Assembly (NCBI GenBank): GCA_944331915.1
Contig: CALVIR010000003.1
Span: forward strand, 3,294 to 67,293
Source of the DNA: an uncultured Bacilli bacterium
GTDB lineage: Bacteria > Bacillota_I > Bacilli_A > RF39 > UBA660
DNA length: 64,000 bases
Direction: 5' to 3'
The translations under genes were made by a program, and so were the position numbers. The notes under the pieces were generated by a model. The model did not search any database. It was not told the DNA's origin and saw only the letters and a list, made by a program, of their open reading frames with translations. Positions 1-64,000 of the stretch are shown here, piece by piece. Within the stretch, counting starts at the first letter, position 1; every line of letters starts with the position of its first letter.

Positions 1-1627
1 CAACTTTATTGGCATCTACTATATATATTTTTATATTGTTATCAAGTAAATACTTTCTATCTTTAGGATTTATCATAGATATAATATCTTCATCTTTTTT
101 ATTACTGTTTAGTAGGAAGACGCCATTTTTTTTCACTTTATCTAAAAAGCGGAATTTTGTAAGATAACTATCCATAGTACAAACTAGTAATTTAGCTTTT
201 GAAACATAGTAAGTTGATCTAATTGGAGCTTTTGAAAAACGTAAATGACTTAAGGTAACACCACCTGACTTTTTAGAATCGTATTGAAAATATCCTTGGA
301 CATAAGCATCAGTTGCGTCCCCTGTTATTTTCATTAAGTCTTTACAAGCAGACACCATACCATCACTACCATAACCATAGACAAGGAATGAGGTTTGATT
401 TTTATGAGGTAAAGTAAAGTCTTTATCATAAGGAATACTTAAATTAGTCACATCATCATCAATACCAATTGTAAAGTTATGATTTATTGTATCAAGATGT
501 TCATAGATAGCTTTTATCATCGCAGGAGTCGTATTTTTGCTAGATAAGCCATAACGACCACCTACGACTTTAATATCTTTATTAATTGTTTTAATAATAT
601 TAGCAACATCAAGGAATAAAGGTTCACCAGTTGATCCTGCTTCTTTAGTACGATCTAAAACCGCAATCATCCTTACAGTTTTAGGGATGCTTTTAAGAAA
701 ATATTCTCTTGAGAAAGGTCGATATAAATGAACCTCAAGAACACCAACATTTTCCCCATTGTCATTTAAATAATCAACAGTTTCTTTAATAGTTTCACAG
801 ACACTTCCCATTGCAACAATAACTTTAGTAGCGGTTCTTGAACCGTAATAATTAAAGGGAGCATAATTTTTCCCCGTTATTTTATTTATCTTTTGCATAT
901 AATCATTAACTATATCAGGCAATTCTAAATAATATTTATTTCTAACCTCAGTTGCTTGAAAGTAAATATCATCATTTTCACTAGTACCTCTAGTTACTTT
1001 ATTATCAGGATGTAAGCTTCTTTTACGAAAAGCGTCTAGAGCTTTTTTATCAACTAGTTTTTTTAATTTCTCTGTATCTATTACATCGATTTTTTGTAAT
1101 TCATGACTAGTTCTAAAGCCATCAAAAAAGTTAAGAAATGGAACTCTACCTTTAATAGCAGAAAGATGAGCTACTCCAGTTAAGTCCATTACCTCTTGAA
1201 CAGAAGAAGATGCCAAAATAGCAAAACCTGTGGCACGAGTAGCATAAATATCTTGATGATCACCAAAAATAGATAAAGCATGCGTAGCTAAACTTCTAGC
1301 AGCAACATTTATAACACAAGGTAATAATTCACCTGCAATTTTATACATATTAGGAATCATTAGTAAAAGGCCTTGACTAGCTGTATATGTTGTAGTTAGA
1401 CATCCAGCTTGTAAAGAACCATGAACCATACCTGCTGCGCCAGCTTCACTTTCCATTTCCACTACTTTAACAGGTTGATTAAAGTAATTGAGTTTCCCTT
1501 CATTTGCCCATTTATCAGTTAATTCAGCCATAGGTGAAGCCGGTGTTATAGGATAAATTCCTGCTACCTCAGTAAAATTATAAGACACATAACTACAAGC
1601 TTCATTACCATCCATTATTTTTTTCAT
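1..1627 (-). CDS. pyruvate:ferredoxin (flavodoxin) oxidoreductase, N-terminal part (continues past window start)
   Basis: The minus-frame ORF is open to position 1. The N-terminus MKKIMDGNEACSYVSYNFTEVAGIYPITPASPMAE is the canonical PFOR/NifJ start. An AGAGGGA RBS lies 7 nt upstream of the ATG at 1627. Confidence 0.85.
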   Translation of the reverse strand, partial: MKKIMDGNEACSYVSYNFTEVAGIYPITPASPMAELTDKWANEGKLNYFNQPVKVVEMESEAGAAGMVHGSLQAGCLTTTYTASQGLLLMIPNMYKIAGELLPCVINVAARSLATHALSIFGDHQDIYATRATGFAILASSSVQEVMDLTGVAHLSAIKGRVPFLNFFDGFRTSHELQKIDVIDTEKLKKLVDKKALDAFRKRSLHPDNKVTRGTSENDDIYFQATEVRNKYYLELPDIVNDYMQKINKITGKNYAPFNYYGSRTATKVIVAMGSVCETIKETVDYLNDNGENVGVLEVHLYRPFSREYFLKSIPKTVRMIAVLDRTKEAGSTGEPLFLDVANIIKTINKDIKVVGGRYGLSSKNTTPAMIKAIYEHLDTINHNFTIGIDDDVTNLSIPYDKDFTLPHKNQTSFLVYGYGSDGMVSACKDLMKITGDATDAYVQGYFQYDSKKSGGVTLSHLRFSKAPIRSTYYVSKAKLLVCTMDSYLTKFRFLDKVKKNGVFLLNSNKKDEDIISMINPKDRKYLLDNNIKIYIVDANKV

Positions 1628-1980
1628 ATTGTCCCTCTTTTCTATCGTTTAAAATAATTATATAATAAATTTATTTTTTTATCTATTAATTTAGAGAAAA
1701 ATATGCTACAATGTATACATGAAGATTTTCTTCATATATTAAAAATGAATACATCTATCAGAATAGATGCTTTCAAAAAATGTGTTGCATCTAATTCCTA
1801 TAGGAATTAGATGTCTTATTTATTGTAAATCAAAGAGATTACTATAAATAATAATAGGAGGATTATAAAATATAATGAGGTTTCTCTTTTATTCATAGTC
1901 CTTCTCCTTTCTATAATTTTAAAAGCTATAGAAAGCACCTAATTCCAAATAAATGTATTCATAAAGAGTATAACATAAAG

Positions 1981-2010
1981 CCCGTAACTATAATAGTACG
2001 GGTTTTCGTA
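1981..2010. terminator. hairpin (CCCGTA ... TACGGG) flanked by T-runs; likely terminator of 2011..3081, possibly bidirectional
   Basis: The sequence aagcccgtaactataatagtacgggttttcg lies directly after the stop of the minus-strand gene. Confidence 0.45.
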
Positions 2011-3081
2011 TTATGTAAGGGGATTTATCCCTTTCATTTCTATTATCTTTTTATTAACTTTAGGATTAGCAGTTAAACAGTTATAGAAAACAGCATCATT
2101 TTCACTTTTAAAATACCCACTATTTACTCTTCTATCTTCTCTAGACATATTATATACAGCTTTAGATAAAGATGTAAGCGCTAAATCATCAGAAGCTGTA
2201 GACACTAATTCAGGTATCTTTTTACCTGATAGAATTAATATTTCATATTTTGCTGTCAATAGTTCTTCTTTTAACAAATCTTTAAATCTAGTATCACTAG
2301 AAGCAATTTCTTGATATTCTAAGGAAAGTTTAGCAAGTAATTCAGTAGTTTTTTCTTCATCTAAATATTTAGGATTATCAACTCTTGTTTTTCCATCTTC
2401 TAAAATACCATTATCTAACATATGGGCTCTTTTTATTTGTAAGTTTAAAGCAAATAATTCTTGTTCATCATCAAAATCAGTAGCACTTTTATATTTTTCT
2501 TGCTCCTCCTTTAAAATTGTTAAAAGTGGCAAATCACCTTTAGTAACATCTTTAAGAATTAGATGTTGAGCTGTCGCTATTTCTTTTAATAATTCTAAAT
2601 CTTGTTCTTGCAAATTGTATTTTTTTGTTTCTAAATTACAACATACACATTTTAAATTATTATCATCCAAGATAAATTGATGACTGCATGATCCTTTTTC
2701 ATCTCTTGTCTTTTTAAATCTTATTTGTTCAAACAAGATCTTTCTTAAAGCTTTCTCTTTTTTATCTATTGAATTTGTTAAGTCTTTATACCCTTTCAAA
2801 TCAAAATTAGTAGTATAAAGCTTATCAATTATAGTCTCAATTCTAAATAAATCTGCTCCTTTTCTATTTTTCTCAATCTCTAACAAATCTATTAAATAAA
2901 TTTTTTCTTGTAAAGTTAGTTCCATCGTAGAACCTTTTTCCTGCTGCAGCATTCTTGCTCTTGCTTGCTTTAAATCAGAAATTTCTTCTTTTAAATTAAA
3001 ATATTCCTGTTTTACTTTCTCAAAAGTTGTTTTATGACCATGATATGACCTTAAAGTAATAAAATCATCTAATAATTCCAT
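2011..3081 (-). CDS. hypothetical coiled-coil protein
   Basis: A 356-aa ORF that is charged and K/E-rich. It has a CSHQ...CVCC cysteine patch. I recognise no family. Confidence 0.6.
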   Translation of the reverse strand: MELLDDFITLRSYHGHKTTFEKVKQEYFNLKEEISDLKQARARMLQQEKGSTMELTLQEKIYLIDLLEIEKNRKGADLFRIETIIDKLYTTNFDLKGYKDLTNSIDKKEKALRKILFEQIRFKKTRDEKGSCSHQFILDDNNLKCVCCNLETKKYNLQEQDLELLKEIATAQHLILKDVTKGDLPLLTILKEEQEKYKSATDFDDEQELFALNLQIKRAHMLDNGILEDGKTRVDNPKYLDEEKTTELLAKLSLEYQEIASSDTRFKDLLKEELLTAKYEILILSGKKIPELVSTASDDLALTSLSKAVYNMSREDRRVNSGYFKSENDAVFYNCLTANPKVNKKIIEMKGINPLT

Positions 3082-3219
3082 AAATACCTCTCTTTCACCT
3101 CAATTATATAACAGAAAGATAATATATGACAATTTAAATTATTTAATGAATTTTCGTATATTTCTTACCATATTAAATAATTAGGGGTATAATTAAAGTA
3201 ATAGAAAAGGAGGCCCAAA

Positions 3220-3870
3220 ATGAGAAAAATAACTATCCCTAAATATAGTTTAGGAGAAGAAATAATTAATGCTATATCACATGGTTTAGGCGTTTTATTA
3301 GGTATAACTGCTCTTATTTTAACTATTATCTTTGCTGCTAAAAATAATAATACTATTGGTATTGTATCTGCTTGTATTTATGGCTCTACAATGATAATTA
3401 TGTATTTAATGAGTTGTTTATATCATTCTCTAAGTCCTAGATTAAAAGCCAAAAAAGTATTTAGGGTTATTGATCACTGTGATATTTATATTTTTATAGC
3501 AGGATGTTATACGCCTTACTGTTTAAGTCTAATCAAAGGTACAGAAGGTATAATCATCTTTATTATTATCTGGCTTAGTGCTATTATTGGCGTTTTATTA
3601 AATGCAATTAATCTTGAAAAGTTTCAAATACCATCAACGGCTATGTACTTAATAATGGGCTGGTTAATTATCTTTTCTTATAACGATATTAAAAGTCTTT
3701 TACCAAGTACAGGTCTAAATCTTTTAATCGGTGGCGGTGTTATTTATACAATTGGAGCGATACTATATGGAATAGGTTCTAAAAGAAAATATTTTCACTC
3801 CGTCTTTCATTTTTTTGTCTTAGCAGGATCAGTCTTTCACTTTTTTAGTATTTTATTATATGTTATGTAA
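3220..3870 (+). CDS. hemolysin III family (PAQR/YqfA-type) channel protein
   Basis: A 216-aa 7-TM protein. The motifs ISHGLG..., SCLYHSLSP and KVFRVIDHCDIYIFIAGCYTPY are typical of HlyIII. Confidence 0.8.
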   Translation: MRKITIPKYSLGEEIINAISHGLGVLLGITALILTIIFAAKNNNTIGIVSACIYGSTMIIMYLMSCLYHSLSPRLKAKKVFRVIDHCDIYIFIAGCYTPYCLSLIKGTEGIIIFIIIWLSAIIGVLLNAINLEKFQIPSTAMYLIMGWLIIFSYNDIKSLLPSTGLNLLIGGGVIYTIGAILYGIGSKRKYFHSVFHFFVLAGSVFHFFSILLYVM

Positions 3871-5152
3871 AGACTAATCTTCTTAAATAGTCAACGCTAG
3901 TATTATTAAAAAACGTATAGCGAGGTATTTTATAGGGATCAATTCCTGGTTTTATTTTAGTACCTCCCCCTATAAAGGCCATTTCAAATCCTGCTTCTTT
4001 CACTAAGTTAATAGAATAATCACTATATTCAAAGAAAGGAAAACAGAAAGCTTTAGTATTATTTAATGTTGCTCTACTATTTTTTAAATCAGTTAAAATT
4101 GTCTCTTCATCTAAACAGTTAATGCCTCCACCTTGACCAGTTGGACAAACACCTGTTGTGTGCATATCATGAGTATGACTTGCTATTTCTAAATATGGAG
4201 ATGAAAACTTACTAACGGGATACCAAGAACTAACTAAAAATAAAGTTGCATTTAACTGATATTTCTCTAAGAAAGGAATAAAGTTTTCCGCTCTTGCACC
4301 ATCATCTATCGTAATTAAAATAGATTTTTTTGGTAACCTTATTTCTTCTTTTATAAAACTTAAAACCTCATCTGTATTTAAAGTAAAGACATCATTGTCA
4401 TGTAAAAACTTGAAATGACTATCTATCTGCTCTTCACTATGACAAATAGTCTCATTACAAGAAGGATCACCATTTAAATAAATAAAGTGATATAAAATAG
4501 CAGGTAGCTCTTTAGCAATTAAATCTATATTAGTATCTTCTAATTCAGTTGTCGTATTAACACTTTCTTTTTTTACATAAACTAGATTAGATAATAACTT
4601 AATTCCATAATAATTTTCATTATTAATAATAACTTTAGCAGTAATAGGATTATCAAGACTAAAGAGTTCATTACCGTTTTTATCATAGAATATAGTATTA
4701 CTGTCAGTCGTAATTTCTAAAGGAAACTCTAAATAATTTAAATATCTCTTATCATTAGAAATGTCAGTCTTTTCAACATCATCATAAGAAAGATAGTAAT
4801 CAGTATCTAATATTTTAAAGTATTCATTTTCTAAACTAGGATTTGCTATTTGTTCTAACTCAACAATTACATCTTTATTTATAGAACCTGCTGCTATATA
4901 ACTATCATTATCTTTTCTATATATTGTAGCATTATCTGAGACTTTGACAGTACTATTATAATTATTCTTAATCCCTGCAAGCTTTTCTTCCCTCGCCGTT
5001 AATTCTTGACGTCTATTTATAATATCAAGAGTTTGTTCTTCCCGCGTCTTTAAATCAGTTATAATATAAGCGCCACAAAGAATAGTTATAACAACACCTA
5101 TAAGTACAATCATGCTTATTACTTTAAAATTTATCCTCATCAACACCACCAT
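3863..5152 (-). CDS. membrane-anchored polysaccharide deacetylase (NodB-homology domain)
   Basis: N-terminal TM segment. The C-terminal domain has the motifs ILITIDDGARAENFIPFLEKYQLNATLFLV and HTHDMHTTGVCP. Confidence 0.7.
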   Translation of the reverse strand: MVVLMRINFKVISMIVLIGVVITILCGAYIITDLKTREEQTLDIINRRQELTAREEKLAGIKNNYNSTVKVSDNATIYRKDNDSYIAAGSINKDVIVELEQIANPSLENEYFKILDTDYYLSYDDVEKTDISNDKRYLNYLEFPLEITTDSNTIFYDKNGNELFSLDNPITAKVIINNENYYGIKLLSNLVYVKKESVNTTTELEDTNIDLIAKELPAILYHFIYLNGDPSCNETICHSEEQIDSHFKFLHDNDVFTLNTDEVLSFIKEEIRLPKKSILITIDDGARAENFIPFLEKYQLNATLFLVSSWYPVSKFSSPYLEIASHTHDMHTTGVCPTGQGGGINCLDEETILTDLKNSRATLNNTKAFCFPFFEYSDYSINLVKEAGFEMAFIGGGTKIKPGIDPYKIPRYTFFNNTSVDYLRRLVFT

Positions 5153-5259
5153 ACTTTATATAATCATACCCTAATATGATTATTTTTTAAAGTAGATTTT
5201 GAAGACAAAATAGAACATATTCCAAATTTAGTAAACATATACTTAATTAAGGTGATGTC

Positions 5260-5859
5260 ATGGATTCTTATATAACCTCATTAATGGTCAATTTAGGCTA
5301 TTTAGGGATGTTTTTAGGCATGGTTCTTGAGGCAGTAATAATTATTATTCCTAGTGAGTTAATATTAGCGACAGCAGGAATACTTGCAGGACAAGGAATA
5401 TTTTCTTTTTCTTTAGCGTTCTTAATAGGAATATTAGGTAGTGTTTTTTGTGCAATTGTTATTTATGCAATGGGATATTTTGGAGGAAGAAAGTTTATTC
5501 AAACTTATGGTAAGTTCTTTTTTATGAAAGAAGAAGATATTGATAAATGTGATAGATGGTTTAATAAGTATGGGCTAGTAGCAGCTTTTATTGGAAGAAA
5601 TTTTCCTATTATTAGAACCCTTATTTCCCTACCAATGGGAGTTAGTAAAGTACCGTTTATTAAGTTTGTAATTTATACAACTTTAGGTAGTATTCCTTGG
5701 ACTTTTGCTTTTGTTTATGTCGGCTATGCTTTAGGTAATAACTGGATTATCTTAGATAATTTTGTTAAAAAATTAAAAGTACCTATTTATATATTATTAG
5801 GAGTATTAGTTATTACATATTTATATAAGAAGCTAAAAGAGAAGAAGATGTCGAAATAA
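5260..5859 (+). CDS. DedA/TVP38 family membrane protein
   Basis: The core GYFGGRKFIQ...WFNKYGLVAAFIGRNFPIIRTLISLPMGVSKVPFIKF is typical of DedA proteins. Confidence 0.75.
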   Translation: MDSYITSLMVNLGYLGMFLGMVLEAVIIIIPSELILATAGILAGQGIFSFSLAFLIGILGSVFCAIVIYAMGYFGGRKFIQTYGKFFFMKEEDIDKCDRWFNKYGLVAAFIGRNFPIIRTLISLPMGVSKVPFIKFVIYTTLGSIPWTFAFVYVGYALGNNWIILDNFVKKLKVPIYILLGVLVITYLYKKLKEKKMSK

Positions 5860-5862
5860 AGA

Positions 5863-7452
5863 TTACTGTACTGTGTATGGATTATCCATAGTTCCAGAAC
5901 CACTTAAGATAACATCACTATTTAAATTGATAACGGGCCTTATTCCATCTGAATTCAATTGGGTACTAAAAATGAAAATAATATGCAAGGCATCTAATTG
6001 ATCCCAAATAGTAGGAACATTATTACGGAAATCCGCAGGAGTCATGGTATAGTACCTGAAATTATCAACACTAAGATAACTATCACTTGTAACCTCCAAA
6101 TTCTCTCCTGAAAAGATTAACTCATCGACTGTTATTAAACCAGCTTTAAGTTTATAACTACCACCATAACTTTCATTAGTATTAGGGCATATTAAAGTTG
6201 GAGAAATGTCTTCACCCTTCCCATCAACAAGTTGATGAATTCTATCATAACTACTAAAGCCCATATAATCTCTATTTATACCATAGTCTTTAACAGCAGT
6301 ATAACCACTACTATCACTACAAAATCTTCCTTCTATTACTTTATCATCATAAGCATTATTTTTTCCTAAAGTATTGTTATACCAGGTATCGACTTCTTTT
6401 TTAATAAAACTATCTACACCATTATCATAGGTATATCCTGTATATTTTGGATCATCATAGATTAAGTTATAAGGAGCAAATCCTATTATATATGAGGTAG
6501 CTAAGTCATTGTCATTAATACTTGTATTTGTCCCATTATAAATTAATCTTAGGCTACCATCACCATTTACTCTTACTATTTTCCAGTACATATCATCCCC
6601 ACTAGATGCTAACTTTATTTTATTACTTTCAGTACAATTAGAATTATATTCTTGACAACTCTCTAAACTTTGAAAATAACTATCATAATAATTATAGACA
6701 TAATAATCTTCATCATATTTACCAAATTTAATATTATTGTTGTCTATACTACCACGGAAATAATAACTTACTCCATCTTCATCGATGGCTTTGTATACTC
6801 CAGGTGTTATATAATTTGGATCAACGGTATCTGCGCCAAATTTCATACCGTTACTTGCATAATTAAACATATTATCTTTTGATACTTGAACTTTATTATC
6901 CACTAATATCTTATCTAAAGTACTAGCATTATACTTTACAAATAAATGGCCATTACTAGGTAGATTTAAATCATTATAATCTAGTCCCACACCTACTCCT
7001 AAAGGAATAGTAATTTCATTGTCACTAGTATTTCTTACTTTTATCTTATAAGTATTGCTACTACTAATTGTCCCTTGTTTTTCTAGATTAATTCCTGGTT
7101 CTTCTGGAGGAGTATTAAAATTAGCTTCTTCAAGGTAACCAAGTTCAATCTCAGAAGATAAATCACCTATATAATAAAAGTTAAATCTTGCTATTCTACT
7201 ATTAGGATTAGATAATGTAATAATAAATTCTTTAATACTATTGGCAGGAACTACAAGACTTTCAGTACTAACATTATCTACTTTTAAGTCATAACTTAGT
7301 GTTCCTGTGACAATACTTATGGCATTACTCTTTTCTTTTGTTACTGTAAACATTGCATAAGAAAAGTAACTTGTTAATAGTAGCAAAGTTATTAATATTA
7401 CACTTATTATATATATTTTTGATATCTTAGTATTCAATAATATTCTTTTCAT
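5863..7452 (-). CDS. surface-protein family member 1: TasA/SipW-cognate-like N-domain plus C-terminal 'GIRPVINL...GSGTMDNPY' domain
   Basis: N-terminus MKRILLNTKISKIY...SYFSYAMFTVTKEKSNAISIVTG resembles the SipW-cognate signal class. It shares the LGVGVGLDYNDLNLPSNGHLF core with the other copies. The C-terminal half is homologous to copy 4. Confidence 0.8.
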   Translation of the reverse strand: MKRILLNTKISKIYIISVILITLLLLTSYFSYAMFTVTKEKSNAISIVTGTLSYDLKVDNVSTESLVVPANSIKEFIITLSNPNSRIARFNFYYIGDLSSEIELGYLEEANFNTPPEEPGINLEKQGTISSSNTYKIKVRNTSDNEITIPLGVGVGLDYNDLNLPSNGHLFVKYNASTLDKILVDNKVQVSKDNMFNYASNGMKFGADTVDPNYITPGVYKAIDEDGVSYYFRGSIDNNNIKFGKYDEDYYVYNYYDSYFQSLESCQEYNSNCTESNKIKLASSGDDMYWKIVRVNGDGSLRLIYNGTNTSINDNDLATSYIIGFAPYNLIYDDPKYTGYTYDNGVDSFIKKEVDTWYNNTLGKNNAYDDKVIEGRFCSDSSGYTAVKDYGINRDYMGFSSYDRIHQLVDGKGEDISPTLICPNTNESYGGSYKLKAGLITVDELIFSGENLEVTSDSYLSVDNFRYYTMTPADFRNNVPTIWDQLDALHIIFIFSTQLNSDGIRPVINLNSDVILSGSGTMDNPYTVQ

Positions 7453-7690
7453 CTTCTACTCCTTATCAATTATCTTGACATTAATTATAGTTTACCCTAT
7501 TTCTTTAATTTTATGTGCTGGCTATATAACCAATTTACACCATGAAAAAGAACAGAATACTCCTATCCTGTCCTTATTGTATGATTAAAGAAGGTACTTA
7601 AGCTTCTAAAGTACCCCCCCCCCAGGTAACTTGTTGTAAACCGGATGTTCTTGTCATTTCATACCTTCTTTCTATTTTTTATTAACTTAA
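7453..7690 (-). promoter_or_regulatory. family leader cassette (copy 1): uORF with a C10/G10 tract (7614..7623), hairpin 7548..7575, plus an ~80-bp insert shared with copy 6
   Basis: A conserved ~160-bp element recurs 5' of all seven paralogs. The uORF MTRTSGLQQVTWGGGTLEA spans 7598..7657. Confidence 0.6.
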
Positions 7691-7723
7691 TAGTAACATA
7701 ATTAATGAATTATTACAATAGAT

Positions 7724-9493
7724 TTAATTACCGGCATTTAATACAAGACGAAAAGAACCATTATAACGACCTGAACTTATATAATTGTAATAATGAAAAA
7801 TTCCAGCATCAGTTTTGTCACCATAATAACCACCTCTAACAATCCAAGGGTATGCTGAATTGACCATTGTCCATGAATCGTTATACCAATTGTTAGTTTC
7901 ACTTAAAGCATGGGATAAACAAATTTTACCAGAACATGCGGTATTAGTATTGTCGCTTGTATATTGATCATAATATTTAGAGTCTATTATAATATTTTCC
8001 ATACCAATTCCGTTATAATTTGCCATTATAAATTCCCAGGCTCCACCTGACATATCATAGATTCCATAAATATTTCCAGTTGTTGAAGAGCCAGTACCAT
8101 TAATATCTATATCATAAGTATAATGACAACCATAATCAGTATTACCATTGCTTGGTTCTCCATAACTGCATCCAGTTATATATTGATCACTTTTATTTTG
8201 ATAAATCTCTTTATTAGCATTACTAAAATCGGTATTACCTAGTTTTCCATATCGACTTTGGGATAAGTAGGCTACTGTTGCCCATTCACTATTCTTCATC
8301 ATATGTGTATCTACACTACTACTAAATCCATATCTATTTCCTGTATCATTCATTTTTATTGATACATTAAAAGCATTACTTATACTTATATTTCTCCAAC
8401 TTATCACATTAGGTTTAATTATTGGATCTAAAGTAGTTGTATCTCCTCCTCCATATTCTGCATCAGGATTACTACTACTTGTTTCAAATTTTCCTACCCA
8501 GATTCCTGATAGTTCTTCATCACCAAAAGTAAAAGCATCTGGGGTATACCAACTATTACTATTCATTCCTTCATTTATATTATATCTAGCAGTTCCCTTT
8601 TCTTTGACATTTACTCTAACAAATTTTATATCTATCTCTCCTGGTAAAGCTTGAGTTGGAGAATTACTCTCACATGCTACTTGTCTACCATAGTAATTTG
8701 TTCCATCAATACTTGCTATAGAATAACTATATCGTGGTATCCATACCCACATAGTCTCTATATCATCCATATTTATTACAGTTCCTACACTAGCACTCTT
8801 ATAGCTCTCTCTTGTACTACTACTGACAGTTACAGCATTAGCCCATTTCTGTTCACTATAATTATACCAATCATTATTAGTATTATTTGTATCCGCTTTG
8901 ACCCAGTTGTTATCAACATATTTTACGGCAATCATATTACTATCTAACTCTGGAGCATTTACATTTTGACCATATTCTAAAAAAGAATGTTCATCAGTTG
9001 CTAAACTAAGATCATTATAATCAAGTCCCACACTTACTCCTAAAGTTATTGTTTGTTCCTTACTGCCATCATTATATATTACAATTTTATAAGTCTCAGT
9101 TGATCCTATTGTTCCAGTTATTTCTAGATTTACTCCAGTCTCTTCTGGTGGTTTTACACTTTCACAATCTATAATATAACCAGCTTCTACATTCGCATCT
9201 AAATTACCTTTATAATATAAATTAAATCTTGCTATTCTATTATTAGGATTAGTTAAAGTAACAAGAAATGTTTTTTCTTCTTTTGGTCCTATGACTAATT
9301 TATCTGAACTTACTCCATCTACTTTTAAGTCATAAGTTAGATTTCCTGTTACAATACTTATCGCATTACTTTTTTCTTTTGTTACTGTAAACATCGCATA
9401 GGAAAAGTAACTTGCTAATAGTAAGAAACTAATTAATACTGTACATAAAACATATATCTTTGATATCTTAGTATTTAATAATATTCTTCTCAT
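7724..9493 (-). CDS. surface-protein family member 2: TasA-like N-domain plus FGE-sulfatase-like C-domain
   Basis: The C-terminus carries FGE/SUMF1-like motifs: GIYDMSGGAWEF (compare GLYNxxGNxWEW), RGGYYGD (compare KGGSY) and SFRLV (compare GFRCA). Confidence 0.8.
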   Translation of the reverse strand: MRRILLNTKISKIYVLCTVLISFLLLASYFSYAMFTVTKEKSNAISIVTGNLTYDLKVDGVSSDKLVIGPKEEKTFLVTLTNPNNRIARFNLYYKGNLDANVEAGYIIDCESVKPPEETGVNLEITGTIGSTETYKIVIYNDGSKEQTITLGVSVGLDYNDLSLATDEHSFLEYGQNVNAPELDSNMIAVKYVDNNWVKADTNNTNNDWYNYSEQKWANAVTVSSSTRESYKSASVGTVINMDDIETMWVWIPRYSYSIASIDGTNYYGRQVACESNSPTQALPGEIDIKFVRVNVKEKGTARYNINEGMNSNSWYTPDAFTFGDEELSGIWVGKFETSSSNPDAEYGGGDTTTLDPIIKPNVISWRNISISNAFNVSIKMNDTGNRYGFSSSVDTHMMKNSEWATVAYLSQSRYGKLGNTDFSNANKEIYQNKSDQYITGCSYGEPSNGNTDYGCHYTYDIDINGTGSSTTGNIYGIYDMSGGAWEFIMANYNGIGMENIIIDSKYYDQYTSDNTNTACSGKICLSHALSETNNWYNDSWTMVNSAYPWIVRGGYYGDKTDAGIFHYYNYISSGRYNGSFRLVLNAGN

Positions 9494-9650
9494 TATTTAC
9501 TCCCTTCATTTAACCACCAAAAAGAACAGAATACTACTATCCTGTTCTTATTATATGATTAAAGAAGGTACTTAAGCTTCTAAAGTACCCCCCCCCAGGT
9601 AACCATTTGTAAACGGGTGTTAGTTCTCATTTTCATACCTTCTTTCTACT
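9494..9650 (-). promoter_or_regulatory. family leader cassette (copy 2): C9 tract 9588..9596
   Basis: Identical to the copy 3 cassette. Confidence 0.6.
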
Positions 9651-9683
9651 CTAACTAAAAGTTAACATACAAATAGCAAAATG

Positions 9684-11459
9684 TCAATCATTAATTACGT
9701 TCATCACTAAACGGTAAGCGGCAAGATCATAACCAGTACCATTACCATGATCAAAATAGAAGACACCAGCTCCTGTACTATAATTATAGTTATCACCACG
9801 ACCTATCCATGGATATTCTATGTTCAAATTATTTTGATAATCTCCATACCAGCCTGCTGTTTCTGATAAATCATGGGATAAACATTCTTTTCCATTGCAA
9901 GCAGTAAAAATGTCACTACTTGTATATTTATCATAGTATTTAGATTCCGGCATTGATGTGAAACCAGAGTTACTTACTATTTCATTATAGTTACCCATGA
10001 CATATTCCCAGGCTCCACCAGACATATCATATACTCCATAGATAGTTCCTGTTGTTGAAGCTCCTGTTCCATCGATATTTATATCATAAGTATAATGACA
10101 ACCATAATCAGTATTTCCATTAGACGGTGCTCCATAACTGCATCCAGTTATATATTGATTACTCTTATTTTGATATACCTCTTTATTAGCATTACTAAAA
10201 TCTGTATTGCCTAACTTTCCATATTTACTTTGAGATAGATACGCTACTACGCCCCATTCACTATTCTTCATCATATGCGTATCTACATTACTACTAAAAC
10301 CATATCGATTACCATTATCATTCATTTTTAAACTTACGTTAAAAGCGGTCGATATGTATATGTTTCTCCAACTAGTAACATTAGGTTTTATCATTGGATC
10401 TAAAGCAGTTGTATTCCCTCCTCCATATTCTGTATCAGGATTACTACTACTTGTTTCAAACTTTCCTACCCAAATTCCACTTAACTCTTCATCACCAAAG
10501 GTAAAGGCATCTGGGGTATACCAACTTGTTATTTCTTCTCCTACTTTATATTTAGCACTACATCTATCTTTTTCTCCACTTGCAACAAATTTTACATCTA
10601 TTTCTCCTGGTAATTCTTGAGTAGGTACTGTTGTTAAATATTCTCCTTGTTTTCCATAATAATTGGTTCCATCAACACTACCTATAGAATAACTATATCT
10701 TGGTATCCATACCCACATGGTTTCTATATCATTCATATTTATTACGGTTCCGACATTAGCACTCTTATAACTTGCTCTTGTACTACTACTGACAGTCACA
10801 GCATTAGCCCATTTCTGTGCATCATAGTTATACCAGTCATTATTAGTATTGCTTGTATCTGCTTTAACCCAATTATTGTTTTCATATTTTACTGCTATCA
10901 TATTAGTATCTAATTCTGGAGCATTTGGTTCATTTGTATACTCCGCAAATAAATATCCATTACTTGGTAAACTTAAATCATTATAATCTAGTCCCACATT
11001 TACTCCTAAAGTTATAGTCTGTTCTTGGTTACCATTATTTGATATTACTAATTTATAAGTCTCACTTGATCCTACGGCATTTACTTTCTCTAGATTTACT
11101 CCACTTTCTTCTGGTGGTGTTTGGCTCTCACAATCTATAATATAACCTGCTTCTATATTTGAATCTAAATTACCTTTATAATATAAATTAAATCTTGCTA
11201 ATCTATTATTAGGATTAGTTAATGTAATAGTAAAGGTCTTACTTTCCTTTGGTCCTAGGACTAATTTATCTGTACTTACGCCATCTACTTTTAAGTCATA
11301 AGTTAAATTTCCTGTTACAATACTTATCGCATTACTTTTTTCTTTTGTTACTGTAAACATCGCATAGGAAAAGTAACTTGCTAATAGTAAGAAACTAATT
11401 AATACTGTACATAAAACATATATCTTTGATATCTTAGTATTTAATAATATTCTTCTCAT
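9684..11459 (-). CDS. surface-protein family member 3 (FGE-like C-domain)
   Basis: A close paralog of copy 2. The first ~90 nt and the 5' leader are identical at the nucleotide level. Confidence 0.8.
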   Translation of the reverse strand: MRRILLNTKISKIYVLCTVLISFLLLASYFSYAMFTVTKEKSNAISIVTGNLTYDLKVDGVSTDKLVLGPKESKTFTITLTNPNNRLARFNLYYKGNLDSNIEAGYIIDCESQTPPEESGVNLEKVNAVGSSETYKLVISNNGNQEQTITLGVNVGLDYNDLSLPSNGYLFAEYTNEPNAPELDTNMIAVKYENNNWVKADTSNTNNDWYNYDAQKWANAVTVSSSTRASYKSANVGTVINMNDIETMWVWIPRYSYSIGSVDGTNYYGKQGEYLTTVPTQELPGEIDVKFVASGEKDRCSAKYKVGEEITSWYTPDAFTFGDEELSGIWVGKFETSSSNPDTEYGGGNTTALDPMIKPNVTSWRNIYISTAFNVSLKMNDNGNRYGFSSNVDTHMMKNSEWGVVAYLSQSKYGKLGNTDFSNANKEVYQNKSNQYITGCSYGAPSNGNTDYGCHYTYDINIDGTGASTTGTIYGVYDMSGGAWEYVMGNYNEIVSNSGFTSMPESKYYDKYTSSDIFTACNGKECLSHDLSETAGWYGDYQNNLNIEYPWIGRGDNYNYSTGAGVFYFDHGNGTGYDLAAYRLVMNVIND

Positions 11460-11625
11460 TATTTACTCCCTTCATTTAACCACCAAAAAGAACAGAATAC
11501 TACTATCCTGTTCTTATTATATGATTAAAGAAGGTACTTAAGCTTCTAAAGTACCCCCCCCCAGGTAACCATTTGTAAACGGGTGTTAGTTCTCATTTTC
11601 ATACCTTCTTTCTATTATTATTTAT
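11460..11625 (-). promoter_or_regulatory. family leader cassette (copy 3): uORF 11546..11602 (MKMRTNTRLQMVTWGGVL), C9 tract 11554..11562, hairpin 11488..11515 followed by U5
   Basis: On the coding strand an AGAAGG RBS lies 7 nt before the second ATG. The G-tract sits inside the uORF. The hairpin is AAGAACAG-N12-CTGTTCTT followed by TTTTT, then the main RBS AAGGGAG. Confidence 0.6.
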
Positions 11626-11660
11626 TTATATATTAACATATTTTTAACTGATTAACAATA

Positions 11661-12155
11661 TTATCTATGTTTATTATTAGTATTACTAATTCCTAAAGCT
11701 GTAAAATAGTCAGTGATACTATGAAAGGAACTGATATCATAAGTATCATAATCGTTAACACAATCTATAATAGTTGTTTCTAAATTATCAAGGTTTATCT
11801 CTTCATTATAAATGTTTTTTAAACTTTCTTTTTGACTTTCTGTTACATCGTGTAAGGTAGGACTTACTATATGAATAGCATTATGATTAAGACCATCTTT
11901 TCCTATGTAGCTTATATCTAAAATAGTGATAAGATTAGCAAAAGAAGATATCTTATCTAAAGATGAGGTAAATTCTTCATCAGTTGTTAAAGTAAGACCA
12001 TGTAAACACCACCAAGCACTAGGATATATATCATTAGTAAATAAAGCATTATGACTATATTTTTCTTCGTTATCTCTTTCTTCAAGAGAAATATTTTCTT
12101 CATTACTTGTTTTTATAGAACCATCTGGTCCAATTAACGTAATTAAATGTTTCAT
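11661..12155 (-). CDS. hypothetical protein
   Basis: A 164-aa ORF I cannot assign to any family. Confidence 0.5.
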   Translation of the reverse strand: MKHLITLIGPDGSIKTSNEENISLEERDNEEKYSHNALFTNDIYPSAWWCLHGLTLTTDEEFTSSLDKISSFANLITILDISYIGKDGLNHNAIHIVSPTLHDVTESQKESLKNIYNEEINLDNLETTIIDCVNDYDTYDISSFHSITDYFTALGISNTNNKHR

Positions 12156-12156
12156 T

Positions 12157-12810
12157 TTAAAAACCTACTCTTAATATTTCAAAGCTAGCATTATTACTAA
12201 CTCCATAACTTAGAGCTTCACTGCTAGTTTGAAAAAGTAAATCAAACATAAATTTTTGATCTTTTCCAATATCAGGTCCACGATCTAAGACAATACCTAT
12301 AAAATCTCCTACATTAGTATTACTAACTTTAACTATAGTACCAAAAGGATATTCTCTACCACCAGATAAAATTCTTATTTCACCATATTCTTGATCAAGA
12401 TAAGTTATAGTATCAGTAATACAGTAACCATAAGCAGTGTGGGTACCAATATCAGCACCATAACCACTCATTCTTCCAGTAAATATCTCATTATTAGTAT
12501 TAACATTCTCATCTTGATTAGTAGTTTCTTCATTAGGTTTAAGCTCTTCTTGATAGTTTATATTTTTATCAACTGACTCCACTATCTCGTCAATTGGCTC
12601 TTCTTCGATAATATTCTCTTCTTCTATTGGTTCTATTTCCTCAACAGGAATAGATTCTATTATAGGTTCTTCTTTAGTTATAGTTTCACTCTTTACATAA
12701 GTTATTTTGTTATTTACATCTATATTTGTAATAGTAGGACTGGTTGTACTGACAAGTAAACAGCATCCCATAAAGAGTATAGCGTTTATAATATAAACAG
12801 TTATTTTCAT
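12157..12810 (-). CDS. lipoprotein with C-terminal 3D (YuiC/MltA-like) domain
   Basis: Lipobox-like FMGC signal. The C-terminus GYGADIGTHTAYGYCITDT...GTIVKV...GIVLDRGPDIG is typical of 3D/DPBB cell-wall proteins. Confidence 0.55.
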   Translation of the reverse strand: MKITVYIINAILFMGCCLLVSTTSPTITNIDVNNKITYVKSETITKEEPIIESIPVEEIEPIEEENIIEEEPIDEIVESVDKNINYQEELKPNEETTNQDENVNTNNEIFTGRMSGYGADIGTHTAYGYCITDTITYLDQEYGEIRILSGGREYPFGTIVKVSNTNVGDFIGIVLDRGPDIGKDQKFMFDLLFQTSSEALSYGVSNNASFEILRVGF

Positions 12811-12881
12811 ATTTATCCCTCAATATTATGATAACATATAGACACTTATAAAACAACTAATTGACATTTATTAGGTGTAAA

Positions 12882-14294
12882 CTAATGTTCATAATATTTT
12901 TTTATAACATCATAGTCATTATATGGTAAATACTTATCTCCAATAGCCATATAATCATCTCTACCCTTACCAGCAATTAAAATAATATCTTTTGGTTTAG
13001 CTAAAGATAAAGCTTTATAGATAGCTTCCTCACGATTGATAATTCTCTCATAGTTAGTCATTTTAGACTCGCCTATTAAATCATCAATAATCTTATTAGG
13101 ATCTTCATTTCTTGGATCATCCATAGTAAAAACAACGTAATCAGAATTTTCTAAAACTACTTTACCCATGAATGGCCTTTTTTCTCTTTCTCTACCACCT
13201 GCACTACCAGTGACGGTAATTATTCTTCCTTCTTTAACCGTATTTAAGAATGTTAAGATATTAGCTAGAGCATCTTCAGTATGAGCATAATCTAGTATAA
13301 CAGTATACTCATCAGTAAAAGGCATTATCTCCATTCTACCTTCTATTTGCTTTATATTTTTTACTCTTGTAATTATATCATTAAAAGTTAGTCCTTTACA
13401 CAATAAGGTAATAATAGCAGCAGCTAAGTTTTCAACATTAAAGCTTCCAAGGAGTGGAGAAATAACTTTATAATCTTGATCTTGATATTTAAACGTAATT
13501 ATTGTTTCATTTCTTTTTAAGTCATAATCTTTAATCATTAAAGTATCATCTTCATTATAACCATAAGTTACAATATTACCTTTAGCGATAGATTTAAATT
13601 CCTCAAAATATAAATCATTACTATTTAAAATAGAAAAGCCAGTATCTTTGACTTGTTTAAATAATTCTTTTTTACAGCTTACATAGTTTTCAATAGTTTT
13701 ATGAACATTTAAATGGTCCTTAGTAACGTTTGTAAGAATAGCAATGTCATATTTAATATCATCTAAACGATGACGAAAGAAGGCTTCACTTGATGCTTCC
13801 ATACAAATAGTTGAACAACCATTATCAAGAAATTCTTTAAAGTATTTATAAAGTCTATCTACATCTGGAGTAGTGTTACGCATGCTGAAGTGTTTACCTT
13901 TATATTTTCTGCCATTAGTTCCAATATAAGCGGTATCATCACCTAGTAACATATAGATTAACTCTGCAACAGTAGTTTTGCCATTAGTACCAGTAACACC
14001 TATCATATAGGCTTTTTCATAAGGATAATCATAGAATTTAGCACATAGTTTTCTTAATTCTAAATTAGTATCTTTAACTTTAATAAGAGGAACACTTTTA
14101 GCTGGAATATCTTTACTGACAATAATAGCACTAGCACCATTATTAATCGCTTCATCAATAAAATCATGACGATCCGCAGTAACACCCATGGTACAAACAA
14201 AAATATCACCAGGCTCTATATCTTTTGAGTTTATCTTTATTCCCTTAATTATTCTATCATCAGAAACATCATATAATTCACTTAATTTTTTCAT
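12882..14294 (-). CDS. murE: UDP-N-acetylmuramoyl-tripeptide synthetase (MurE-type Mur ligase)
   Basis: A 470-aa protein with the GVTGTNGKTT P-loop, Mur ligase middle and C-terminal architecture, and a DDPRNED motif. Confidence 0.8.
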   Translation of the reverse strand: MKKLSELYDVSDDRIIKGIKINSKDIEPGDIFVCTMGVTADRHDFIDEAINNGASAIIVSKDIPAKSVPLIKVKDTNLELRKLCAKFYDYPYEKAYMIGVTGTNGKTTVAELIYMLLGDDTAYIGTNGRKYKGKHFSMRNTTPDVDRLYKYFKEFLDNGCSTICMEASSEAFFRHRLDDIKYDIAILTNVTKDHLNVHKTIENYVSCKKELFKQVKDTGFSILNSNDLYFEEFKSIAKGNIVTYGYNEDDTLMIKDYDLKRNETIITFKYQDQDYKVISPLLGSFNVENLAAAIITLLCKGLTFNDIITRVKNIKQIEGRMEIMPFTDEYTVILDYAHTEDALANILTFLNTVKEGRIITVTGSAGGREREKRPFMGKVVLENSDYVVFTMDDPRNEDPNKIIDDLIGESKMTNYERIINREEAIYKALSLAKPKDIILIAGKGRDDYMAIGDKYLPYNDYDVIKKYYEH

Positions 14295-14335
14295 TTACAT
14301 CACCTACTATAACATATATAAATTTATTTAAATAG

Positions 14336-15040
14336 TTACTTATCTATCTCAAACAAGAAATCTTCATGACGATAAAATTGTTCTTCTTCATATCTAGAGT
14401 AAATAGCAAAAGGACGATAAAAGTGTAATTCATTATTAACAACATATAAAAAGACATTATCACTATATGAGTCTATACCACGAAGATCTAAGAAACAGTC
14501 ATAATTACATTCAGCTTCTGTAAAATACATACTTTCTAACTCTTGTTTATAATAATTAGTAAATTCTTGTTCTAGAGTATTAACAATATCACTTTCAGTA
14601 ATAGAAAACTCTTTTAGCAAATCAGTATCTGTTACTAAATTACCAGTATCAAGATTAAAGTTATAGGTTCTAATAATAGTTTTAGGATAGTTGTTATCGT
14701 TTATATCATTATAGATATAGAAAGTAGCTAAGGATAGATAATTATCATTAAGATCAACTTGATAAGTAAACATACTTTCATAGTCAAGAGCATTATTAAA
14801 GTCTTGTTCTATTTCTTCATTAACTTTCTTAGCATCATCACTACTAAATTTAACATTTGGTAAGTATGAGGTAAAGTTAGTAGTATCATCTTTATGTTCT
14901 TCTTTAATACTAAAATAGGTATCTATACTATTACTTGTATTACTAGTAGCTAAAACGGAAATAAGAATGATAATAACAGTACCTATTATTAAGAATAAAA
15001 TAATTTTTATATATGGTTTATATTGTTCTAATTCCATCAT
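14336..15040 (-). CDS. hypothetical membrane-anchored protein
   Basis: A 234-aa ORF with an N-terminal TM segment and a D/E/Y/N-rich remainder. Confidence 0.5.
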   Translation of the reverse strand: MMELEQYKPYIKIILFLIIGTVIIILISVLATSNTSNSIDTYFSIKEEHKDDTTNFTSYLPNVKFSSDDAKKVNEEIEQDFNNALDYESMFTYQVDLNDNYLSLATFYIYNDINDNNYPKTIIRTYNFNLDTGNLVTDTDLLKEFSITESDIVNTLEQEFTNYYKQELESMYFTEAECNYDCFLDLRGIDSYSDNVFLYVVNNELHFYRPFAIYSRYEEEQFYRHEDFLFEIDK

Positions 15041-15041
15041 A

Positions 15042-15434
15042 TTATTCCCCTATTCCGCCATAGTTTTGTTCTAGATTTTCACGTTCTATTTGAATATTGG
15101 CTATTTCGACAATTTTAACAGTATTATTAGTAGTATTAATGGTAAATTGATAAGTGTATCCTTCTGAAGATACAAATCTACCAATATAGTTATTATCTTG
15201 ATAATAGTTATTTTCTTCGGTATAAGTTAAATCTTGGTTATAAAGATTTAATCTTTTTAGTTCTTGATAGTAGTTGTTATTTAGTTCTTTTATAGTACTA
15301 TTAGATAGAGAACTGTTTTCGTTTTTTAAAGCTTCAATGGGAGAAAATGTTTCGTTTCTAGGCCAAAAGATAAAGATGATTAGGATTATTAGTACTACGA
15401 CAATACCTATAATGGTTAGACTTTTTTTATTCAT
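15042..15434 (-). CDS. hypothetical membrane-anchored protein
   Basis: A 130-aa ORF with an N-terminal TM segment. Confidence 0.5.
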   Translation of the reverse strand: MNKKSLTIIGIVVVLIILIIFIFWPRNETFSPIEALKNENSSLSNSTIKELNNNYYQELKRLNLYNQDLTYTEENNYYQDNNYIGRFVSSEGYTYQFTINTTNNTVKIVEIANIQIERENLEQNYGGIGE

Positions 15435-15448
15435 ATATTTACCTCCTC

Positions 15449-16417
15449 TTATACTAGTTTTTGTCCAAAGATCCAGTACATAGCGGCGGTTGGATGGATC
15501 TCAGTATACATGTCAAAAGCTCTATTGTTATAGTCTTTAGTAATAGCATTATATTGATTTGGGTCCTGGACTAATATTTTACCGTCAGCTGTTATACCAC
15601 TTAGAACAATAATGTGGCCGCCTTTGGTAAATAAACCAGGTCTTTGGGAACACATTACGGGTTGTCCTGCTTTTATCGCTGAAATAACAAGTTCTGGATC
15701 AGTTGTAGAGACAACCTCACCAAGGCCATAGTAGTCTGCTAAAGCTTTAGGAAAGGCCCATGACATACCGGCACCATTTACATAGTAAGGCTGTCCCATT
15801 TCATTAACAACTTGGTCAGGAGTAATATTTTTTCCTGTTAAATAAGAAGCGACCATAGCACCTGAGGTGAAACCACAACCACCTAAAGCGATGGTGGAAT
15901 TACCTAATTTTACAGTAGGATAATCACCTTGATAATAAATTGGCATTCCGGTTAAGATGTTAGCAGCGGTATTAACAACAACCTCAGTAGCAGCTTTAAA
16001 GTCTTCTACCGCTTCAAAATCAGCCATTAGATCATGGAAAGAACTACTATTATAAGTTGGAGCAGGTGTATTTCTTATTACCTCATCTGTTGCTAAAGCT
16101 TCTTGCCAACAAGCACCTACATTGTATAGAGTTGTATTTTCATTAGAAACAAGAGTAAAGAAATTAGTAACAAGATTTACAACAGTAGGAAGGAAGAAAA
16201 TAATAAGAGCTGCTAAAAACTTAGTTAAAATACTCTTTAGTCCATTCTTTTTATCAGGATTAAGCATATTAGAGATTAAGGTTAAAGTTAAAGCAACAAT
16301 CAATATTATTGGTACAACGATACAAACAATAGAAAAAATACGTTCTAAAGTAGCTAAAGTACCAGCTAAAGCATAATCAGAGCAAACACTATCTAAAATA
16401 TAAAACATATATATCAT
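15449..16417 (-). CDS. membrane protein with C-terminal peptidase C39-like (papain-fold) domain
   Basis: GGCGFTSGAMVASYLTGKNITPDQVVNEMG plus a downstream GGHIIVLSG resemble the Peptidase_C39_2 Cys/His motifs. The N-terminus has several TM helices. Confidence 0.55.
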   Translation of the reverse strand: MIYMFYILDSVCSDYALAGTLATLERIFSIVCIVVPIILIVALTLTLISNMLNPDKKNGLKSILTKFLAALIIFFLPTVVNLVTNFFTLVSNENTTLYNVGACWQEALATDEVIRNTPAPTYNSSSFHDLMADFEAVEDFKAATEVVVNTAANILTGMPIYYQGDYPTVKLGNSTIALGGCGFTSGAMVASYLTGKNITPDQVVNEMGQPYYVNGAGMSWAFPKALADYYGLGEVVSTTDPELVISAIKAGQPVMCSQRPGLFTKGGHIIVLSGITADGKILVQDPNQYNAITKDYNNRAFDMYTEIHPTAAMYWIFGQKLV

Positions 16418-16683
16418 CCTTTTAATACTAATCTATTTATATAATAACAAGTTTTTAGACTTTTTTAAAGTGTTTTAAGTAAATCAAAAGAAATTGATAA
16501 GACTAAACTTTATCAATTTCTATTATTTACGTAATTATTAATATAGGACTTTTAACTTTATTCTAAGTCAAGAGATATCTATATTATCTTTGTAAGCCTT
16601 AGCCGACTAAACACGGTGACACTAAATTACTAGCATTATTAGGACTCTTGGTGAGCACCGTATCTTATACAGTTTACCTCTTT

Positions 16684-18402
16684 CTATCCTAGGACATAAG
16701 GTGAACTTACAGTTCCATCACCACTAGTGAAACCGGTATCAGTTAACACATTAATAACCGGACGTACGGCGTAGTTGTTGTTACTGCTACCGCTTCCTAT
16801 TCCTAGATAATCACCACTCATAGCCCACACTGAAACCATACTATCTCCGAAGTCGCACGGCGTCATAGTCCAATAATCTGCTCCATTTTCTCCTGGATTC
16901 AAGTAACTATCTGTTGTCACTCCTGGATTTTCTCCTGCTAATACTAGTTCATCTGCTGTTATTAAGCCTGCTTTTAATCTATAACTACCTCCATAGCTTT
17001 CACTTATTGATGGACATTTTAACGTTGGAGCATTTGCTTTGGCATAATTAGTCATACTTTGCCCTAATCTGTCATAACTTGAAAAAAAATACCAATCACC
17101 CATATCTGGAAAGTCATAATCTGTATCTTGTTTATATCCGCTACTATCACTACAAAATCTTCCTAATATTACATATCTATCATAATTTTGATTACTTCCT
17201 AAAGTATTATTATACCAAGTATCTACCTCTTTTTTAACAAAAGAGTCTGTTCCATTATCATAGGTATATCCTGCATATTTTTGATCATTATAATACTCTA
17301 AATTATATAATGACATTCCTACAAAGTTGGCATCATCTATAGAACTATCTGTTGCTGTAGGATTTGTTCCGTTATAGATTAATCTTAATGAACCATCTCC
17401 ATTTACTCTTATTATTTTCCAGTACATCTTATCTCCTGCTGATGCTAATTTTACTCTATTACTCTCATTACAACTTGAATAATGTTCTTGACAACTTTCT
17501 AAGCTTTGAAAATACTGATATCCAGAATTATATACATAATATACATAATAATCACTTTGATACTCTCCAAACTGAACATTATTATTAGTGACATTTCCTC
17601 TAAAGTAGTAACTTATGCCATCTTCATCTTCGGCTTGAAATAGACCATTTGTTACATATTCTGGATTTGTACTTGGTCCATTTTCCATATCAAAGTATCC
17701 ACCATTACTAGCATAATTGAACATATTAGTTTTTTCTTCTTGTAACTCGTTATTAGCTAAAATTGTTTGTACAGTCTCTGGGACATATTTATCTCCATCT
17801 TTACCATAAACATTTATTTGGACACTAAATTGTAAATTGCCTCCATCTCCTTGAGGATTATATTCTTCTGTTACATACATTCTAAGACGATAATTATTAG
17901 TTTCACTTGAGTTCATACTACTTGTATATAAACTCATTTCTCCTGCTGGTCTTCCTGTATAATTGTTAGCATTAGCTTCTTCACTATATGTCTCTGGTAA
18001 CATTAAAGCTTCTTCACTACCATCACTGTTTAATTTAGTTAGATATAACTTGATATTAGAGCCATCTATCTTTCTATCGCTTGTCGTTATATCTTTTGCA
18101 CTGATTTCATAGTTGATATTAACATTACCAGTGATATTACTTGATATCGTAAAATCAAAGTATTCTCCCTCTGTTAATCTAACTGTACCTGTTTTATCTG
18201 TTGTTGGTAATGCCCCACTCATATTTATAATATTACTAGTTTCAGTATAAGTCATCGTAATTGCTCCACTTGTAATACTGTTAACAGTATCTCCTGTATC
18301 TGTATAACTAAAGGCAGCATAACTTACTCCTACTACTGCTACAATCATTATCAAGATTAAACCTAAAATTATTATTTTTTCTTTTCTTTTTTCCATAAAC
18401 AC
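16684..18402 (-). CDS. surface-protein family member 4 ('GVRPVINV...GDGTVSSPY' C-domain type)
   Basis: N-terminus ...GVSYAAFSYTDTGDTVNSITSGAITMTY is a very close match to the SipW-cognate signal class. The C-terminal half is homologous to copy 1. Confidence 0.8.
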   Translation of the reverse strand: MFMEKRKEKIIILGLILIMIVAVVGVSYAAFSYTDTGDTVNSITSGAITMTYTETSNIINMSGALPTTDKTGTVRLTEGEYFDFTISSNITGNVNINYEISAKDITTSDRKIDGSNIKLYLTKLNSDGSEEALMLPETYSEEANANNYTGRPAGEMSLYTSSMNSSETNNYRLRMYVTEEYNPQGDGGNLQFSVQINVYGKDGDKYVPETVQTILANNELQEEKTNMFNYASNGGYFDMENGPSTNPEYVTNGLFQAEDEDGISYYFRGNVTNNNVQFGEYQSDYYVYYVYNSGYQYFQSLESCQEHYSSCNESNRVKLASAGDKMYWKIIRVNGDGSLRLIYNGTNPTATDSSIDDANFVGMSLYNLEYYNDQKYAGYTYDNGTDSFVKKEVDTWYNNTLGSNQNYDRYVILGRFCSDSSGYKQDTDYDFPDMGDWYFFSSYDRLGQSMTNYAKANAPTLKCPSISESYGGSYRLKAGLITADELVLAGENPGVTTDSYLNPGENGADYWTMTPCDFGDSMVSVWAMSGDYLGIGSGSSNNNYAVRPVINVLTDTGFTSGDGTVSSPYVLG

Positions 18403-18560
18403 TTACTCCTTTCAATTTAACCATAAAAAAGAACAGAATTTTTTTATCCTGCTCTTATTCCATGATTAAAGAAAGTACTTAAGCTTCTAAAGTACCCCCC
18501 CCCAGGTAACTTGTTGTAAACGGGTGTTAGTTCTCATTTTCATACCTTCTTTCTATCTTT
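18403..18560 (-). promoter_or_regulatory. family leader cassette (copy 4): C9 tract 18495..18503
   Basis: Same element. The uORF is MKMRTNTRLQQVTWGGVL. Confidence 0.6.
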
Positions 18561-18605
18561 TAATTAATTATACTCTATTTTATAGTATTATTTCAACTAA
18601 ATTTT

Positions 18606-18650
18606 TCTTTCAAAAGAAAACAGTTTTGAATGTTTTACTCAAAACTGTTT
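18606..18650 (-). terminator. rho-independent terminator after ileS
   Basis: On the minus strand: AAACAGTTTTGA-GTAAAACAT-TCAAAACTGTTT followed by TCTTTTG. Confidence 0.65.
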
Positions 18651-18655
18651 ATTAA

Positions 18656-21600
18656 TTATTTAACCTTCTCTACTTTTAAAGCCATAGCAATATCATTTAA
18701 GATAATATCTTTAGGAAGAGTTTCATCTTTTATTAAGTCTATAGATAAAGTTTCTTCTTTAACATATTCTTCATAAGTTGAAATCATTTCATCAAGCATA
18801 TCATTACCATTATAGTATAAAGTAATACGATCAGTAATTATAAAGTCAGCTTCTTTTCTAAGACTTTGAACTTTTCTTACAACCTCACGAGCTAGACCCT
18901 CTAATAGTAAGTCATCAGTTAAAGTGGTATCTAAGACAACACTAATATTACCGTTAGTAGCTGATTTATATCCTTCTTTATTTTTTAATGTAGTTGTAAT
19001 CATATCAGAGGTAATTTCTAATTTTTCACCATTAAAGTCCGTAGTATAATAGCCAGCTTTAATTTGATTAACATCATTGATATCAAAAGTAGCGACAAGT
19101 TCTTGGAATTCTTTGATTTTAGGACCAAAGATTTTACCAACTACTTTGAAATTAGGTTTAACGATGTAATCCATATAAAGACTCATATCTTCTTCATACA
19201 TTATTTCTTTGATATTTAATTCTTCTTTAATGATAGAGTCTAGAGAACCAATAACGGTTTTAAAGATTGAAGGAACGATAATAAAGTTAAGAGGTTGTCT
19301 TACTTTAATACCAGCATCTTCTCTAGCATTTCTTCCTAAACTACAAACATCACGAACAAGATCCATTCTGTTTTCTAGTTCTTCATCGATTAAACTTTCA
19401 TCATAAGTTGGGAAGTCTTCTAAATGAATAGAGGTTTTACCAGTTAGATTTTGATATATTTCTTCTGTTATATACGGAGTGATCGGAGCAGCTAGTTTAA
19501 CAAAAGCAAGTAATACCTCATAAGTAGTTTGATAAACAGCTTTCTTACTTTCAGTTAATTCACTTTCCCAGAATCTTCTTCTGTTACTTCTAATATACCA
19601 ATTAGATAAGTCATCGTTTAAGAAATCAACAAGATAGTGAACAACTTTATTTAAGTCATATTCTTCATAAGCTTTAGTTACTTTCAATATTGTATTGTTA
19701 AGTCTAGATAATAACCATTTATCAGTTATATCACGATTATTTATAGGAACATTATAAACTCTAGGATCAATCTTATCAGCATTGGCATACATTTCAAAGA
19801 ATGAGTATGCATTCTTTAGGGTTCCTAAGTATTTAGAATAAACCTCTTTTAGGCCATCAAGGTCAAATTTTATTGGTGTCCAGACTGGAGATACATATGG
19901 TAAATAGAATCTTATAGTATCAGCACCAAATTCATTCATCAAATCAAATGGTTGGACAATATTACCTTTAGATTTACTCATTTTCTTACCATATTTATCA
20001 AGTAATAAGTCATTAACTAAAACATTTTTATAGGGACTTTTTCCGGTTACAAAGGTAGAAATTATCATAAGAGTATAGAACCAACCACGAGTTTGGTCAA
20101 TTCCTTCAGAGATAAAGTCAGCTGGAAATTGATCTTCAAAAAGTTCCTTATTTTCAAATGGATAATGGTATTGAGCGAAAGGCATAGAACCTGAATCAAA
20201 CCAACAGTCAATAACCTCACTAACTCTCGTCATTTTCTTACCACACTCTGGACACTTAATATGAATATCATCAACATAAGGACGATGTAGTTCAATAGAC
20301 TCATCAATATCTTCAATCGCTTTTTCTACTAGTTCTTTTCTTGAACCAATCATTTCTTGATGACCACAACTACATTTCCATAGTGGTAAAGGTGTACCCC
20401 AATATCTATTACGAGAGATAGCCCAGTCATTCATATTTAAAAGCCAATTACCAAATCTTTTTTCGCCAACAAAACTAGGATGCCAAGCGACTTCGTTATT
20501 GTTTTTAACAATTTTATCTTTTAGTTTAGTAACCTCTAAATAGTATGATGGTTTAGCATAGTATAAAAGTGGGGTATCACAACGCCAACAATGAGGATAG
20601 TTATGAACCATTTTTTCTTTTTTGAAAAGTTTACCATTTTCTTTTAAGTATTTAATAACCTCTAAGTCTGCATCAAAAACACGCATACCTTTCCAAAGAC
20701 CATCAGTATATTTGCCATCTTCACCGACAGGATTTAAGACTGGTAAATCGTATTTCTTACCAACGTTATAATCATCTTGTCCAAAAGCAGGAGCGATATG
20801 AACAATACCAGTACCATCTTCCATAGTTACATAGTCATCAACAGTAACAAAGAAGGCTTTTTTGTCTACTTTTAAGCTTGGAATAAGTTGTTCATATTCC
20901 ATATATTCTAAGTTCTTACCACTATATTCTTCTAGAACTTTATAATCGTCTCCTAAAACTTTATTAGCTAAAGCTTTACCAACGATAAATTTATTTCCTT
21001 TAGATTCAGCTAGAATATATTCTTCACGAGGATTAACACATAAAGCAACATTACTAATTAAGGTCCAAGGAGTTGTTGTCCAAACAAGAAAATAGACATC
21101 TTCATCTTTCTTTCTCATAGGAACAATAACAGTATTAGCAGTAATTTCTTTATAACCTTGAGCAACCTCATGAGAAGCTAGACCAGTACCACATCTAGTA
21201 CAGTACGGTAAAATCTTATGTCCTTCATAAAACATACCTTCATCAAAAAATTTCTTTAAGATCCACCATTCGGTTTCAATATAGTTATTATCATAAGTAA
21301 CATAAGGATGTTCTAAGTCAATAAATTGTCCCATTTCTCTAGTTAAATCAGTAAAGGCTTTTTCATTTTTCCAAACACTTTCACGACACTTTTGGTTAAA
21401 TTCTTTAATACCATATTCTTCAATATCTTTTTTATTATTAAAACCAAGTTCTTTTTCTACTTGTAATTCAACAGGAAGACCATGTGTATCCCACCCTACT
21501 TTACGTAAGACACGATATCCTTGCATAGTTTTATATTTACAGAAAGTATCTTTTAAGAATTTAGCCATCATATGATGAAGACCAGGCATCCCATTAGCAG

Positions 21601-21763
21601 TAGCAGGTCCATCATAGAAGACAAAGTTTTTACAGTCTTTACGGTTAGAGATGGTTTTTTCTAAGATATTTATTTTATCCCATTCTTTAAGTGTTTCTAG
21701 TTCTAGTTCATGTGTTTTACCTTTTCTTAGTTCTTTAAATGCCATAATTTCCCTCCTAAACAA
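18656..21763 (-). CDS. ileS: isoleucine--tRNA ligase (long type with C-terminal Zn-finger region)
   Basis: A 1035-aa protein with the HIGH-type motif PATANGMPGLHHMMAK, KMSKSKGN, and C-terminal cysteine pairs. Confidence 0.95.
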   Translation of the reverse strand: MFRREIMAFKELRKGKTHELELETLKEWDKINILEKTISNRKDCKNFVFYDGPATANGMPGLHHMMAKFLKDTFCKYKTMQGYRVLRKVGWDTHGLPVELQVEKELGFNNKKDIEEYGIKEFNQKCRESVWKNEKAFTDLTREMGQFIDLEHPYVTYDNNYIETEWWILKKFFDEGMFYEGHKILPYCTRCGTGLASHEVAQGYKEITANTVIVPMRKKDEDVYFLVWTTTPWTLISNVALCVNPREEYILAESKGNKFIVGKALANKVLGDDYKVLEEYSGKNLEYMEYEQLIPSLKVDKKAFFVTVDDYVTMEDGTGIVHIAPAFGQDDYNVGKKYDLPVLNPVGEDGKYTDGLWKGMRVFDADLEVIKYLKENGKLFKKEKMVHNYPHCWRCDTPLLYYAKPSYYLEVTKLKDKIVKNNNEVAWHPSFVGEKRFGNWLLNMNDWAISRNRYWGTPLPLWKCSCGHQEMIGSRKELVEKAIEDIDESIELHRPYVDDIHIKCPECGKKMTRVSEVIDCWFDSGSMPFAQYHYPFENKELFEDQFPADFISEGIDQTRGWFYTLMIISTFVTGKSPYKNVLVNDLLLDKYGKKMSKSKGNIVQPFDLMNEFGADTIRFYLPYVSPVWTPIKFDLDGLKEVYSKYLGTLKNAYSFFEMYANADKIDPRVYNVPINNRDITDKWLLSRLNNTILKVTKAYEEYDLNKVVHYLVDFLNDDLSNWYIRSNRRRFWESELTESKKAVYQTTYEVLLAFVKLAAPITPYITEEIYQNLTGKTSIHLEDFPTYDESLIDEELENRMDLVRDVCSLGRNAREDAGIKVRQPLNFIIVPSIFKTVIGSLDSIIKEELNIKEIMYEEDMSLYMDYIVKPNFKVVGKIFGPKIKEFQELVATFDINDVNQIKAGYYTTDFNGEKLEITSDMITTTLKNKEGYKSATNGNISVVLDTTLTDDLLLEGLAREVVRKVQSLRKEADFIITDRITLYYNGNDMLDEMISTYEEYVKEETLSIDLIKDETLPKDIILNDIAMALKVEKVK

Positions 21764-21765
21764 AA

Positions 21766-22010
21766 AAATCTATGTTCTAAGGACGAATCTTTTCGTGGTA
21801 CCACCTTAGTTCATAGATTTAACTATCTTAATTAGATAACGGTTTTACCCGGCTTTATCTTATCCATAAAGCACAACTTGAAAGTGATCCGAAATAAGTT
21901 CCTTTGTTAATTTCCACCAACCATTAACTCTCTTGAAAATTTCCTTATTTCCGTCTTTCGCACTTGTTTTAATAAACAAACTATAACACATTGTTTCTTG
22001 GTTTGGCAAT
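21766..22010 (-). promoter_or_regulatory. T-box riboswitch leader of ileS
   Basis: On the minus strand, AACTAAGGTGGTACCACGAAAAG matches the T-box/antiterminator consensus AANNNGGGTGGNACCGCG about 30 nt before the ileS ATG. An AGAGAG (GA-motif) lies upstream, and an ATC(A) candidate specifier sits in ...CGGATCAC... Confidence 0.55.
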
Positions 22011-22172
22011 GATTTTTTTAAATTTTTTTAAGTAAATATTATTAAAACTAACCAAATATATTCATAATGAACGAAGGAAACAAAATAAATTATGTTTCGC
22101 TCCCTGTCGTTACCTCCAAAGATTCCTACTTCACAGATAAGGTAATCCTTATTTTCCATAGGCTTAAATATT

Positions 22173-22295
22173 TTAAACTGGCGTCTTTATGTCCACGGCA
22201 AGAATAAATCTGACACAGCCAAAAATTTTATGAATTAATGCCTTTTGATTGTCTGTTGGATACAACCTAAACTTATATGTTTTATATGCTTCCAT
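22173..22295 (-). pseudogene. N-terminal remnant (40 codons) of an IS605-family TnpB/OrfB
   Basis: It translates to MEAYKTYKFRLYPTDNQKALIHKIFGCVRFI..., the hallmark TnpB N-terminus, then runs into a stop. It lies in a locally GC-richer non-coding stretch. Confidence 0.55.
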
Positions 22296-22401
22296 ATTGA
22301 TAACTTCCTGATGTAATCAGCTTAACATCCAGAACAATAGGTTGCCAAGAACTTTTTTGACTTTTAAACACACTTTCCTTATAGATAAAAAATGTATTTT
22401 A

Positions 22402-24177
22402 TTATTCTATACAAAGAATAGTTCTAAATGAGTTATCTATACGCACGCCACCTAAACTATATGTAGCACCATAAGAAAACAGACCAGAATCAACTTGATC
22501 ATAGTAGTATCCACCTCTTACTAACCAGGGATACTCATTATTTATCATATTATTAATATCTTTATACCATTCTGAAGTTTCTGATAAGGCATGGCTTAAA
22601 CATTCTTCTCCATTGCATGCTGTTAATATGTTATCTGTTATATATTTATCATAATACTTTGACTCGGGAAAAATGGTAAAATCAGCATTACCTAATATAT
22701 CATTATAATTACCCATAACATATTCCCAGGCTCCTCCTGATGTATCGTATATTCCATAAATATTGCCGGTTGTTGAAGCTCCGGTTCCATTTATATCTAT
22801 GTCATATGTGTATTGACATCCATAATCGGTATTGCTATTTGATGGCATTCCATAACTACACCCAGTTATATACTCTTCACTTTTATTTTGATATATTTCT
22901 TTATTAGCATTACTAAAATTTGTATTACCTAACTTTCCATATTTACTTTGGGATAGATATGTTACAGCTCCCCACTCACTGTTTTTCATCATATGGGTGT
23001 CGATAGTACTACTAAATCCATATCTATTTCCTTCATCATTCATCTTTAAACTTACATTAAAAGCATTACTTACATTTATACATCTCCAACTTGTTACATT
23101 TGGTTTTATCATCGGATCTAACTCAGTTGTATTCCCTCCTCCATATTCTAATGAAGGATTAGAACTACTTGTCTCAAACTTGCCTACCCAGATTCCACTT
23201 AGTTCCTCATCTCCGAATGTAAAGGCATCTGGGGTATAATACTCTTTTGCTCCAGTTGTCGTTATGTATTTTGCATTTCCCCTATCTTTTATTTTATCAC
23301 TTACAAATCTTATATCTATTTCTCCTGGTAATTCTTTAGTTGGTTCACTTTCTAAATAACAGCCTTGCTTTCCATAATAATTAGTTCCATCAACGCTTGC
23401 AATACTATAACTATATCTTGGTATCCATACCCACATTGTTTCAATATCATTCATATTTACTATGGTTCCTACAGAAGCATTTTTATAATTTTCTCTTGTT
23501 GAACTACTTACTGTTACCGCATTAGCCCATTTTTGCTCATTATAGTTATACCAATCATTTTTAGTGTTACTTGTATCAGCTTTAACCCAATTGTTATCTA
23601 CATATTTTACAGCTATCATATTAGTATCTAACTCTGGTGCATTTGGTTCATTTACATATTCTTTAAATAAATGTCCATTACTTGGCAAACTTAAATCATT
23701 ATAATCAAGTCCTACTTGTACCCCTAATTCTATCACTATTTCATTACTAGAATTATTTTCTACCATTATTTTATATTTATTACTACTACCTATACTTTTA
23801 CTTGCTTCTAAGTTTACTCCAGTTTCTTCTGGTAAATTAGTAGTTTCACAATCTTTTATATAACCAGCATTTACCTCTGTTGGTATTTCATTTAAGTAAT
23901 AAAAATTAAACCTAGCTATTCGATTATTGGGATTTGTTAATGTAATAATAAATTCTTCAGCACTATTGGCTTTAACAACGAGGTTTTGACTAGAATTGCC
24001 ATCTACTTTTAAATCATAAGTTAAATTACCTGTGACAATACTTATGGCATTACTTTTCTCCTTACTTACTGTAAACATGGCATAGGAAAAGTAACTTGCT
24101 AATAGTAATAAAGTAATTAATACTGTGCCTAAGATATATATCTTTGATATTTTAGTACTTAATAATATTTTCTTCAT
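22402..24177 (-). CDS. surface-protein family member 5 (FGE-like C-domain)
   Basis: A paralog of copies 2 and 3. Confidence 0.8.
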   Translation of the reverse strand: MKKILLSTKISKIYILGTVLITLLLLASYFSYAMFTVSKEKSNAISIVTGNLTYDLKVDGNSSQNLVVKANSAEEFIITLTNPNNRIARFNFYYLNEIPTEVNAGYIKDCETTNLPEETGVNLEASKSIGSSNKYKIMVENNSSNEIVIELGVQVGLDYNDLSLPSNGHLFKEYVNEPNAPELDTNMIAVKYVDNNWVKADTSNTKNDWYNYNEQKWANAVTVSSSTRENYKNASVGTIVNMNDIETMWVWIPRYSYSIASVDGTNYYGKQGCYLESEPTKELPGEIDIRFVSDKIKDRGNAKYITTTGAKEYYTPDAFTFGDEELSGIWVGKFETSSSNPSLEYGGGNTTELDPMIKPNVTSWRCINVSNAFNVSLKMNDEGNRYGFSSTIDTHMMKNSEWGAVTYLSQSKYGKLGNTNFSNANKEIYQNKSEEYITGCSYGMPSNSNTDYGCQYTYDIDINGTGASTTGNIYGIYDTSGGAWEYVMGNYNDILGNADFTIFPESKYYDKYITDNILTACNGEECLSHALSETSEWYKDINNMINNEYPWLVRGGYYYDQVDSGLFSYGATYSLGGVRIDNSFRTILCIE

Positions 24178-24330
24178 CTCTTACTCCCTTTATTTAACCA
24201 CAAAAAAGAACAGAATACCTCTATCCTGCTCTATTCCATAATTAAAGAAAGTACTTAAATGTCTAAAGTACCCCCCCCCGGTAACTTGTTGTAAACTTGA
24301 TACTCTTGCCATTTTCATACCTTCTTTCTA
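24178..24330 (-). promoter_or_regulatory. family leader cassette (copy 5): C9 tract 24271..24279, lacking the flanking A, giving a longer uORF
   Basis: Same element; here cccccccccggtaac replaces cccccccccaggtaac. Confidence 0.55.
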
Positions 24331-25281
24331 CATTTTATTAGTATTAGTATTACTATTTATATTTTGAGCTACTGATGGAGATGTTGCAAACATATCTTCT
24401 GCAGCTGCTATTCTTGCATTATTTAAAGATGATGATTGTAAATCTTCGATTATTGATTTTTTACTATTTGCAGCCATATTCAAGTCTTCTTGTTTCATAG
24501 CATTTTGACTTTCTAATATTCTTCTTTTATCTTGAACAGAGTTAAGATGATTTTGTTTCATTTCAGCTATCTTATTATTAATTTTATCTGTTACTTGCTC
24601 TTTCGCTGTTCTTTTAAATCTTCTTAAAGTATCCATAGTAACTTTACCCAAAAAGCTTTTAACAGTAACTACTGGTGGTCTTCCTATTCTTTTCTTATCT
24701 TCTATTATTTCTTGTTTTTTAGTCTCAACAAAGTCTTTAATTTGATCTTTCTTAGTACTTAAAGCTTGTCTTATTTCAGCACTTTTTAATTGAATAGATA
24801 AAGCGATACCTTTAATTCTTAAATCAATAGTAGTTTTTTCTCTTATTTGTTTTAAGGCTTCATTTTTAACTTTACCTAGTTTAGACTGTGCACTTGATAC
24901 TTTATTTGTAACATTAGTAGAAATATTAACAACTCTTTTATTAACATTCTCTACTATAGCTTGCTTAGTTTCTTTTATATCTTCAGTTACTTGTTTCTTT
25001 TTTTCTAATACTGCTTCTTTTGTTTCGTTTATTACTTTATTTTTCTTATTAATTATTTCTTGTCTCTTAGTATCTAAAGCATTAATAGTCCGGTTATATC
25101 TTTCAATAACAACATCTTGTTGAAAGGTATTAAAAGACTCTATTACATTGTTAGAAATAGTTGCAATTCTATTTTTTCTATACTCTATTTTCGCTTGTTT
25201 ATAATTATGAATGCTTGTAAATAATAATTGAAGGCTCTTTTCAATCTCTCTTTCCTTTTCTCTTAAATCTTGTTCTGTCAT
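24328..25281 (-). CDS. hypothetical coiled-coil protein (K/E/Q-rich)
   Basis: A 317-aa ORF with heptad-like repeats. Confidence 0.5.
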   Translation of the reverse strand: MTEQDLREKEREIEKSLQLLFTSIHNYKQAKIEYRKNRIATISNNVIESFNTFQQDVVIERYNRTINALDTKRQEIINKKNKVINETKEAVLEKKKQVTEDIKETKQAIVENVNKRVVNISTNVTNKVSSAQSKLGKVKNEALKQIREKTTIDLRIKGIALSIQLKSAEIRQALSTKKDQIKDFVETKKQEIIEDKKRIGRPPVVTVKSFLGKVTMDTLRRFKRTAKEQVTDKINNKIAEMKQNHLNSVQDKRRILESQNAMKQEDLNMAANSKKSIIEDLQSSSLNNARIAAAEDMFATSPSVAQNINSNTNTNKM

Positions 25282-25294
25282 CTAGAACCCCTCC

Positions 25295-25543
25295 TTATTG
25301 GAACATTGCTTGAACTATTTCTGTAAGTTTTGGTCTTTCTTCATCAGTTAAATCAACTAAAGTATCAGTTCCATCTTCATTCTTAACAAGACGAGAAGCT
25401 AAAACATCACTAGTTTCATCACCTTTATCAACCGCATAAATAGCATACTCTTTATCTTCAAAAGTAATTACTTTTAACATTTCGGCTTTACTTACAACTC
25501 CGTCTATTTCAATATCAAATTTTTCATTTTCCATTTTCTCCAC
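25295..25543 (-). CDS. small acidic protein, DUF1292/YrzB-like
   Basis: An 82-aa protein; the pattern FDIEIDGV...YAIYAV...E resembles DUF1292. Confidence 0.4.
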   Translation of the reverse strand: MEKMENEKFDIEIDGVVSKAEMLKVITFEDKEYAIYAVDKGDETSDVLASRLVKNEDGTDTLVDLTDEERPKLTEIVQAMFQ

Positions 25544-25591
25544 TCCTATTCTTTATAACTATGTTAACATAAAAGTCAAAAAAAAGAAATA

Positions 25592-27118
25592 CTATCTTTT
25601 CTTAAGGGTGTACACTTTGTTATCAGATAATATTTCTTTATTAATCAAAACCTCACTATATTTACCTTGATTACTCTTTTGTTGGAGAGTACGACTTACA
25701 TCAAGTAAAGAGGTTAAAACGATTTCACTTAGTTCTCTTGCTCCAGTATTATTACTAGTAACACGGTTTAAGATTTCATTTACATATGATTCATCATATT
25801 TTAGATCAACATTATATGTTTCTTGATAGAATTGTCGTTTCAAAAGAAACGGGCTAAGTTTTCCTTCCGTCATTATGGTTTTTAAATCTTCTTTTGAAAG
25901 GTTGTTATAGACAATTTTAGGGCTAGCACGACCGACAAATTCAGCGATAAAGCCATAGTTAATGATATCAGTAGGAGTTATAGTTTTCATTTTATCTTGA
26001 GTAGATACAAAACCTAAATGTTTATCTTTGGCTTTAAATAATTCTTCAAAGGCTCCTCCCATAACTATATTCATGAATGATGTATCAATTTTAACACTTT
26101 GAGTAAGAGTTACATTAACATCATAGGTACTGCCATCTAAAAAGTTTAGTAATAAGTTTTGGACAGCAACATCAGAAACATCACGACCACGGGAAGCTAT
26201 TTTATCTATTTCATCTAAGAAGATTAATGATTCTTCACATTCTTTAATCTTTCTACCGGCATTTTGATATGCTAAAGCTAAGAGATCGTTAATATCATTA
26301 CCTTTGTATCCTGAAGCTGATAATGTTGGAGTTGAATATCTTGTAAAAGGAACTTTTAAATACTCGGCTAAAAGTTTTAAAGTCTCTGTTTTACCTACTC
26401 CAGAAGGACCTATTAAAAGAGGTCTTAAAATCAAGTGAGGATTTTTAGTTTTATAGTTTTCAGCTATAACTGTTACTAACTGTTCAATTTGTCTATCTTG
26501 ACCAATGATACGCTCTTTTAAATAAGCTTCCAATTCTTCGGTATCAATATCTCTTCTAAAGTCATTTTTAACATCTGTTTTAGTACTTTCAGATTGTTTA
26601 TAAGTAACTGTTTCTTTATTTTGTACTGTTTCTTTTTTCTCAGATGGGAGATTTGATTTTAATATACTTTCTATCGAATTAACAATTTCTTCCATGGAGA
26701 TATTAGGAGGAATTGGTATAACTCCACTAATTTGATAATTGCTTTCCATTGAACCATTATAGACAGTTAGCAAATCTCTAGCATCTTCTACTGGCATCTC
26801 TATTAAGTCATAATCACCAGTTTCAGAGTTAAAGATACAGATATTGAGGCAAGAGAAGACATCTTCTTTAAAGAACTCTAAAGCTTGATTGATATTTTTT
26901 GTTGTATACGCTGTTAATAATTCTTCTTTTGACTGTACATAAGCGACACATTCTTTTTCATCACGTTTAATAAAATATTCATCATCAGCATAGAAATAGA
27001 ATTTATTATCACTGCTAATAAAATTACCATCTTGAATTTCACCTTTTATTACTCTGATGGGATTATAAATGACAATACCATTATTATATAATACTTTTTT
27101 CATTAATATTGCGTACAT
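25592..27118 (-). CDS. ClpX/HslU-like AAA+ ATPase lacking the N-terminal zinc-finger
   Basis: Walker A LLIGPSGVGKTETLKLLAEYLKVPF, Walker B IFLDEIDKI, and a sensor region closely resemble the ClpX AAA module. The N-terminal ~200 aa are unrelated. Confidence 0.65.
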   Translation of the reverse strand: MYAILMKKVLYNNGIVIYNPIRVIKGEIQDGNFISSDNKFYFYADDEYFIKRDEKECVAYVQSKEELLTAYTTKNINQALEFFKEDVFSCLNICIFNSETGDYDLIEMPVEDARDLLTVYNGSMESNYQISGVIPIPPNISMEEIVNSIESILKSNLPSEKKETVQNKETVTYKQSESTKTDVKNDFRRDIDTEELEAYLKERIIGQDRQIEQLVTVIAENYKTKNPHLILRPLLIGPSGVGKTETLKLLAEYLKVPFTRYSTPTLSASGYKGNDINDLLALAYQNAGRKIKECEESLIFLDEIDKIASRGRDVSDVAVQNLLLNFLDGSTYDVNVTLTQSVKIDTSFMNIVMGGAFEELFKAKDKHLGFVSTQDKMKTITPTDIINYGFIAEFVGRASPKIVYNNLSKEDLKTIMTEGKLSPFLLKRQFYQETYNVDLKYDESYVNEILNRVTSNNTGARELSEIVLTSLLDVSRTLQQKSNQGKYSEVLINKEILSDNKVYTLKKR

Positions 27119-27142
27119 AGAACCACCCTTACTATTTAATTA

Positions 27143-27598
27143 TTATTTATCTGTAGAACCAAAACCACCAGTTCTTACACCTATCGCTTGATCATTATCA
27201 GTTGTTAAGTATTTTAAAAATAATACTTGCCCGATAACATCACCTTTTTTTACCTCTAAGTCATGATCACTACAGTTGAAGAAAGCAAAGAAGAAATGAC
27301 CATCATTAGATTCATTACCATAGTAATCGGCATCTACTAATCCGACACTATTCGCTAAGATAAAGCCCTTTTTAGGTCCACTGCTCCTATTTAAAAGAAG
27401 GAAACACTCATCATCACCACAATATGCTTTTAACCCTGTAGGTACAAGAGTTGGTTTAATACCTTCATGATATTTAGGAATGATTATATCTTCTGCTGCT
27501 TCAATATCATAAGCGGCAGAGTTTTTAGTCTTTCTAACTGGTAAATTTATATTTTTATCTTCATATCCTTTTGCTATTTCAAAACCTCTTTGTTTCAT
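27143..27598 (-). CDS. dut: dUTP diphosphatase (trimeric dUTPase)
   Basis: A 151-aa protein with AAYDI, RSSG and GLVDADYYG motifs. Confidence 0.85.
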   Translation of the reverse strand: MKQRGFEIAKGYEDKNINLPVRKTKNSAAYDIEAAEDIIIPKYHEGIKPTLVPTGLKAYCGDDECFLLLNRSSGPKKGFILANSVGLVDADYYGNESNDGHFFFAFFNCSDHDLEVKKGDVIGQVLFLKYLTTDNDQAIGVRTGGFGSTDK

Positions 27599-27706
27599 AT
27601 TACACCTCTTTCTATATACAATATATAAAACTAATTTTGGTTAGTCAATCTTTTTTTGAAAGAAAAAACTGGTAAATACATTTTTAGAGTATTTACCAGT
27701 TAGAAA

Positions 27707-29560
27707 TTATGGCAAGGCCAATGTGAATGGATTTTGAAGGGTTCCGTCACCTGATGTTATTATTACATTTTGTTTTAGATTTAGAGATGGGCGAACACCA
27801 TTAGCAACCGTGGAACTAAAGTAGTCCATACGACCATAGTAGCTCACACTCCACACATAAGACGTACTGTATGGTGTTAAAGTCCAGTAATGTGTATTAT
27901 TATCATTACTATCAAATTGCCCTGCCATTAATTCGCCATAACGTAATAATCCTACTTTTGCTGTAGTTATACTTGATGTTAATGTAGTACCAGTTGTATC
28001 TGTATACTTCGCTAGTTTATAGTTAGTTCCTGCTCCTATTGTTCCAAGATACCAGGTTGTGTTATCTTCTATTATTGATATATCTTCATCTGTTAGATAA
28101 TTATTATCTGTATTCAAATAATCATTATTCAAAAATGAACCAATTGTAGTACTACTAGAATATTCAATACCGTTACCAAAAGTTGAGGAAATAAAACTAC
28201 CATCTTTTTTTAATGGTTCAGCACTAGTTATTTTTGTTCCTGTTCCATTTTCATGGTTTACTATCCGGTACAAATTGTTTTCTCCTGTTCCAAACCTTAT
28301 GTACTCGCCACTATATCTACTTGAAAGTAGTGTTCCTAATAGATTAGTATCATCATCTCCATTAAGTCGATATGGATTATCTATTGTCCCATCACCGCCG
28401 GCAATTTTAACGCTAGATTTTAGATTTATGGATGGTCTAACGCCATTCGTATATACAGTACTATAGCCTCCCGTACGGCCATGGTCCACATTCCAAATGT
28501 AAGATGCATCACTTGGTGTTAATGTCCACCAATTTATGACATTATTTAAATAGCCATTAATAGCTGTTGTGTCACTATAACTCATGGTATATTCGTAAAT
28601 ATTTAATAGTCCAACAGGATCAGTTACCAAAGTTGTTTCTGTTGGTTTCGTTGTCTCATCTGTCATCATAGTTGCATTCCATATACTATCCATTTTGATA
28701 AATTTCTCTGGTTCTCTTAAATTACCTAAGAAACCATCTACACTTATATCATTTAACCATTCTTCCATATAACTTCCTTCAAATGATGCACTACCACTTG
28801 AATAATTAATGGCACTTATATTCCATTGTGTCACTAATTTAACACTATTATCACTTGGATCTATACTTACGGCTCTCCATAGTTTTCCGCTATACCAAAT
28901 ATAGTTATTTGGATCTGTTCCTGTTATAAATGTCTGATCAGGATCACTTGTATTTATCGCTCCATTTTCTCCTACTCCATCTAAAAGCACCTCTGCAACA
29001 GTCTGTCTTTCTTGACTTACCTCTACTCTTAACTTTCCTTTAAATACTTGTCCTGAATAGTTCCCATCTACCTCATCGGTTATCCAGATGTTTAAACTAT
29101 ATGTATTTGTCTCTCTTCCTTCTATTGTCCCACTATCTAAAACTCTATTAGGATTAGTTCCAATCCTTGTTAATAGGGTTGCTCCACTATCAGTACCATT
29201 TTTATTAAGGTTATACTTTAAAAAATTATCATCTATTCTTGTATCAGTACTATCTATCTCCATATCATCTAAATAAATTGTATAATCTACCGCTTTATCA
29301 CCATTATTTACTAAAGTAAATGTTGATGGTGTTAAACTCATCCCTTTGCTATCACTTACTCCTATAGCAGTATCTAAATTTATTCCTTCACTAGTTTCAT
29401 TCAATATTAAATCTAAAGTATCTATCTTTACTATTTGATCAGAGCCATTTAATGTTGTACTAAGATAAGCATAGGTTAATCCTAATACTGCTAGTAAGAC
29501 TATTAAGATACTTATTACAATTACTATAGTTTTTCTATTTTGTTTATTTTCTTTCATCAC
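27707..29560 (-). CDS. surface-protein family member 6: divergent signal, two tandem 'WWTLTP...GVRPS(I/L)NLK...GDGT..NP(Y/F)' repeats
   Basis: The N-terminus LTYAYLSTTLNGSDQIVKIDTLDLIL is still SipW-cognate-like. It has the same 5' leader cassette. Confidence 0.8.
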   Translation of the reverse strand: MMKENKQNRKTIVIVISILIVLLAVLGLTYAYLSTTLNGSDQIVKIDTLDLILNETSEGINLDTAIGVSDSKGMSLTPSTFTLVNNGDKAVDYTIYLDDMEIDSTDTRIDDNFLKYNLNKNGTDSGATLLTRIGTNPNRVLDSGTIEGRETNTYSLNIWITDEVDGNYSGQVFKGKLRVEVSQERQTVAEVLLDGVGENGAINTSDPDQTFITGTDPNNYIWYSGKLWRAVSIDPSDNSVKLVTQWNISAINYSSGSASFEGSYMEEWLNDISVDGFLGNLREPEKFIKMDSIWNATMMTDETTKPTETTLVTDPVGLLNIYEYTMSYSDTTAINGYLNNVINWWTLTPSDASYIWNVDHGRTGGYSTVYTNGVRPSINLKSSVKIAGGDGTIDNPYRLNGDDDTNLLGTLLSSRYSGEYIRFGTGENNLYRIVNHENGTGTKITSAEPLKKDGSFISSTFGNGIEYSSSTTIGSFLNNDYLNTDNNYLTDEDISIIEDNTTWYLGTIGAGTNYKLAKYTDTTGTTLTSSITTAKVGLLRYGELMAGQFDSNDNNTHYWTLTPYSTSYVWSVSYYGRMDYFSSTVANGVRPSLNLKQNVIITSGDGTLQNPFTLALP

Positions 29561-29780
29561 AGTTCACTCCATTATCAATTATTTTGACATTAATTATAGT
29601 TTACCCTATTTTTTTAATTTTATGTGCTGGCTATATAACCAGTTTACATGCTAAAAAAGAACAGAATACTCCTATCCTGTCCTTATTGTATGATGAAAGA
29701 AAGTACTTAAATGTCTAAAGTACCCCCCCCCAGGTAACTTGTTGTAAACGGGTGTTAATTCTCATTTTCATACCTTCTTT
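29561..29780 (-). promoter_or_regulatory. family leader cassette (copy 6): C9 tract 29723..29731, plus the ~80-bp insert shared with copy 1
   Basis: The uORF is MKMRINTRLQQVTWGGVL. Confidence 0.6.
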
Positions 29781-29879
29781 CTATCTTTAATTTAATACAA
29801 GTTTAACATAAATTATAATTAACAACAAGATATTTTTATCTTCAAATTAAAGAGAAAAAAATATTTTAACTCAATTTAT

Positions 29880-31706
29880 TTAGGGTGCAATGTCAAGTAT
29901 GAAAGGTTGTTCCTTAGTCCCAATTCCACCAGTGATGATGACGTTAGATTTTAAGTTGAGAGATGGTTTTACTCCGCTTATATTAGACACACTTATATAA
30001 TTTGCAATATTAATAGTATCAATTAAGTAAACAGTAGATTGATCATATGGTGTTAATGTCCAATATGATGTATTATTCTCATATCTATCGAATTGTCCAG
30101 CCATTAACTCTCCTAATCTTAATAACCCAACTTTTGCGTTTATACTTGTAGCATATTCTGACATATTAGTATCTTTATATTTGGCTAATTTGTATGATGC
30201 TCCGTTATCTACAGTACCTAAATACCAAGTAGTACTATCTTCTATCATATCAATATAGTTTTCGCCTACATAATTTGTTAAATATTCGTTATTTAGAAAA
30301 TTGCCTATTGTATTTGTATCTGAATAATATACACTATCTCCAAAAGTTATGGTTTTAAATGTTTCATTTTCTTTTAAAGGTATAGCACTAGTTATTTTTG
30401 TTAATCCTTCACTTTCATGGCTTACTATTCGATATAGATTATTGTCACCCGTTCCAAATATTATATATTCACCACTATACCTAGTATTAAGTTTTGTTCC
30501 ATTTAGATTAGTATCATTATCCCCTTCTAGTCTATAGGGATTTTCTTCACTCCCATCCCCATCTACTATTTTTATGTTAGATTTTAGATTTATTGATGGT
30601 CTTACCCCTCGTTTTCCTAAAGATGAAAGAGCAGCAACGAAACCATTATTGTATATATAGTAAAGATTTGATAAATTATATGGAGTTATAAGAAAACTAG
30701 TAGTTCCATTATTTAGATATCCTCTAGTAATATGAGTTTCATTATAACTTGTTGTATACTCATAATAATTTAATAATCCCACAGCATCTTCTACTATTGT
30801 TCCTCCATCTTCTTCATTAGAAGGTTTACTAGCATCAGTCATTGTACTAGCATTCCACTTAGCATCAGTCACTATAAAACTTTGATAATCTCTTAAATTT
30901 CCTAAAAAACCATCTTCACTAGTATCATTTAGCCATTCTTCCATATAGCTTCCTTCAAAGGCACTACTATCATTATCATAAGAAATGGCACTTATAGGCC
31001 ACTGGGTTACTAATTTAACTGTTTTTTCTTCATTATTAACACTAACTGCTCTCCATAACTTTCCACTATACCAGACATAGTTATTAGGGTATTGTCCTGT
31101 TGTAAATGTATCCTCTCCATCATCATAAATATTATCTTTACTTATATTACTTAATACAACAGTTCCTATTTCTCCCTTAGATATTATTTCTTCAAATAAA
31201 TGTCCATTTTCTGGTAGACTTAAATCATTATAATCTAGTCCTACTTGCACTCCTAAAATAACTGTTACACTACTTTCTGAACTATTTATTACTCTTATTG
31301 TGTAAGTATTACTTGAACCTATGGTATCTATCTTTTCTAAGTTTATTCCTTTCTCAGCTGGCAATGTATTTGTTCCATCTTCTACTATATATCCCACTTT
31401 GACATGAGATGGTAGGTCTCCTAGATAATAAAAATTAAATCTAGCTAAACGATTATTAGGATTATTTAAAGTAATGGTAAAATCTTTTACTGAATTTGCT
31501 TCAACTGTTAAAGTATTAGATTCAACTCCATCTATTAATAATTCATAAGTTAAGTTACCTGTTACTATACTTATAGCATTACTTTTTTCTTTGGTTACTG
31601 TAAACATAGCATAGGAATAATAACCTCCTATAACTAGAAATGTTAATATAATCATCACTAACATATAAATCTTACTAAATTTTGTTTCTAATAATATTTT
31701 TTTCAT
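29880..31706 (-). CDS. surface-protein family member 7: family N-domain fused to copy-6-type repeat C-domain (mosaic)
   Basis: The N-terminal 170 aa resemble copies 1-5. The C-terminal 430 aa are collinear with copy 6 (YWTLTPYDQS...GVKPSLNLKSNVIITGGIGTKEQPF). Confidence 0.8.
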   Translation of the reverse strand: MKKILLETKFSKIYMLVMIILTFLVIGGYYSYAMFTVTKEKSNAISIVTGNLTYELLIDGVESNTLTVEANSVKDFTITLNNPNNRLARFNFYYLGDLPSHVKVGYIVEDGTNTLPAEKGINLEKIDTIGSSNTYTIRVINSSESSVTVILGVQVGLDYNDLSLPENGHLFEEIISKGEIGTVVLSNISKDNIYDDGEDTFTTGQYPNNYVWYSGKLWRAVSVNNEEKTVKLVTQWPISAISYDNDSSAFEGSYMEEWLNDTSEDGFLGNLRDYQSFIVTDAKWNASTMTDASKPSNEEDGGTIVEDAVGLLNYYEYTTSYNETHITRGYLNNGTTSFLITPYNLSNLYYIYNNGFVAALSSLGKRGVRPSINLKSNIKIVDGDGSEENPYRLEGDNDTNLNGTKLNTRYSGEYIIFGTGDNNLYRIVSHESEGLTKITSAIPLKENETFKTITFGDSVYYSDTNTIGNFLNNEYLTNYVGENYIDMIEDSTTWYLGTVDNGASYKLAKYKDTNMSEYATSINAKVGLLRLGELMAGQFDRYENNTSYWTLTPYDQSTVYLIDTINIANYISVSNISGVKPSLNLKSNVIITGGIGTKEQPFILDIAP

Positions 31707-31870
31707 CTTTTACTCCTTTCATTTAATCGCAAAAAAGAACAGAATACTCCTATCCTGTTCTTATTCTATGATTAAAGAAAGTACTTAAGCTTCTAAAGTA
31801 CCCCCCCCCAGGTAACTTGCTGTAAACGGGTGCTAGTTTTCATTTACATACCTTCTTTCTATCTTTAACT
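31707..31870 (-). promoter_or_regulatory. family leader cassette (copy 7): C9 tract 31801..31809
   Basis: Perfect hairpin; the uORF is MKTSTRLQQVTWGGVL. Confidence 0.6.
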
Positions 31871-31971
31871 TAATACAATTTTAATTTCTTTCTATTTTAT
31901 CTACTAATAGATTAGCATAACATATTTATAAATTCAAGAGATTTTGCAATTGAAAAGAGAACCGTAGTTCC

Positions 31972-33102
31972 CTATTCACTTTTACTTAATGTAACTTTGG
32001 TAGTGTGTTCTTTGCCTGCTCTTAAATAAGTAAGTTCAATCGTATCTCCGGCTTGATATTTATATAATTCATATCTTAAGTAAGCAGAATCAGATACCTC
32101 TACGCCATTGATGGCAGTTACAATATCACCTGTTTTTAGATCTGAGGAAGCAGCGCCTGTTCCTTCTTCAATACCAGCGATAACAACACCACTATCAACA
32201 TCGTTTGGAATATCAAAGTTGTAACGATATGAATATTTAGCATCAGAGACATTTAACATTTGGACTCCTAATAGAGGCCATTCAATTGCTTCACCTTTTT
32301 CAAGGGTTTCAATCTTACTATTTACATATTCAATTGGAATAGCAAAGCCCATACCTTCAACTTCTGTTTGCACTAATTTTAAAGAGATAACCCCAATAAC
32401 CTCGCCATTAAGATTCATCAAAGGTCCACCACTATTACCTGGATTAATAGCAGCATCTGTTTGTAAAACTTTCATAACCCAATCACTACTTGAAGAGTTA
32501 TTATCAGTACTAACACTAACAAGACGATCTTTACCTGCTAAGTGACCCGTTGAAACACTACCACGGTAATCATAACCTAGAGGGTTACCTATAGTAAAGA
32601 CTAAATCACCTAGTTTAGAGTTTTCACTATTACCAAGGGTTAAAGCGACTAAATCATCAGTCTTTTTCATTTTAACAATGGCAATATCAACATAGGAGTC
32701 GCCACCAAGAACCTCACCTTCAATTTCTTCATCTTTTGAGGTTATTAAAGTAATTTTATCGGCTCCTTCAACGACGTGCTGATTAGTTAAAACATAGGCA
32801 TCATCACCTTCTATTTTATAAACAAAACCAGTACCAGTTGATGCGACCTCATCATTTTGATAGTTTCTAATCATTAAAACACCATCATAAACTTTTTCTA
32901 CCGCTTCACTTATACCTGATTCATCAACAACTACTTTAGTACAATCTGTCGCACTACAAGTTAGACCAGAGGAAGCTGATGAGGAGGTTGTAGTGGTTCT
33001 ATTAAATAAATCTTTACCATCAATAACTATAAAGGTTAATACACCTCCTATAACAAAAGATACAATTATTAGTATTGCCTCTTTAATTCTTTCACTTTTC
33101 AT
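31972..33102 (-). CDS. htrA: HtrA/DegP-family serine protease (S1C) with PDZ domain
   Basis: TM anchor. The catalytic serine sits in GNSGGPLMNLNGEVIGVI. The C-terminal PDZ-like region carries GDIVTAINGVEV. Confidence 0.8.
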   Translation of the reverse strand: MKSERIKEAILIIVSFVIGGVLTFIVIDGKDLFNRTTTTSSSASSGLTCSATDCTKVVVDESGISEAVEKVYDGVLMIRNYQNDEVASTGTGFVYKIEGDDAYVLTNQHVVEGADKITLITSKDEEIEGEVLGGDSYVDIAIVKMKKTDDLVALTLGNSENSKLGDLVFTIGNPLGYDYRGSVSTGHLAGKDRLVSVSTDNNSSSSDWVMKVLQTDAAINPGNSGGPLMNLNGEVIGVISLKLVQTEVEGMGFAIPIEYVNSKIETLEKGEAIEWPLLGVQMLNVSDAKYSYRYNFDIPNDVDSGVVIAGIEEGTGAASSDLKTGDIVTAINGVEVSDSAYLRYELYKYQAGDTIELTYLRAGKEHTTKVTLSKSE

Positions 33103-34048
33103 CTACATTACTCCTTTCTATATTTGCAAGTTGCATATAATTTGCGGGAAAACCCATTCTATCTAAAATATTTTCTATCTTAATACTATGTAAATTATAT
33201 GAAAGATTTTCAATTTTTTTATCAAGTTCTAAACTCATATTTTTAAATTCTTCATACGATAGCATTCGTTTCATAATTATAACTAAAGCGAATAAATCAT
33301 TAGTTCCTTTTACATATTCTCCTTCATCACTTTTCTCTATATTTAATATTTGGTGGTAAAAAGTTCCTTCTATATGTTTTTGAGTTCTATTTTCATAAAG
33401 AATATCTTCATGAGCACAGAGATTACGGTAGTTAGATAAGATAGGTAAATAAGTACTGAAATCTTCTAAAGAAATATTATACATTTTACAAATACTAATT
33501 TGATCATCATATTTCATAATAGAAAATAATTCACCAACAATACCAAAGGATAAGACTTTAACTAAAATCCAAAGAGGAATATAACCATAGTTAGACATAT
33601 AATGGGCAGTAGCACTATGTTGACTACCATTTATTCTAATTTGGCGTTTCATCTTTTTGATTAAGTCATTAACTTGTTTCTGTTTATTTTTATCTTTAGT
33701 AAAGTTCCTACTCTTTAAATAAGTCTTTTCTTTATAACCATATTTCTTAGATAGTTGATAAGAAAAGATTGATTTTAAGTTATTTTCTATTATCAAAAGA
33801 TTTTTAAAGAAAATATTTCTTATATCCCGATCGAAGAGAAATAAACTATAAAGTTCTTCAAAGGTAACACCTGGTAAGAAATGTTTATCAGTCATACTTC
33901 TCATTAAAGGATATCTATAACCGGATAAGAAAAAGTAATTTTCTCTTAAGAGAATCTTTTTAGCATATTCTTCATCAGTTATAGTCATACCTTTATATTT
34001 CAGGATTTCTATTTGTTCTTCAAGATTTTTAAACTTTTTATCTATCAT
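33092..34048 (-). CDS. Abi_2 (AbiD/AbiF-type) abortive-infection family protein
   Basis: The N-terminus ...NLEEQIEILKYKGMTITDEEYAKKILLRENYFFLSGYRYPL follows the Abi_2 pattern. It overlaps the htrA start by 11 nt. Confidence 0.6.
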   Translation of the reverse strand: MIDKKFKNLEEQIEILKYKGMTITDEEYAKKILLRENYFFLSGYRYPLMRSMTDKHFLPGVTFEELYSLFLFDRDIRNIFFKNLLIIENNLKSIFSYQLSKKYGYKEKTYLKSRNFTKDKNKQKQVNDLIKKMKRQIRINGSQHSATAHYMSNYGYIPLWILVKVLSFGIVGELFSIMKYDDQISICKMYNISLEDFSTYLPILSNYRNLCAHEDILYENRTQKHIEGTFYHQILNIEKSDEGEYVKGTNDLFALVIIMKRMLSYEEFKNMSLELDKKIENLSYNLHSIKIENILDRMGFPANYMQLANIERSNVDEK

Positions 34049-34132
34049 TTATACCACCTAGATTAGATTATAGCATAAAAAGTGTGTAAAAAATATGAAT
34101 TTTTCATGAAAAATTATGTTATACTTTAGTAG

Positions 34133-35131
34133 TTGATAGAAAGGGTTGATAGGATGCCTGCGACTTTTACCCATGCCTTATTTGCAGATGACATTTATGA
34201 TGAGTTACCAATTGGGTTAAAAAAGCTTCTAATAGATGATAAAGCTAGCTTAAGAATGTTTGCTCAAAGTACAGATCCTTTTATTTTTTATAAATTAGGG
34301 AATAAAAAAGGGAAAAAGATTAGAGAGTTTCAAAGTTATTTTCATAAAAATAAGAGTCAAGAATTCTTTCTTAATCTAATTAACTATATTAAATATAATA
34401 ACTATTATCAAAATAAAGAGATAATGGCTTTTCTTTATGGGTTTATTTCTCATTATGTCCTTGATAGTACGGTTCATCCTTATGTACATTATAAATGTGG
34501 TTATGTAAAAAAAGATGATCCTAATACTTATAAATATAAAAATCAGCATGAATATATGGAGAACTTTTTAGATAATTATTTAATTAAACAAAGAAAAAAT
34601 ATTGATCCTTATAAATATAAATTTTATGACTATTGTTTCATGATTAAGCCTTTTTCGAAAGAGTTAGTTGAGGTTATAGATTATGCTTTTAAAGAGACGT
34701 TTAACTTTAATAATTTTAGTAGTTACTATTATAAAGCTTTAAAAGATATGTATTTTTATTTAAAGTATTTTAGGTACGATAAATATGGGATAAAGATGTT
34801 TATATATAAAGGGGTTGATAGATTTACAAAGCCTAATATGTTTAGATTAGAAGCGATATCTTATCATAGGCCTTTAAAAGATGTTAATAACTATTTGAAT
34901 TTAAATCATCAAGAGTGGTGTCATCCTTGTTTAAAAAGAGAGAAACATAAAGAGTCTTTTATAGAACTTTATGCCATGGCTTTAAAAGAAGCGATGCGGA
35001 TTATTAGAGATGTTAATAGTTATTTAAAGGGAACAAAGAAAGTTGATTTGAAAAAGGACTTTAAGAATTTATCTTATTCAACAGGGAAAAATTGTGATAA
35101 TAAAAATGAGTTAAAGTATTTTGAGCATTAA
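34133..35131 (+). CDS. zinc-dependent phospholipase C-like family protein (putative)
   Basis: ATFTHALFADD ... HYVLDSTVHPYVH His/Asp pattern. This is a weak call. Confidence 0.35.
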   Translation: MIERVDRMPATFTHALFADDIYDELPIGLKKLLIDDKASLRMFAQSTDPFIFYKLGNKKGKKIREFQSYFHKNKSQEFFLNLINYIKYNNYYQNKEIMAFLYGFISHYVLDSTVHPYVHYKCGYVKKDDPNTYKYKNQHEYMENFLDNYLIKQRKNIDPYKYKFYDYCFMIKPFSKELVEVIDYAFKETFNFNNFSSYYYKALKDMYFYLKYFRYDKYGIKMFIYKGVDRFTKPNMFRLEAISYHRPLKDVNNYLNLNHQEWCHPCLKREKHKESFIELYAMALKEAMRIIRDVNSYLKGTKKVDLKKDFKNLSYSTGKNCDNKNELKYFEH

Positions 35132-35183
35132 TAAATTTAAAAAGATGTATAAAATAGTTCTTAAAATATCACTATATTATTAG

Positions 35184-36194
35184 GTGAAGAAAATGTTAAA
35201 TAGTTATAAAATAGTAAGGACTATGGAAGAAGAGATATTATATCTTTATTTAGATGTTAATTATGAATTTGCTAGGGAGTTAAGTGAAAATAGTTTAAAG
35301 AGGAAAGCAGCTAATTATTTAATAACGCATGATATTAAGTTTAAGGGAAATAAAGTAATATTTGTTATTAATGGGGTGGAAGCGAAAGCGATAAATTTAA
35401 ATAAACATAAGATGTACTTAAATAAAGACTTATTTATAGTGGGTGGTAAAGAGAAACTAACTTTAAAAGAAATATTACTTAGTTTATTATTCTCTAATTT
35501 AAGTATCGATTTAGATATTGAATCTTTAAAAGCAATTACGGTTTTATATAGAAGCGAGATTATTAGTAATTTAAAAGATAAAAACTTAAATCTTTTAAAT
35601 ATTACCCTTACCTTTCATAACTATAATTACTATAAATTAACTTATAAAGAAACATATAAAGAGAAAGTAGCAATATATAATAGAGCGATTGATGAGACAG
35701 ATGGAGAGTATTTACTTTATAATAATAATCCGATTAAGTGTTATACTCATCTTGTTAGTAATGGATATACAGAAGAAAATCCTAATATACCTTATACAGT
35801 TAGAAAAGAAAGTCTTTGGGATTTAACTTATCCTAATTATATGCAGGTTAAAAGTTATAAAACTATAGATTTTAAGAAAAAACTTAATATAGATAGAGAT
35901 GACTTTAATTTAAAAATAACTAGTATAAGTAATAGTAATAGAATAAAAGAACTTGAAATTGGGGATAGGAAAATAGAAGCTAGCCTTTTAGCAGTCTATT
36001 TAGATTTGCCATCTACAGATATAACGATTATTGTTAAGAAGGATTATCTAACATTTGTAACAAGAGGAATTGGTAGTGGTTTGGGACTTAGTATAATTGG
36101 TGCTGATAATTTGGCAGAATTAGGCTTTAATTATAGACAGATTTTAAATTATTATTTTAAAAATGTTTCGTTAGTAGTTAAAGAGGCTCAGTAG
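35184..36194 (+). CDS. SpoIID/LytB-domain protein (amidase enhancer)
   Basis: CYTHLVSNGYTEE (compare the SpoIID SSSGGhTE motif). The C-terminus TRGIGSGLGLSIIGADNLAELGFNYRQILNYYF matches the SpoIID GHGVGMSQ...IL.HYY end. Confidence 0.7.
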   Translation: MKKMLNSYKIVRTMEEEILYLYLDVNYEFARELSENSLKRKAANYLITHDIKFKGNKVIFVINGVEAKAINLNKHKMYLNKDLFIVGGKEKLTLKEILLSLLFSNLSIDLDIESLKAITVLYRSEIISNLKDKNLNLLNITLTFHNYNYYKLTYKETYKEKVAIYNRAIDETDGEYLLYNNNPIKCYTHLVSNGYTEENPNIPYTVRKESLWDLTYPNYMQVKSYKTIDFKKKLNIDRDDFNLKITSISNSNRIKELEIGDRKIEASLLAVYLDLPSTDITIIVKKDYLTFVTRGIGSGLGLSIIGADNLAELGFNYRQILNYYFKNVSLVVKEAQ

Positions 36195-36239
36195 AGTCTT
36201 TTTTTTAGTTTTATACATATATTTTAATAGGTGTTTTAG

Positions 36240-36917
36240 ATGATAAGAAAATATAAAGTACTTTTTTTAGTTTTATTTATAACTTTACTTATGTCTTTAC
36301 AATTTGTAGATGCAAAAATAAATGATAAAAAGACGCTTACTAATAGAATTATTACGATTGATCCAGGGCATGGAGGAAGAGATAGTGGGACAAGTTATCA
36401 GAAGATTTATGAAAAAGATTTAAACTTGGAGATTTCTAAAGTATTAAAGAAGGTTTTAGAAGATAAGGGTGCTACTGTTTATATGATAAGAGAAGATGAT
36501 AGTGATTTATCTAGTCGTTGGGATAGTGCGAAAAAACGAGGGGATCTTTATAGACGAATTTTAAAGATTCAAGAGAATAAAAGTGACTTATATTTATCAA
36601 TTCATATTAATTATCACTACTCTACTAATGTTAAGGGTGCTGAAGTGTTATATCATCCGATTAATGATAAAAATTTAGTATTAGCAGAAGCGATTATGAA
36701 AGAATTTAGTAATGATTTAGGGAGCAAGAGAAAAGTTGTTAAAACTAATTTATATTTGTATTCTAATACAAGAGTGCCTGGTGTTTTAATAGAGTGTGGT
36801 TTTATTTCTAATCCTGATGAGAGATATTTACTGCAAAAAGAAAGTTATCAAGTGAAATTAGCGGAAGCGATTTCTAAAGGAGTTCTGAATTATTTTTTAG
36901 AGATTGAAAGGGAATAA
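36240..36917 (+). CDS. N-acetylmuramoyl-L-alanine amidase (Amidase_3, CwlD-like)
   Basis: IITIDPGHGGRDSGT ... YLSIHINY ... GAEVLYH ... GVLIECGFISNPDE. Confidence 0.8.
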   Translation: MIRKYKVLFLVLFITLLMSLQFVDAKINDKKTLTNRIITIDPGHGGRDSGTSYQKIYEKDLNLEISKVLKKVLEDKGATVYMIREDDSDLSSRWDSAKKRGDLYRRILKIQENKSDLYLSIHINYHYSTNVKGAEVLYHPINDKNLVLAEAIMKEFSNDLGSKRKVVKTNLYLYSNTRVPGVLIECGFISNPDERYLLQKESYQVKLAEAISKGVLNYFLEIERE

Positions 36918-36963
36918 CTTTAAAGGAAAAGAATCACCAATTAACTCTTAGTGATTCATTTTT

Positions 36964-38934
36964 TTAAAGGTCAAAGCCTAAAGTTTCTAAAAAGGAAACA
37001 ATATCTCCTTCTTTATATTTTTGATAGTCTCTAGCATTATAACCCACAACTACTCTACTTTCTTCATAAGTACAAGGAACATAGTAAGTTCCAGCATAGA
37101 ATCTACCATCATCGGTCTCTCCTAGCCATTCACCACCATAGTTCATAAAGTTTTCATGAGCATAGGCATCAATAGCATAATACAAATTACCATCTTTATC
37201 TTTGACTTTAAAGGTATATTCAAAGTCTCTTTTAACACCTTTCCAATCACCAACATTGTTAGTAATTAAAGTTACAGCTTCTTGTTCAGTTAAAGTCTTG
37301 GTTGGTGATGATGAAGAACTGTTGTTATCAGTAGTAGTGTTGTTATTTGAAGAACTATTTGTTTCTTCATTAGATGGTGTTGGTGTCTTATTCCATAACT
37401 TGTCTTCAAACTCTCTAACTGTATTTAAGAGTTCAGTATCAAAACCAACCTCTTTAAAAGCATCTTCAACAATCTTTTTTTCTTTAGAAGAAAAGCCTAA
37501 TAGCACTGCAGTTCTTGTAACAGCATAATAACAATCAAGGTAAGTAGGATTACTTGGTAATAGTCTCATGGAATAGAACCAAAGATTAGCTAGATCATCT
37601 AGAGATAGGTTTTTGGTCATAAGATAAGCAGCTTTTGAGATGATAACACTATCATCATGTTCTTCTTTAAATTTCTTATCTTTGGAATAGACCATGTTAG
37701 AATCTTTGATATTGCGGCCATTTTTACTACTTATATAACCATCTATTTTTTCGTTTTCATTATAGTACGCTTCAATAATCATACCCATAATATCAGCATA
37801 TGATTCAGATAAAGCTTTCTTTTCTAGACTATTATTTTCATAAGATGCAGTAATGTAGTCAAAGACACCATGGGTATATTCATGAGCGATAACCTCAATA
37901 TTGTCATTGTATAAATTGTTATAGCCAAGGGCGATAATATTGGGATAAATAAAACCGGCATTATCTTGAAAGTTAGAAACAGTTTCATTAGGAAGAACTA
38001 AAGTTTTGACATGGGTGATAATACTAATACCTGTATCTTTCATACCTTCATTATCTAAAGATAGATAATTAAATTTATTAAGGTAGTAGTTATAACATTT
38101 TTGAATAGTAACGATGGCATTGATAGCATTTTCTTTTTCAGTATCAATTTTAGCATTTTTGTGCCAAGAATAGATAGTAAATGTAGTTGTACCACTTTCT
38201 ATTTTAGCGCTTGAAGGTTTATTGATGAAAATATTTTTTTCTTCGTCTAATAGTTTATAATAGCTGTTATCGTCTAGAAAGTAGTCTAATTCTTCTTTTT
38301 CATAAGTATTAAGTGGAAAGTATTTTTTGATTGTCTTTTTAGTATTGGCATCTATTATAATAATATAGTTTCCATTATCACGATAATTGATAGTACAAAT
38401 ATAAGCGAGGGTAAAATTGTTATCTGTAGGATAAATTACAAGATCTTTTGATGTTACTTTAGTATTATTTCCTAGTTCTTTTTTGATAATATCGTCTAGT
38501 TCCTCTTCTTTAATTTTTGGTTCAACAGAAAGATCATCTACTTCTTTTAACTTGTTAATTACTCCAGCTACATTACCATCTTTATCAGTATAGACAATTA
38601 AATCACCATTATAAACAGGTATTCCTTTATATAGTTGTTTAAAACTATAAGTATTTAGATAGTTAGAATTACTTATTCTATCTTCTTTTAGGTCTTTTTC
38701 TAGATCGATATTTAACTCATCACTAATAAGAGAAAGAGATTCTCTTGCAGAGGCAAAGTCTTTAACAATTACACTTGAATAATTACCAGAGATATTATTC
38801 ATGACTAAATTAACTGTTTCTCCTTCAGGAGTTGTTTTTGCTTCTTCTTTTTTAAACAAAAAAGTAATAACTGCCCATACTGAAACTACTAGTATAATAA
38901 ATAATACGAGGATAATAATAATTTTCTTCTTCAT
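36964..38934 (-). CDS. membrane-anchored M4 (thermolysin-like) metallopeptidase with N/S/T-rich linker and C-terminal domain
   Basis: VIAHEYTHGVFDY...ESYADIMG aligns with the thermolysin HExxH...EAISDIFG motifs. The N-terminus has a TM segment. Confidence 0.65.
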   Translation of the reverse strand: MKKKIIIILVLFIILVVSVWAVITFLFKKEEAKTTPEGETVNLVMNNISGNYSSVIVKDFASARESLSLISDELNIDLEKDLKEDRISNSNYLNTYSFKQLYKGIPVYNGDLIVYTDKDGNVAGVINKLKEVDDLSVEPKIKEEELDDIIKKELGNNTKVTSKDLVIYPTDNNFTLAYICTINYRDNGNYIIIIDANTKKTIKKYFPLNTYEKEELDYFLDDNSYYKLLDEEKNIFINKPSSAKIESGTTTFTIYSWHKNAKIDTEKENAINAIVTIQKCYNYYLNKFNYLSLDNEGMKDTGISIITHVKTLVLPNETVSNFQDNAGFIYPNIIALGYNNLYNDNIEVIAHEYTHGVFDYITASYENNSLEKKALSESYADIMGMIIEAYYNENEKIDGYISSKNGRNIKDSNMVYSKDKKFKEEHDDSVIISKAAYLMTKNLSLDDLANLWFYSMRLLPSNPTYLDCYYAVTRTAVLLGFSSKEKKIVEDAFKEVGFDTELLNTVREFEDKLWNKTPTPSNEETNSSSNNNTTTDNNSSSSSPTKTLTEQEAVTLITNNVGDWKGVKRDFEYTFKVKDKDGNLYYAIDAYAHENFMNYGGEWLGETDDGRFYAGTYYVPCTYEESRVVVGYNARDYQKYKEGDIVSFLETLGFDL

Positions 38935-38989
38935 TTTTACACTTACTCCTAACCAATTAACTTATAATTATTATACTATATATTAAGTC

Positions 38990-39220
38990 TAATATGAAAA
39001 AAATCAAAGTTTTTAGGCTTTGAATCTTTCGTATTATTGCATTTCTTCCCAAGTTTTACCATCTAGTATTTTAGCGATTTCTTCGGTTGATGGTAATTTA
39101 TCTGTTTTTAAAATATCAGTTAAGTTAAATAATTTAGTTCGAAATAATGGGTATTTGCTCGCTTTGATAAAATTCGTTTTGACAAATTTATCAACAATAA
39201 AGTAATTGTGTTCAATATTT
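38990..39220 (-). pseudogene. duplicated 3'-terminal fragment (~59 codons) of gene 50752..51789; left copy of a 231-bp direct repeat
   Basis: About 95 % nucleotide identity to 50706..50936. It translates to ...VDKFVKTNFIKASKYPLFRTKLFNLTDILKTDKLPSTEEIAKILDGKTWEEMQ*. Confidence 0.8.
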
Positions 39221-39591
39221 TTATCATATCAATGACATTGTTATACCAATTTTACTTAAAGATAACAAAAATTGTTTAACAATCGGTATAATAATCGTTA
39301 AAATAGCAACATTATTGTACTCTTTTACAACTGTATTATGAAAAGCCTATGCAAATCTATCTGACGAAACAATTAAATCTTTATAGTTTTATTTATCATC
39401 AAACCAGTAGCATAAAAATATATGCTATCTTTGCTTTCGTTCGTAATTAAAGGATAAAACTCTTTAAAAGGCTTTTTTTATAAAACTTTGAAATATCAAT
39501 TTGATAATTAGATTTCTTCATTATAATCCTCTCTTACTTTAACAACTTTATAATATATATTTTGTTATATTAAAATAAATTATTTTTAGAA

Positions 39592-40233
39592 TTAAAGTTT
39601 CTTTTTTTTAATTTTATCTTTTCTGATACCATTACTATAATTTTGTAACACCTCTATTGTAGTTGGGGGAACTAATTGAGCAATTGTATTCCAATCATTA
39701 TTTTCAAGGGCATTTCTTACAGTTTTTGCACTAATAGATTGACCATTTCTATCAGTAAATCTAGGTATCTCAATAACCTCAATACCATATAAAGGTAAAT
39801 TATTTTTTAATTCTCTATTATATGATGCAGTAATAATATCAGTTTTTTCTTCTCCTACAAATCTTTTTTTAACATTTAATGTAGGAGCTATATAATCAGT
39901 AAATATTTCCCTATCTAGTGATACATCTATAGTAACATCAGTTTTTTCTTCTCTATTAAAGTACTCTGGAAAGATCATTGAGGAACCGAAAATTTTACCA
40001 CTAGGAATAACTGTAACATTAGAAAAATCTTTACAACCATTCTGCACCATTTTATATCTGTCATCAAACTTAAATACAGATTTATCATCTTGAACTACTA
40101 TAACAAATAATTCTTCTACTTGTTCAGAAGCATATTTTATTAAATTATAATGTCCATAAGTAAATGGATTACAATTCATTAGTATTGCACCATTAGGACC
40201 ATCTGGTATATCTAGACTCTTTAACATAGACAA
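39592..40233 (-). CDS. CitC-C-terminal-like nucleotidyltransferase (HxGH superfamily: adenylyl/cytidylyltransferase)
   Basis: NCNPFTYGHYNLIKYASEQV...LFVIVV resembles the [citrate lyase] ligase adenylyltransferase domain (NPFTxGH). Confidence 0.5.
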   Translation of the reverse strand: MSMLKSLDIPDGPNGAILMNCNPFTYGHYNLIKYASEQVEELFVIVVQDDKSVFKFDDRYKMVQNGCKDFSNVTVIPSGKIFGSSMIFPEYFNREEKTDVTIDVSLDREIFTDYIAPTLNVKKRFVGEEKTDIITASYNRELKNNLPLYGIEVIEIPRFTDRNGQSISAKTVRNALENNDWNTIAQLVPPTTIEVLQNYSNGIRKDKIKKKKL

Positions 40234-41663
40234 ATATTCATCAATAAATTTATTATTTGAAAATACATTTCTTTTTTGACTTTTTTTACAGGAATTATAC
40301 TTTCTTTATTTTGAGGATTAATTGTTAATAAGTTTTTCTTAATTTTATCATATATATAATCAGCAATATAACCATTTGCAATATGATTACAATGAGCAGG
40401 TTTATCAAGAAAATAATTGTGTAAAGTATTATTATTAAAAACAGGTAATAAGGTTTCTACATCAGTAAATCCTAATCTAGCAAGTTTTTCTTTTTCATCT
40501 GTTGATATAATAAAAATCATTTTATCGCCATGTTTTATATTTACATTGTCAGCAATTCTAACTTGTTCAGGTAATTCCATAGCTCTTAAACCATAATTAT
40601 TAACTGAATAATCCATATTATTAACATTAACTTTTCTTTGCAAGTAACTTGCTATAGTATGTTTATCATCTACTAAAGCACCATATACCATACAAGGACC
40701 GAATATATTAATATCAAATGCATAATCAAAACTCTTATCTGTAGTATATCTAATTCCATTAATACTTTTACAAAAATCATTATCAGAATCTGCTAATCTG
40801 CAAATGCCATTTTTTAGTATAGTTCCAGGAGATAAATTTTCCTTGTCTATATAATCTTCAGTAAATAAATCCCCCATAACTGTTTCTACTAAATTTCTTA
40901 TTTCAGGATCATTCATATAGTTACTAAGGTAATATATATAATTAACTTTAGCCTTCATTCTCAATTGTTCTACAAATGTTAATTCTGTAAATTGTTCATT
41001 ATTAGGAAATTCAAACACATAAGTTTCAAAAGATTGACCTTTTAAAAAACTATTAACAAAATAGTATATTTCTGCCTCATTACATAATTCATTTATATTT
41101 AATATACTCGAAGATAAGTCATTATCAAATCTACAATACCTATTTATTTCTTGTTTTAAATCCATCGAAAATAAATCTGTATCAATTAATAATGATTTTT
41201 CCTCTAAAATAGAACTTAAATAATTATCATAATCAATAGGAATAATAGAGGTAGAGAATTCATTTCCATAGACATTTATATAATTAAATAATTCTTGTGA
41301 TAACCCACCTCTAACAAAAACCTTTTTCGGTTTTCTACTTCTTAAATAATTAATAATTTTATCATTATTAGCATATAAACATTTCCATCTAGTTGAATCA
41401 ATTGATGTATTCTTCCATTCACTATTGTCTTTATTATTTTTTTCTTTTGTATATATAGCCAATTCATCAATTGTAATTTTTAAACTACTATCATTACGAA
41501 TACTATTTATAAAAGAATCATAAGTTATAAATTGCTCATCATTCAAGGCTACAATTGATTCTTGATTTTGCAAAAATATATTAATTAATTTATGTTTTAA
41601 ATTAATATCGGATTCACTTATATGAATTACACTATTTTCTTTATTCATTACTATCCCCCTCAA
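40221..41663 (-). CDS. hypothetical protein (480 aa)
   Basis: I recognise no family. It is soluble and sits inside the island operon. Confidence 0.5.
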   Translation of the reverse strand: MRGIVMNKENSVIHISESDINLKHKLINIFLQNQESIVALNDEQFITYDSFINSIRNDSSLKITIDELAIYTKEKNNKDNSEWKNTSIDSTRWKCLYANNDKIINYLRSRKPKKVFVRGGLSQELFNYINVYGNEFSTSIIPIDYDNYLSSILEEKSLLIDTDLFSMDLKQEINRYCRFDNDLSSSILNINELCNEAEIYYFVNSFLKGQSFETYVFEFPNNEQFTELTFVEQLRMKAKVNYIYYLSNYMNDPEIRNLVETVMGDLFTEDYIDKENLSPGTILKNGICRLADSDNDFCKSINGIRYTTDKSFDYAFDINIFGPCMVYGALVDDKHTIASYLQRKVNVNNMDYSVNNYGLRAMELPEQVRIADNVNIKHGDKMIFIISTDEKEKLARLGFTDVETLLPVFNNNTLHNYFLDKPAHCNHIANGYIADYIYDKIKKNLLTINPQNKESIIPVKKVKKEMYFQIINLLMNICLC

Positions 41664-41672
41664 CTTTAAATA

Positions 41673-42425
41673 TTATTCATTAATATTTTTCAACAAAAAA
41701 TTAACAATTTCATTATCATAATTATATAGTTCGTGTTTCCCATCTTCAATAGTTGTCAATTTTAAATTATTCTTCTTACAAAAATCACTAATATCTTTAT
41801 AAAGAACTGTCTTATCTGCTGTTCCATGAATTATTGAAATATTTTGAAACTCATAATTTTTAACAGCATTATCGCCATTTTTAAATTGAAGATAAGCATC
41901 TTTAGATATTTTAATGTTATTATACAAAGGCATAAATTCATTAGTATTAAAATAATCAAGTGATATTCCTGATTTATGTTCCATAATCTCACAAAAATTA
42001 ATAGCCGGACACATTAACATTGTTTTTTCTATATTTTTATTATTCTGCATTAACTTATTTAAAATCACAAAACCACCAAAACTACAGCCAAACAAATATA
42101 TAGGTACATTATACTTTGTTTTTACATATGTAATAATTTCTTCTAGATAGGTTATACACAAACTTAAATTAAAAAGTGAAAAATCTGTTTTATCTTCTCC
42201 ATGACCAGGAAAGTCAAAAGAAATAATACCAATTTTATTTTTTAATAAATCATCATAAAATCTTGTTGCCCATGTTTTGTTGCTACCTAACCCATGACAA
42301 TAAATTATTATTTTATTCATATTATCATGAGGTATGGCACTAAAAGTATTAATTTTATCATTAATTAAATAATTAAATTTAACTCTTAAATCATTTTTTG
42401 CCTTTTCAATAATCTTTTCGTTCAT
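41673..42425 (-). CDS. alpha/beta-fold hydrolase
   Basis: HGLGSNK..., the nucleophile elbow GCSFGG, and a C-terminal Asp/His. Confidence 0.65.
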   Translation of the reverse strand: MNEKIIEKAKNDLRVKFNYLINDKINTFSAIPHDNMNKIIIYCHGLGSNKTWATRFYDDLLKNKIGIISFDFPGHGEDKTDFSLFNLSLCITYLEEIITYVKTKYNVPIYLFGCSFGGFVILNKLMQNNKNIEKTMLMCPAINFCEIMEHKSGISLDYFNTNEFMPLYNNIKISKDAYLQFKNGDNAVKNYEFQNISIIHGTADKTVLYKDISDFCKKNNLKLTTIEDGKHELYNYDNEIVNFLLKNINE

Positions 42426-42455
42426 AAGTAATCCTCTTTTCCATCACTAATTATA

Positions 42456-43268
42456 TCATAACTTTTTAATATATTTTTCAAATGTTTCTTTATTAGGATA
42501 ATCTGTATTATCTAATTCATAATGCAACTTCTCATAGTCATAATCAACTATATTTTCTGTAAGAATAATTTCATTATTAACATTTTCTAAAACATAATAC
42601 ACTGCTTGTTTATCAATCGCTACACCTGTTCCATTAAGTGAATAAAAATCTATATTATCTTTTGTATGTTTTCTAAAGAAATGATAATGTCCATAAATTA
42701 TACCATTGTATTCATCTACCTTTTTTCCTCCAAATAATGGATCATTATTTGCTGATATTAAAAGTGGTGTTTGATTAGTAGAAAACCTCATATCTTGTGG
42801 TGTATTAGTTTCAAAAAAAGAGCTAACATCTTCCCCATTATATTTCCATACACCAGAATAATCATATCGTACATCAATAGGAAAATGACACAATGCGATT
42901 TTTTGATTACCAAGTTCAATGTCTATTGAATGAGGCATTCTCTGTAATGCACAAATTTGTTTACTTGTCAATGCTTCTCTTGTCCATACAGCATTATAAT
43001 AACGTGCAATATTGTGTTTTTTTAAATAATCAAAACTATCAGCACCAAATATTACATATTCTTCAGCATTTCCTAGAATATTTATAATATTATTTTCTAA
43101 AATTAACTCTAAACATTCACTAGGATGATTACCAAGTCCAATAACATCCCCTAAAGAATAAATTGTCTTTATATTATTATTTTTTATGTCCATAAGAACT
43201 GCTTTTAATGCTTCTAAATTTGCATGAACATCTGATATCAATGCTATCTTTTCTTGCATAGCACACAC
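42456..43268 (-). CDS. calcineurin-like metallophosphoesterase
   Basis: IALISDVHANLEAL ... LGDVIGLG ... GNAEEYV are MPP signature blocks. Confidence 0.65.
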   Translation of the reverse strand: MCAMQEKIALISDVHANLEALKAVLMDIKNNNIKTIYSLGDVIGLGNHPSECLELILENNIINILGNAEEYVIFGADSFDYLKKHNIARYYNAVWTREALTSKQICALQRMPHSIDIELGNQKIALCHFPIDVRYDYSGVWKYNGEDVSSFFETNTPQDMRFSTNQTPLLISANNDPLFGGKKVDEYNGIIYGHYHFFRKHTKDNIDFYSLNGTGVAIDKQAVYYVLENVNNEIILTENIVDYDYEKLHYELDNTDYPNKETFEKYIKKL

Positions 43269-43330
43269 CTCTTTTCTGTTGATATTTTGTTTATATTATG
43301 TTAATATATACCATCAAGGAAGTGGTATAT

Positions 43331-43822
43331 ATGATAATTGTCGAAGGATTAGATGGTTGTGGAAAAACAACTTTAATAACTAATTTAGCCAAAGAAGGAA
43401 AACAATTAGTAATTCCAAACAATGACTTTGAAAATTTTTATAATAAATATGTAGATACTTTTGAGAGATCTTCAATTAATTCAATAATGGATCGTTCTTT
43501 TATAAGTGTAATGGTTTATGGAAAAGTATTAAGTAATAAAACAAGAATTTCTGAACAAGATTATCTAAAGTTACTTGAATTATACACTAAAAACAAACCT
43601 AGTATTATATATTTATATGCACCACAAGAATTACTATTGGAAAGACGAAAAGATGATAGAAGTGATAGATTAGTATTATTGCATTTATATAAATCACTAT
43701 TAGAAGAATTTGATTATAGACTAGAGCAAGCAAGTAATTTTATGCCAGTTTACAAAATTAATACAGCTAATTACAACGAACAACAAACTTTTGAACAAAC
43801 CAAGAAATTAATTAAACTTTAA
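43331..43822 (+). CDS. P-loop nucleoside-monophosphate kinase, thymidylate-kinase-like
   Basis: IIVEGLDGCGKTTLI (compare the Tmk FEGIDGSGKTT) and DRSFISVMVYG (compare DRYxxSxxAYQ). I chose the 43331 start because of the AGGAAG RBS; the 43298 start in the ORF track is also possible. Confidence 0.6.
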   Translation: MIIVEGLDGCGKTTLITNLAKEGKQLVIPNNDFENFYNKYVDTFERSSINSIMDRSFISVMVYGKVLSNKTRISEQDYLKLLELYTKNKPSIIYLYAPQELLLERRKDDRSDRLVLLHLYKSLLEEFDYRLEQASNFMPVYKINTANYNEQQTFEQTKKLIKL

Positions 43823-45081
43823 TTTCTTTTTTTAATTAGACTCTTTGCATAATTTGGAATAGTAATTGAGCTTATAATACTAGAATCATATGTCGTATTT
43901 TGATGCCTATCAATTTCAAATGAAGGCTTTAAGGCAATTTTTAATAATTGTTCAATTGATAATTCACTTTGCATTAATATTGCTTTATCATAATTATCAG
44001 AAAAATCTCTATTTATTTCAGAGCGAGGAAAAAAAGCAATTTTTAAATTATCTTTATCCTGAAACAGAGACTCTAAATAATTCTCTATATATTTCTTAAT
44101 GTAATCACTATCAGTTGCAAGTACATCATATTGCGTTAATAGTGCATTTATATTCTTGATACAAGCATTCAAATCTCTCTGAATAAATGCTGTTCTATCA
44201 AATACATTTTCATTTAACATATAATTTCCATTGCTAACAAGCCTTGACATAAAAACAGGTGATAATACAGAATAATAATAAGCAGCACCAAAATTATCAG
44301 TAGTGAAAAAGTTAGGATTTTGTTGGTAACTCCAATTTTGTTGAAAAACACCATTCATATTATAATTCCTAAAAATATTATCTATTTTTAACATTTCGCT
44401 TGTATCGCAACAATTTAAATCACCAGAAAGTCCATATTTTAAAATTTGATTTTCAAATCGATTATTAAAACCATGAAAACAATATCCTTTATCTATAAAA
44501 TTCTGCTTTAATGTTATTAAGCATTTATCTTTTTTACCATCATTTTTTGAAACTATATTTTTAAATAAAACATTGTCACATCTATACAATAAATCTTCAA
44601 AACTTAATGATACTTTGCATTTTTTTATAATTTCATCTAAATACTTATCTATAAATTTATAATCATGAATTTTATCTTGATTCATAATCAGAAAACAATA
44701 TATTTTTTGTAAAAGTAAAGCTTGTAAAAATAATTGTGTATCTGCCAAAGCAGTAACATTAACACCTATTTTTCTTAAATCAAAACTAAAATTTCTACTC
44801 TGAATAATTTGTAAAATTTCTTGTATTTTCTCACTATTTAATAATTTTTCAAATTGTTTAACAAAGGCTACATCATTTTCTTGGTAATTATGATATATTT
44901 TCATATCATCTTGTATATCTATTTTTTTCAAATGTTTATGTTTACTAATTTCACTAACATATTTTTTTAACTCACTATCACTTATTTGATATTTATGACA
45001 TATACTATCAAATTTTTCTTGGGAAAGTTCGATATCACATTCATCTGTAACCATTTTAGAAATTAAATCATATAAATTCAT
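43819..45081 (-). CDS. hypothetical protein (420 aa)
   Basis: I recognise no family. Confidence 0.5.
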   Translation of the reverse strand: MNLYDLISKMVTDECDIELSQEKFDSICHKYQISDSELKKYVSEISKHKHLKKIDIQDDMKIYHNYQENDVAFVKQFEKLLNSEKIQEILQIIQSRNFSFDLRKIGVNVTALADTQLFLQALLLQKIYCFLIMNQDKIHDYKFIDKYLDEIIKKCKVSLSFEDLLYRCDNVLFKNIVSKNDGKKDKCLITLKQNFIDKGYCFHGFNNRFENQILKYGLSGDLNCCDTSEMLKIDNIFRNYNMNGVFQQNWSYQQNPNFFTTDNFGAAYYYSVLSPVFMSRLVSNGNYMLNENVFDRTAFIQRDLNACIKNINALLTQYDVLATDSDYIKKYIENYLESLFQDKDNLKIAFFPRSEINRDFSDNYDKAILMQSELSIEQLLKIALKPSFEIDRHQNTTYDSSIISSITIPNYAKSLIKKRN

Positions 45082-45542
45082 AGCAAATCTCCATATTCAG
45101 TAAGATATAACTCTAATGCTTTTCTTTGATAAGGTAATTCTAAGTAGTCTAATGCATTATTTATATCTATTAAAACTAATTCTGATCCTATTTCTAAAGG
45201 CTCAACTATATCTTCTTCTATATCTACTAAAAAAATATGTGCTAGTGATTCCATATGCTTTTTATTTCTAGTAAACCAAAAACAGTCTATAGAACAAAAA
45301 TCTTTAATTGTTTTTACTTTACAACCACTTTCTTCTAAAAATTCTCTATATAAACATTCTTGAAATGTCTCACCAGTTTCTTTACCTCCACCTATTAATG
45401 ACACTTCTTCATTTTTTTTAGTCAAATATATTTTTTTATCTTTAACATAAATGCCAAAACAAGTTTCACGGAAATCATATTTAATATTTTTATCTTTAAT
45501 TCCTATTTGTACTTTTTTCATTAGTCCTCCCATACTTTCCAA
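45078..45542 (-). CDS. NUDIX hydrolase
   Basis: Nudix box GGGKETGETFQECLYREFLEESG. Confidence 0.75.
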   Translation of the reverse strand: MESMGGLMKKVQIGIKDKNIKYDFRETCFGIYVKDKKIYLTKKNEEVSLIGGGKETGETFQECLYREFLEESGCKVKTIKDFCSIDCFWFTRNKKHMESLAHIFLVDIEEDIVEPLEIGSELVLIDINNALDYLELPYQRKALELYLTEYGDLL

Positions 45543-46300
45543 GGTGCTTTATCAGCCTTAATTAATTTATTCAAATATTCTCTTTCACTTTGAAAATCCA
45601 TACATTGCCAAAAGCCTAAATGCTTATATGCAGAAAGTTGTTTATTTTCCACTAATTTTTCCAAAATTTCTTTTTCAAAGGATGCAGAATCAGGAGTCAA
45701 ATATTTTAATATTTCTTTATTAACAACCATAAATCCACCATTAATCCATTCATCCTCTTTTAAAAATTTTTCTCTAAAATATTTGACATTTGTATCCTCT
45801 AATTCAACAACACCAAATCGTTCTTCTCTTTTAACAACTGTAATAGTTGCAAGAGACTTTTGTTTCTTATGAAATTCATATAAATCTTTAATATCTATAT
45901 CTGATACTGCATCAGCATAAGTCAGAAAGAATGAATCGTCATCATCATCTAAATATTTTTCAATTCGTTTTAATCTGCCACCTGTTAAAGTATTCAAGCC
46001 TGTATCTACTAAAGTAATATTCCAGTCCTCACTATTATTATTCAATATCTTTAGTTCTTGATTCTTAAAATTAATACTAATATCTTTCTTCTGATTCATT
46101 AAATCTAAAAAATATTTTTTAAAATCCTCTTGTTTATATCCTAAACATAATATAAAATCTTTAACGCCATAGTGATAATACATTTTCATAATATGCCAAA
46201 CAATAGGCATATCCCCAACAGTTACAAGTGGTTTTGGAGTAGTATCGCTCTCTAATTTTATCCTGCTACCCTTACCGCCTGCAAAAATAACACATTTCAT
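45521..46300 (-). CDS. rfbF: glucose-1-phosphate cytidylyltransferase (RfbF/DdhA-like)
   Basis: MKCVIFAGGKGSRI...TPKPLV..G.MPIVWHIMKMYYHYGVKDFILCLGYK...WNITLVDTGLNTLTGGRLKR is near-collinear with RfbF. Confidence 0.8.
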   Translation of the reverse strand: MKCVIFAGGKGSRIKLESDTTPKPLVTVGDMPIVWHIMKMYYHYGVKDFILCLGYKQEDFKKYFLDLMNQKKDISINFKNQELKILNNNSEDWNITLVDTGLNTLTGGRLKRIEKYLDDDDDSFFLTYADAVSDIDIKDLYEFHKKQKSLATITVVKREERFGVVELEDTNVKYFREKFLKEDEWINGGFMVVNKEILKYLTPDSASFEKEILEKLVENKQLSAYKHLGFWQCMDFQSEREYLNKLIKADKAPWKVWED

Positions 46301-46317
46301 ATAAAATCCCCCTTTAC

Positions 46318-47997
46318 TTAAATTTTTAAAATTGTTGCATTATTTATAGATGTATTCCAATAATAATCATTTTCTTTCTTTGCAACTACAATTTTAATGC
46401 CTAGTTTTTCAGTCAAAAATGAAATTTCATTAAAATTCAATTCTAAATCCTTAATAACTACTGTTCTATCTATAAAATCAATTTTATCTATATCAATGTT
46501 TTTGCCAATCTTTTCTACTAAAAAAACAATATACTTTTTCTCTGGAAACTTAAAATTATCGTATTTTTCTTTACAACGATTTCGCTGAACTAATGGGCAA
46601 TTATTACAATTAATACATATATCAGTATTATAGAAAAATTTTCTATCAGGCTGTCCTAATGCATAGCCTAATGCACAACTTGTAGTTTGAAAAATAGGAT
46701 AATCTTTGTTATTTACTAAATCATTCCATAGGTAATCGTATGCTTCTTTATTCCATACATTATCAGATTGTAATGCCTCTTTACGGTTATTCTTTAAAGC
46801 ATCCCATTCTATATTATCTATAATATCATCTGTAGTTTTTAAACCTATTGCAACAGAAGCAATACAATATTTTTTTACAAAATTGTATATTTTTTTTACA
46901 TCTTCCTTTTTAGAATTTTGTGGAATAAAAGGTCTCCAATAATGAATTATCTTCTTTCCTTTTTCTGATAATCTAATAAAATTATTTTCAATTATCTTTT
47001 TATTTACTCCCAATTCGATATCTTTATCTAATCCTGAATAACTTAAGAAAAATAAAAAATTATGACCTCGTTTCTCATATTTATCAATAAAGTCAATAAA
47101 ATCTTCTGGAATTTTACACTTTGTTATAAAAACTATAGGATTTTTTATTTCTCTTTTCATTAATATTTCTATCAATTGTTTTAAATATTCTACATTATCA
47201 ACAGTAGAAAATGCATCAGTTTGAGAAAATAAACATAAAGGCATATCTTCAATATAAAATTTACTTGATAACAATAAATCAACTGCTTTTTCAGGACTTA
47301 CTAACGTAATAGGCTGAATTCGATTCAATTCTCTTTCCTTTAAAAAACAATATTTACACTGTTTTGGACAACCTTGGATCGGATTTAATACTAGCCAAGT
47401 CGCATGAACATCTACGACTGGGTAAAACTTTGGAGTCTTTCTTTTCTCATAATTATCTAAAAACTTTGAAGCATCTAAAATCATTTTTTTAAATTCATCA
47501 GACAATTTTAAATCTAAATCATAAGCAATAGAAAAAACAATTTCAAATAGTCTAGCTATATTAAAATATAAAAAATCTTCTTCTTTTGCATACCCATATC
47601 TTATTTTATAATGTCTATAATCTTTAATTTCTAATACTTTTTCAGATACTTGACCATAAACTGTATTAAAACTTAATATTGCTTCTGCCACATTTTCAAA
47701 TTTTATATAACTGTAATTATAATCATAATTTTGAAAATCTAAATCTAATTTCCAACACAAACTAATTAATTGTAAAACTACATCTGATAATTCATCACCC
47801 AAATCATTAATATTTCTTCCATTCTCACCGTAATTTTTATGTTTTGAAATTAAATAACTAAAATGACCTAATTGAACATTAAGTTCTGCTAATACAGTAA
47901 TGGCATCCCATTCCTTATTTTCAGTAATTTTAAATCTTTCTTTTAATTTAATAGCATTATCATAATTATCTTTCAAAAATACTTTAATATCTTCCAT
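46318..47997 (-). CDS. fusion protein: N-terminal MazG-like NTP pyrophosphohydrolase domain plus radical SAM domain with C-terminal auxiliary Cys cluster
   Basis: N-domain: LGDELSDVVLQLISLCWKLDLD (MazG EExGDxLxQ motif). From aa ~200: NPIQGCPKQCKYCF (Cx3Cx2C, SplB/COG1533-like). C-terminus: CINCNNCP...C ferredoxin-like motif. Confidence 0.6.
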   Translation of the reverse strand: MEDIKVFLKDNYDNAIKLKERFKITENKEWDAITVLAELNVQLGHFSYLISKHKNYGENGRNINDLGDELSDVVLQLISLCWKLDLDFQNYDYNYSYIKFENVAEAILSFNTVYGQVSEKVLEIKDYRHYKIRYGYAKEEDFLYFNIARLFEIVFSIAYDLDLKLSDEFKKMILDASKFLDNYEKRKTPKFYPVVDVHATWLVLNPIQGCPKQCKYCFLKERELNRIQPITLVSPEKAVDLLLSSKFYIEDMPLCLFSQTDAFSTVDNVEYLKQLIEILMKREIKNPIVFITKCKIPEDFIDFIDKYEKRGHNFLFFLSYSGLDKDIELGVNKKIIENNFIRLSEKGKKIIHYWRPFIPQNSKKEDVKKIYNFVKKYCIASVAIGLKTTDDIIDNIEWDALKNNRKEALQSDNVWNKEAYDYLWNDLVNNKDYPIFQTTSCALGYALGQPDRKFFYNTDICINCNNCPLVQRNRCKEKYDNFKFPEKKYIVFLVEKIGKNIDIDKIDFIDRTVVIKDLELNFNEISFLTEKLGIKIVVAKKENDYYWNTSINNATILKI

Positions 47998-47998
47998 T

Positions 47999-48859
47999 TT
48001 ATCTCCATCCTTTTTCTCGTAATGTTAACTGTTTTTCATAAGATTCTTTTTCAGGACTATTTAGTGCATTTACTTTATGTCTAATTACACTTAAATAATA
48101 ATTAATTAAATTATTCTTTATAGTGCCATCTTGTACACCTAAAATTATATCTTTATAAAATTTATCACAATGTGATAAAACATCATATGCTTTTTTTATT
48201 TGATTATCATAGTTATCATTTCTCATAATACTATTTTGACTTTTATAATAATGATATCCAATATAAGGAATACTAGAAACACTTTTTGCTTTACTTAAAA
48301 TTAAAGACGTAAGTGCAAAATCTTCTTGTAACATTCCAACAGGAAATTTAAAATTATTTTTTTCCCAAAAGCTAAAATCATAAGCATATAGCCAAGACGG
48401 GCTATATATTTCAAAGTTTTTTGCAAACTTATTTAATGCTTCTATCCCATTAATATTATAAAACTCATCTGTAATATATTTTTCATAAACTTTGTTGTCA
48501 TTATCAACCATAATACCTTGGTATCGAATCATATCATTTTCATTATCAATAATAGATAACTTTTCAAGTAAACTTTTTTCGATCCAATCATCAACATCAA
48601 CAAAAATTATTGCATCGCCATTAACTTTTGATAATCCATAATTTCTTACCTTACTTATATCTTCAAATGAAACTTCATAATATTTAATGTTTGGAAAATT
48701 AAAGTCAGAATGAATAATATCTGCAGTATGATCTGTGCTACTATCATTTATAAATATAATTTCATAATCTGAATATGTCTGTTGTCTAATTGAATTTAAA
48801 CATCTAGAAATATATTCTTGACCATTATGTGATGGAACAATAATACTAAATTTTTTCAT
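47999..48859 (-). CDS. family 2 glycosyltransferase
   Basis: FSIIVPSHNGQEYISRCLNSIRQQTYSDYEIIFINDSSTD ... FVDVDD. Confidence 0.8.
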   Translation of the reverse strand: MKKFSIIVPSHNGQEYISRCLNSIRQQTYSDYEIIFINDSSTDHTADIIHSDFNFPNIKYYEVSFEDISKVRNYGLSKVNGDAIIFVDVDDWIEKSLLEKLSIIDNENDMIRYQGIMVDNDNKVYEKYITDEFYNINGIEALNKFAKNFEIYSPSWLYAYDFSFWEKNNFKFPVGMLQEDFALTSLILSKAKSVSSIPYIGYHYYKSQNSIMRNDNYDNQIKKAYDVLSHCDKFYKDIILGVQDGTIKNNLINYYLSVIRHKVNALNSPEKESYEKQLTLREKGWR

Positions 48860-49394
48860 TTTTCCTCCTAATAAAGATAAAAAGACAAACGGATGAATGC
48901 TTGTCTTTAGTTAAATTTATTATATTGCAGAATTAACCATCCGGTTTATCTGCCGATTATACTATCATACAATTAACTAAATGTCAAAGGTCATAGCAAA
49001 ACTGTGGGTGTAAATTTTTTCTATTTCATTCCAGCGATTACTTTCATACATATATCTTAATGTAATCACATAATTAGTACCTTTAACACTCCATCTCATA
49101 CCTGATTATTTTAATCTAAGTAGTACTACAGTTTTATTAGAACTTTCTGCTGCACCACTACTTACAAACCAACCATTGTGTTCATAAGTAGAATAATCTA
49201 TTTCATTTTTGTTATTCTCTAAATAAACTGGCAAATTACAAACAGTCTTAGGCATTGTTATGTTACTATATTTATTCAATTATTTAACTATTAAGTTATA
49301 TTCTCTAGAATAACAATATCCAATTATTTGTTCTTTAACTTTCTCTACCTTTTTAATAACTAATGACCATACGGTGCATGGTCATTAGTCTAGG

Positions 49395-49970
49395 GTTTAA
49401 TTCCCCGTTGCTTGCAACGTAAGGCCGAGCGTAGTATTATAAATACGGAGTGAGGGCGATGTTATGGAAGAGAGTCAATATCTATATTTGTCGCACAACG
49501 TAAGTAATCTTGTTTACCACATTGTATGTCCAGCAAAATACCGTCGTGTAGTATTTGATGAAACAGTGGATGAACATCTTCGACAAATTTGTCTTGAGAT
49601 AGAGAAACGTTATGACTATATTGTTTTTCTAGAGATAGGTACGGATAAAGATCATATACATTTTCTAGTTCAAAGCACACCAAACTATGCACCTAGTAAA
49701 ATAGTTCAAATAATAAAGAGCATAACAGCAAGACAAATTTTTGTCGAATGTCCTCAAGTAAAGAAACAACTATGGGGAGGACAGTTTTGTTCAGACGGTT
49801 ATTTTGTGGCTACAGTAGGCAAAAATCAAAATGAATCGGTAATAAAAGAATATGTAAAAAATCAAGGTAAACAAGATGCGGAATACAAGCAGTTATATTT
49901 GAAATTTCAACAGCAAAAATAACATCGCTTTGGGAAGATACCCCGTAGCTTGCTGCGGGGAGTATTCATT
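49395..49970 (+). mobile_element. IS200-type insertion sequence (tnpA only) with terminal hairpins
   Basis: Left hairpin cgttgc-ttg-gcaacg (49407..49420); right hairpin ccccgtagc-ttg-gctgcgggg (49941..49960). Confidence 0.6.
49464..49922 (+). CDS. tnpA: IS200/IS605-family Y1 (HUH) transposase TnpA
   Basis: A 152-aa protein with VYHIVCPAKYRR...HIHFLVQSTPNYAPSKIVQIIKSITARQIF, the classic IS200 TnpA. Confidence 0.85.
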   Translation: MEESQYLYLSHNVSNLVYHIVCPAKYRRVVFDETVDEHLRQICLEIEKRYDYIVFLEIGTDKDHIHFLVQSTPNYAPSKIVQIIKSITARQIFVECPQVKKQLWGGQFCSDGYFVATVGKNQNESVIKEYVKNQGKQDAEYKQLYLKFQQQK

Positions 49971-49984
49971 ATCATCATTACAAA

Positions 49985-50376
49985 TAAATTTACCACAATC
50001 GTATATGTTTCTATTATATGATATTTATCTAATATTCGAATAGCTTCAGGAAAGAGTTCGTCTATCATATTAATAATCCAAGTGGCACCATCAGAAATAA
50101 AAACTATTTCTTCACATTCCCAATATTTTAGTTCTAATGCTTTGGCAAATACTAATATTTTAAAAGTTTCAACATTACCTATGTAAGAAACTTATTCTTT
50201 GTGATTAATAATATTAGACTTGTCTTTTCTTTTATACATATCAGCTCAGTATCAATAAAGAAAATATCTAGTTTATTTTCTTTCCAAGTGGCATCATTTT
50301 TATCTTCTATTCTATTATTTACACTTGCACCATCTGCTCGAATATATAAAGTACCTTTCTTTTTAGTTATAGTCAT
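49985..50376 (-). pseudogene. decayed DDE transposase fragments (ISLre2/UPF0236-like), frame-disrupted
   Basis: Translations ...LYIRADGASVNNR...DATWKEN... and ...VFISDGATWIINMIDELFPEAIRILDKYHIIE... are interrupted by stops. Confidence 0.4.
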
Positions 50377-50705
50377 ATATATTAGTATGATTATTCCAAA
50401 TTTCTAAAGCCTTATTATAGTTATATATCATAAAATAATTTGCCTACATATCTAGTTATATTAATTACAGTAGCATAAGATATTTTAATACCATATACCC
50501 TATATATAATCTCACTAGCTTTTTTAATGATACTTTAAATGGTAGTTTATCTATTTCTAGATATTCATCTAAAGGGGTAATTAATTTACTTTTCAGATTA
50601 TATTTATTATCTTGTATTAAATTGTCACGGAAAGAAATTTACACCCATAGTTACTTGGTTTAGAAAATTTCTATAAGCAGCAATGCGTAAGTTAGTAACT
50701 TTTGT

Positions 50706-50936
50706 ATAATATGAAAAAAAATCAAAGTTTTTAGGCTTTGAATCTTTCGTATTATAGCATTTCTTCCCAAGTCTTACCATCTAGTATTTTAGCGATTTCT
50801 TCGGTTGATGGTAATTTATCTGTTTTTAAAATATCAGTTAAGTTAAACAATTTTGTTCGAAATAATGGGTATTTGCTCGCTTTGATAAAATTCGTTTTGA
50901 CAAATTTATCGACAATAAAGTAATTGTGTTCAATAT
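50706..50936. repeat. right copy of the 231-bp direct repeat (the 3' end of intact gene 50752..51789)
   Basis: About 95 % identical to 38990..39220, in the same orientation. Confidence 0.8.
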
Positions 50937-51789
50937 TTCTTAAATCATAGCCGTAGTTACTAGATCTTTTGATTGCTTCTTCTATATTTTTAATCTCATT
51001 AGGTAGTGGATCTTCTCCTTCAACAGTAGAATAAACTAATTTATCATCTTTATAAACGGCTTTAATAATCTTTTTTATTTTACCGATAGCATTAATTCTT
51101 TTATCTTTATAAAGACCAATATAGCCATGATCAGTAAAGCCTCGTGATGATTGATCATAATACATATTTAAGTCTATATTATCTTCAAAGGTAGTACCTG
51201 AGGTGATAGCGCGAAGCCATTTATCTTTATCTGGTAATAAATCTTCATATAAACAGTAGTCTTTAAAGTCCTCTAAGATAGCAAAAATATCAGTATCTCG
51301 TTCATCAATAATATCTTCCATGGCTTTGATTAGATCGTTGAAAGTAATATTAATATGTTTTATAGCCATTTTATTTTTTTGGTTGTATTCATCTAGTTTT
51401 ACTTGAAAACGGTCATAAAAATCTTTTTTCATCGGTTTAGGATCTAGTGTTAATAATACTTTTATTTCTTCATTATTAAACTTAGTTAGATGGTTTAATA
51501 GTTGATCTAGATCAAATTCATTATATAATTTTGTTTCAACAACTACTTTAAAACTCTGCTGACTAATAACAGCATCAGGTACACTTTTGTTATTTGATGA
51601 TTGTAATTCAAAACTAAGTTCTGGGGTAGAATTTTCCTTTAAAATTAAATTATTAAGCATTAGAAAGAACTTATCAGGATTATAATTATATAACCGTGAT
51701 AACATTAACATCGTATTAGCGGTATCAACATTTTCTTTTGAATGATATCTTTGAAAATAGTGTATTTTCATTTTCTTACTCCTCTTCAC
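50752..51789 (-). CDS. hypothetical protein with putative PD-(D/E)xK nuclease motif
   Basis: A 345-aa protein. PDAVISQQSFKVVVETK gives a D-x12-E-x-K pattern. The C-terminal domain is unassigned. Confidence 0.45.
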   Translation of the reverse strand: MKRSKKMKIHYFQRYHSKENVDTANTMLMLSRLYNYNPDKFFLMLNNLILKENSTPELSFELQSSNNKSVPDAVISQQSFKVVVETKLYNEFDLDQLLNHLTKFNNEEIKVLLTLDPKPMKKDFYDRFQVKLDEYNQKNKMAIKHINITFNDLIKAMEDIIDERDTDIFAILEDFKDYCLYEDLLPDKDKWLRAITSGTTFEDNIDLNMYYDQSSRGFTDHGYIGLYKDKRINAIGKIKKIIKAVYKDDKLVYSTVEGEDPLPNEIKNIEEAIKRSSNYGYDLRNIEHNYFIVDKFVKTNFIKASKYPLFRTKLFNLTDILKTDKLPSTEEIAKILDGKTWEEML

Positions 51790-51918
51790 TTTTTATACAA
51801 TTAATTATAACATTGCTCTTTTTTATAGTAAAGATAAAGACGGTTTACTATTAGTTAAAATTGCTATTTTAAAGAAAAAATGGTATAATCTTACGAAGAA
51901 ACAAGGGGGATACTAGCA

Positions 51919-52677
51919 ATGTGGGTTACAGGTATTAATACGGTTAATTTATATAGAATACAAGCAAATAATAGTAAGATTAGTAGAAAGAGAATTATTT
52001 ATAAAGAGAAAACTGCTGAGGTTAATATTTTATTTAGGGATACTAATATATACTTATCTATTAATAATGCTCATCATTATTACTTTATGATGAAACAGGT
52101 TTCTAAGTTGATGAGAGCAATTGCTAAAGAAAATAATGATGATTATTGCCGAGAGTTTAAAAATAATATTTTAGAATTACCGCAAAGAGAACATTATATA
52201 GATGCTTTAGAAGATGCGAAAATACAATCTGTTAAGTTAGAAATACCACAGTTTGTTTATAATTATATTTCTAAATTTGCAAGTTATAATATGGTATTTG
52301 GTAATACTTTAAAAATGCCAGAGTTTTGTGATACTAGTAAATTAGGTGGTGCTATTTCTAGTGTTAGAGAATGGAACCAATTAATAGAATTACTAACTTT
52401 AAAAGTAAGTGTTAAAGAGTTAGTGAGAAAAGAAATTGTTGAGGTTTTAAAGACTATACCAAATTATCATAACTATATATTTGGATATGATAGTTTTTCA
52501 TTTGACTATGACGAGAAGCGAAATGAACAACTTTATAGAGAAAATACACAAGTTAAAATTAAAGAGTTATTACATTCTATATATCAAAATCCTGATTGTA
52601 AAGGGATAAGGGATAATGAGAAAGCGGATATTAATAATTTTATGCAAAGTTATAAAAAACTAGTTAAGCGCCCATAA
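51919..52677 (+). CDS. hypothetical protein (252 aa), divergent from 50752..51789
   Basis: The ORF is preceded by GGGGGA; I recognise no family. Confidence 0.5.
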   Translation: MWVTGINTVNLYRIQANNSKISRKRIIYKEKTAEVNILFRDTNIYLSINNAHHYYFMMKQVSKLMRAIAKENNDDYCREFKNNILELPQREHYIDALEDAKIQSVKLEIPQFVYNYISKFASYNMVFGNTLKMPEFCDTSKLGGAISSVREWNQLIELLTLKVSVKELVRKEIVEVLKTIPNYHNYIFGYDSFSFDYDEKRNEQLYRENTQVKIKELLHSIYQNPDCKGIRDNEKADINNFMQSYKKLVKRP

Positions 52678-52719
52678 TAATTAACATCTAATGCATAATT
52701 TACAACTAGAGGTGTTATA

Positions 52720-53520
52720 ATGTTAGATTCATTTAAAGAGCTATCACCAGTAATGCAGGCTTTTATTGCCACTCTTTTTACTTGGGGTATTACAGCTTTA
52801 GGAGCAAGTATTGTTTTTTTCTTTAAAAAAGTTAATAAAACGGTTATGGATGCTCTTTTAGGGTTTGCCGCAGGAGTTATGGTAGCTGCTAGTTTCTTTA
52901 GTTTAATTTCTCCAGCTTTAGAGATGGCCGAAGAGTTAGAAATGACAACGTGGCTCGTAATATCTTTAGGATTTCTTAGTGGTGGTATCTTGTTATTTAT
53001 TAGTGATAAGGTTTATGATTATTTAGAAAAAGTACGAAAGAAGGAAACAGATTCTAAGGCGAAGAGATGCTTTATGTTAATATCTTCTATTACTATTCAT
53101 AATATTCCTGAAGGAATGGCAGTGGGAGTTGCATTTGGATCTTTAGCTTATGCTCTTTCTGGTTCAACCTTGGCAGCGGCTTTAGCGTTAGCATTAGGAA
53201 TTGGGTTACAAAACTTTCCAGAAGGAAGTGCGGTATCATTACCATTACGGCGGGAAGGATATTCAAGGAAAAAGGCTTTCTTCTTTGGACAACTATCGGG
53301 AGTTGTGGAACCTATTGCAGCGGTAATTGGAGCTTTGTTAGTATTAAAAATTCAAGTTATTTTGCCTTTCTTACTAGCTTTTGCCGCAGGAGCGATGATT
53401 TATGTGGTGGTGGAAGAATTAATTCCTGAGAGTCAGACGAATAAGAAAAAAGATTTAATGGCAATATTTACAATTATTGGTTTTATGGTAATGATGATAT
53501 TAGATGTCGCTTTAGGTTAA
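52720..53520 (+). CDS. zupT: ZIP-family zinc transporter ZupT
   Basis: A 266-aa protein with 8 TM segments and an HNIPEGMAVG motif. Confidence 0.8.
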   Translation: MLDSFKELSPVMQAFIATLFTWGITALGASIVFFFKKVNKTVMDALLGFAAGVMVAASFFSLISPALEMAEELEMTTWLVISLGFLSGGILLFISDKVYDYLEKVRKKETDSKAKRCFMLISSITIHNIPEGMAVGVAFGSLAYALSGSTLAAALALALGIGLQNFPEGSAVSLPLRREGYSRKKAFFFGQLSGVVEPIAAVIGALLVLKIQVILPFLLAFAAGAMIYVVVEELIPESQTNKKKDLMAIFTIIGFMVMMILDVALG

Positions 53521-53550
53521 AAAAGGCAGAAGATTTGGTTCTTCTGTCTT

Positions 53551-54282
53551 TTAACTTAAATAGAGTTTTTGACCTTTCTTTAGTTCAATCGCATAAGTAT
53601 CATCTTTTTGACAAGTAAAGATTAACTTTGGTGGTGGTTCATTTTCTTCTGGTTTTGTTGTCGTTTCTTCCCTATTACTATCACTTTCTGTAGTTACAGA
53701 AGGAGTTTCTTCCTCATTATCATCTATAATAGGTTCTTCAATATTTTCTGTTGAAGAAGAAGGTGTTTCTTCAACAATCTTTTTAAAAGTATAACCATTA
53801 CTATTAAGGATTGTGATACTATCATCAATCCATAAACATTCGGTAGGATTTTTTCCATTGTTAATGGACCAATAACCACTATTGTTTTGATGCCAGCCAC
53901 TACCAGTGAATTTACCTTTACCGCATTCCATATGAACATGATTACCACTAGCATTACCTTTAGTTCCTTCTTCGTAGAATCTTTCACCTTTAGCGATTAC
54001 TTTACCAACAAAGAGATTTGATACATCATTATCATGAGCGAATAACATTGTCATATAATCAACAGTACCATCAGGATAGATAACTGGTTCTAAGCTTTCA
54101 AGCCAAACCTCGTTAGCATCGCTTGGATAGATTTTTTTTATTATTCCGGTAAAAGGAGCGATGATATAATCAATACCACTATCACTACCAGCATCATCAA
54201 TAGCATAGCTGTCACGATGAGTACCAGTCATATAACCTTGAGTTATTCGCATATAAGGACTAGGATAAAGAGGTTTTTCCAT
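53551..54282 (-). CDS. M23/LytM-family peptidoglycan endopeptidase
   Basis: HRDSYAIDD ... GNASGNHVHME (HxH motif). Confidence 0.65.
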   Translation of the reverse strand: MEKPLYPSPYMRITQGYMTGTHRDSYAIDDAGSDSGIDYIIAPFTGIIKKIYPSDANEVWLESLEPVIYPDGTVDYMTMLFAHDNDVSNLFVGKVIAKGERFYEEGTKGNASGNHVHMECGKGKFTGSGWHQNNSGYWSINNGKNPTECLWIDDSITILNSNGYTFKKIVEETPSSSTENIEEPIIDDNEEETPSVTTESDSNREETTTKPEENEPPPKLIFTCQKDDTYAIELKKGQKLYLS

Positions 54283-54623
54283 TACTTATCACTCTCCGTT
54301 TTAATTATATTCGCTTTAGGGACAGTAATATAATCATTATTTACTAAAGAGGAATAGTCTTTTAGTTTCCCTTCTAGCGACTTATAAAGGGTATCAGCAC
54401 CAATAAAGCTAAAGAAGGAAACCCATAAACTATTAGGAAAAGTGACACTGGTAAAAGTGATGCAGAAAAGTGTTCCAACAACAAAGTTAACGATAAAGTT
54501 ATAGATAACTAAACAGCTAGAACAGGGAAAAAATTTCTTAGTTTTTTGAATAAAGGCACAAGTAACAACACTTAGAGCGATGGCTACAACAAGCATTTGT
54601 TGTAATAGAGTTAAGTTTAACAT
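54282..54623 (-). CDS. small multi-TM protein, holin-like (putative)
   Basis: A 113-aa protein with 3 predicted TM helices. Its stop overlaps the start of the M23 gene. Confidence 0.4.
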   Translation of the reverse strand: MLNLTLLQQMLVVAIALSVVTCAFIQKTKKFFPCSSCLVIYNFIVNFVVGTLFCITFTSVTFPNSLWVSFFSFIGADTLYKSLEGKLKDYSSLVNNDYITVPKANIIKTESDK

Positions 54624-54683
54624 TTTATCTTCACCTCTATTACTAGTTTATGCTTAAGTTACTAATAGAGATTAAGTTTATGC

Positions 54684-55022
54684 CTAAGATAAAAGTTTTA
54701 TTTTGATACCTAAGACACCAAATTCTTGTTCTTGCTCTTTACTATATATACTGTACATTCCTTGAACTTTTTCTTCTAAGTCCTTACCTTGGTAACCAAG
54801 ATTGGATAATAGTTCTTTAAAAGTTTTCGCTTTATATAAGGCAACTACCTCGACAGTTATTTTTTCTTTTAAATCAGGTAACTTAGAAAATTCAATAGTA
54901 TCCCCTACTCTAATCTTTCTTCTTTTTTCATCATATAATCTAAACTCTACTTCTTTACTACCATTTAAAATTCTCATAAATGGATCTTCTAATAATTTCA
55001 TTTTATGTTTCATTTTCTTCAC
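54684..55022 (-). CDS. ASCH-domain protein
   Basis: MKLLEDPFMRILNGSKEVEFRLYDEKRRKIRVGD is the typical ASCH N-terminal beta-barrel pattern. Confidence 0.55.
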   Translation of the reverse strand: MKKMKHKMKLLEDPFMRILNGSKEVEFRLYDEKRRKIRVGDTIEFSKLPDLKEKITVEVVALYKAKTFKELLSNLGYQGKDLEEKVQGMYSIYSKEQEQEFGVLGIKIKLLS

Positions 55023-55046
55023 CTCAACTTTAGTATAGCGAAATTA

Positions 55047-64000: not shown

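What the first reader, a model, noticed from the sequence alone, without database searches (positions are those of the whole stretch)
5863..31706. Seven-copy secreted-protein family with a shared TasA/SipW-cognate-like N-module and swapped C-terminal modules
Seven minus-strand genes encode proteins with near-identical N-termini (MKRILLNTKISKIY...SYFSYAMFTVTKEKSNAISIVTGNLTYDLKVDG, or the variants AAFSYTDTGDTVNSITSGAIT and YAYLSTTLNGSDQIVKIDTLDL). Those N-termini follow the SipW-cognate signal-peptide and TasA/camelysin pattern. The C-terminal modules differ. Copies 2, 3 and 5 carry an FGE-sulfatase-like domain. Copies 1 and 4 carry one copy of a 'W-TLTP ... G(I/V)RPVIN(L/V) ... G(S/D)GT-x2-(N/S)PY' domain, and copies 6 and 7 carry two. 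Copy 7 is a mosaic of the family N-domain and the copy-6 C-domain. The genes are 5863..7452, 7724..9493, 9684..11459, 16684..18402, 22402..24177, 27707..29560 and 29880..31706. No SipW-type signal peptidase is visible in the window. This looks like a diversifying, probably fibre- or biofilm-forming surface-antigen family rather than ordinary housekeeping genes.
Basis: partly seen in the sequence, partly recalled or inferred. Interest (0 to 1): 0.8.

Follow-up and report, generated by a model that had tools for sequence, protein, structure and literature searches.

The report
Phase-variable modular surface-protein gene family
An uncultured chicken-gut bacterium carries at least seven genes for mix-and-match surface proteins, and each gene sits behind the same short leader containing a run of nine G's and a terminator, which probably lets each gene switch on and off at random.

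Summary
Seven minus-strand paralogs lie at the stated coordinates, and independent metagenome assemblies of Candidatus Onthousia faecavium relatives show the same arrangement.

The modules are truly shuffled. There are two N-module types: A in c1, c2, c3, c5 and c7, and B in c4 and c6. There are three C-part types: FGE-like, "X", and 2xDUF6273.

The TasA/SipW reading is only partly supported:
- No member hits Peptidase_M73 or TIGR04088.
- The type-A module models as a generic PapD/MSP-like Ig sandwich.
- Only type B shows marginal similarity to TasA: hhalign E 3e-5 to 1e-3, and the TasA fibre at Foldseek rank 3 with E 2e-3.
- No S26 peptidase gene lies nearby.

It precedes all seven genes at about 90% nucleotide identity, even where the proteins are only 20% identical. 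It contains a Shine-Dalgarno site, a 16-codon leader ORF holding a G9/G10 tract, a hairpin, and an intrinsic terminator. These are the only G>=7 runs in the 64 kb.

G-tract length differs between assemblies of the same locus. In all 22 distinct leaders, from four lineages, exactly one reading frame carries ribosomes into the terminator loop. I infer a slipped-strand, leader-ORF-dependent attenuator that drives phase variation of alternative lectin-like adhesins. No expression data exist.

The parts
5863..7452 (-). c1: type-A N-module joined to an X-type C-part, with one DUF6273-like C-terminal end
7724..9493 (-). c2: type-A N-module joined to an FGE-sulfatase-like C-part
9684..11459 (-). c3: tandem paralog of c2. 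The leader and the first ~180 nt of coding sequence are 99% identical to c2.
16684..18402 (-). c4: type-B (weakly TasA-like) N-module joined to an X-type C-part. The likely true start is the ATG at 18396.
22402..24177 (-). c5: type-A N-module joined to an FGE-like C-part. It is the only copy whose leader ORF is in the read-through frame.
27707..29560 (-). c6: type-B N-module joined to two DUF6273 domains. The likely true start is the ATG at 29557.
29880..31706 (-). c7: type-A N-module joined to two DUF6273 domains (a mosaic of the type-A N-module and the c6-type C-part)
7545..7668 (-). c1 leader: SD, leader ORF 7657..7598 (MTRTSGLQQVTWGGGTLEA*), G10 tract 7614..7623, hairpin, and terminator 7577..7545
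9519..9642 (-). c2 leader: leader ORF 9630..9580, G9 tract 9588..9596, terminator 9551..9519
11485..11608 (-). c3 leader: leader ORF 11596..11546, G9 tract 11554..11562, terminator 11517..11485
18425..18549 (-). c4 leader: leader ORF 18537..18487 (MRTNTRLQQVTWGGVL*), G9 tract 18495..18503, terminator 18458..18425
24202..24324 (-). c5 leader: it lacks the T before the G9 tract (24271..24279). As a result the leader ORF 24312..24190 (40 codons) reads through the terminator 24235..24202 and stops 3 nt before the c5 SD.
29653..29777 (-). c6 leader: leader ORF 29765..29715, G9 tract 29723..29731, terminator 29686..29653
31731..31855 (-). c7 leader: leader ORF 31843..31793, G9 tract 31801..31809, terminator 31764..31731
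18567..18596 (-). Promoter-like site TTGAAA-18-TATAAT directly 5' of the c4 leader. It is the best match (11 of 12) in 5800-19000.
7453..7544 (-). Long-form spacer between terminator and start codon. It holds the near-palindrome TTGGTTATATAGCCAG and a TATAAT-like box. The same form occurs in c6 at 29561..29652.

Best explanation
The region encodes part of a large family of modular, exported surface proteins of an uncultured gut bacterium assigned to Bacilli (Candidatus Onthousia faecavium lineage).

Protein architecture. Each protein has, in order:
- a basic/hydrophobic N-terminal export signal ending in S-Y-A;
- a conserved 15-20-residue strand-like segment (MFTVTKEKSNAISIVTG.L or variants);
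- a beta-sandwich 'stalk' of one of two types;
- one of several interchangeable heads (FGE-like, DUF6273-like, 2xDUF6273). DUF6273 has been described as a C-type-lectin fold, and the FGE fold belongs to the same class, so I read the heads as ligand-binding. I did not test this fold here.

Gene organisation. Each gene is its own transcription unit:
- a promoter;
- a ~125-nt leader with a strong SD and a ~16-codon leader ORF containing a G9 tract;
- a hairpin in which the G tract can pair with an invariant CUUUCUUU tract;
- an intrinsic terminator;
- the gene's own SD.

Proposed mechanism (inferred). Slipped-strand mispairing changes the G-tract length and therefore the leader-ORF frame.
- In two frames the ribosome stops 4-16 nt after the G tract. 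The terminator, and possibly an anti-SD pairing, then forms and the gene is OFF or low.
- In the third frame the ribosome translates about 20 more codons and stops in the terminator loop. In c5 it stops just before the SD. This prevents the hairpin and allows transcription and translation of the gene (ON).
Each paralog would then switch independently, giving a population that displays different combinations of adhesin heads.

What is shown: the sequence anatomy, its conservation, the frame logic and the tract-length polymorphism.
What is inferred: the direction of the switch, the role of the ribosome and the binding function.
For: Family and shuffling:
- Identities are incongruent between N- and C-parts.
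- The N-module profile finds 1038 cluster representatives. The module is at or near the N-terminus in all but a few of the listed hits (which include fragments and one repeat protein), with C-parts of 0-1000 aa.
- Those C-parts carry DUF6273, BspA-LRR, PARCEL/DUF285, ricin, LamG, F5/8C, dockerin and similar modules.
- DUF6273 is described as a C-type-lectin-like receptor-binding domain (PMC10743442).

Leader conservation:
- The alignment of the seven upstream regions has about 100 invariant columns, although c4 and c6 proteins are about 20% identical to the rest.
- nhmmer finds the leader before every family gene in 30+ loci and nowhere else.
- All G>=7 runs in the 64 kb are these seven tracts: 22 overlapping matches against 0.53 expected.
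- Diverged leaders in three other lineages, where the proteins are only 55-68% identical to their window counterparts, keep CGTTTACAAnAnGTTACCTG(8-10), UUACUUUCUUU and the terminator. The terminator shows C-G to U-A compensation.

Evidence that the leader ORF is coding:
- The SD GAAGG lies 6-8 nt before the ATG in the O. faecavium-lineage short-form leaders.
- A 6-nt insertion in L008 keeps the frame.
- The long-form peptide segment MMVYPKELVY is shared by L030 and L024 with a synonymous TAT/TAC change.

Frame logic:
- In 22 of 22 distinct leaders, exactly one frame reaches a stop 8-10 nt before the terminator's 3' arm. In c5 it reaches 13 nt beyond the hairpin. The other two frames stop 4-16 nt after the tract.

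Tract hypermutability:
- Lengths of 6, 7, 8, 9 and 10 occur with identical flanks.
- The c1 locus is G10 in 3 assemblies and G9 in 8.
- c6 and c7 are G9 in 2 assemblies and G10 in 1, with identical proteins.
- L021 is G8 and L022 is G9 at the same locus.

Terminator and promoter are also recognised by an independent scan. The structure is 96.8% paired against 55-73% for slid controls.
Against: - There are no expression data.
- G9, an early-stop frame, is the mode at nearly every locus. So 'OFF by default' is an assumption, and the polarity could be the reverse.
- Some length differences come from low-coverage or long-read assemblies, where homopolymer errors are common (L009-L011, L021-L026). 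In L027 two tracts are G10 together, which could be an assembly effect.
- The G-tract and CU-tract columns never vary, so their pairing has no covariation support.
- In Bacillus subtilis transcription and translation are reported to be uncoupled (own knowledge). That would disfavour ribosome-mediated transcription attenuation and favour a translational version of the mechanism.
- c1 and c6 have a ~90-nt extra spacer with a possible second promoter.
- The nucleotide-level conservation of GTTACCTGGG, including third codon positions, suggests an RNA- or DNA-level constraint beyond coding.
- The lectin-like binding role rests on weak FGE hits and on literature for DUF6273. Foldseek on the c4 model gave no significant match for the C-part.
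Confidence: 0.55

Rival explanations
1. The leader is a conventional cis-regulatory RNA, for example a protein- or ligand-controlled attenuator or an anti-SD switch. The G tract would be purely structural, pairing with the CU tract and competing with CU:SD pairing. On this view tract-length differences are incidental or sequencing noise, and the whole family is regulated together by a trans factor rather than stochastically.
For: - The G tract and the CUUUCUUU tract are invariant and complementary.
- The MFE fold of the c4 leader pairs the CU tract with the gene's SD region instead.
- Nucleotide-level conservation includes third codon positions.
- G9 is the mode almost everywhere.
Against: - It does not explain why exactly one frame always ends in the terminator loop across four lineages with different spacer lengths.
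- It does not explain the conserved SD and ATG, or the frame-preserving 6-nt insertion.
- Same-locus length differences recur in Illumina assemblies.
- No Rfam family comes near its threshold.
Confidence: 0.22
2. The proteins are TasA/camelysin-class subunits exported through a SipW-type peptidase. Their freed N-terminal strand mediates donor-strand polymerisation into fibres that display variable heads.
For: - The register of the motif matches TasA: [YW]A-x-F, then about 10 residues, then (S/T)G-x-L.
- The c6 type against the TasA family gives E 3.1e-5. The c4 type against TasA gives E 1.1e-3 over 188 columns.
- The TasA fibre 8aur is Foldseek rank 3 for the c4 model.
- The conserved 20 residues after the signal have low pLDDT in the monomer model, as expected for a strand that docks in trans.
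- TasA does assemble by donor-strand exchange (PMC9674648).
Against: - No PF12389 or TIGR04088 hit occurs in 101 proteins.
- Type A, which covers five of the seven copies, is a complete Ig-like sandwich with no TasA match.
- The similarity weakens when the signal peptide is removed, to E 5e-4 and 0.07.
- No S26 peptidase gene lies next to any family gene.
- S-Y-A fits an ordinary signal peptidase I site (own knowledge).
Confidence: 0.15
3. The leader conservation reflects only recent duplication or gene conversion of promoter-proximal DNA and has no regulatory function.
For: - c2 and c3 share 99% identity over the leader plus the first 180 nt of coding sequence.
- L006 and L009 share the 5' half of the leader but differ in the 3' half, which suggests recombination within leaders.
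Against: - The leader is retained next to proteins that are only 20% identical to each other.
- It is retained in other lineages whose family proteins are only 55-68% identical, with compensatory changes in the terminator.
Confidence: 0.05

Closest known systems
TasA / CalY (camelysin) family, Pfam PF12389, with SipW-cognate signal TIGR04088
   Same: - An N-terminal signal ending in an aromatic residue then Ala, followed by F, about 10 residues, and (S/T)G.L.
- A beta-rich body.
- For type B only: marginal profile and fold similarity, and a QG..LQFS-like last strand.
   Different: - No family HMM hit.
- The type-A body is an Ig/PapD-like sandwich.
- Large C-terminal heads are fused to the module.
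- There is no tapA-sipW-tasA-type operon.
- The genes are dispersed among housekeeping genes.
DUF6273 (PF19789) C-type-lectin-like receptor-binding domains, e.g. phage 'tentaclins' (PMC10743442)
   Same: c6 and c7 carry two DUF6273 domains above Pfam's threshold. c1 and c4 share its C-terminal W-TLTP...GVRP..N...GDGT..NPY end.
   Different: - These are chromosomal bacterial proteins, not phage proteins.
- No reverse-transcriptase-like ORF was noticed in the window's ORF translations (not searched with a model), so a DGR is unlikely here.
- Variation comes from paralog choice and cassette replacement rather than targeted mutagenesis.
Contingency loci with poly-G tracts: Campylobacter jejuni surface genes, Treponema pallidum tpr poly-G, Neisseria opa/pilC, Mycoplasma vlp/vsa families (own knowledge)
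   Same: A hypermutable homopolymer is associated with each member of a surface-protein multigene family, the tract length is polymorphic, and each copy could switch independently.
   Different: The tract is neither in the structural gene nor in the promoter spacer. It lies in a separate leader ORF upstream of an intrinsic terminator. The host is an uncultured member of the Bacillota.
Leader-ORF attenuators in which the ORF runs into the terminator (E. coli pyrBI), and the B. subtilis pyrG poly-G antiterminator (own knowledge)
   Same: - A leader ORF with an SD.
- An intrinsic terminator before the gene.
- Ribosome entry into the hairpin as the antitermination step.
- A G run able to pair with a C+U-rich tract.
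   Different: The signal would be a heritable frame change in DNA, not nucleotide or amino-acid supply. The G run is genome-encoded, not added by reiterative transcription.
Phase-variable leaders based on invertible DNA: C. difficile cwpV and flgB, E. coli fim (PMC12360218)
   Same: A stochastic ON/OFF decision is made in the 5' leader through conditional transcription termination.
   Different: The switch here would be a homopolymer length change acting through translation of a leader ORF, not site-specific inversion.

Membership tests
TasA/camelysin (Peptidase_M73, PF12389) | Significant match to the family HMM | tested here: not met
   There is no PF12389 hit at E<=1 in the 7 proteins or at E<=0.01 in 94 diverse N-module representatives. 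True TasA homologues all carry PF12389.
TasA/camelysin (Peptidase_M73, PF12389) | TasA-like jelly-roll fold of the module | tested here: inconclusive
SipW-cognate signal class (TIGR04088) | Match to TIGR04088 | tested here: not met
   No NCBIfam hit at E<=1 in the 7 proteins or in 94 representatives. Only a motif-level resemblance remains.
SipW-cognate signal class (TIGR04088) | A SipW-type (S26, ER-type) signal peptidase encoded nearby or in the genome | tested here: not met
   No SGSM.P-type motif occurs in six frames of the window. No Peptidase_S24/S26 gene appears in the precomputed Pfam lists of any fetched locus. A genome-wide search could not be run.
TasA-type fibres | Donor-strand polymerisation into fibres | not testable with these tools
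   Only monomer prediction was available. The conserved post-signal strand has low pLDDT in the monomer, which is compatible with fibre formation but is not evidence for it.
DUF6273 (PF19789) | Score above the Pfam gathering threshold | tested here: met
   c6 scores 37.0 bits and c7 27.6 bits against a threshold of 23.5, with two stretches each. c1 and c4 have no Pfam hit, but their C-terminal 70-105 aa match the repeat ends.
FGE-sulfatase (PF03781) | Score above the Pfam gathering threshold | tested here: not met
   c2 scores 16.1 bits and c3 14.7 bits against a threshold of 23.3, and c5 has no hit. Of 19 homologues, 8 hit weakly, best E 1.9e-4, and only profile positions about 170-226 are covered. 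The single-sequence search gave PDB 5vf4 at E 0.0018. The profile search found nothing.
Simple-sequence contingency (phase-variable) locus | A homopolymer long enough to slip (>=7-8) and over-represented | tested here: met
   There are seven G9/G10 tracts, and they are the only G>=7 runs in 64 kb. Chance expectation is 0.53 matches against 22 observed.
Simple-sequence contingency (phase-variable) locus | Tract length polymorphic at the same locus | tested here: met
   The c1 locus is G10 in 3 assemblies and G9 in 8. c6 and c7 are G9 or G10. L021 is G8 and L022 is G9. Paralogs range from G6 to G10. Caveat: these are consensus assemblies, some of low coverage or from long reads.
Simple-sequence contingency (phase-variable) locus | A length change alters expression | not testable with these tools
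   Only the frame consequence is shown: one frame in three reaches the terminator loop in 22 of 22 leaders.
Leader-peptide transcription attenuator | A translatable leader ORF plus an intrinsic terminator between the promoter and the gene, with the ORF able to overlap the terminator | tested here: met
   The SD, ATG and ORF are conserved. The hairpin plus U tract is conserved with compensatory changes. The overlap occurs in one frame. Function was not tested.
Any Rfam family | Score at or above the gathering threshold | tested here: not met
   Only two tRNAs are found in the window. The best sub-threshold hit on the c4 leader scores 22 bits against a threshold of 80.

The most novel reading that the evidence does not exclude
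The conserved poly-G leader may be a previously undescribed class of cis-regulator: a 'frame-counting' attenuator. A hypermutable G tract inside a leader ORF would decide whether ribosomes invade an intrinsic terminator. This would give heritable, reversible, gene-by-gene ON/OFF switching of a large family of lectin-headed surface proteins in several uncultured gut Bacillota lineages. A further, less likely addition is that the conserved post-signal strand lets these proteins polymerise by strand exchange as TasA does.
Probability: 0.4. Interest if true: 0.8.

Novelty: new variant of a known kind. Interest (0 to 1): 0.62.

Why it matters
If the model is right, it adds a new way of wiring phase variation: simple-sequence slippage read out through a leader ORF and a terminator. 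It would also show that small-genome, uncultured gut Bacilli run large programmes of surface variation comparable to those of Mycoplasma, Campylobacter or Treponema.

It defines an unannotated N-terminal module family (more than 1000 sequence clusters, no Pfam or NCBIfam model) and a leader motif absent from Rfam. Both could be turned into models for annotation.

The G-tract states could be read directly from metagenomic reads, giving an in-situ record of which adhesins a population expresses in the host gut.

Tried and rejected
- Assembly artefact: rejected. The same paralogs in the same order occur in several independent assemblies.
- TasA membership for type A: rejected by HMM, profile-profile and fold tests.
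- PDB search by sequence: the N-module profile gave no meaningful hit. The FGE-type profile gave none. Only a single-sequence hit to the uncharacterised 5vf4 was found.
- Rfam: no family matches the leader.
- Faster point divergence of family genes: not seen. Between strains c1 is 99.8% and c2 93.5% identical, against MurE at 87%. Variation is by cassette replacement and duplication.
- DGR-type mutagenesis of the lectin-like heads: no reverse-transcriptase-like ORF was noticed in the window's ORF translations, and no TR/VR-like repeat appears beyond the paralog repeats. No RT model was run.
- SD sequestration by the CU tract: seen in one MFE fold but poorly conserved across copies. I keep it only as a possibility.
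- Leader pattern scans of the public collections: the exact O. faecavium-type leader was found only in O. faecavium and three metagenome contigs. Diverged leaders had to be reached through protein homologues.
- Literature: searches found no description of a homopolymer-in-leader-ORF attenuator.

Full report
OBSERVATION

The seven minus-strand ORFs exist exactly where stated, with lengths 529, 589, 591, 572, 591, 617 and 608 aa. A six-frame scan finds the N-terminal motif [ST][YF]A.F[ST] seven times and nowhere else in the 64 kb.

Pairwise identities show two kinds of N-module:
- Type A (c1, c2, c3, c5, c7) is 55-82% identical within the type. The first 55 residues are 67-100% identical.
- Type B (c4, c6) is about 20% identical to type A, and the two members are 27% identical to each other.

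There are three kinds of C-part: c2/c3/c5 (71-73% identical), c1/c4 (53%) and c6/c7 (56%). The N and C groupings are incongruent (A+X, A+FGE, B+X, B+2xDUF, A+2xDUF), so module shuffling is real.

The closest database proteins come from Candidatus Onthousia faecavium, an uncultured chicken-gut member of the Bacilli. The same genes in the same order occur in independent ENA assemblies, so the paralogs are not an assembly artefact. Gene callers place the c4 and c6 starts 6 and 3 nt downstream, at ATG codons.

THE C-TERMINAL MODULES

DUF6273 (PF19789) passes Pfam's threshold in c6 and c7, with two stretches each. An HMM of the c1/c4-type C-part matches the end of each DUF6273 repeat of c6 and c7, with domain E 4e-10 to 1e-5.

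The FGE-sulfatase similarity of c2/c3/c5 is remote:
- c2 scores 16.1 bits and c3 14.7 bits, against a gathering score of 23.3. c5 has no hit.
- 8 of 19 homologues hit weakly, and only profile positions about 170-226 are covered.
- There is one weak PDB hit, 5vf4, at E 0.0018. The profile search found none.

DUF6273 has been described, from models, as a C-type-lectin-like receptor-binding domain that serves as a DGR target in phages (PMC10743442). FGE-type domains belong to the same fold class (own knowledge). I therefore read all three C-part types as ligand-binding heads. This is an inference. The c4 model gave no significant PDB match for its C-part.

THE N-MODULE AND THE TASA/SIPW CLAIM

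A profile of the seven N-modules finds 1038 cluster representatives among 1.84 billion proteins. The module is at or near the N-terminus in all but a few of the listed hits (which include fragments and one repeat protein), and it is followed by 0-1000 further residues.

In 94 diverse members the appended domains are DUF6273, BspA-type LRR, ALK/LTK glycine-rich, DUF285/PARCEL, ricin, LamG, F5/8C, dockerin and others. These are modules typically found in surface and adhesin proteins. None of these 94 proteins, and none of the seven window proteins, hits Peptidase_M73/TasA or TIGR04088.

Type A:
- AlphaFold2 on c2 residues 28-182 with 96 sequences gives a confident eight-strand sandwich (pLDDT 88.5). 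Its first 20 residues (SYFSYAMFTVTKEKSNAISI) are of low confidence.
- Foldseek against the PDB gives nothing at E<=1e-3. The best hit is a FixG-related Ig-like domain.

Type B:
- The c4 model (pLDDT 74) gives jelly-roll hits. The TasA fibre 8aur_A is third, at E 2.3e-3, probability 0.94 and TM 0.31.

Profile comparisons. I checked my recalled TasA sequence against 8aur and 5of1 and built a TasA/CalY family alignment. hhalign then gives:
- c6 type against the TasA family: E 3.1e-5 over 79 columns. Without signal peptides this is 5e-4 over 44 columns.
- c4 type against the TasA family: E 3.9e-4. Without signal peptides this is 0.07.
- c4 type against single TasA: E 1.1e-3 over 188 columns, including a QG..LQFS-like last strand.
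- Type A against TasA: E 0.2-0.4, which is not significant.
- Types A and B resemble each other only in the signal peptide and the conserved strand (51-87 columns). The two B subtypes are clearly homologous to each other (E 6e-22).

No S24/S26 peptidase gene appears in the window or within 10 kb of a family gene in any fetched locus.

Conclusion for this claim: the resemblance to the TasA-type N-terminus is real at motif level and marginal at profile and fold level for c4 and c6. Membership in the TasA family or the SipW-cognate class is not established, and for the five type-A copies it is contradicted.

THE LEADER (NEW)

Repeat analysis showed that the upstream regions of all seven genes are conserved. 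When aligned, they share about 100 invariant columns. This holds even though c4 and c6 proteins are only about 20% identical to the others.

Each leader contains, in order:
- a promoter-like site. For c4 this is the best match in the region, TTGAAA-18-TATAAT;
- AGAAAGAAGG, then an ATG 6-8 nt later;
- a 16-codon ORF (MRTNTRLQQVTWGGVL*) that contains a G9 tract. The tract is G10 in c1. c5 lacks the T before its G9;
- a hairpin;
- a strong hairpin followed by a U tract;
- the gene's own SD.

The seven tracts are the only G>=7 runs on either strand of the window: 22 overlapping matches against 0.53 expected. Rfam has nothing comparable.

nhmmer finds the leader in front of every family gene examined. 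This covers the window, other contigs of the O. faecavium MAG, and other samples.

Through protein homologues I reached three more distant lineages whose family proteins are only 55-68% identical to their window counterparts; one of them carries sporulation genes (SpoVA, CotZ). Their leaders keep CGTTTACAAnAnGTTACCTG(8-10), UUACUUUCUUU and the terminator, with a C-G to U-A compensatory change, while the sequence in between differs in both content and length.

In the consensus fold the G tract pairs with CYUUCUUU and the terminator is kept. 96.8% of cells are paired, against 55-73% in slid controls, but covariation is modest and the G:CU columns never vary.

FRAME LOGIC AND HYPERMUTABILITY

I anchored the frame on GTT-ACC-TGG and examined 22 distinct leaders from four lineages.
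- In every one, exactly one of the three frames runs about 20 codons further and stops 8-10 nt before the terminator's 3' arm, that is, in the loop.
- In c5 that frame ends 13 nt past the hairpin and 3 nt before the SD.
- The other two frames stop 4-16 nt after the tract.

An open frame of about 21 codons in DNA of 29% G+C is expected in roughly one case in six (my estimate). Keeping it in four lineages with different spacers is therefore unlikely to be chance.

Indels upstream of the tract preserve the frame, for example the 6-nt insertion in L008. A longer leader peptide, MMVYPKELVY..RLQ.VTWGG, is shared between O. faecavium and a distant lineage, with a synonymous TAT/TAC difference.

Tract length varies while the flanks stay identical:
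- Paralogs show G6, G7, G8, G9 and G10.
- The c1 locus is G10 in three assemblies and G9 in eight.
- c6 and c7 are G9 in two assemblies and G10 in one, with identical proteins.
- L021 is G8 and L022 is G9 at the same locus.

G9, an early-stop frame, is the mode. The read-through frame is seen at c5 (window, L012, L013, where gene callers annotate the 40-codon ORF), at L021, and at the truncated L010.

MECHANISM PROPOSED

Slipped-strand mispairing at the G tract changes the leader-ORF frame. In two frames the ribosome leaves early. The terminator then forms, and possibly so does a pairing of the CU tract with the gene's SD, seen in the c4 MFE fold. In the third frame the ribosome occupies the terminator's 5' arm and loop, so transcription and translation continue into the gene.

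Each paralog would switch independently, giving variable combinations of binding heads on the cell surface.

The anatomy, conservation, frame logic and polymorphism are shown. The polarity of the switch, the involvement of ribosomes and the phenotypic effect are inferred.

Caveats:
- There are no expression data.
- Some length variants come from low-coverage or long-read assemblies.
- Transcription-translation coupling may be weak in Bacillota (own knowledge), in which case the translational version of the switch is more likely.
- The third-position conservation of GTTACCTGGG hints at an extra RNA- or DNA-level constraint.

VARIATION BETWEEN STRAINS

- In other strains the slot between ileS and the C39-like peptidase gene holds a 597-aa type-A gene instead of c4 (20.8% identity).
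- The c2/c3 duplication is absent from those strains.
- One strain has a shortened c1.
- Orthologous family genes are not more diverged than their neighbours: c1 is 99.8% and c2 93.5% identical, against MurE at 87%. Diversification is therefore by cassette replacement, duplication and recombination, not by detectable accelerated substitution.
- c2 and c3 share 99% identity over the leader plus the first 180 nt of coding sequence, while blocks further downstream are 80-91% identical, which suggests 5' gene conversion.

COMPARISON WITH KNOWN SYSTEMS AND VERDICT

The proteins form an unannotated modular surface-protein family. At most, it has a distant TasA-like ancestry in its type-B module.

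The regulation resembles poly-G contingency loci and surface-antigen multigene families (own knowledge), leader-ORF attenuators of the pyrBI type, and the poly-G:CU pairing of B. subtilis pyrG (own knowledge). Phase-variable leaders described in the review I read use DNA inversion. My literature searches found no homopolymer-in-leader-ORF attenuator.

I classify the finding as a new variant of a known kind. Confidence in the mechanism is moderate (0.55) and interest is 0.62.

Noticed in passing
window 7545-7668, 9519-9642, 11485-11608, 18425-18549, 24202-24324, 29653-29777, 31731-31855 (all minus strand): A ~125-nt leader (about 160 nt counting the conserved stretch up to the start codon), highly conserved, precedes every family gene. 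It has an SD, a 16-codon ORF with a G9/G10 tract, a hairpin and an intrinsic terminator.
   Followed up: yes
window 7453-7544 and 29561-29652 (minus strand); also L005 and L008: c1 and c6 have an extra ~90-nt spacer between the terminator and the start codon. It contains a near-palindrome (TTGGTTATATAGCCAG, which is CTGGTTATATAACCAG in other loci) and a TATAAT-like box. This could be an operator plus a second promoter that bypasses the attenuator.
   Followed up: partly
L029 2879-3000 and L011 (the c5 slot in another strain): This leader variant has the terminator U tract replaced, so that the hairpin extends to about 20 bp and abuts the SD. In both strains the c5-slot leader departs from the canonical form.
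   Followed up: partly
window 15449-16417 (minus strand): A membrane-anchored Peptidase_C39_2/C70-like cysteine peptidase gene lies directly downstream of c4 and is conserved in synteny (93.5% identity between strains). No link to processing of the family proteins was tested.
   Followed up: no
window 3220-14294 compared with L014: The two strains are mosaic. Genes on the c1 side (VTT, deacetylase, HlyIII, the 356-aa ORF and c1) are 99-100% identical. MurE and its neighbours are only 76-93% identical. This implies a recombination breakpoint near c2/c1.
   Followed up: partly
L024-L026, 8762-9649: In a distant lineage, a tyrosine recombinase (Phage_integrase) gene, a DDE transposase and a ToxN toxin gene lie just upstream of a c4-type family gene and its leader.
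   Followed up: no
L029 5225-5795: A RelB/ParE toxin-antitoxin pair is inserted between the c5-slot gene and ileS in another strain. It is absent from the window.
   Followed up: no
window 31972-34048 (minus strand): An HtrA-like trypsin/PDZ serine protease gene and an Abi_2 abortive-infection gene lie immediately upstream of c7.
   Followed up: no
window 49464-49922 (+) and 58933-59093 (+): There is an IS200-like (Y1 transposase-like) ORF, identified by eye from its translation. Two adjacent tRNA genes were found by Rfam.
   Followed up: no
P0218 (1412 aa): One representative protein carries 11 tandem matches to the central part of the N-module profile (positions 44-108). The sandwich therefore also occurs as an internal repeat.
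   Followed up: no

Follow-up and report, generated by a model that had tools for sequence, protein, structure and literature searches.

Why should a genome so poor in G and C keep runs of nine or ten guanines in front of a set of related genes, and does the gain or loss of a single nucleotide in such a run change the expression of the gene behind it? The stretch of DNA analysed here (64 kb in full, hereafter the window) belongs to an uncultured low-GC member of Bacilli and has a G+C content of 28.7%. A search for C9 on its plus strand finds ten C at 7614-7623 (copy 1) and nine at 9588-9596, 11554-11562, 18495-18503, 24271-24279, 29723-29731 and 31801-31809, i.e., exactly the lengths and positions given in the initial annotation, compared with 0.00 matches expected from dinucleotide shuffles. 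No other G or C run of at least 7 nt exists in the window and, since no A/T run of at least 9 is present (there are twelve of 8, despite 71% A+T), these seven are also its longest homopolymers. The seven genes concerned lie on the minus strand, so that each plus-strand C run is a G tract of the coding strand, and all seven sites (G9-10) have the length of the slippable homopolymers of contingency loci, in which G/C runs of about 8 or more are found.

Each tract lies within a conserved leader of about 135 nt that precedes each gene of a family of paralogous, putatively membrane-anchored proteins. In its first half, the leader contains an extended -10 promoter, a Shine-Dalgarno sequence (SD; AGAAAGAAGG), an AUG, some 11 codons and ACC-U-G9; in its second half, a hairpin, a pyrimidine mimic of the anti-SD (UACYUUCUUU), an intrinsic terminator with its U tract, and the SD and AUG of the main gene. 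The tract lies inside an upstream ORF (uORF) of 16-19 codons, whose start is arranged as SD GAAGG, 7 nt and ATG, thus providing a short ORF with its own SD and start codon in the 5' leader. Across the seven aligned leaders, the SD, the start, GTTACC, the tract, the anti-SD mimic and the terminator are invariant. The terminator, predicted in all copies as an 11-12-bp stem followed by a U5-6 tract, sits between the leader ORF and the structural gene, which is the position that it occupies in attenuators, and in the clade-2 and L032 leaders the hairpin is retained with a different stem sequence. Moreover, GTTACCT and G9-11 are retained where the rest of the leader has diverged, upstream of proteins that are just 48-50% identical, a retention that we count, together with the lack of other homopolymers of at least 9 in the window, in favour of selection for the tract. 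Among public genomes, the closest to carry this leader is a MAG, 'Candidatus Onthousia faecavium'. Regarding known RNA families, Rfam returned only two tRNAs and no cis-regulatory family for the whole window at gathering thresholds, and for the copy 4 leader, scanned permissively, the best match reached 22 bits against a threshold of 80 bits. Scanning viral contigs for GTTACCT plus eight G yielded only two unrelated high-GC chance matches, and a metagenome match (L011) was likewise judged to be due to chance.

The individual copies, all on the minus strand, follow this plan with small variations. The copy 1 leader (7545-7673) has its SD at 7664-7673, the G10 tract at 7614-7623, the anti-SD mimic UACCUUCUUU at 7587-7596 and the terminator at 7545-7575. 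Its first ATG is out of frame (ATG AAA TGA), and the leader ORF, which coincides exactly with the span 7598-7657 highlighted by the initial annotation, encodes MTRTSGLQQVTWGGGTLEA in frame b and ends at a UAA 13 nt past the tract; a module of ~90 nt is additionally present between this leader and its gene (5863-7452, 529 aa). Copy 2 (leader 9519-9647) comprises an SD at 9638-9647, a uORF at 9580-9630 (MRTNTRLQMVTWGGVL, then stop) with G9 at 9588-9596, the mimic at 9561-9570, the terminator at 9519-9549 and a gene of 589 aa (7724-9493). The copy 3 leader (11485-11613; uORF 11546-11596, G9 11554-11562, terminator 11485-11515) equals that of copy 2 and precedes a 591-aa gene (9684-11459). In copy 4 (leader 18425-18596), a promoter-like TTGAAA-18-TATAAT at 18567-18596 is followed by the SD (18545-18554), the uORF (18487-18537; MRTNTRLQQVTWGGVL, then stop) with G9 at 18495-18503, the mimic (18468-18477), the terminator (18425-18456) and a gene of 572 aa (16684-18402). 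Copy 5 (leader 24190-24329; SD 24320-24329, G9 without its flanking T 24271-24279, terminator 24202-24232; gene 22402-24177, 591 aa) is treated separately below. Copy 6 (leader 29653-29782; uORF 29715-29765, G9 29723-29731, terminator 29653-29684) also has an extra module before its gene (27707-29560, 617 aa), and copy 7 (leader 31731-31860; G9 31801-31809, terminator 31731-31762; gene 29880-31706, 608 aa) contains a first ATG directly followed by TAA and a uORF at 31793-31843 (MKTSTRLQQVTWGGVL, then stop).

The downstream proteins share a conserved N terminus and differ in their C-terminal parts, and they are predicted to be membrane-anchored: AlphaFold models the N terminus as a transmembrane helix plus a beta-sandwich (pLDDT 83.7). 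Foldseek gave no match at E <=0.001 for the modelled domain, whose beta-sandwich is of a generic kind. Pfam assigns DUF6273 to two copies only (copies 6 and 7) together with a sub-threshold match to FGE-sulfatase, NCBIfam and PADLOC give no match to these proteins, and a sequence search of the PDB found nothing specific, just one weak match to an uncharacterised protein. The tract-bearing genes are putative surface-protein genes.

Are the tracts variable? The comparison of closely related genomes called for in the initial annotation gives differing lengths at three copies of the window: copy 1 is G10 here and G9 in three other assemblies, while copies 6 and 7 are G9 here and G10 in ERZ28616147. 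Two related loci differ in the same manner (G10/G9 and G10/G11). In the five discordant near-identical pairs, all indels (6/6) fall inside tracts: one indel and 4 mismatches over 14.3 kb (window and L008), one indel and 0 mismatches over 3.4 kb (window and L017), two indels and 0 mismatches over 7.8 kb (window and L025), one indel and 2 mismatches over 8.3 kb (L027 and L028), and one indel and 0 mismatches over 12 kb (L018 and L021). Among the loci seen in at least two independent assemblies, five of eight are polymorphic. The G10 of copy 1 is shared by ERZ28615778; this assembly agrees with the window at 100% identity across 41 kb and may come from the same sample, and thus does not count as independent support for that allele. 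Besides, stable G6, G7 and G10 alleles are found at distinct paralogues. The proposal that the tracts are slippage sites is therefore borne out at the assembly level, the only indels between near-identical assemblies being +/-1 changes in tracts, and a length difference between close relatives, as in contingency loci, is likewise found at that level, at which miscalls are possible. The pattern fits slipped-strand hypermutable tracts, the length differences probably being real mutations and not miscalls. Given that the tract is the sole spot changing length between otherwise identical assemblies, the G tract in these putatively translated leaders is probably a mutational expression switch.

What the length of the tract determines is the frame of the uORF: two frames stop 5-16 nt past the tract and the third one reaches the terminator. 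For the leader type of the window, the short frames correspond to G9/G6 and G10/G7 and the long frame to G8 or G11. Only short frames are observed at all 22 distinct tract-bearing loci and in all 6 polymorphisms, the L032 type and copy 5 being the only long-frame leaders. The start has another phase in the L027/L028 leader, so that the short frames are G10 and G11, exactly the lengths seen there; this assignment depends on a start codon chosen by inference from SD spacing, since the second ATG of L027 would make G10 the long frame. The distance from the SD-proximal ATG to the tract is -34 in clade 1 and -31, -43, -61 or -64 in other leaders, and all start-to-tract indels among leaders are multiples of 3, the phase of the start being fixed in all of them; leaders whose first ATG is broken keep the second one. 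By these signs, the leader ORF looks translated. Set against shuffled sequences, the pattern of two closed frames and an open one is only mildly unusual (p ~0.03-0.14 per leader type). A leader ORF overlapping the terminator, as in pyrBI, occurs in copy 5, in the L032 type and in the unobserved G8/G11 frame, not in the G9/G10 alleles.

These frames bear directly on the expectation that copy 1, copy 5 and the remaining copies would be in distinct expression states, which finds support in copy 5, whose frame differs and runs through the terminator, and not in copy 1. The change from C9 to C10 shifts the leader stop from +5 to +13 nt past the tract, both positions being upstream of the terminator. 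In constrained folding, the predicted probability of the terminator is 1.00 in the free RNA and with a ribosome on the initiation site, on either short-frame stop or over the whole uORF, and thus in both the G9 and the G10 allele; the fold ensembles computed for G5-G13 in six copies are nearly unchanged from G8 to G11. With both stops before the terminator and a fold insensitive to one G, the simplest model does not predict a different state for copy 1, and the flagged C10-versus-C9 difference probably does not change the expression state; only under a +1 frameshift model, which is speculative, would copy 1 be distinct. Several other candidates were discarded. A tract-length RNA switch as the main effect was rejected, as the ensembles barely move from G8 to G11, and so was an antiterminator of the trp/his type, as the terminator persisted in every fold constrained by ribosome footprints. 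A nascent-peptide sensor (VTWGG) was set aside because the L027-type leader keeps GTTACCT and the tract and reads them in a different frame, as KLPGGG. The peptide Q-x-[VL]-T-W-G-G is nonetheless retained in clades 1, 2 and L024. RNAalifold gave an implausible consensus for the leaders with essentially no covariation, and pair counts for P1 and the terminator, in which the clade-2 terminator was aligned out of register, showed nearly invariant pairs and hence no support from covariation.

Copy 5 deserves separate consideration. Its tract is flanked by CCCCCCCCCGGTAAC, as opposed to CCCCCCCCCAGGTAAC in the other copies, in agreement with the missing base that had been described. This change had been classed among the +/-1 events of tract slippage, which does not match the alignment, given that the flanking T is lost and the length of the tract is unchanged. 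The reported 42-codon ORF through the hairpin does exist (24190-24318; 40 codons from a second ATG at 24312), but the loss of the base does not suffice to generate it: the ORF passes the terminator only because of a second 1-nt deletion (AATAAG to AATAG), whereas this frame is closed in all other copies by GGA-TAG/TAA within the loop of the terminator. The ORF, which encloses the terminator, ends at a TAA located 12 nt upstream of the main ATG (24177). This leader has no promoter of its own and begins at the stop codon of another ORF (24328-25281). The state of copy 5 is the same in all assemblies seen (three independent ones were fetched), and searching 5.8 billion proteins with its 40-aa leader peptide retrieved the identical peptide only, on 10 contigs, in a collection in which ORFs of ~30 aa are rarely called. 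The other long-frame leader, the L032 type, whose tract is interrupted (GGGAGGGG), is invariant across 7 independent assemblies.

How could the frame of a short leader ORF matter for the gene behind it? The model that we favour, to which we give about an even chance, is that the slippery tract sets the frame of the uORF and, through it, whether ribosomes occlude the terminator. Slippage of the G tract would change its length and, consequently, the reading frame of the leader ORF. In the short frames, the ribosome would stop well before the terminator, the hairpin would form and most transcripts would end (low or off); in the long frame, it would enter the 5' arm and the loop of the terminator and physically block the hairpin, so that the gene would be transcribed (on). 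That the long frame corresponds to the ON state is suggested by the predicted structures and by analogy with E. coli pyrBI, in which a ribosome translating the leader ORF through the attenuator blocks the terminator hairpin. The long frame could be reached with G8, with G11 or where the flanking T has been lost. The last is the case of copy 5, whose gene would also be translationally coupled to the long uORF and which would be locked ON. G9 and G10, both of them short, would be equivalent, and copy 1 would toggle between two short-stop states. No G8 or G11 (i.e., long-frame) allele occurs among the loci and assemblies compared, so an ON state reached through tract slippage is hypothetical. Ribosome occlusion also leaves unexplained that the GTTACCT beside the tract is conserved at the nucleotide level despite the other frame of L027. 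A second layer is possible, in which the tract doubles as an SD-like stimulator of a prfB-like CUU-UAG +1 shifty stop; G9 would then be leaky or tunable by RF1, G10 fully off and G8/G11 fully on.

An unlikely reading that has to be weighed against it is that all seven tracts share a single true length and that the C10 of copy 1 and the 9/10 and 10/11 differences between assemblies are homopolymer miscalls of consensus or assembly, in which case the tract would remain a conserved part of the leader, not a demonstrably variable one. Several assemblies are indeed thinly covered, at 3-7x (among the discordant ones, 2.8x for L017 and 6.4x for L008), the discordant pair L018 and L021 was assembled from long reads and error-like differences of 0.6-1.1% occur in L019 and L020; in addition, both tracts of L025 differ in the same sense, as a bias of that sample might produce, and the sole assembly sharing G10 with the window is 100% identical to it and perhaps not independent. 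Nevertheless, the discordance extends across SPAdes NODE contigs, ONAT22 scaffolds, an NCBI MAG and hifiasm and Canu contigs, two copies are G10 in a SPAdes contig at 15x, and distinct paralogues hold stable G6, G7 and G10 alleles, to which the invariance of the interrupted tract GGGAGGGG in 7 assemblies can be added. Furthermore, the lengths obey the frame, including the shifted 10/11 set of L027/L028, which random error would not. Be that as it may, the tracts are the main source of indel disagreement among assemblies of this organism, and pipelines that 'fix' homopolymers would either wipe out real biology or create it.

Two further readings were considered. According to one of them, which we regard as improbable, the site works like that of prfB, with the G tract as an SD-like stimulator, a GUA spacer and CUU-UAG as the shifty stop: ribosomes on G9 (or G6) would partly slip +1 into the long frame and relieve termination, G10/G7 would put the cassette out of frame and silence the copy, and the choice between G9 and G10 would truly switch the gene ON or OFF, perhaps with tuning by RF1, since no other release factor reads UAG. 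The clade-1 uORF frame reads GGGGGG-GUA-CUU-UAG-A, which is near the prfB site, its +1 frame is the one that is open up to the terminator loop, the modal G9 is conserved, neither the frame nor an SD-like element (G6) is lost in the G6 allele, and a stop after CUU is kept (UAG or, in L006b, UAA); this reading would also give the 9/10 toggling a consequence. However, clade-2 leaders have GCA-GUU-UAG/UAA, GUU being, to our knowledge, not a known shifty codon, and a shifty stop past the tract is missing from the L027 and L024 leaders. The prfB features of UGA followed by C and of a UAU or UCU spacer are replaced by UAG followed by A (in these leaders the stop is followed by A or U, not C) and GUA; GUACUU is also a hairpin arm in clade 1, which offers another explanation for its conservation, and the likeness was noticed post hoc, with a chance of CUU plus a stop of roughly 1e-3. 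The other reading, decidedly improbable in our judgement, takes the tract as an RNA-level element whose length tunes how it pairs with a partner rich in C and U (in cis, the anti-SD mimic UACYUUCUUU; otherwise, the anti-SD of the 16S rRNA or an sRNA), the uORF frame being incidental and slippage of the RNA polymerase on the tract possibly adding heterogeneity in RNA length. It would be in line with the predicted pairing of UACYUUCUUU with the uORF SD (AAAGAAGGUA) or with the G tract, with the nucleotide-level conservation of GTTACCT and the tract where the frame differs, and with the precedents of the tlpB G-repeat (PMC8295292) and the espR poly-G indel (PMC11898584). Against it, the predicted ensembles hardly differ from G8 to G11 in any copy, the pairing between tract and mimic is mostly G-U and dominant in copy 1 only, the window holds no C-rich candidate partner (there are no other C/G runs), and neither the multiple-of-3 spacing between start and tract nor the restriction to two frames would be explained.

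Returning to frame-dependent occlusion of the terminator, how does such an arrangement compare with known systems? Slippage at poly-G/C tracts underlies phase variation in Campylobacter, Neisseria and Haemophilus, and in uspA1 of Moraxella catarrhalis G9 versus G10 in the 5' UTR changes the transcript level. The leaders resemble those contingency loci in that, within an AT-rich genome, a homopolymer of 9-10 G/C stands by the 5' end of putative surface-protein paralogues, with +/-1 differences between near-identical genomes and some copies interrupted and fixed. Unlike in them, the tract belongs to a short ORF of the leader that is separate from the gene and has a terminator downstream, rather than to the structural gene or to a promoter spacer, its frame is proposed to act on transcription termination, and its alleles avoid one of the three frames. 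With the pyrBI and trp/his attenuators, they share a short SD-led leader ORF followed by an intrinsic terminator before the structural gene and, with pyrBI, a long-frame leader ORF that extends into or through the terminator; they differ in that no antiterminator and no runs of regulatory codons were found and in that the proposed input is a heritable change of frame instead of the supply of a metabolite. In cwpV of Clostridioides difficile, a leader terminator forms in one state of a heritable DNA switch, which is comparable to the heritable ON/OFF control of a surface protein by premature termination in the leader proposed here, although cwpV uses site-specific DNA inversion and no leader ORF. 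The prfB (RF2) +1 frameshift site reads AGGGGG-UAU-CUU-UGA-C (PMC13245932). Clade-1 leaders share with it a G-rich SD-like element, a one-codon spacer, CUU, an in-frame stop and an open +1 frame, whereas they have UAG followed by A and a GUA spacer, the cassette is absent from the clade-2, L027 and L024 leaders, and what is made downstream would be a leader peptide instead of a protein. As for variable G-repeats in mRNA leaders, that of tlpB in H. pylori pairs with the sRNA RepG (PMC8295292), and a poly-G indel in the 5'UTR of M. tuberculosis espR alters translation (PMC11898584). The present tracts are similar to both as variable G-repeats whose length would modulate expression once transcription has begun, and a C/U-rich complementary segment is available as well. 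Unlike those repeats, they are inside an ORF that is predicted to be translated and has a terminator behind it; moreover, their candidate partner belongs to the same leader, and adding or removing one G leaves the predicted fold nearly as it is.

Homopolymer-slippage phase variation is known from coding sequences, from the spacers of promoters and from a small number of 5' UTRs, and the searchable literature yielded no description of a tract in a leader ORF whose frame controls an intrinsic terminator. We put forward, only tentatively and as a doubtful proposition, that the leaders constitute heritable frame-programmed attenuators, each surface-protein paralogue having its own mutational ON/OFF switch on termination. 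If true, uncultured wall-bearing Bacilli of animal guts would run a multi-gene system of variable surface proteins in which some copies are fixed on (the L032 type and copy 5), others can switch and others again have no leader, and two textbook mechanisms, contingency loci and ribosome-mediated attenuation, would be joined in a single leader.

A search for runs of nine C on both strands returned exactly seven sites in the window, against an expectation of 0.00 from shuffled sequences. As the initial annotation had it, copy 1 carries ten C (7614-7623, plus strand) and the other six copies carry nine, starting at 9588, 11554, 18495, 24271, 29723 and 31801. The window (28.7% G+C) holds no other G/C run of 7 or more and no A/T run of 9 or more (71% A+T, with twelve A/T runs of exactly 8), so the seven tracts are the longest homopolymers there, and long homopolymers seem to be avoided in the window except at the seven leaders. 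Since the neighbouring genes all lie on the minus strand, the RNA carries each run as a G tract.

After reverse-complementing and aligning the seven sites, a conserved leader emerges whose parts follow a fixed order. It is headed by an extended -10 promoter (TGnTAnnnT; in copy 4, 11 of 12 positions fit the -35/-10 consensus), apart from copy 5, which has no promoter and lies directly 3' of a 317-aa ORF. The Shine-Dalgarno (SD) site, AGAAAGAAGG and then ATGAAAATG, belongs to a short leader ORF (uORF) with the peptide M-x(4-5)-[RS]-L-Q-x-V-T-W-G-G-V-L-stop, in which the tract codes for the last part of W and for the glycines. Next come a hairpin (GGUACUU...AAGUACC) and a pyrimidine segment, UACYUUCUUU, which is similar to the 3' end of 16S rRNA and is predicted by folding to pair with the uORF SD or with the tract. 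A predicted canonical intrinsic terminator (11-12-bp hairpin plus U5-6 tail) comes last. The gap from there to the main SD and ATG is about 25 nt, but in copies 1 and 6 it is extended to about 90 nt. In that interval these two copies (7453-7544 and 29561-29652), as well as the related loci L003 and L006, have an additional conserved module of about 90 nt. A palindrome (TGGTTATATAGCCA) and an exact TATAAT (GGGTAAACTATAAT) occur in this module, which may serve as a further promoter or have some other regulatory role. Just 5' of the tract, GUUUACA-NNNN-GUUACCU (e.g., 18504-18522, minus strand) is conserved at the nucleotide level, including in the related contig L027 with its different reading frame; GUUAC-like pentamers are repeated further downstream, and none of the models considered explains this conservation. 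The leader matches no Rfam family.

A pattern scan over one genome per species (GTTACC, 6-16 free bases, TACTTTAGA, three free bases and TTAAGTAC, leaving the tract region free) matched a sole genome, the chicken-faeces MAG ‘Candidatus Onthousia faecavium’, with six leaders (five G9 and one G7) and a seventh, G10, found by nhmmer. JGI metagenomes provided a G6 allele and a different strain's version of copy 5, which has T plus G9. Exact-protein look-ups located the strain of the window in several ENA assemblies. More distant leaders, reached via homologues of the N-terminal domain, keep GTTACCT and G9-11 where the rest of the leader has diverged and the downstream proteins are only 48-50% identical. 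There are also family members without any leader (L029, L039-45), in which a TGnTAnnnT promoter and an SD directly precede the N terminus MKYKIKEL (L039:6653-6749; L029:9942-10000). The leader type of L032-38 has an interrupted tract, ACC GGGAGGGG; in this type (L032:9088-9260, the same in L033-L038) the hairpin is replaced by one of 13 bp, and the P1 helix and the terminator have 14 bp each (z = -6.8 for the terminator). The gene behind it, split into ORFs of 121, 166 and 156 aa, may be a pseudogene.

In the leader type of the window (clade 1), frames were assigned from the conserved start, which is the second ATG and lies 7 nt 3' of GAAGG. Tract lengths of 0 mod 3 lead to a UAG stop 5 nt past the tract and those of 1 mod 3 to a UAA stop 13 nt past it (the short frames), while 2 mod 3 leaves 16 codons open, ending at UAG/UAA in the terminator loop (the long frame). 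The start-to-tract distance is -34 in clade 1 and -31, -43, -61 or -64 elsewhere, all differences being multiples of three, and the leaders with a defective first ATG (copies 1 and 7, L003, L006a, L010 and L016) all keep an in-frame ATG; such a fixed start phase with a surviving in-frame ATG is the pattern expected of a translated ORF. Only the two short frames are used, both by the 22 distinct loci with a tract and by all six polymorphisms. The L027/L028 leader has its start in another phase, and its short frames, G10 and G11, are the two lengths observed, provided that the frame is assigned by SD spacing (counted from the second ATG, G10 would fall into the long frame). The long frame occurs in just two leaders. 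One is copy 5, where the T 5' of the tract is deleted and a further 1-nt deletion lets the ORF cross the entire terminator, a state identical in three independent assemblies; the missing base next to the run, seen in the alignment of the seven sites, and the 42 codons of this ORF, whose stop lies 12 nt ahead of the main start codon, had both been correctly described. Gene callers list it in NCBI and ENA assemblies as a 40-aa protein (24190-24312, minus strand; P0120, 10 contigs), with no homologue besides itself among 5.8 billion proteins. The other is the L032 type, also without the T, whose 34-codon ORF stops in the 5' arm of the terminator. Long-frame G8/G11 alleles are absent from the consensus sequences, which fits ON variants that are minority subpopulations and, equally, an ON-by-slippage state that has never been observed.

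Near-identical assemblies were compared pairwise, counting mismatches and indels. The window differs from L008 by 4 mismatches and one indel over 14,306 nt (copy 1, G10 in the window and G9 in L008), from L017 by one indel, again in copy 1, and no mismatch over 3,442 nt, and from L025 (ERZ28616147) by two indels and no mismatch over 7,827 nt (copies 6 and 7, G9 in the window and G10 in L025). Likewise, one indel separates L027 from L028 (G10 vs G11; 2 mismatches, 8,313 nt) and L018 from L021 (G10 vs G9; 0 mismatches, 12,031 nt), and the comparisons of the window with L013 (16,324 nt) and L014 (5,385 nt) gave one mismatch each and no indels. All indels lie within tracts, and 5/8 of the loci present in at least two independent assemblies are polymorphic. 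Comparison with close relatives, suggested in the initial annotation, hence reveals G9/G10 differences in copies 1, 6 and 7, and the ±1 slippage expected there agrees with the placement of the indels, but not with copy 5, where a flanking base was lost and the loss is fixed in the three assemblies. These are assembly consensus data, and homopolymer miscalls might lie behind the differences: several assemblies have 3-7x coverage, one discordant pair consists of long-read assemblies, and the contig that shares the window's G10 in copy 1 shows 100% identity with the window, so the two may derive from a single sample. Nevertheless, we judge miscalls unlikely and favour real hypermutability, because the differences recur across assemblers, the interrupted tract is identical in seven assemblies and the lengths respect the frame. 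Transcriptional slippage may add heterogeneity at the RNA level.

Regarding the function of the tract, thermodynamic modelling found no competitor for the terminator, whose pairing probability was 1.00 in the free RNA and with a ribosome footprint on the initiation site, on either short-frame stop or on the whole uORF. From G8 to G11 the predicted ensemble is almost unchanged, and the sole property altered discretely by ±1 G is the reading frame. With ribosome entry as the sole cis route left to defeat the terminator, this leads us to propose a frame-programmed attenuator, in which the short frames would terminate transcription (low or off) and the long frame would allow read-through (on). The C10/C9 change of copy 1 would then be a toggle between two equivalent short states, and copy 5 a locked-on copy; from the distinct expression states predicted initially, frame modelling would thus set copy 5 apart and equate copy 1 with the G9 copies. 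A different possibility is a +1 frameshift like that of prfB, whose site is AGGGGG-UAU-CUU-UGA-C (PMC13245932). G10 would then be off and G9 on, or at least leaky, and the prediction for copy 1 would hold after all. The clade 1 uORF indeed reads GGGGGG-GUA-CUU-UAG-A and its +1 frame is the long one; however, the related clade 2 leaders have GUU, those of L027 and L024 lack the motif, and GUACUU doubles as a hairpin arm, and we find this reading distinctly improbable. Slightly less credible still is a role of the tract in RNA pairing, by analogy with the G-repeat of tlpB targeted by RepG in H. pylori (PMC8295292) or the 5'UTR poly-G of espR in M. tuberculosis (PMC11898584): the nucleotide-level conservation of GTTACCT and the G tract speaks for it, but the insensitivity of the fold to tract length and the frame constraints speak against it. 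We give the attenuator, as a full model, an even chance, and consider it quite likely that the leader is translated and that the tract within it is under selection and unstable in length, the evidence on this uncultured organism being comparative and thermodynamic throughout.

The proteins behind the leaders have 529-617 aa. An N-terminal region of about 175 aa, for which the model (pLDDT 83.7) shows a beta-sandwich behind a TM helix, is common to 5/7 of them and the C-terminal parts differ; the only domain recognised in the seven is DUF6273, in two copies. Copies 2 and 3 form a tandemly duplicated pair (7724-11666) with identical leaders and genes of 589 and 591 aa (about 86% DNA identity), and a 98%-identical strain has at that place a single gene with a different leader (ERZ15835108; L016:1-2730), so that recombination between leaders evidently adds or removes paralogues. 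The leaders L004:2227-2363 and L009:1048-1192 are identical from the promoter through GTTACCT, yet their tracts differ (G9 in one, G6 in the other); the sequences diverge past the pyrimidine segment, and their downstream sequences differ, L009 leading into a family gene and L004 having no recognisable family-gene SD/ATG past its terminator, which suggests that recombination breakpoints within the leader shuffle promoters and genes. In a related genome, two leaders, both G10, are cut off just 5' of the uORF (L023:1-90 and 4050-4130) by repeated ends, GGGGTAAATTAATTCGTCAATTCT, which are those of a transposon (L022:6597-13598) encoding an rve-family transposase, an AAA_22 ATPase and a DUF6431 protein. 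An AbiD/Abi_2 abortive-infection homologue (33092-34048, minus strand; PADLOC E = 2e-58) adjoins the paralogue cluster, and the interval from copy 5 to copy 6 holds an AAA ATPase (25592-27118, minus strand) with matches to DolB and PDC-M37B, two defence-candidate models.

Surface-protein families that phase-vary through poly-G tracts are well known, and the kind itself is therefore not new; a tract located within a leader ORF, 5' of a terminator, would be a new arrangement of it, of which we found no description in the searchable literature. That a ribosome entering a terminator defeats it is a principle established by the pyrBI attenuation of E. coli, and in the proposed frame-programmed attenuator such entry would be the one cis route to the same end.

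What the first reader, a model, noticed from the sequence alone, without database searches (positions are those of the whole stretch)
9400..11459. Evidence of recent gene conversion or duplication between family members
Copies 2 and 3 are identical at the nucleotide level over the first ~90 coding nt and the whole 5' leader (compare 9370..9650 with 11340..11620). They then diverge internally in patches. Copy 7 joins a copy-1-to-5-type N-domain to a copy-6-type C-domain. Patchwork identity of this kind is typical of contingency loci that diversify by recombination among paralogs.
Basis: seen in the sequence. Interest (0 to 1): 0.55.

Follow-up and report, generated by a model that had tools for sequence, protein, structure and literature searches.

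The report
Recombining surface-protein genes sharing one leader
Two neighbouring members of a seven-gene family of secreted proteins in an uncultured chicken-gut bacterium share a perfectly identical 308-base start region that was recently copied from one to the other, and the whole family swaps pieces in this way, much as the variable surface-protein families of known pathogens do.

Summary
Copies 2 (7724-9493) and 3 (9684-11459), both on the minus strand, share an exact 308-nt block (9341-9648 = 11307-11614). It covers 155 nt of leader and 153 coding nt, not about 90. Synonymous divergence is 0 in the block, 0.3-0.8 in the gene body and over 1.4 in the tail. No other paralog pair shares more than 73 exact nt. 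A permutation test gives P<5e-5.

Other strains (Candidatus Onthousia faecavium-like metagenome contigs) show the expected incongruence. The copy-2 ortholog is 99% identical in its C-terminal two-thirds but only 81% in the first 153 nt. Copy 3 is missing there and is itself a mosaic. Other loci carry different family members. One breakpoint inside copy 2 is an inter-strain recombination junction, not a paralog exchange.

Copy 7 is an N-type-A/C-type-Z hybrid, but an old one (57% amino-acid identity). Copy 4 has the copy-6-type N-domain.

Every gene sits behind a conserved leader with a short upstream ORF, a G9 tract and a terminator. Tract length varies between near-identical strains. That makes the "contingency locus" reading plausible but unproven.

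Verdict: recent gene conversion in a modular, recombining family. It is a new member of a known kind, and its leader may be a new type of switch.

The parts
9341..9648 (-). Identical block, copy-2 side: 155 nt of leader plus the first 153 coding nt
   Evidence: Exact 308-nt match to 11307-11614; dS = 0
11307..11614 (-). Identical block, copy-3 side
   Evidence: the same block is present in L001 and L002
7724..9493 (-). Copy 2 (c2), 589 aa: N-domain type A plus C-domain type X (weak FGE-sulfatase-like match)
   Evidence: Orthologs P0005/P0004/P0008 are 93-94% identical. The inter-strain junction lies near 8745
9684..11459 (-). Copy 3 (c3), 591 aa: type A + X. A mosaic gene, absent from the sister lineage
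5863..7452 (-). Copy 1 (c1), 529 aa: type A N-domain plus type Y C-domain
   Evidence: 100% identical between the two lineages
16684..18402 (-). Copy 4 (c4), 572 aa: type B N-domain plus type Y C-domain. In the sister lineage this locus holds an A+X gene (P0063)
22402..24177 (-). Copy 5 (c5), 591 aa: type A + X. Its ortholog is 98-99% identical in the body and 82% in the first 153 nt
27707..29560 (-). Copy 6 (c6), 617 aa: type B N-domain plus type Z C-domain (DUF6273 repeats)
29880..31706 (-). Copy 7 (c7), 608 aa: type A N-domain plus type Z C-domain (old hybrid)
9494..9647 (-). Leader of copy 2: SD, uORF 9580-9636 (MKMRTNTRLQMVTWGGVL*), G9 tract 9588-9596, terminator-like hairpin 9519-9549
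11460..11613 (-). Leader of copy 3, identical to that of copy 2: uORF 11546-11602, G9 11554-11562, terminator 11485-11515
7453..7673 (-). Leader of copy 1 (long type): G10 tract 7614-7623, terminator 7545-7575
   Evidence: The tract is G9 in L002 and most other strains
18403..18554 (-). Leader of copy 4: G9 18495-18503
24178..24329 (-). Leader of copy 5: G9 24271-24279 without the preceding T, so the uORF (24190-24318) runs through the terminator
29561..29782 (-). Leader of copy 6 (long type, 89% identical to that of copy 1): G9 29723-29731
31707..31860 (-). Leader of copy 7: G9 31801-31809

Best explanation
The window holds seven paralogs of a modular secreted or surface protein family. Each has an N-terminal hydrophobic anchor or signal, a beta-sandwich N-domain of type A or B, and one of three C-terminal domain types.

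Each gene has its own promoter and a conserved 150-220-nt leader. That leader, together with the conserved signal-peptide coding region, gives every paralog a stretch of shared homology at its 5' end. Homologous recombination uses that homology.

In this lineage a recent non-reciprocal exchange (gene conversion) between the tandem copies 2 and 3 overwrote 308 nt. The tract runs from the start of shared homology, about where the transcript starts, to codon 51. It made leader, uORF, G-tract and signal peptide identical, while the gene bodies remain old paralogs.

The same process produces 5'-end swaps, short patches, mosaic genes such as copy 3, and replacement, gain or loss of whole family members at fixed loci. 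It acts both between paralogs and between strains.

Shown: the identity block, its statistical excess, the dS pattern, the ortholog/paralog incongruence and the mosaicism.

Inferred: the molecular route (RecA-type conversion). The direction of the event is not resolved. The biological pay-off is also inferred: variation of exposed proteins, and movement of a leader's switch state from one gene body to another.
For: - Exact 308-nt block. dS = 0 in codons 1-50 against 0.27-0.82 elsewhere and over 1.4 in the tail. The same codons have dS 0.44 against copy 5, so selection on the sequence cannot explain the identity.
- Sawyer-type run test: 47 concordant polymorphic sites against at most 18 in 20,000 permutations. 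MaxChi P about 5e-4.
- The block is unique in size. All other paralog pairs share at most 73 exact nt.
- Strain comparison: W_c2 against B_c2 is 99.2% (CDS 601-end), 88.6% (154-540), 81.0% (1-153) and 91% (leader), while W_c2 = W_c3 in the last two regions. There are 44 consecutive sites with W_c2 = W_c3 != B_c2, then a mixed zone, then pure orthology.
- Copy 5: 98-99% in the body, 82% in the first 153 nt. The 5' end of the sister allele is 94% identical to copy 1.
- L012: a B-type copy 2 carrying a patch of about 130 nt that is identical to the window block.
- Copy 3 mosaic: its best relative changes along the gene, for example 96-97% to a gene of the other lineage at nt 837-970. PHI-like test P<=0.0005.
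- Locus-level turnover: copy 3 is absent from L003-L009, L012 and L039. The copy-4 locus holds an A+X gene in the other lineage. There the copy-7/6 locus holds one A+X gene with a nonsense codon.
- Modules assort independently: five N/C combinations. The long leader is shared by copies 1 and 6 at 89% identity, which ends at the start codon.
- The arrangement is reproduced in independent assemblies.
Against: - All sequences are short-read metagenome assemblies. A 308-nt repeat exceeds read and k-mer length, and an assembler could have collapsed a few real differences between the two copies into one consensus. '100%' could therefore be 'very nearly 100%'.
- No 'before' state exists for this lineage. 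The only other carriers of copy 3 (L001, L002) are the same strain. So the direction and timing of the event, and whether the block was homogenised after copy 3 arrived or during that event, cannot be resolved.
- Window and sister lineage are themselves mosaics: 100% identical from 8744 down to 347, but 84-93% upstream. Part of the ortholog/paralog contrast in copy 2 (nt 154-750) and in copy 5 may therefore reflect allelic recombination between strains rather than exchange between paralogs.
- L012 has only 2.5x coverage and could be a chimeric assembly.
Confidence: 0.8

Rival explanations
1. The identical block is a by-product of the event that placed copy 3 next to copy 2. A cassette (block + copy-3 body + promoter) would have integrated by a single homologous crossover inside the resident leader/5' block, or by unequal exchange. 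That leaves the block duplicated on both sides, rather than converted later between two long-standing neighbours.
For: The 1966-bp unit is flanked exactly by the two blocks. Copy 3 is absent from every contig of the sister lineage, where the copy-3 promoter region sits directly in front of copy 2. No protein more than 75% identical to copy 3 is in the database. Copy 3 is a mosaic of other family members.
Against: A crossover between non-identical blocks gives two reciprocal chimeras, not two identical copies. So identity still needs either an identical donor block or later conversion. The sister lineage is 7-15% diverged in this neighbourhood, so presence or absence of copy 3 may be old and could equally be a deletion between the two blocks.
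Confidence: 0.12
2. Assembly artefact. The two 5' regions are similar but not identical, and the metagenome assembler merged them into one consensus that was written into both copies.
For: The data are short-read metagenome contigs. The repeat is longer than typical reads. The leader core is highly conserved among all paralogs.
Against: Three assemblies from different samples and pipelines give the same block and the same tandem. The other five leaders of the same contig were kept distinct at 82-91% identity. The block ends sharply and is followed by ordinary divergence. Even with a few collapsed SNPs, the contrast with dS 0.3-0.8 would stand.
Confidence: 0.05
3. Purifying selection alone. Leader RNA and signal peptide are so constrained that copies 2 and 3 never diverged there.
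For: Leader and N-terminus are the most conserved parts of the family.
Against: The same block is only 82-91% identical (leader) and 72-88% identical (first 153 coding nt) between other functional paralogs, and 81% between orthologs of copy 2. Synonymous sites are free to vary: dS is 0.44 against copy 5.
Confidence: 0.01

Closest known systems
Helicobacter pylori bab (babA/babB/babC) and related outer-membrane-protein paralogs
   Same: Paralogs at fixed loci have near-identical 5' segments. Intragenomic gene conversion in the 5' region (about 60-240 bp from the start codon) makes chimeric genes and carries a simple-sequence repeat, and with it phase variability, from one paralog to another (PMC4552749, read). 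Here too the converted tract contains the repeat tract. Loci differ between strains in which family member they hold.
   Different: A Gram-negative outer-membrane family, against a secreted or anchored family in an uncultured member of Bacilli. The bab repeat is a CT dinucleotide inside the main coding region. Here it is a G9 run inside a separate upstream ORF followed by a terminator. There are seven expressed-looking copies here against two or three.
Mycoplasma variable lipoprotein families (e.g. M. hyorhinis vlp; own knowledge, not tested here)
   Same: Clustered paralogs each have their own promoter, a highly conserved 5' untranslated region and signal-peptide coding region, and divergent mature parts. 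A homopolymer tract upstream of each gene gives independent on/off switching. Recombination among members generates mosaics.
   Different: The vlp tract is poly(A) between the -35 and -10 promoter elements. Here the tract is poly(G) in a translated leader upstream of an intrinsic terminator. The proteins are unrelated: no lipobox was seen and the domains differ.
Neisseria opa family (own knowledge)
   Same: A multigene family with a repeat tract at the 5' end. Recombination between loci produces mosaic alleles. Alleles differ between strains at fixed loci.
   Different: The opa repeat (CTCTT) lies in the signal-peptide coding region of the gene itself. No leader ORF or terminator is involved.
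Clostridioides difficile cwpV-type leader switches (own knowledge)
   Same: A surface-protein gene whose on/off state is set in the 5' leader by whether an intrinsic terminator forms.
   Different: cwpV uses site-specific DNA inversion. No inverted repeats or recombinase are seen here. The variable element would be a homopolymer tract in a uORF.

Membership tests
Paralog gene conversion (concerted evolution of part of a gene family) | An identity tract between paralogs much longer than expected from their overall divergence | tested here: met
   308 exact nt. Run test: 47 against at most 18 in 20,000 permutations. P about 1e-24 at the rate seen against copy 5
Paralog gene conversion (concerted evolution of part of a gene family) | A drop in synonymous divergence confined to the tract | tested here: met
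   dS 0 in codons 1-50 against 0.27-0.82 in the body. The same codons have dS 0.44 against copy 5
Paralog gene conversion (concerted evolution of part of a gene family) | Within the tract, paralogs of one genome are closer to each other than orthologs are; outside it the reverse holds | tested here: met
   W_c2 = W_c3 (100%) against W_c2-B_c2 at 81% in CDS 1-153. W_c2-B_c2 at 99.2% against W_c2-W_c3 at 76.5% in CDS 601-end. Caveat: the background is mosaic between the strains
Paralog gene conversion (concerted evolution of part of a gene family) | Non-reciprocal transfer with an unchanged donor; direction known | not testable with these tools
   No pre-conversion allele of this lineage is available. 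L001 and L002 are the same strain
Contingency locus (simple-sequence-repeat phase variation) | A hypermutable repeat tract in or next to the gene | tested here: met
   A G9/G10 tract in all seven leaders. These are the only runs of 9 or more G in 64 kb, with 0 expected from shuffles
Contingency locus (simple-sequence-repeat phase variation) | Tract length differs between otherwise near-identical strains | tested here: met
   Copy 1 has G10 in the window, L001 and L005, and G9 in L002, L003, L004, L006-L009 and L012. This is the only internal difference over 14.3 kb against L002. The copy-5 ortholog has G9 (L010) or G8 (L011). Another leader has G9 (L020) or G6 (L029). Caveat: these are consensus sequences of metagenome assemblies, some at low coverage
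Contingency locus (simple-sequence-repeat phase variation) | A change in tract length switches expression reversibly at high frequency | not testable with these tools
   Only a frame analysis was possible. One G fewer sends the uORF into the terminator loop in 27 of 28 leaders. No expression data exist
Contingency locus (simple-sequence-repeat phase variation) | The product is exposed to the environment or host | tested here: inconclusive
   An N-terminal basic and hydrophobic segment, modelled as a helix at residues 9-41, followed by a beta-sandwich. DUF6273 in copies 6 and 7 passes the Pfam cut-off, while the FGE-sulfatase match in copy 2 is below it. No signal-peptide predictor was available and no PDB match was found
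Silent-cassette antigenic variation (pilE/pilS, vlsE type) | One expression site plus promoter-less silent donor copies | tested here: not met
   All seven copies have a full leader, SD and start codon. Six of them have a promoter-like element of their own (read from the sequence)
Diversity-generating retroelement target | A reverse transcriptase and a template repeat near a C-type-lectin-fold variable gene | tested here: not met
   No reverse-transcriptase-like ORF in the ORF list of the window. No template-like repeat of the C-terminal regions was found. DUF6273 and FGE-like domains are known DGR targets elsewhere (titles of PMC10743442 and PMC11792537), so this was considered
Rfam RNA families (for the leader) | A match to a curated covariance model | tested here: not met
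   No hit at gathering thresholds over the whole window. Only chance-level hits at E up to 10 on the copy-2 leader

The most novel reading that the evidence does not exclude
The conserved leader may be a previously undescribed phase-variable attenuator. It has a 16-19-codon upstream ORF (...LQxVTWGGVL*) containing a G9 tract, placed 30-42 nt in front of an intrinsic terminator.

With G9 the ribosome stops early and the terminator forms, so the gene is off. Loss of one G could happen by DNA slippage, RNA-polymerase slippage or ribosomal frameshifting. It puts the ribosome in a frame that ends at a conserved stop codon in the terminator loop. The ribosome would then occupy the 5' arm of the hairpin and transcription would read through, so the gene is on.

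Gene conversion of the 5' block would then copy not only sequence but also a switch state between family members. That would couple the two diversification mechanisms.
Probability: 0.3. Interest if true: 0.8.

Novelty: new member of a known kind. Interest (0 to 1): 0.55.

Why it matters
It shows that an uncultured, non-pathogen lineage of gut Bacilli (Candidatus Onthousia and relatives) keeps a large, actively recombining family of exposed proteins. Searches with single members found thousands of homologs in metagenomes. The genetic architecture is the one known from antigenic and phase variation in pathogens: a shared 5' homology block, mosaic genes, strain-specific family members at fixed loci, and a homopolymer tract.

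For annotation and metagenomics, it warns that these genes are hot spots for mis-assembly and for false orthology calls.

The leader gives a concrete, testable candidate for a new way of coupling a repeat tract to transcription termination.

Tried and rejected
- Rfam over the whole window at gathering thresholds, and over the copy-2 leader at E<=10: nothing meaningful.
- Pfam and NCBIfam on the seven proteins. Only DUF6273 (copies 6 and 7) passed its cut-off. The FGE-sulfatase match (copy 2) and the 'choice-of-anchor D' match (copy 3) were below cut-off. The SipW/TasA-type signal peptide I suspected from the motif ...SYAMFT... was not detected.
- AlphaFold2 of copy 2 with 56 homologs: mean pLDDT 49.6. 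Only the N-domain beta-sandwich was confident. Foldseek against PDB gave no hit below E 0.02, and a profile search against PDB sequences gave none. The function of the C-domain stays open.
- megablast at >=97% identity to find other paralog blocks missed embedded blocks, because alignments extended into diverged flanks. I replaced it with an exact-match scan.
- I first read the W_c2/B_c2 contrast in nt 154-750 as paralog conversion. I rejected this after finding that the two lineages are 100% identical downstream of 8744 and 84-93% upstream. That boundary is therefore an inter-strain junction.
- Leader RNA structure: RNAalifold gives a P1 helix (AAAGAAGG/CTTTCTTT) and the terminator hairpin, but only one compensatory pair. 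P1 is therefore unproven.
- Literature searches for a homopolymer-tract/uORF/terminator switch and for 'Onthousia' found no description of this family or leader.
- A DGR origin of the hypervariable C-terminus: no reverse transcriptase or template repeat in the window.
Full report
WHAT IS THERE

The window (29% G+C) comes from an uncultured member of Bacilli close to Candidatus Onthousia faecavium, a chicken-gut MAG species.

Seven paralogous genes lie on the minus strand among housekeeping genes (ileS, murE, dut, htrA):
- c1: 5863-7452
- c2: 7724-9493
- c3: 9684-11459
- c4: 16684-18402
- c5: 22402-24177
- c6: 27707-29560
- c7: 29880-31706

BLASTP among them shows a modular family.
- N-domain type A is in c1, c2, c3, c5 and c7 (55-65% amino-acid identity).
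- N-domain type B is in c4 and c6.
- C-domain X is in c2, c3 and c5, with a below-threshold FGE-sulfatase match.
- C-domain Y is in c1 and c4.
- C-domain Z is in c6 and c7, with DUF6273 repeats.

Five of the six possible N/C combinations occur.

An AlphaFold2 model of c2 is confident only for a beta-sandwich N-domain that follows an N-terminal helix. No solved structure matches by sequence or fold. The product is best described as a secreted or membrane-anchored protein with a variable C-terminal, probably ligand-binding, module. That description is an inference.

THE OBSERVATION

c2 and c3 share an exact 308-nt block, 9341-9648 = 11307-11614. It covers 155 nt of leader and 153 coding nt. Upstream of it homology ends. 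Downstream, the first mismatches are at coding nt 154, 180, 187 and 202, and they become dense from 213.

Identity in 60-nt windows then ranges from 63 to 97% up to +1456 and falls to about 55% in the tail.

Nei-Gojobori windows give these dS values:

| Codons | dS, c2 vs c3 |
|---|---|
| 1-50 | 0 |
| 51-100 | 0.27 |
| 101-500 | 0.37-0.82 |
| last 95 | 1.45-2.36 |

c2 and c5 have dS 0.44 in codons 1-50. Constraint on the sequence therefore cannot explain the identity.

A Sawyer-type test gives a run of 47 concordant polymorphic sites, against a maximum of 18 in 20,000 permutations. MaxChi is also significant. No other paralog pair, here or in the sister lineage, shares more than 73 exact nt.

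OTHER STRAINS

Contigs carrying exactly the c2 protein come from other samples. They are identical (L001) or 99.965% identical (L002) to the window, and they contain the same tandem and the same block.

Contigs of the sister lineage 'B' (L003-L009, L039; Ca. O. faecavium) lack c3. The promoter region that precedes c3 in the window sits directly before their c2.

Identity of window c2 to B c2, by segment:

| Segment | W c2 vs B c2 |
|---|---|
| CDS 601-end | 99.2% |
| CDS 154-540 | 88.6% |
| CDS 1-153 | 81.0% |
| Leader | 91% |

In the last two segments window c2 equals window c3. Site by site, 44 consecutive informative positions show W_c2 = W_c3 != B_c2. A mixed zone follows up to about +672, and then orthology only.

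c5 behaves in the same way: 98-99% in the body and 82% in the first 153 nt. The B allele's 5' end is 94% identical to c1.

A third allele (L012, low coverage) is B-type but carries a patch of about 130 nt identical to the window block.

c3 has no relative above 75% in the protein database. Its best nucleotide relative changes along the gene: c2, then an L014-type gene, then 96-97% to the B gene at the c4 locus. A PHI-like test on seven A+X genes gives P<=0.0005.

Whole family members differ between the lineages:
- The c4 locus holds an A+X gene in B.
- The c7/c6 locus holds a single A+X gene with a nonsense codon in B.

A NECESSARY CAUTION

Window and lineage B are themselves mosaics. They are 100% identical from 8744 down to 347, 84-93% identical upstream (murE 85-89%), and 98-99% in the c5 body.

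The boundary inside c2 near +750 is therefore an inter-strain (allelic) recombination junction. Part of the 154-750 contrast reflects that, not paralog exchange.

All data are short-read metagenome assemblies. Collapse of a few true differences in a 308-nt repeat cannot be excluded without reads. However, three assemblies agree, and the other leaders on the same contig were kept distinct.

MECHANISM

The most likely explanation (about 0.8) is recent gene conversion between the tandem paralogs. It would be seeded in the homology that all family members share: the leader and the signal-peptide coding region. The event is one instance of frequent homologous exchange that keeps 5' ends mobile and bodies modular. 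The direction of the event is unresolved.

The main rival (about 0.12) is that the block was duplicated as part of the event that inserted c3. This still needs an identical donor block or later conversion. Assembly artefact (about 0.05) and pure selection (about 0.01; refuted) are less likely.

THE LEADER (outside the finding, but inside the block)

Every gene has the following elements, in order:
- a promoter-like element, in six of the seven genes;
- a Shine-Dalgarno sequence;
- a short upstream ORF ending ...LQxVTWGGVL*;
- a G9 tract inside that ORF;
- a pyrimidine stretch complementary to the SD;
- a strong terminator-like hairpin, with one compensatory pair;
- the SD of the main gene.

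These tracts are the only runs of 9 or more G in the window, with 0 expected.

The uORF frame is kept in other genes and species despite indels and substitutions at its variable N-terminus. One variable position is exactly one codon, and there are synonymous changes.

Tract length varies from G6 to G10 between near-identical strains. c1 is G10 in the window but G9 in L002, and this is the only internal difference in 14.3 kb.

In 27 of 28 distinct leaders, one G fewer puts the uORF in a frame that ends at a conserved stop in the terminator loop. One G more ends it 22-31 nt before the terminator. This suggests a phase-variable, translation-dependent attenuator. The idea is untested.

The exact leader motif was found only in Ca. 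Onthousia and a few uncultured Bacilli MAGs. More distant homologs carry recognisable variants.

COMPARISON WITH KNOWN SYSTEMS

The closest analogue is the H. pylori bab family. There, gene conversion in the 5' region creates chimeras and moves a repeat tract between paralogs (PMC4552749).

Mycoplasma vlp-type families and Neisseria opa share the architecture (own knowledge).

The family fails the definition of a silent-cassette system, because all copies look expressible. It shows no DGR. The criteria for paralog gene conversion are met, except for the direction of transfer. The criteria for a contingency locus are met for tract presence and length polymorphism, but not testable for switching.

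VERDICT

The finding is confirmed and its interpretation supported. It is a new member of a known kind of system. Interest is moderate, raised somewhat by the leader.

Noticed in passing
Leaders: 7453-7673, 9494-9647, 11460-11613, 18403-18554, 24178-24329, 29561-29782, 31707-31860 (minus strand): Each leader holds a conserved short upstream ORF (...LQxVTWGGVL*) with a G9 tract, 30 nt upstream of a terminator-like hairpin. One G fewer puts the ORF in a frame that ends at a conserved stop codon in the terminator loop, in 27 of 28 distinct leaders including other species. This is a possible phase-variable attenuator. There is no Rfam match.
   Followed up: partly
7614-7623 (c1 leader) against L002, L003, L004, L005; L010 against L011; L020 against L029: G-tract length differs between otherwise near-identical contigs (G10/G9, G9/G8, G9/G6). 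The c1 tract is the only internal difference between the window and L002 over 14.3 kb.
   Followed up: yes
24190-24318 (c5 leader): The c5 leader lacks the T before its G9 tract and has a 1-nt deletion further on. Its uORF therefore runs through the terminator and stops one codon before the main Shine-Dalgarno sequence. It may be a copy fixed in the read-through state.
   Followed up: partly
7453-7673 and 29561-29782: c1 and c6 share a long leader type: 89% identical overall, about 95% in a 3' extension of about 70 nt that contains a small hairpin and a TATAAT-like box. Their N- and C-domains are of different types. The identity stops at the start codon.
   Followed up: partly
Window 347-8744 against L003; 11611-16529 against L003: The two lineages are 100% identical over about 8.4 kb downstream of the middle of c2 but only 84-93% identical upstream (murE 85-89%). 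A recent inter-strain transfer therefore ends inside c2.
   Followed up: yes
L010 4427-6199 (locus equivalent to window 27707-31706): In the sister lineage the c7/c6 locus holds a single type A+X gene interrupted by a TAA nonsense codon (AVK* where relatives have AVKY).
   Followed up: partly
L010 12225-12795 (between the equivalents of window 22402 and 21763): A RelB/ParE toxin-antitoxin pair lies between c5 and ileS in the sister lineage. It is absent from the window.
   Followed up: no
12157-12810 (217-aa ORF) against L003 and L039: This small secreted-looking protein with an acidic, repetitive linker differs by 8-16% among three strain types whose flanks are much closer. It is another hypervariable gene next to the family.
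   Followed up: no
15449-16417: A membrane protein with a Peptidase_C39_2/C70-like domain (Pfam marks on the orthologous gene in L001) lies next to c4. It is conserved in both lineages. A role in processing the family proteins is conceivable but untested.
   Followed up: no
L033 5720-6000; L036 5770-6000; L035 5745-6000: Distant family members (53-63% amino-acid identity) have variant leaders. One has G8 with a longer uORF (MILQGKIIRQ...). One has the Trp codon changed to TAG and only G5. One has no such leader at all.
   Followed up: partly
49464-49922: A 152-aa ORF resembling an IS200/IS605-type Y1 transposase (judged from the sequence only). An Abi_2-domain gene lies at 33092-34048 (Pfam mark on the ortholog in L010).
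   Followed up: no

What the first reader, a model, noticed from the sequence alone, without database searches (positions are those of the whole stretch)
11460..11625. Conserved leader cassette upstream of every family member: G9-10 homopolymer inside a uORF, followed by a terminator-like hairpin
Each of the seven paralogs is preceded by the same ~160-bp element at 7453..7690, 9494..9650, 11460..11625, 18403..18560, 24178..24330, 29561..29780 and 31707..31870. Read on the gene strand it contains an AGAAGG RBS, then ATG-AAA-ATG opening a 16-19-codon uORF such as MKMRTNTRLQQVTWGGVL. The uORF carries a run of 9 or 10 G inside it (...ACC TGG GGG GGG GTA CTT TAG). About 30 nt after the uORF stop there is a hairpin AAGAACAG-N12-CTGTTCTT followed by TTTTT or TTTTTT, then the main RBS and ATG. 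In copies 1, 4, 5 and 6 the stem carries changes that still allow G-U pairing in RNA, which argues for a functional RNA structure. Changing the tract length moves the uORF stop. With G8 the uORF would read through into the hairpin loop. With G10 it ends 20 nt upstream of the hairpin. This is the architecture expected for a slipped-strand-controlled transcription-attenuation, phase-variation switch that could turn each surface-protein gene ON or OFF independently. The combination of a homopolymer in a leader peptide plus an attenuator, repeated across a paralog family, is not a standard described arrangement.
Basis: partly seen in the sequence, partly recalled or inferred. Interest (0 to 1): 0.9.

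Follow-up and report, generated by a model that had tools for sequence, protein, structure and literature searches.

The report
Poly-G leader-peptide switch before surface-protein genes
Each of seven related membrane-anchored protein genes is preceded by a short translated leader carrying a run of 9-10 G and then a transcription terminator, laid out so that the run's length sets the reading frame and decides whether a ribosome reaches and blocks the terminator; this kind of stochastic on/off switch has one described precedent, in Streptococcus gallolyticus pili.

Summary
Seven near-identical leaders of about 130 nt lie on the minus strand. They hold the only seven G/C runs longer than 5 nt in this 28.7% GC window.

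I collected 72 homologous leaders from uncultured gut Bacilli (Candidatus Onthousia relatives), and they show the design is selected:
- A strong Shine-Dalgarno box and an ATG open a uORF in frame with ...LQxVTWGG.
- After the G run, one frame stops at +5 and a second at +13/+16.
- The third frame is free of stops for 48-69 nt in 53 of 55 distinct leaders and ends inside the terminator loop. The other two frames stay open in 1 of 110 cases.
- The terminator stem shows compensatory changes.
- Tract length ranges from G5 to G11. Five otherwise near-identical leaders differ only at the tract.

Best reading: tract length sets the uORF frame, and only the long frame carries a ribosome onto the terminator's 5' arm, giving read-through (ON). 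In the window, copy 5 is in the long frame and six copies are in short frames.

This is the logic shown experimentally for S. gallolyticus pil1/pil3 (GCAGA repeats; Danne 2014). It is therefore a new variant of a known kind, not an undescribed arrangement.

Switching within a population is not shown. Same-strain assemblies carry identical tracts.

The parts
11630..11658 (-). Promoter-like site of copy 3: TTGTTA, 17 nt, TG-extended -10 (TGTTAATAT)
   Evidence: Read. An extended -10-like TGnTAnnnT lies about 32-36 nt upstream of the uORF ATG in 40/61 leaders. Inferred, not mapped.
11602..11613 (-). Box A AGAAAGAAGGTA: long Shine-Dalgarno of the uORF, complementary to box D
   Evidence: Invariant in all 7 copies. 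Precedes the in-frame ATG in about 64/72 leaders. The A:D duplex has a median of -13.2 kcal/mol, against -4.9 for the SD regions of 34 other ORFs.
11546..11596 (-). uORF of copy 3 from the second ATG: MRTNTRLQMVTWGGVL, stop included (the first ATG is at 11602)
11563..11580 (-). Box B GTTTACAAnnnGTTACCT (codons L-Q-x-V-T, then the T of TGG)
   Evidence: Conserved in nearly all 72 leaders.
11554..11562 (-). G9 tract of copy 3 (codons tGG GGG GGG Gta)
11527..11536 (-). Box D TACCTTCTTT: pyrimidine box resembling the 16S 3' tail. Read as ACY TTC TTT in the long frame.
11485..11515 (-). Intrinsic terminator of copy 3: 12-bp stem, GTAG loop, U tract. Folds at -13.4 kcal/mol.
11457..11473 (-). Main-gene SD (GAAGGGAG) and ATG of copy 3
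7545..7673 (-). Leader copy 1 (box A to end of terminator). G10 at 7614..7623. uORF MTRTSGLQQVTWGGGTLEA stops at +13. About 92 nt further to the main ATG at 7452.
9519..9647 (-). Leader copy 2. G9 at 9588..9596. Short uORF.
18425..18554 (-). Leader copy 4. G9 at 18495..18503. Short uORF.
24190..24329 (-). Leader copy 5. G9 at 24271..24279 without the preceding T. The uORF is in the long frame (24312..24190, 40 codons), crosses the whole terminator (24202..24232) and stops 13 nt before the main ATG. Predicted ON copy. Box A overlaps the stop codon of the upstream 317-aa gene.
   Evidence: The 40-aa product was called as a gene on 10 public contigs.
29653..29782 (-). Leader copy 6. G9 at 29723..29731. 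Short uORF. About 92 nt further to the main start.
31731..31860 (-). Leader copy 7. G9 at 31801..31809. Short uORF from the second ATG.
9684..11459 (-). Controlled gene of copy 3 (591 aa): N-terminal TM helix, a beta-rich domain, and a C-terminal region with weak similarity to the FGE-sulfatase domain. The six other controlled genes are 5863..7452, 7724..9493, 16684..18402, 22402..24177, 27707..29560 and 29880..31706.

Best explanation
Each leader is a self-contained switch in four steps.
1. Transcription starts about 15 nt upstream of box A, or enters from an upstream gene.
2. A ribosome loads on the strong SD (box A) and translates the uORF into the G tract.
3. The number of G fixes the frame after the tract.
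   - With G9 or G6 the uORF stops 5 nt after the tract.
   - With G10 or G7 it stops 13-16 nt after it.
   - In both cases the ribosome leaves at least 22-30 nt before the terminator stem. The hairpin forms and transcription ends (OFF, or low).
   - With G8, G11 or G5, or G9 without the preceding T as in copy 5, the uORF continues through box D. It ends at a stop codon at the apex of the terminator hairpin.
4. A ribosome following RNA polymerase in this long frame covers the 5' arm. The hairpin cannot form and the polymerase reads into the structural gene (ON).

Tract length is most likely changed by slipped-strand mispairing during DNA replication. Each paralogue would then switch independently and heritably.

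What is shown: the architecture, the conserved frame design, the terminator structure, and tract-length differences between related leaders.
What is inferred: translation of the uORF, the ON/OFF direction, and switching at the DNA level within a population.
For: G-tract outliers: the window's only runs longer than 5 nt are the seven leader tracts.

Leader set: 72 leaders from more than 20 MAGs and metagenomes, all on the gene strand upstream of family genes.

uORF: an SD plus ATG is in frame with GTT-ACC-TGG in about 64/72 leaders. The ORF is open for 15-93 nt upstream, while the other frames are closed.

Frame design: the box-D frame is stop-free from the tract to the terminator loop in 53/55 distinct leaders. 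The other frames are open in 1/110.

Spacing: the tract-to-box-D distance is 18, 21, 24, 27, 30 or 39 nt in most of the sequence classes.

Stop position: in the long frame, the first stop lies 8-11 nt before the 3' arm.

Terminator: 10 conserved pairs, C-G to U-A compensatory in 15/34, single changes mostly to G.U, about -13 kcal/mol.

No competing RNA antiterminator: D:T5' pairing is only -2 to -4 kcal/mol.

Tract lengths: G9 32, G10 18, G8 7, G6 6, G5/G7/G11 3 each.

Hot spot: five near-identical leaders from five contigs differ only at the tract and sit in all three frame states. L001 and L002 encode the same protein with G8 versus G9.

Per genome: in the two genomes with at least 6 leaders, exactly one is in a long frame.

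Experimental precedent for the same logic, including the about-30-nt ribosome footprint and the finding that at least 28 nt before the terminator gives low expression: PMC3894217.
Against: - No read-level data are available. Independent assemblies of this same strain (flanks 100% identical) show the same tract length at every leader: 13 copies across 7 loci, 0 differences.
- Copy 5's long state is identical on 10 contigs. High-frequency switching is therefore not seen at consensus level.
- L001/L002 are long-read assemblies, where homopolymer errors are common.
- Several leaders have an interrupted tract (L048, L112, L087, L164, L009) that should be much less mutable.
- Some leaders are followed by a second promoter-like site, which would bypass the switch.
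- The roles of the near-invariant box D and box B are not explained by simple ribosome occlusion.
- Only 42/89 family genes elsewhere carry the leader.
Confidence: 0.6

Rival explanations
1. Same uORF and terminator logic, but the frame is changed at the RNA level. This could be RNA polymerase slippage on the 9-nt G run, or ribosomal -1/+2 slippage of tRNA-Gly on GGG-GGG-G. A fixed G9 leader would then give a set, possibly tunable, fraction of long-frame ribosomes. That is non-genetic, graded control, for example sensing decoding of the rare GGG codon.
For: - G9 is the modal length (32/72) and is invariant across same-strain assemblies.
- GGG is the rarest Gly codon here at 7.9%.
- A G run lets tRNA-Gly re-pair in any frame (own knowledge).
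Against: - Tract length is not held constant. It is G5-G11, with 25% G10.
- Near-identical leaders differ only at the tract, as expected for a mutable DNA repeat rather than a tuned recoding site.
- No conserved stimulatory structure at a fixed distance was found.
- Transcriptional slippage is best documented for A/T runs (own knowledge).
Confidence: 0.17
2. A structure-only riboregulator. Alternative pairings of box D, with box A (11 bp) or with the G run plus the adjacent strand, respond to a ligand, protein or sRNA and set termination or translation. Poly-G pairing with a pyrimidine box would resemble the B. subtilis pyrG leader. The uORF would be incidental.
For: - Boxes A, B and D are near-invariant at the nucleotide level, without third-position wobble.
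- The A:D duplex is -11 to -13 kcal/mol, and the G-run hairpin with D is -13.3. The MFE fold pairs the G run with box D.
- Box D can also pair with the main gene's SD, at about -10 to -11 kcal/mol in five copies.
Against: - No Rfam family matches, even at E=10.
- This reading does not explain the frame-specific absence of stops (53/55 against 1/110), the multiple-of-3 spacing, or the conserved SD and in-frame ATG over variable distances.
- Box D is not part of the terminator, and D:T5' pairing is weak.
- A and D are invariant, so covariation cannot support the helix.
Confidence: 0.08
3. The cassette is an independent, phase-variable small-protein gene (35-45 aa in the long frame) with its own terminator, unrelated to expression of the downstream gene.
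For: - The long-frame product was called as a gene in public assemblies.
- Some leaders are followed by a promoter-like site.
Against: - In five of the seven window copies only 22-25 nt, holding just an SD, separate the terminator from the main ATG. The main gene can then only be transcribed by read-through.
- The cassette always sits upstream of one gene family.
- The conserved part of the long-frame peptide coincides with the nucleotide-conserved box D.
Confidence: 0.03
4. The poly-G runs are sequencing or assembly artefacts.
For: Homopolymer length errors occur, especially in long-read assemblies such as L001/L002.
Against: The run is present with the same flanks in 72 leaders from many independent Illumina and long-read studies, and identically across same-strain assemblies.
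Confidence: 0.01

Closest known systems
Streptococcus gallolyticus pil1/pil3 leader-peptide phase variation with attenuation (Danne et al. 2014, PMC3894217)
   Same: - A simple sequence repeat lies inside a translated leader ORF upstream of an intrinsic terminator.
- In-frame repeat numbers end the peptide about 30-39 nt before the hairpin (low expression).
- Out-of-frame numbers give a longer peptide whose stop lies within or after the hairpin, so the ribosome prevents hairpin formation (high expression).
- The targets are surface structures, and the host is a member of the Bacillota.
   Different: - The repeat here is a mononucleotide G5-G11, not 13-23 GCAGA units.
- The cassette is a conserved, mobile-looking module found in front of many paralogues (7 in 64 kb), not at two pilus operons.
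- The long-frame stop sits at the hairpin apex in almost all leaders.
- Box D, an anti-SD-like box complementary to the uORF SD, has no described counterpart.
- Nothing here is tested experimentally.
Poly-G contingency loci of Campylobacter jejuni, Neisseria and Haemophilus
   Same: G8-G11 tracts in a low-GC genome whose length sets a reading frame (C. jejuni G9/G10 ON/OFF examples in PMC11955535).
   Different: In those organisms the tract lies in the structural gene or in promoter spacers. Here it lies in a uORF and acts through a terminator, so the structural protein is never truncated.
Ribosome-mediated attenuation of amino-acid and pyrimidine operons (E. coli trp; pyrBI, own knowledge)
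   Same: The position of a leader-translating ribosome relative to an intrinsic terminator decides read-through. The direct-occlusion geometry resembles pyrBI.
   Different: There are no regulatory codons and no 2:3 antiterminator. The input is the genotype (tract length), not tRNA charging or NTP level.
B. subtilis pyrG leader (reiterative poly-G addition pairing with a pyrimidine-rich terminator strand; own knowledge)
   Same: A run of G can pair with a CU-rich segment of the leader (G9 with CUUUCUUUC).
   Different: The G run here is template-encoded and lies inside an ORF. The CU box is not part of the terminator.

Membership tests
SSR-in-leader-peptide attenuation switch (pil1 type) | Simple sequence repeat located inside a leader ORF that has its own SD and start codon | tested here: met
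   The G tract lies in a uORF with box A SD and an in-frame ATG in about 64/72 leaders. Translation itself is inferred.
SSR-in-leader-peptide attenuation switch (pil1 type) | Intrinsic terminator between the leader ORF and the structural gene | tested here: met
   A 10-12-bp stem plus U tract, about -13 kcal/mol, with compensatory C-G/U-A in 15/34. Only 22-25 nt separate it from the main ATG in 5 of 7 copies.
SSR-in-leader-peptide attenuation switch (pil1 type) | Repeat number decides whether the leader stop lies well upstream of the hairpin or within/after it | tested here: met
   The three frames stop at +5, at +13/16, and in the terminator loop. The long frame is stop-free in 53/55 distinct leaders, against 1/110 for the others.
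SSR-in-leader-peptide attenuation switch (pil1 type) | Repeat number varies between isolates and within populations | tested here: inconclusive
   Lengths are G5-G11 across leaders, and five near-identical leaders differ only at the tract. Same-strain assemblies are identical at all seven leaders. No read-level data.
SSR-in-leader-peptide attenuation switch (pil1 type) | Downstream transcription depends on leader translation and frame | not testable with these tools
   Needs reporters, RT-qPCR or Term-seq.
Riboswitch or other curated cis-regulatory RNA family | Match to a curated covariance model | tested here: not met
   No Rfam hit at gathering score in the window apart from 2 tRNAs. Only chance-level hits at E up to 10 over the leader.
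Classical trp-type attenuator | Mutually exclusive antiterminator (2:3) hairpin overlapping the terminator | tested here: not met
   The best D-to-5'-arm structures are -2.3 to -4.0 kcal/mol, against -13 for the terminator.
Promoter-spacer poly-G phase variation | Tract lies between the -35 and -10 elements or an activator site | tested here: not met
   The promoter-like extended -10 lies about 33 nt upstream of the uORF ATG. The tract is about 45-110 nt downstream of it, inside the ORF.

The most novel reading that the evidence does not exclude
The cassette is more than a two-state copy of the pil1 switch. It would be a three-frame device in which box D does a second job. Box D mimics the 16S 3' tail and can pair with the uORF SD, with the G run, or with the main gene's SD. 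In this reading it restricts uORF translation to the pioneer ribosome and/or gates translation of the structural gene. The G9 run would also allow RNA-level slippage. Expression would then be set by a mix of heritable (DNA) and non-heritable (RNA or ribosome) frame changes across a large surface-protein repertoire in uncultured gut Bacilli.
Probability: 0.2. Interest if true: 0.8.

Novelty: new variant of a known kind. Interest (0 to 1): 0.6.

Why it matters
If the model holds, a whole lineage of uncultured chicken and human gut Bacilli uses a compact, portable poly-G leader cassette. The cassette would switch individual members of a very large family of membrane-anchored proteins on and off without ever truncating the protein. 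My homology search returned more than 7,800 relatives of this family.

It would extend a mechanism so far known from two pilus operons of one streptococcus. The extension is to a homopolymer version and to a multigene, antigenic-variation-like setting.

It would also give metagenomics a simple sequence rule for reading the expression state of each paralogue: tract length modulo 3 relative to the box-D frame. By this rule, copy 5 (22402..24177) is the expressed member in this window.

Tried and rejected
- Rfam, at gathering score and at E up to 10, found nothing for the leader.
- The simple promoter/terminator scanner was uninformative in this AT-rich DNA. It missed the leader terminators because they have fewer than 3 G-C pairs.
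- The poly-G as a promoter-spacer element was rejected, because the promoter-like site lies upstream of box A.
- A trp-like antiterminator was rejected on energies.
- Box B as a direct-repeat protein-binding site (GTTTAC-N5-GTTACC) was considered from its 11-bp spacing. It was not pursued, because it lies inside the conserved ORF downstream of the SD.
- The search for related loci with the divergent alignment A3 failed and worked with A4.
- Pfam, NCBIfam and PDB sequence searches gave no confident family for the proteins. Pfam gave only a sub-threshold FGE-sulfatase hit and DUF6273 (above threshold) for two copies.
- The AlphaFold model was too poor (pLDDT 45) for a fold search.
- Attempts to see tract polymorphism at orthologous loci through the look-up of encoding contigs returned only same-state copies.
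- About 60 of the 88 metagenome pattern hits were chance matches without a leader.

Full report
**Observation.** The minus strand upstream of seven paralogous genes (main starts 7452, 9493, 11459, 18402, 24177, 29560, 31706) carries the same element. Box A to the end of the terminator spans 7673..7545, 9647..9519, 11613..11485, 18554..18425, 24329..24202, 29782..29653 and 31860..31731. The window is 28.7% GC. It has 49 G/C runs of 4, 8 of 5, none of 6-8 and seven of 9-10, and all seven are in these leaders. The element is real and far beyond chance. Rfam has no family for it.

**Anatomy, 5' to 3' on the gene strand.**
- An extended -10-like TGnTAnnnT lies about 33 nt upstream of the uORF ATG in 40/61 leaders. 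The other leaders, including window copy 5, start directly at the stop codon of an upstream gene.
- Box A, AGAAAGAAGGTA, is a long Shine-Dalgarno.
- ATG follows. In the window the second ATG, 7 nt after the SD, is the one in frame in all seven copies.
- Box B, GTTTACAAnnnGTTACCT, is read as L-Q-x-V-T-(W).
- The G tract.
- A variable segment.
- Box D, (T)TACYTTCTTTC.
- About 12 nt of spacer.
- A hairpin of 10-12 bp with a U tract, folding at -13 kcal/mol.
- Then either 22-25 nt holding the main SD, or in copies 1 and 6 about 92 nt, before the main start.

**Source organism and gene family.** The proteins' closest relatives are from Candidatus Onthousia MAGs (Bacilli incertae sedis, chicken gut). 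More than 7,800 proteins matched. The genes lie among housekeeping genes: murE, ileS, dUTPase and a ClpX-like ATPase. The proteins have an N-terminal TM helix and a beta-rich domain in an otherwise poor model. Pfam gave only a sub-threshold FGE-sulfatase hit and DUF6273, which passes its cutoff in copies 6 and 7. 'Surface protein' is therefore an inference.

**Comparative set.** A protein-based scan of GTDB genomes, two contigs from an exact-protein look-up and one metagenome pattern scan were searched with an nhmmer profile. This gave 72 leaders with a G run of at least 5. All are on the gene strand upstream of family genes. Sources include human-gut metagenomes.

**Evidence that the uORF is translated and that frame matters.**
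- The SD plus ATG is in frame with GTT-ACC-TGG in about 64/72 leaders. This holds although the ATG lies anywhere from 15 to 93 nt upstream. That frame is open over the whole distance, while the other two are closed within 2-50 nt.
- After the tract the three frames behave alike in nearly all leaders. One stops at +5 (TTTAG/TTTAA), one at +13/+16, and the third has its first stop 48-69 nt downstream, between the terminator arms.
- Among 55 distinct 3' regions, the frame that reads box D as ACY-TTC-TTT has no stop before the terminator loop in 53. The other two frames are open in 1 of 110 and carry 2-8 stops each.
- Most of the sequence classes between the tract and box D have lengths of 18, 21, 24, 27, 30 or 39 nt.

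A purely structural RNA would not show this pattern.

**Terminator.** The consensus stem has 10 pairs. One position switches C-G to U-A in 15/34 sequences and one A-U to U-A. Other single changes are mostly to G.U. This supports an RNA hairpin on this strand.

**Tract variability.**
- Lengths are G9 32, G10 18, G8 7, G6 6, and G5, G7 and G11 3 each.
- Five leaders from five different contigs are identical over about 150 flanking columns except for three substitutions. They carry five different tract configurations (G9+CAG, G9+AG, G11+TA, G6+CA without the T, TGA+G6+CA), which place them in all three frame states plus a locked stop.
- L001 and L002 encode the same protein with G8 versus G9, but they are long-read assemblies.
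- Against rapid switching, same-strain assemblies with 100% identical flanks show identical tracts at all seven leaders. One of them is identical to the window over 17.4 kb. Copy 5's long uORF product is on 10 contigs.
- Consensus sequences cannot reveal minority variants, so switching within a population remains untested.

**Mechanism.** In short frames the ribosome stops at least 22-30 nt before the stem. In the long frame its A site ends at the hairpin apex, so the 5' arm is covered while the polymerase transcribes the U tract. No competing RNA antiterminator exists: D-to-5'-arm structures are only -2 to -4 kcal/mol. Direct ribosome occlusion is therefore the simplest reading, with long = ON. 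This matches the experimentally supported model for S. gallolyticus pil1/pil3. There, leaders ending at least 28-39 nt before the hairpin give low expression, and leaders ending within or beyond it give high expression (PMC3894217).

By this rule the window has six OFF copies (five G9 and one G10) and one ON copy. The ON copy is copy 5, which has G9 but lacks the T before the tract. The other genome with at least 6 leaders also has exactly one long-frame leader. This is anecdotal.

**Unexplained features.**
- Boxes A and D are almost invariant and complementary over 11 bp including one G.U. The median duplex is -13.2 kcal/mol, against -4.9 for the SD regions of 34 other ORFs.
- Box D resembles the 16S 3' tail with C-to-U changes (own knowledge of the Bacillota anti-SD sequence).
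- Box D can also pair with the G run and with the main SD, at about -10 to -11 kcal/mol in five copies.
- Box D may limit uORF initiation to the first, polymerase-coupled ribosome, or add a translational lock. This is conjecture.
- Box B shows nucleotide-level conservation without clear third-position wobble. A peptide or RNA role beyond spacing cannot be excluded.

**Limits of the association.** Elsewhere only 42 of 89 assessable family genes carry the leader. The others have a plain promoter or are second genes of tandems. Some leaders are followed by a second promoter-like site or a palindrome. The cassette is therefore modular and not obligatory.

**Comparison and novelty.** The literature search found one system with this logic, pil1/pil3, and none with a homopolymer in the leader. 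Poly-G contingency tracts of G9/G10 are well known in C. jejuni, but they lie in coding genes. I rate this a new variant of a known kind. It differs in using a homopolymer, in being a conserved cassette in front of many paralogues, and in having an added anti-SD-like box. It occurs in an uncultured gut lineage.

**Scores.** Interest is 0.6. A specialist would find it a neat and useful extension rather than a surprise. Confidence is about 0.75 in the frame-dependent ribosome/terminator logic and about 0.6 in the full statement that includes DNA-level phase variation.

Noticed in passing
window 7453..7544 and 29561..29652 (minus strand): Copies 1 and 6 have about 92 nt between the terminator and the main start. 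This stretch holds an imperfect palindrome TGGTTATATAGCCA (a perfect CTGGTTATATAACCAG in L003) and a -10-like GGGTAAACTATAAT. It may be an operator plus a second promoter that would bypass the leader.
   Followed up: no
window 21776..21972 (minus strand): A T-box leader lies upstream of ileS. It scores 91 bits, just under Rfam's gathering score of 93, so it is missed at the default threshold.
   Followed up: partly
L001 9700-9790; L026, L032, L037, L061, L095, L103, L114 leaders: Leader classes with a long uORF carry one to three copies of a unit CAGGGTAAAATAATTCGTCAA (peptide QGKIIRQ) between the start codon and box B. Its meaning is unknown.
   Followed up: no
L013, L017, L043, L087, L090, L121, L122, L159 (contig ends): Many public contigs end inside or right next to a leader. 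The repeated cassette evidently breaks short-read assemblies, so family size per genome is probably underestimated in MAGs.
   Followed up: no
window 24328..25281 and 24318..24329: The stop codon of the upstream 317-aa gene (no Pfam family) overlaps box A of leader 5. This leader is therefore an intercistronic switch without its own promoter. The same layout is seen in L009, L030, L136 and L142.
   Followed up: partly
L048, L112, L087, L164, L009, L032 leaders: In some leaders the tract is interrupted (GGGAGGGGG, GGAGGGGGG, TGAGGGGGG, GGGGGCGG), which should lock the state. L032 has also lost the terminator.
   Followed up: partly
window 15449..16417, 14336..15434, 11661..12810: A Peptidase_C39_2-like protein and several small ORFs without any family lie between the leader-controlled genes. 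No link to the family was examined.
   Followed up: no
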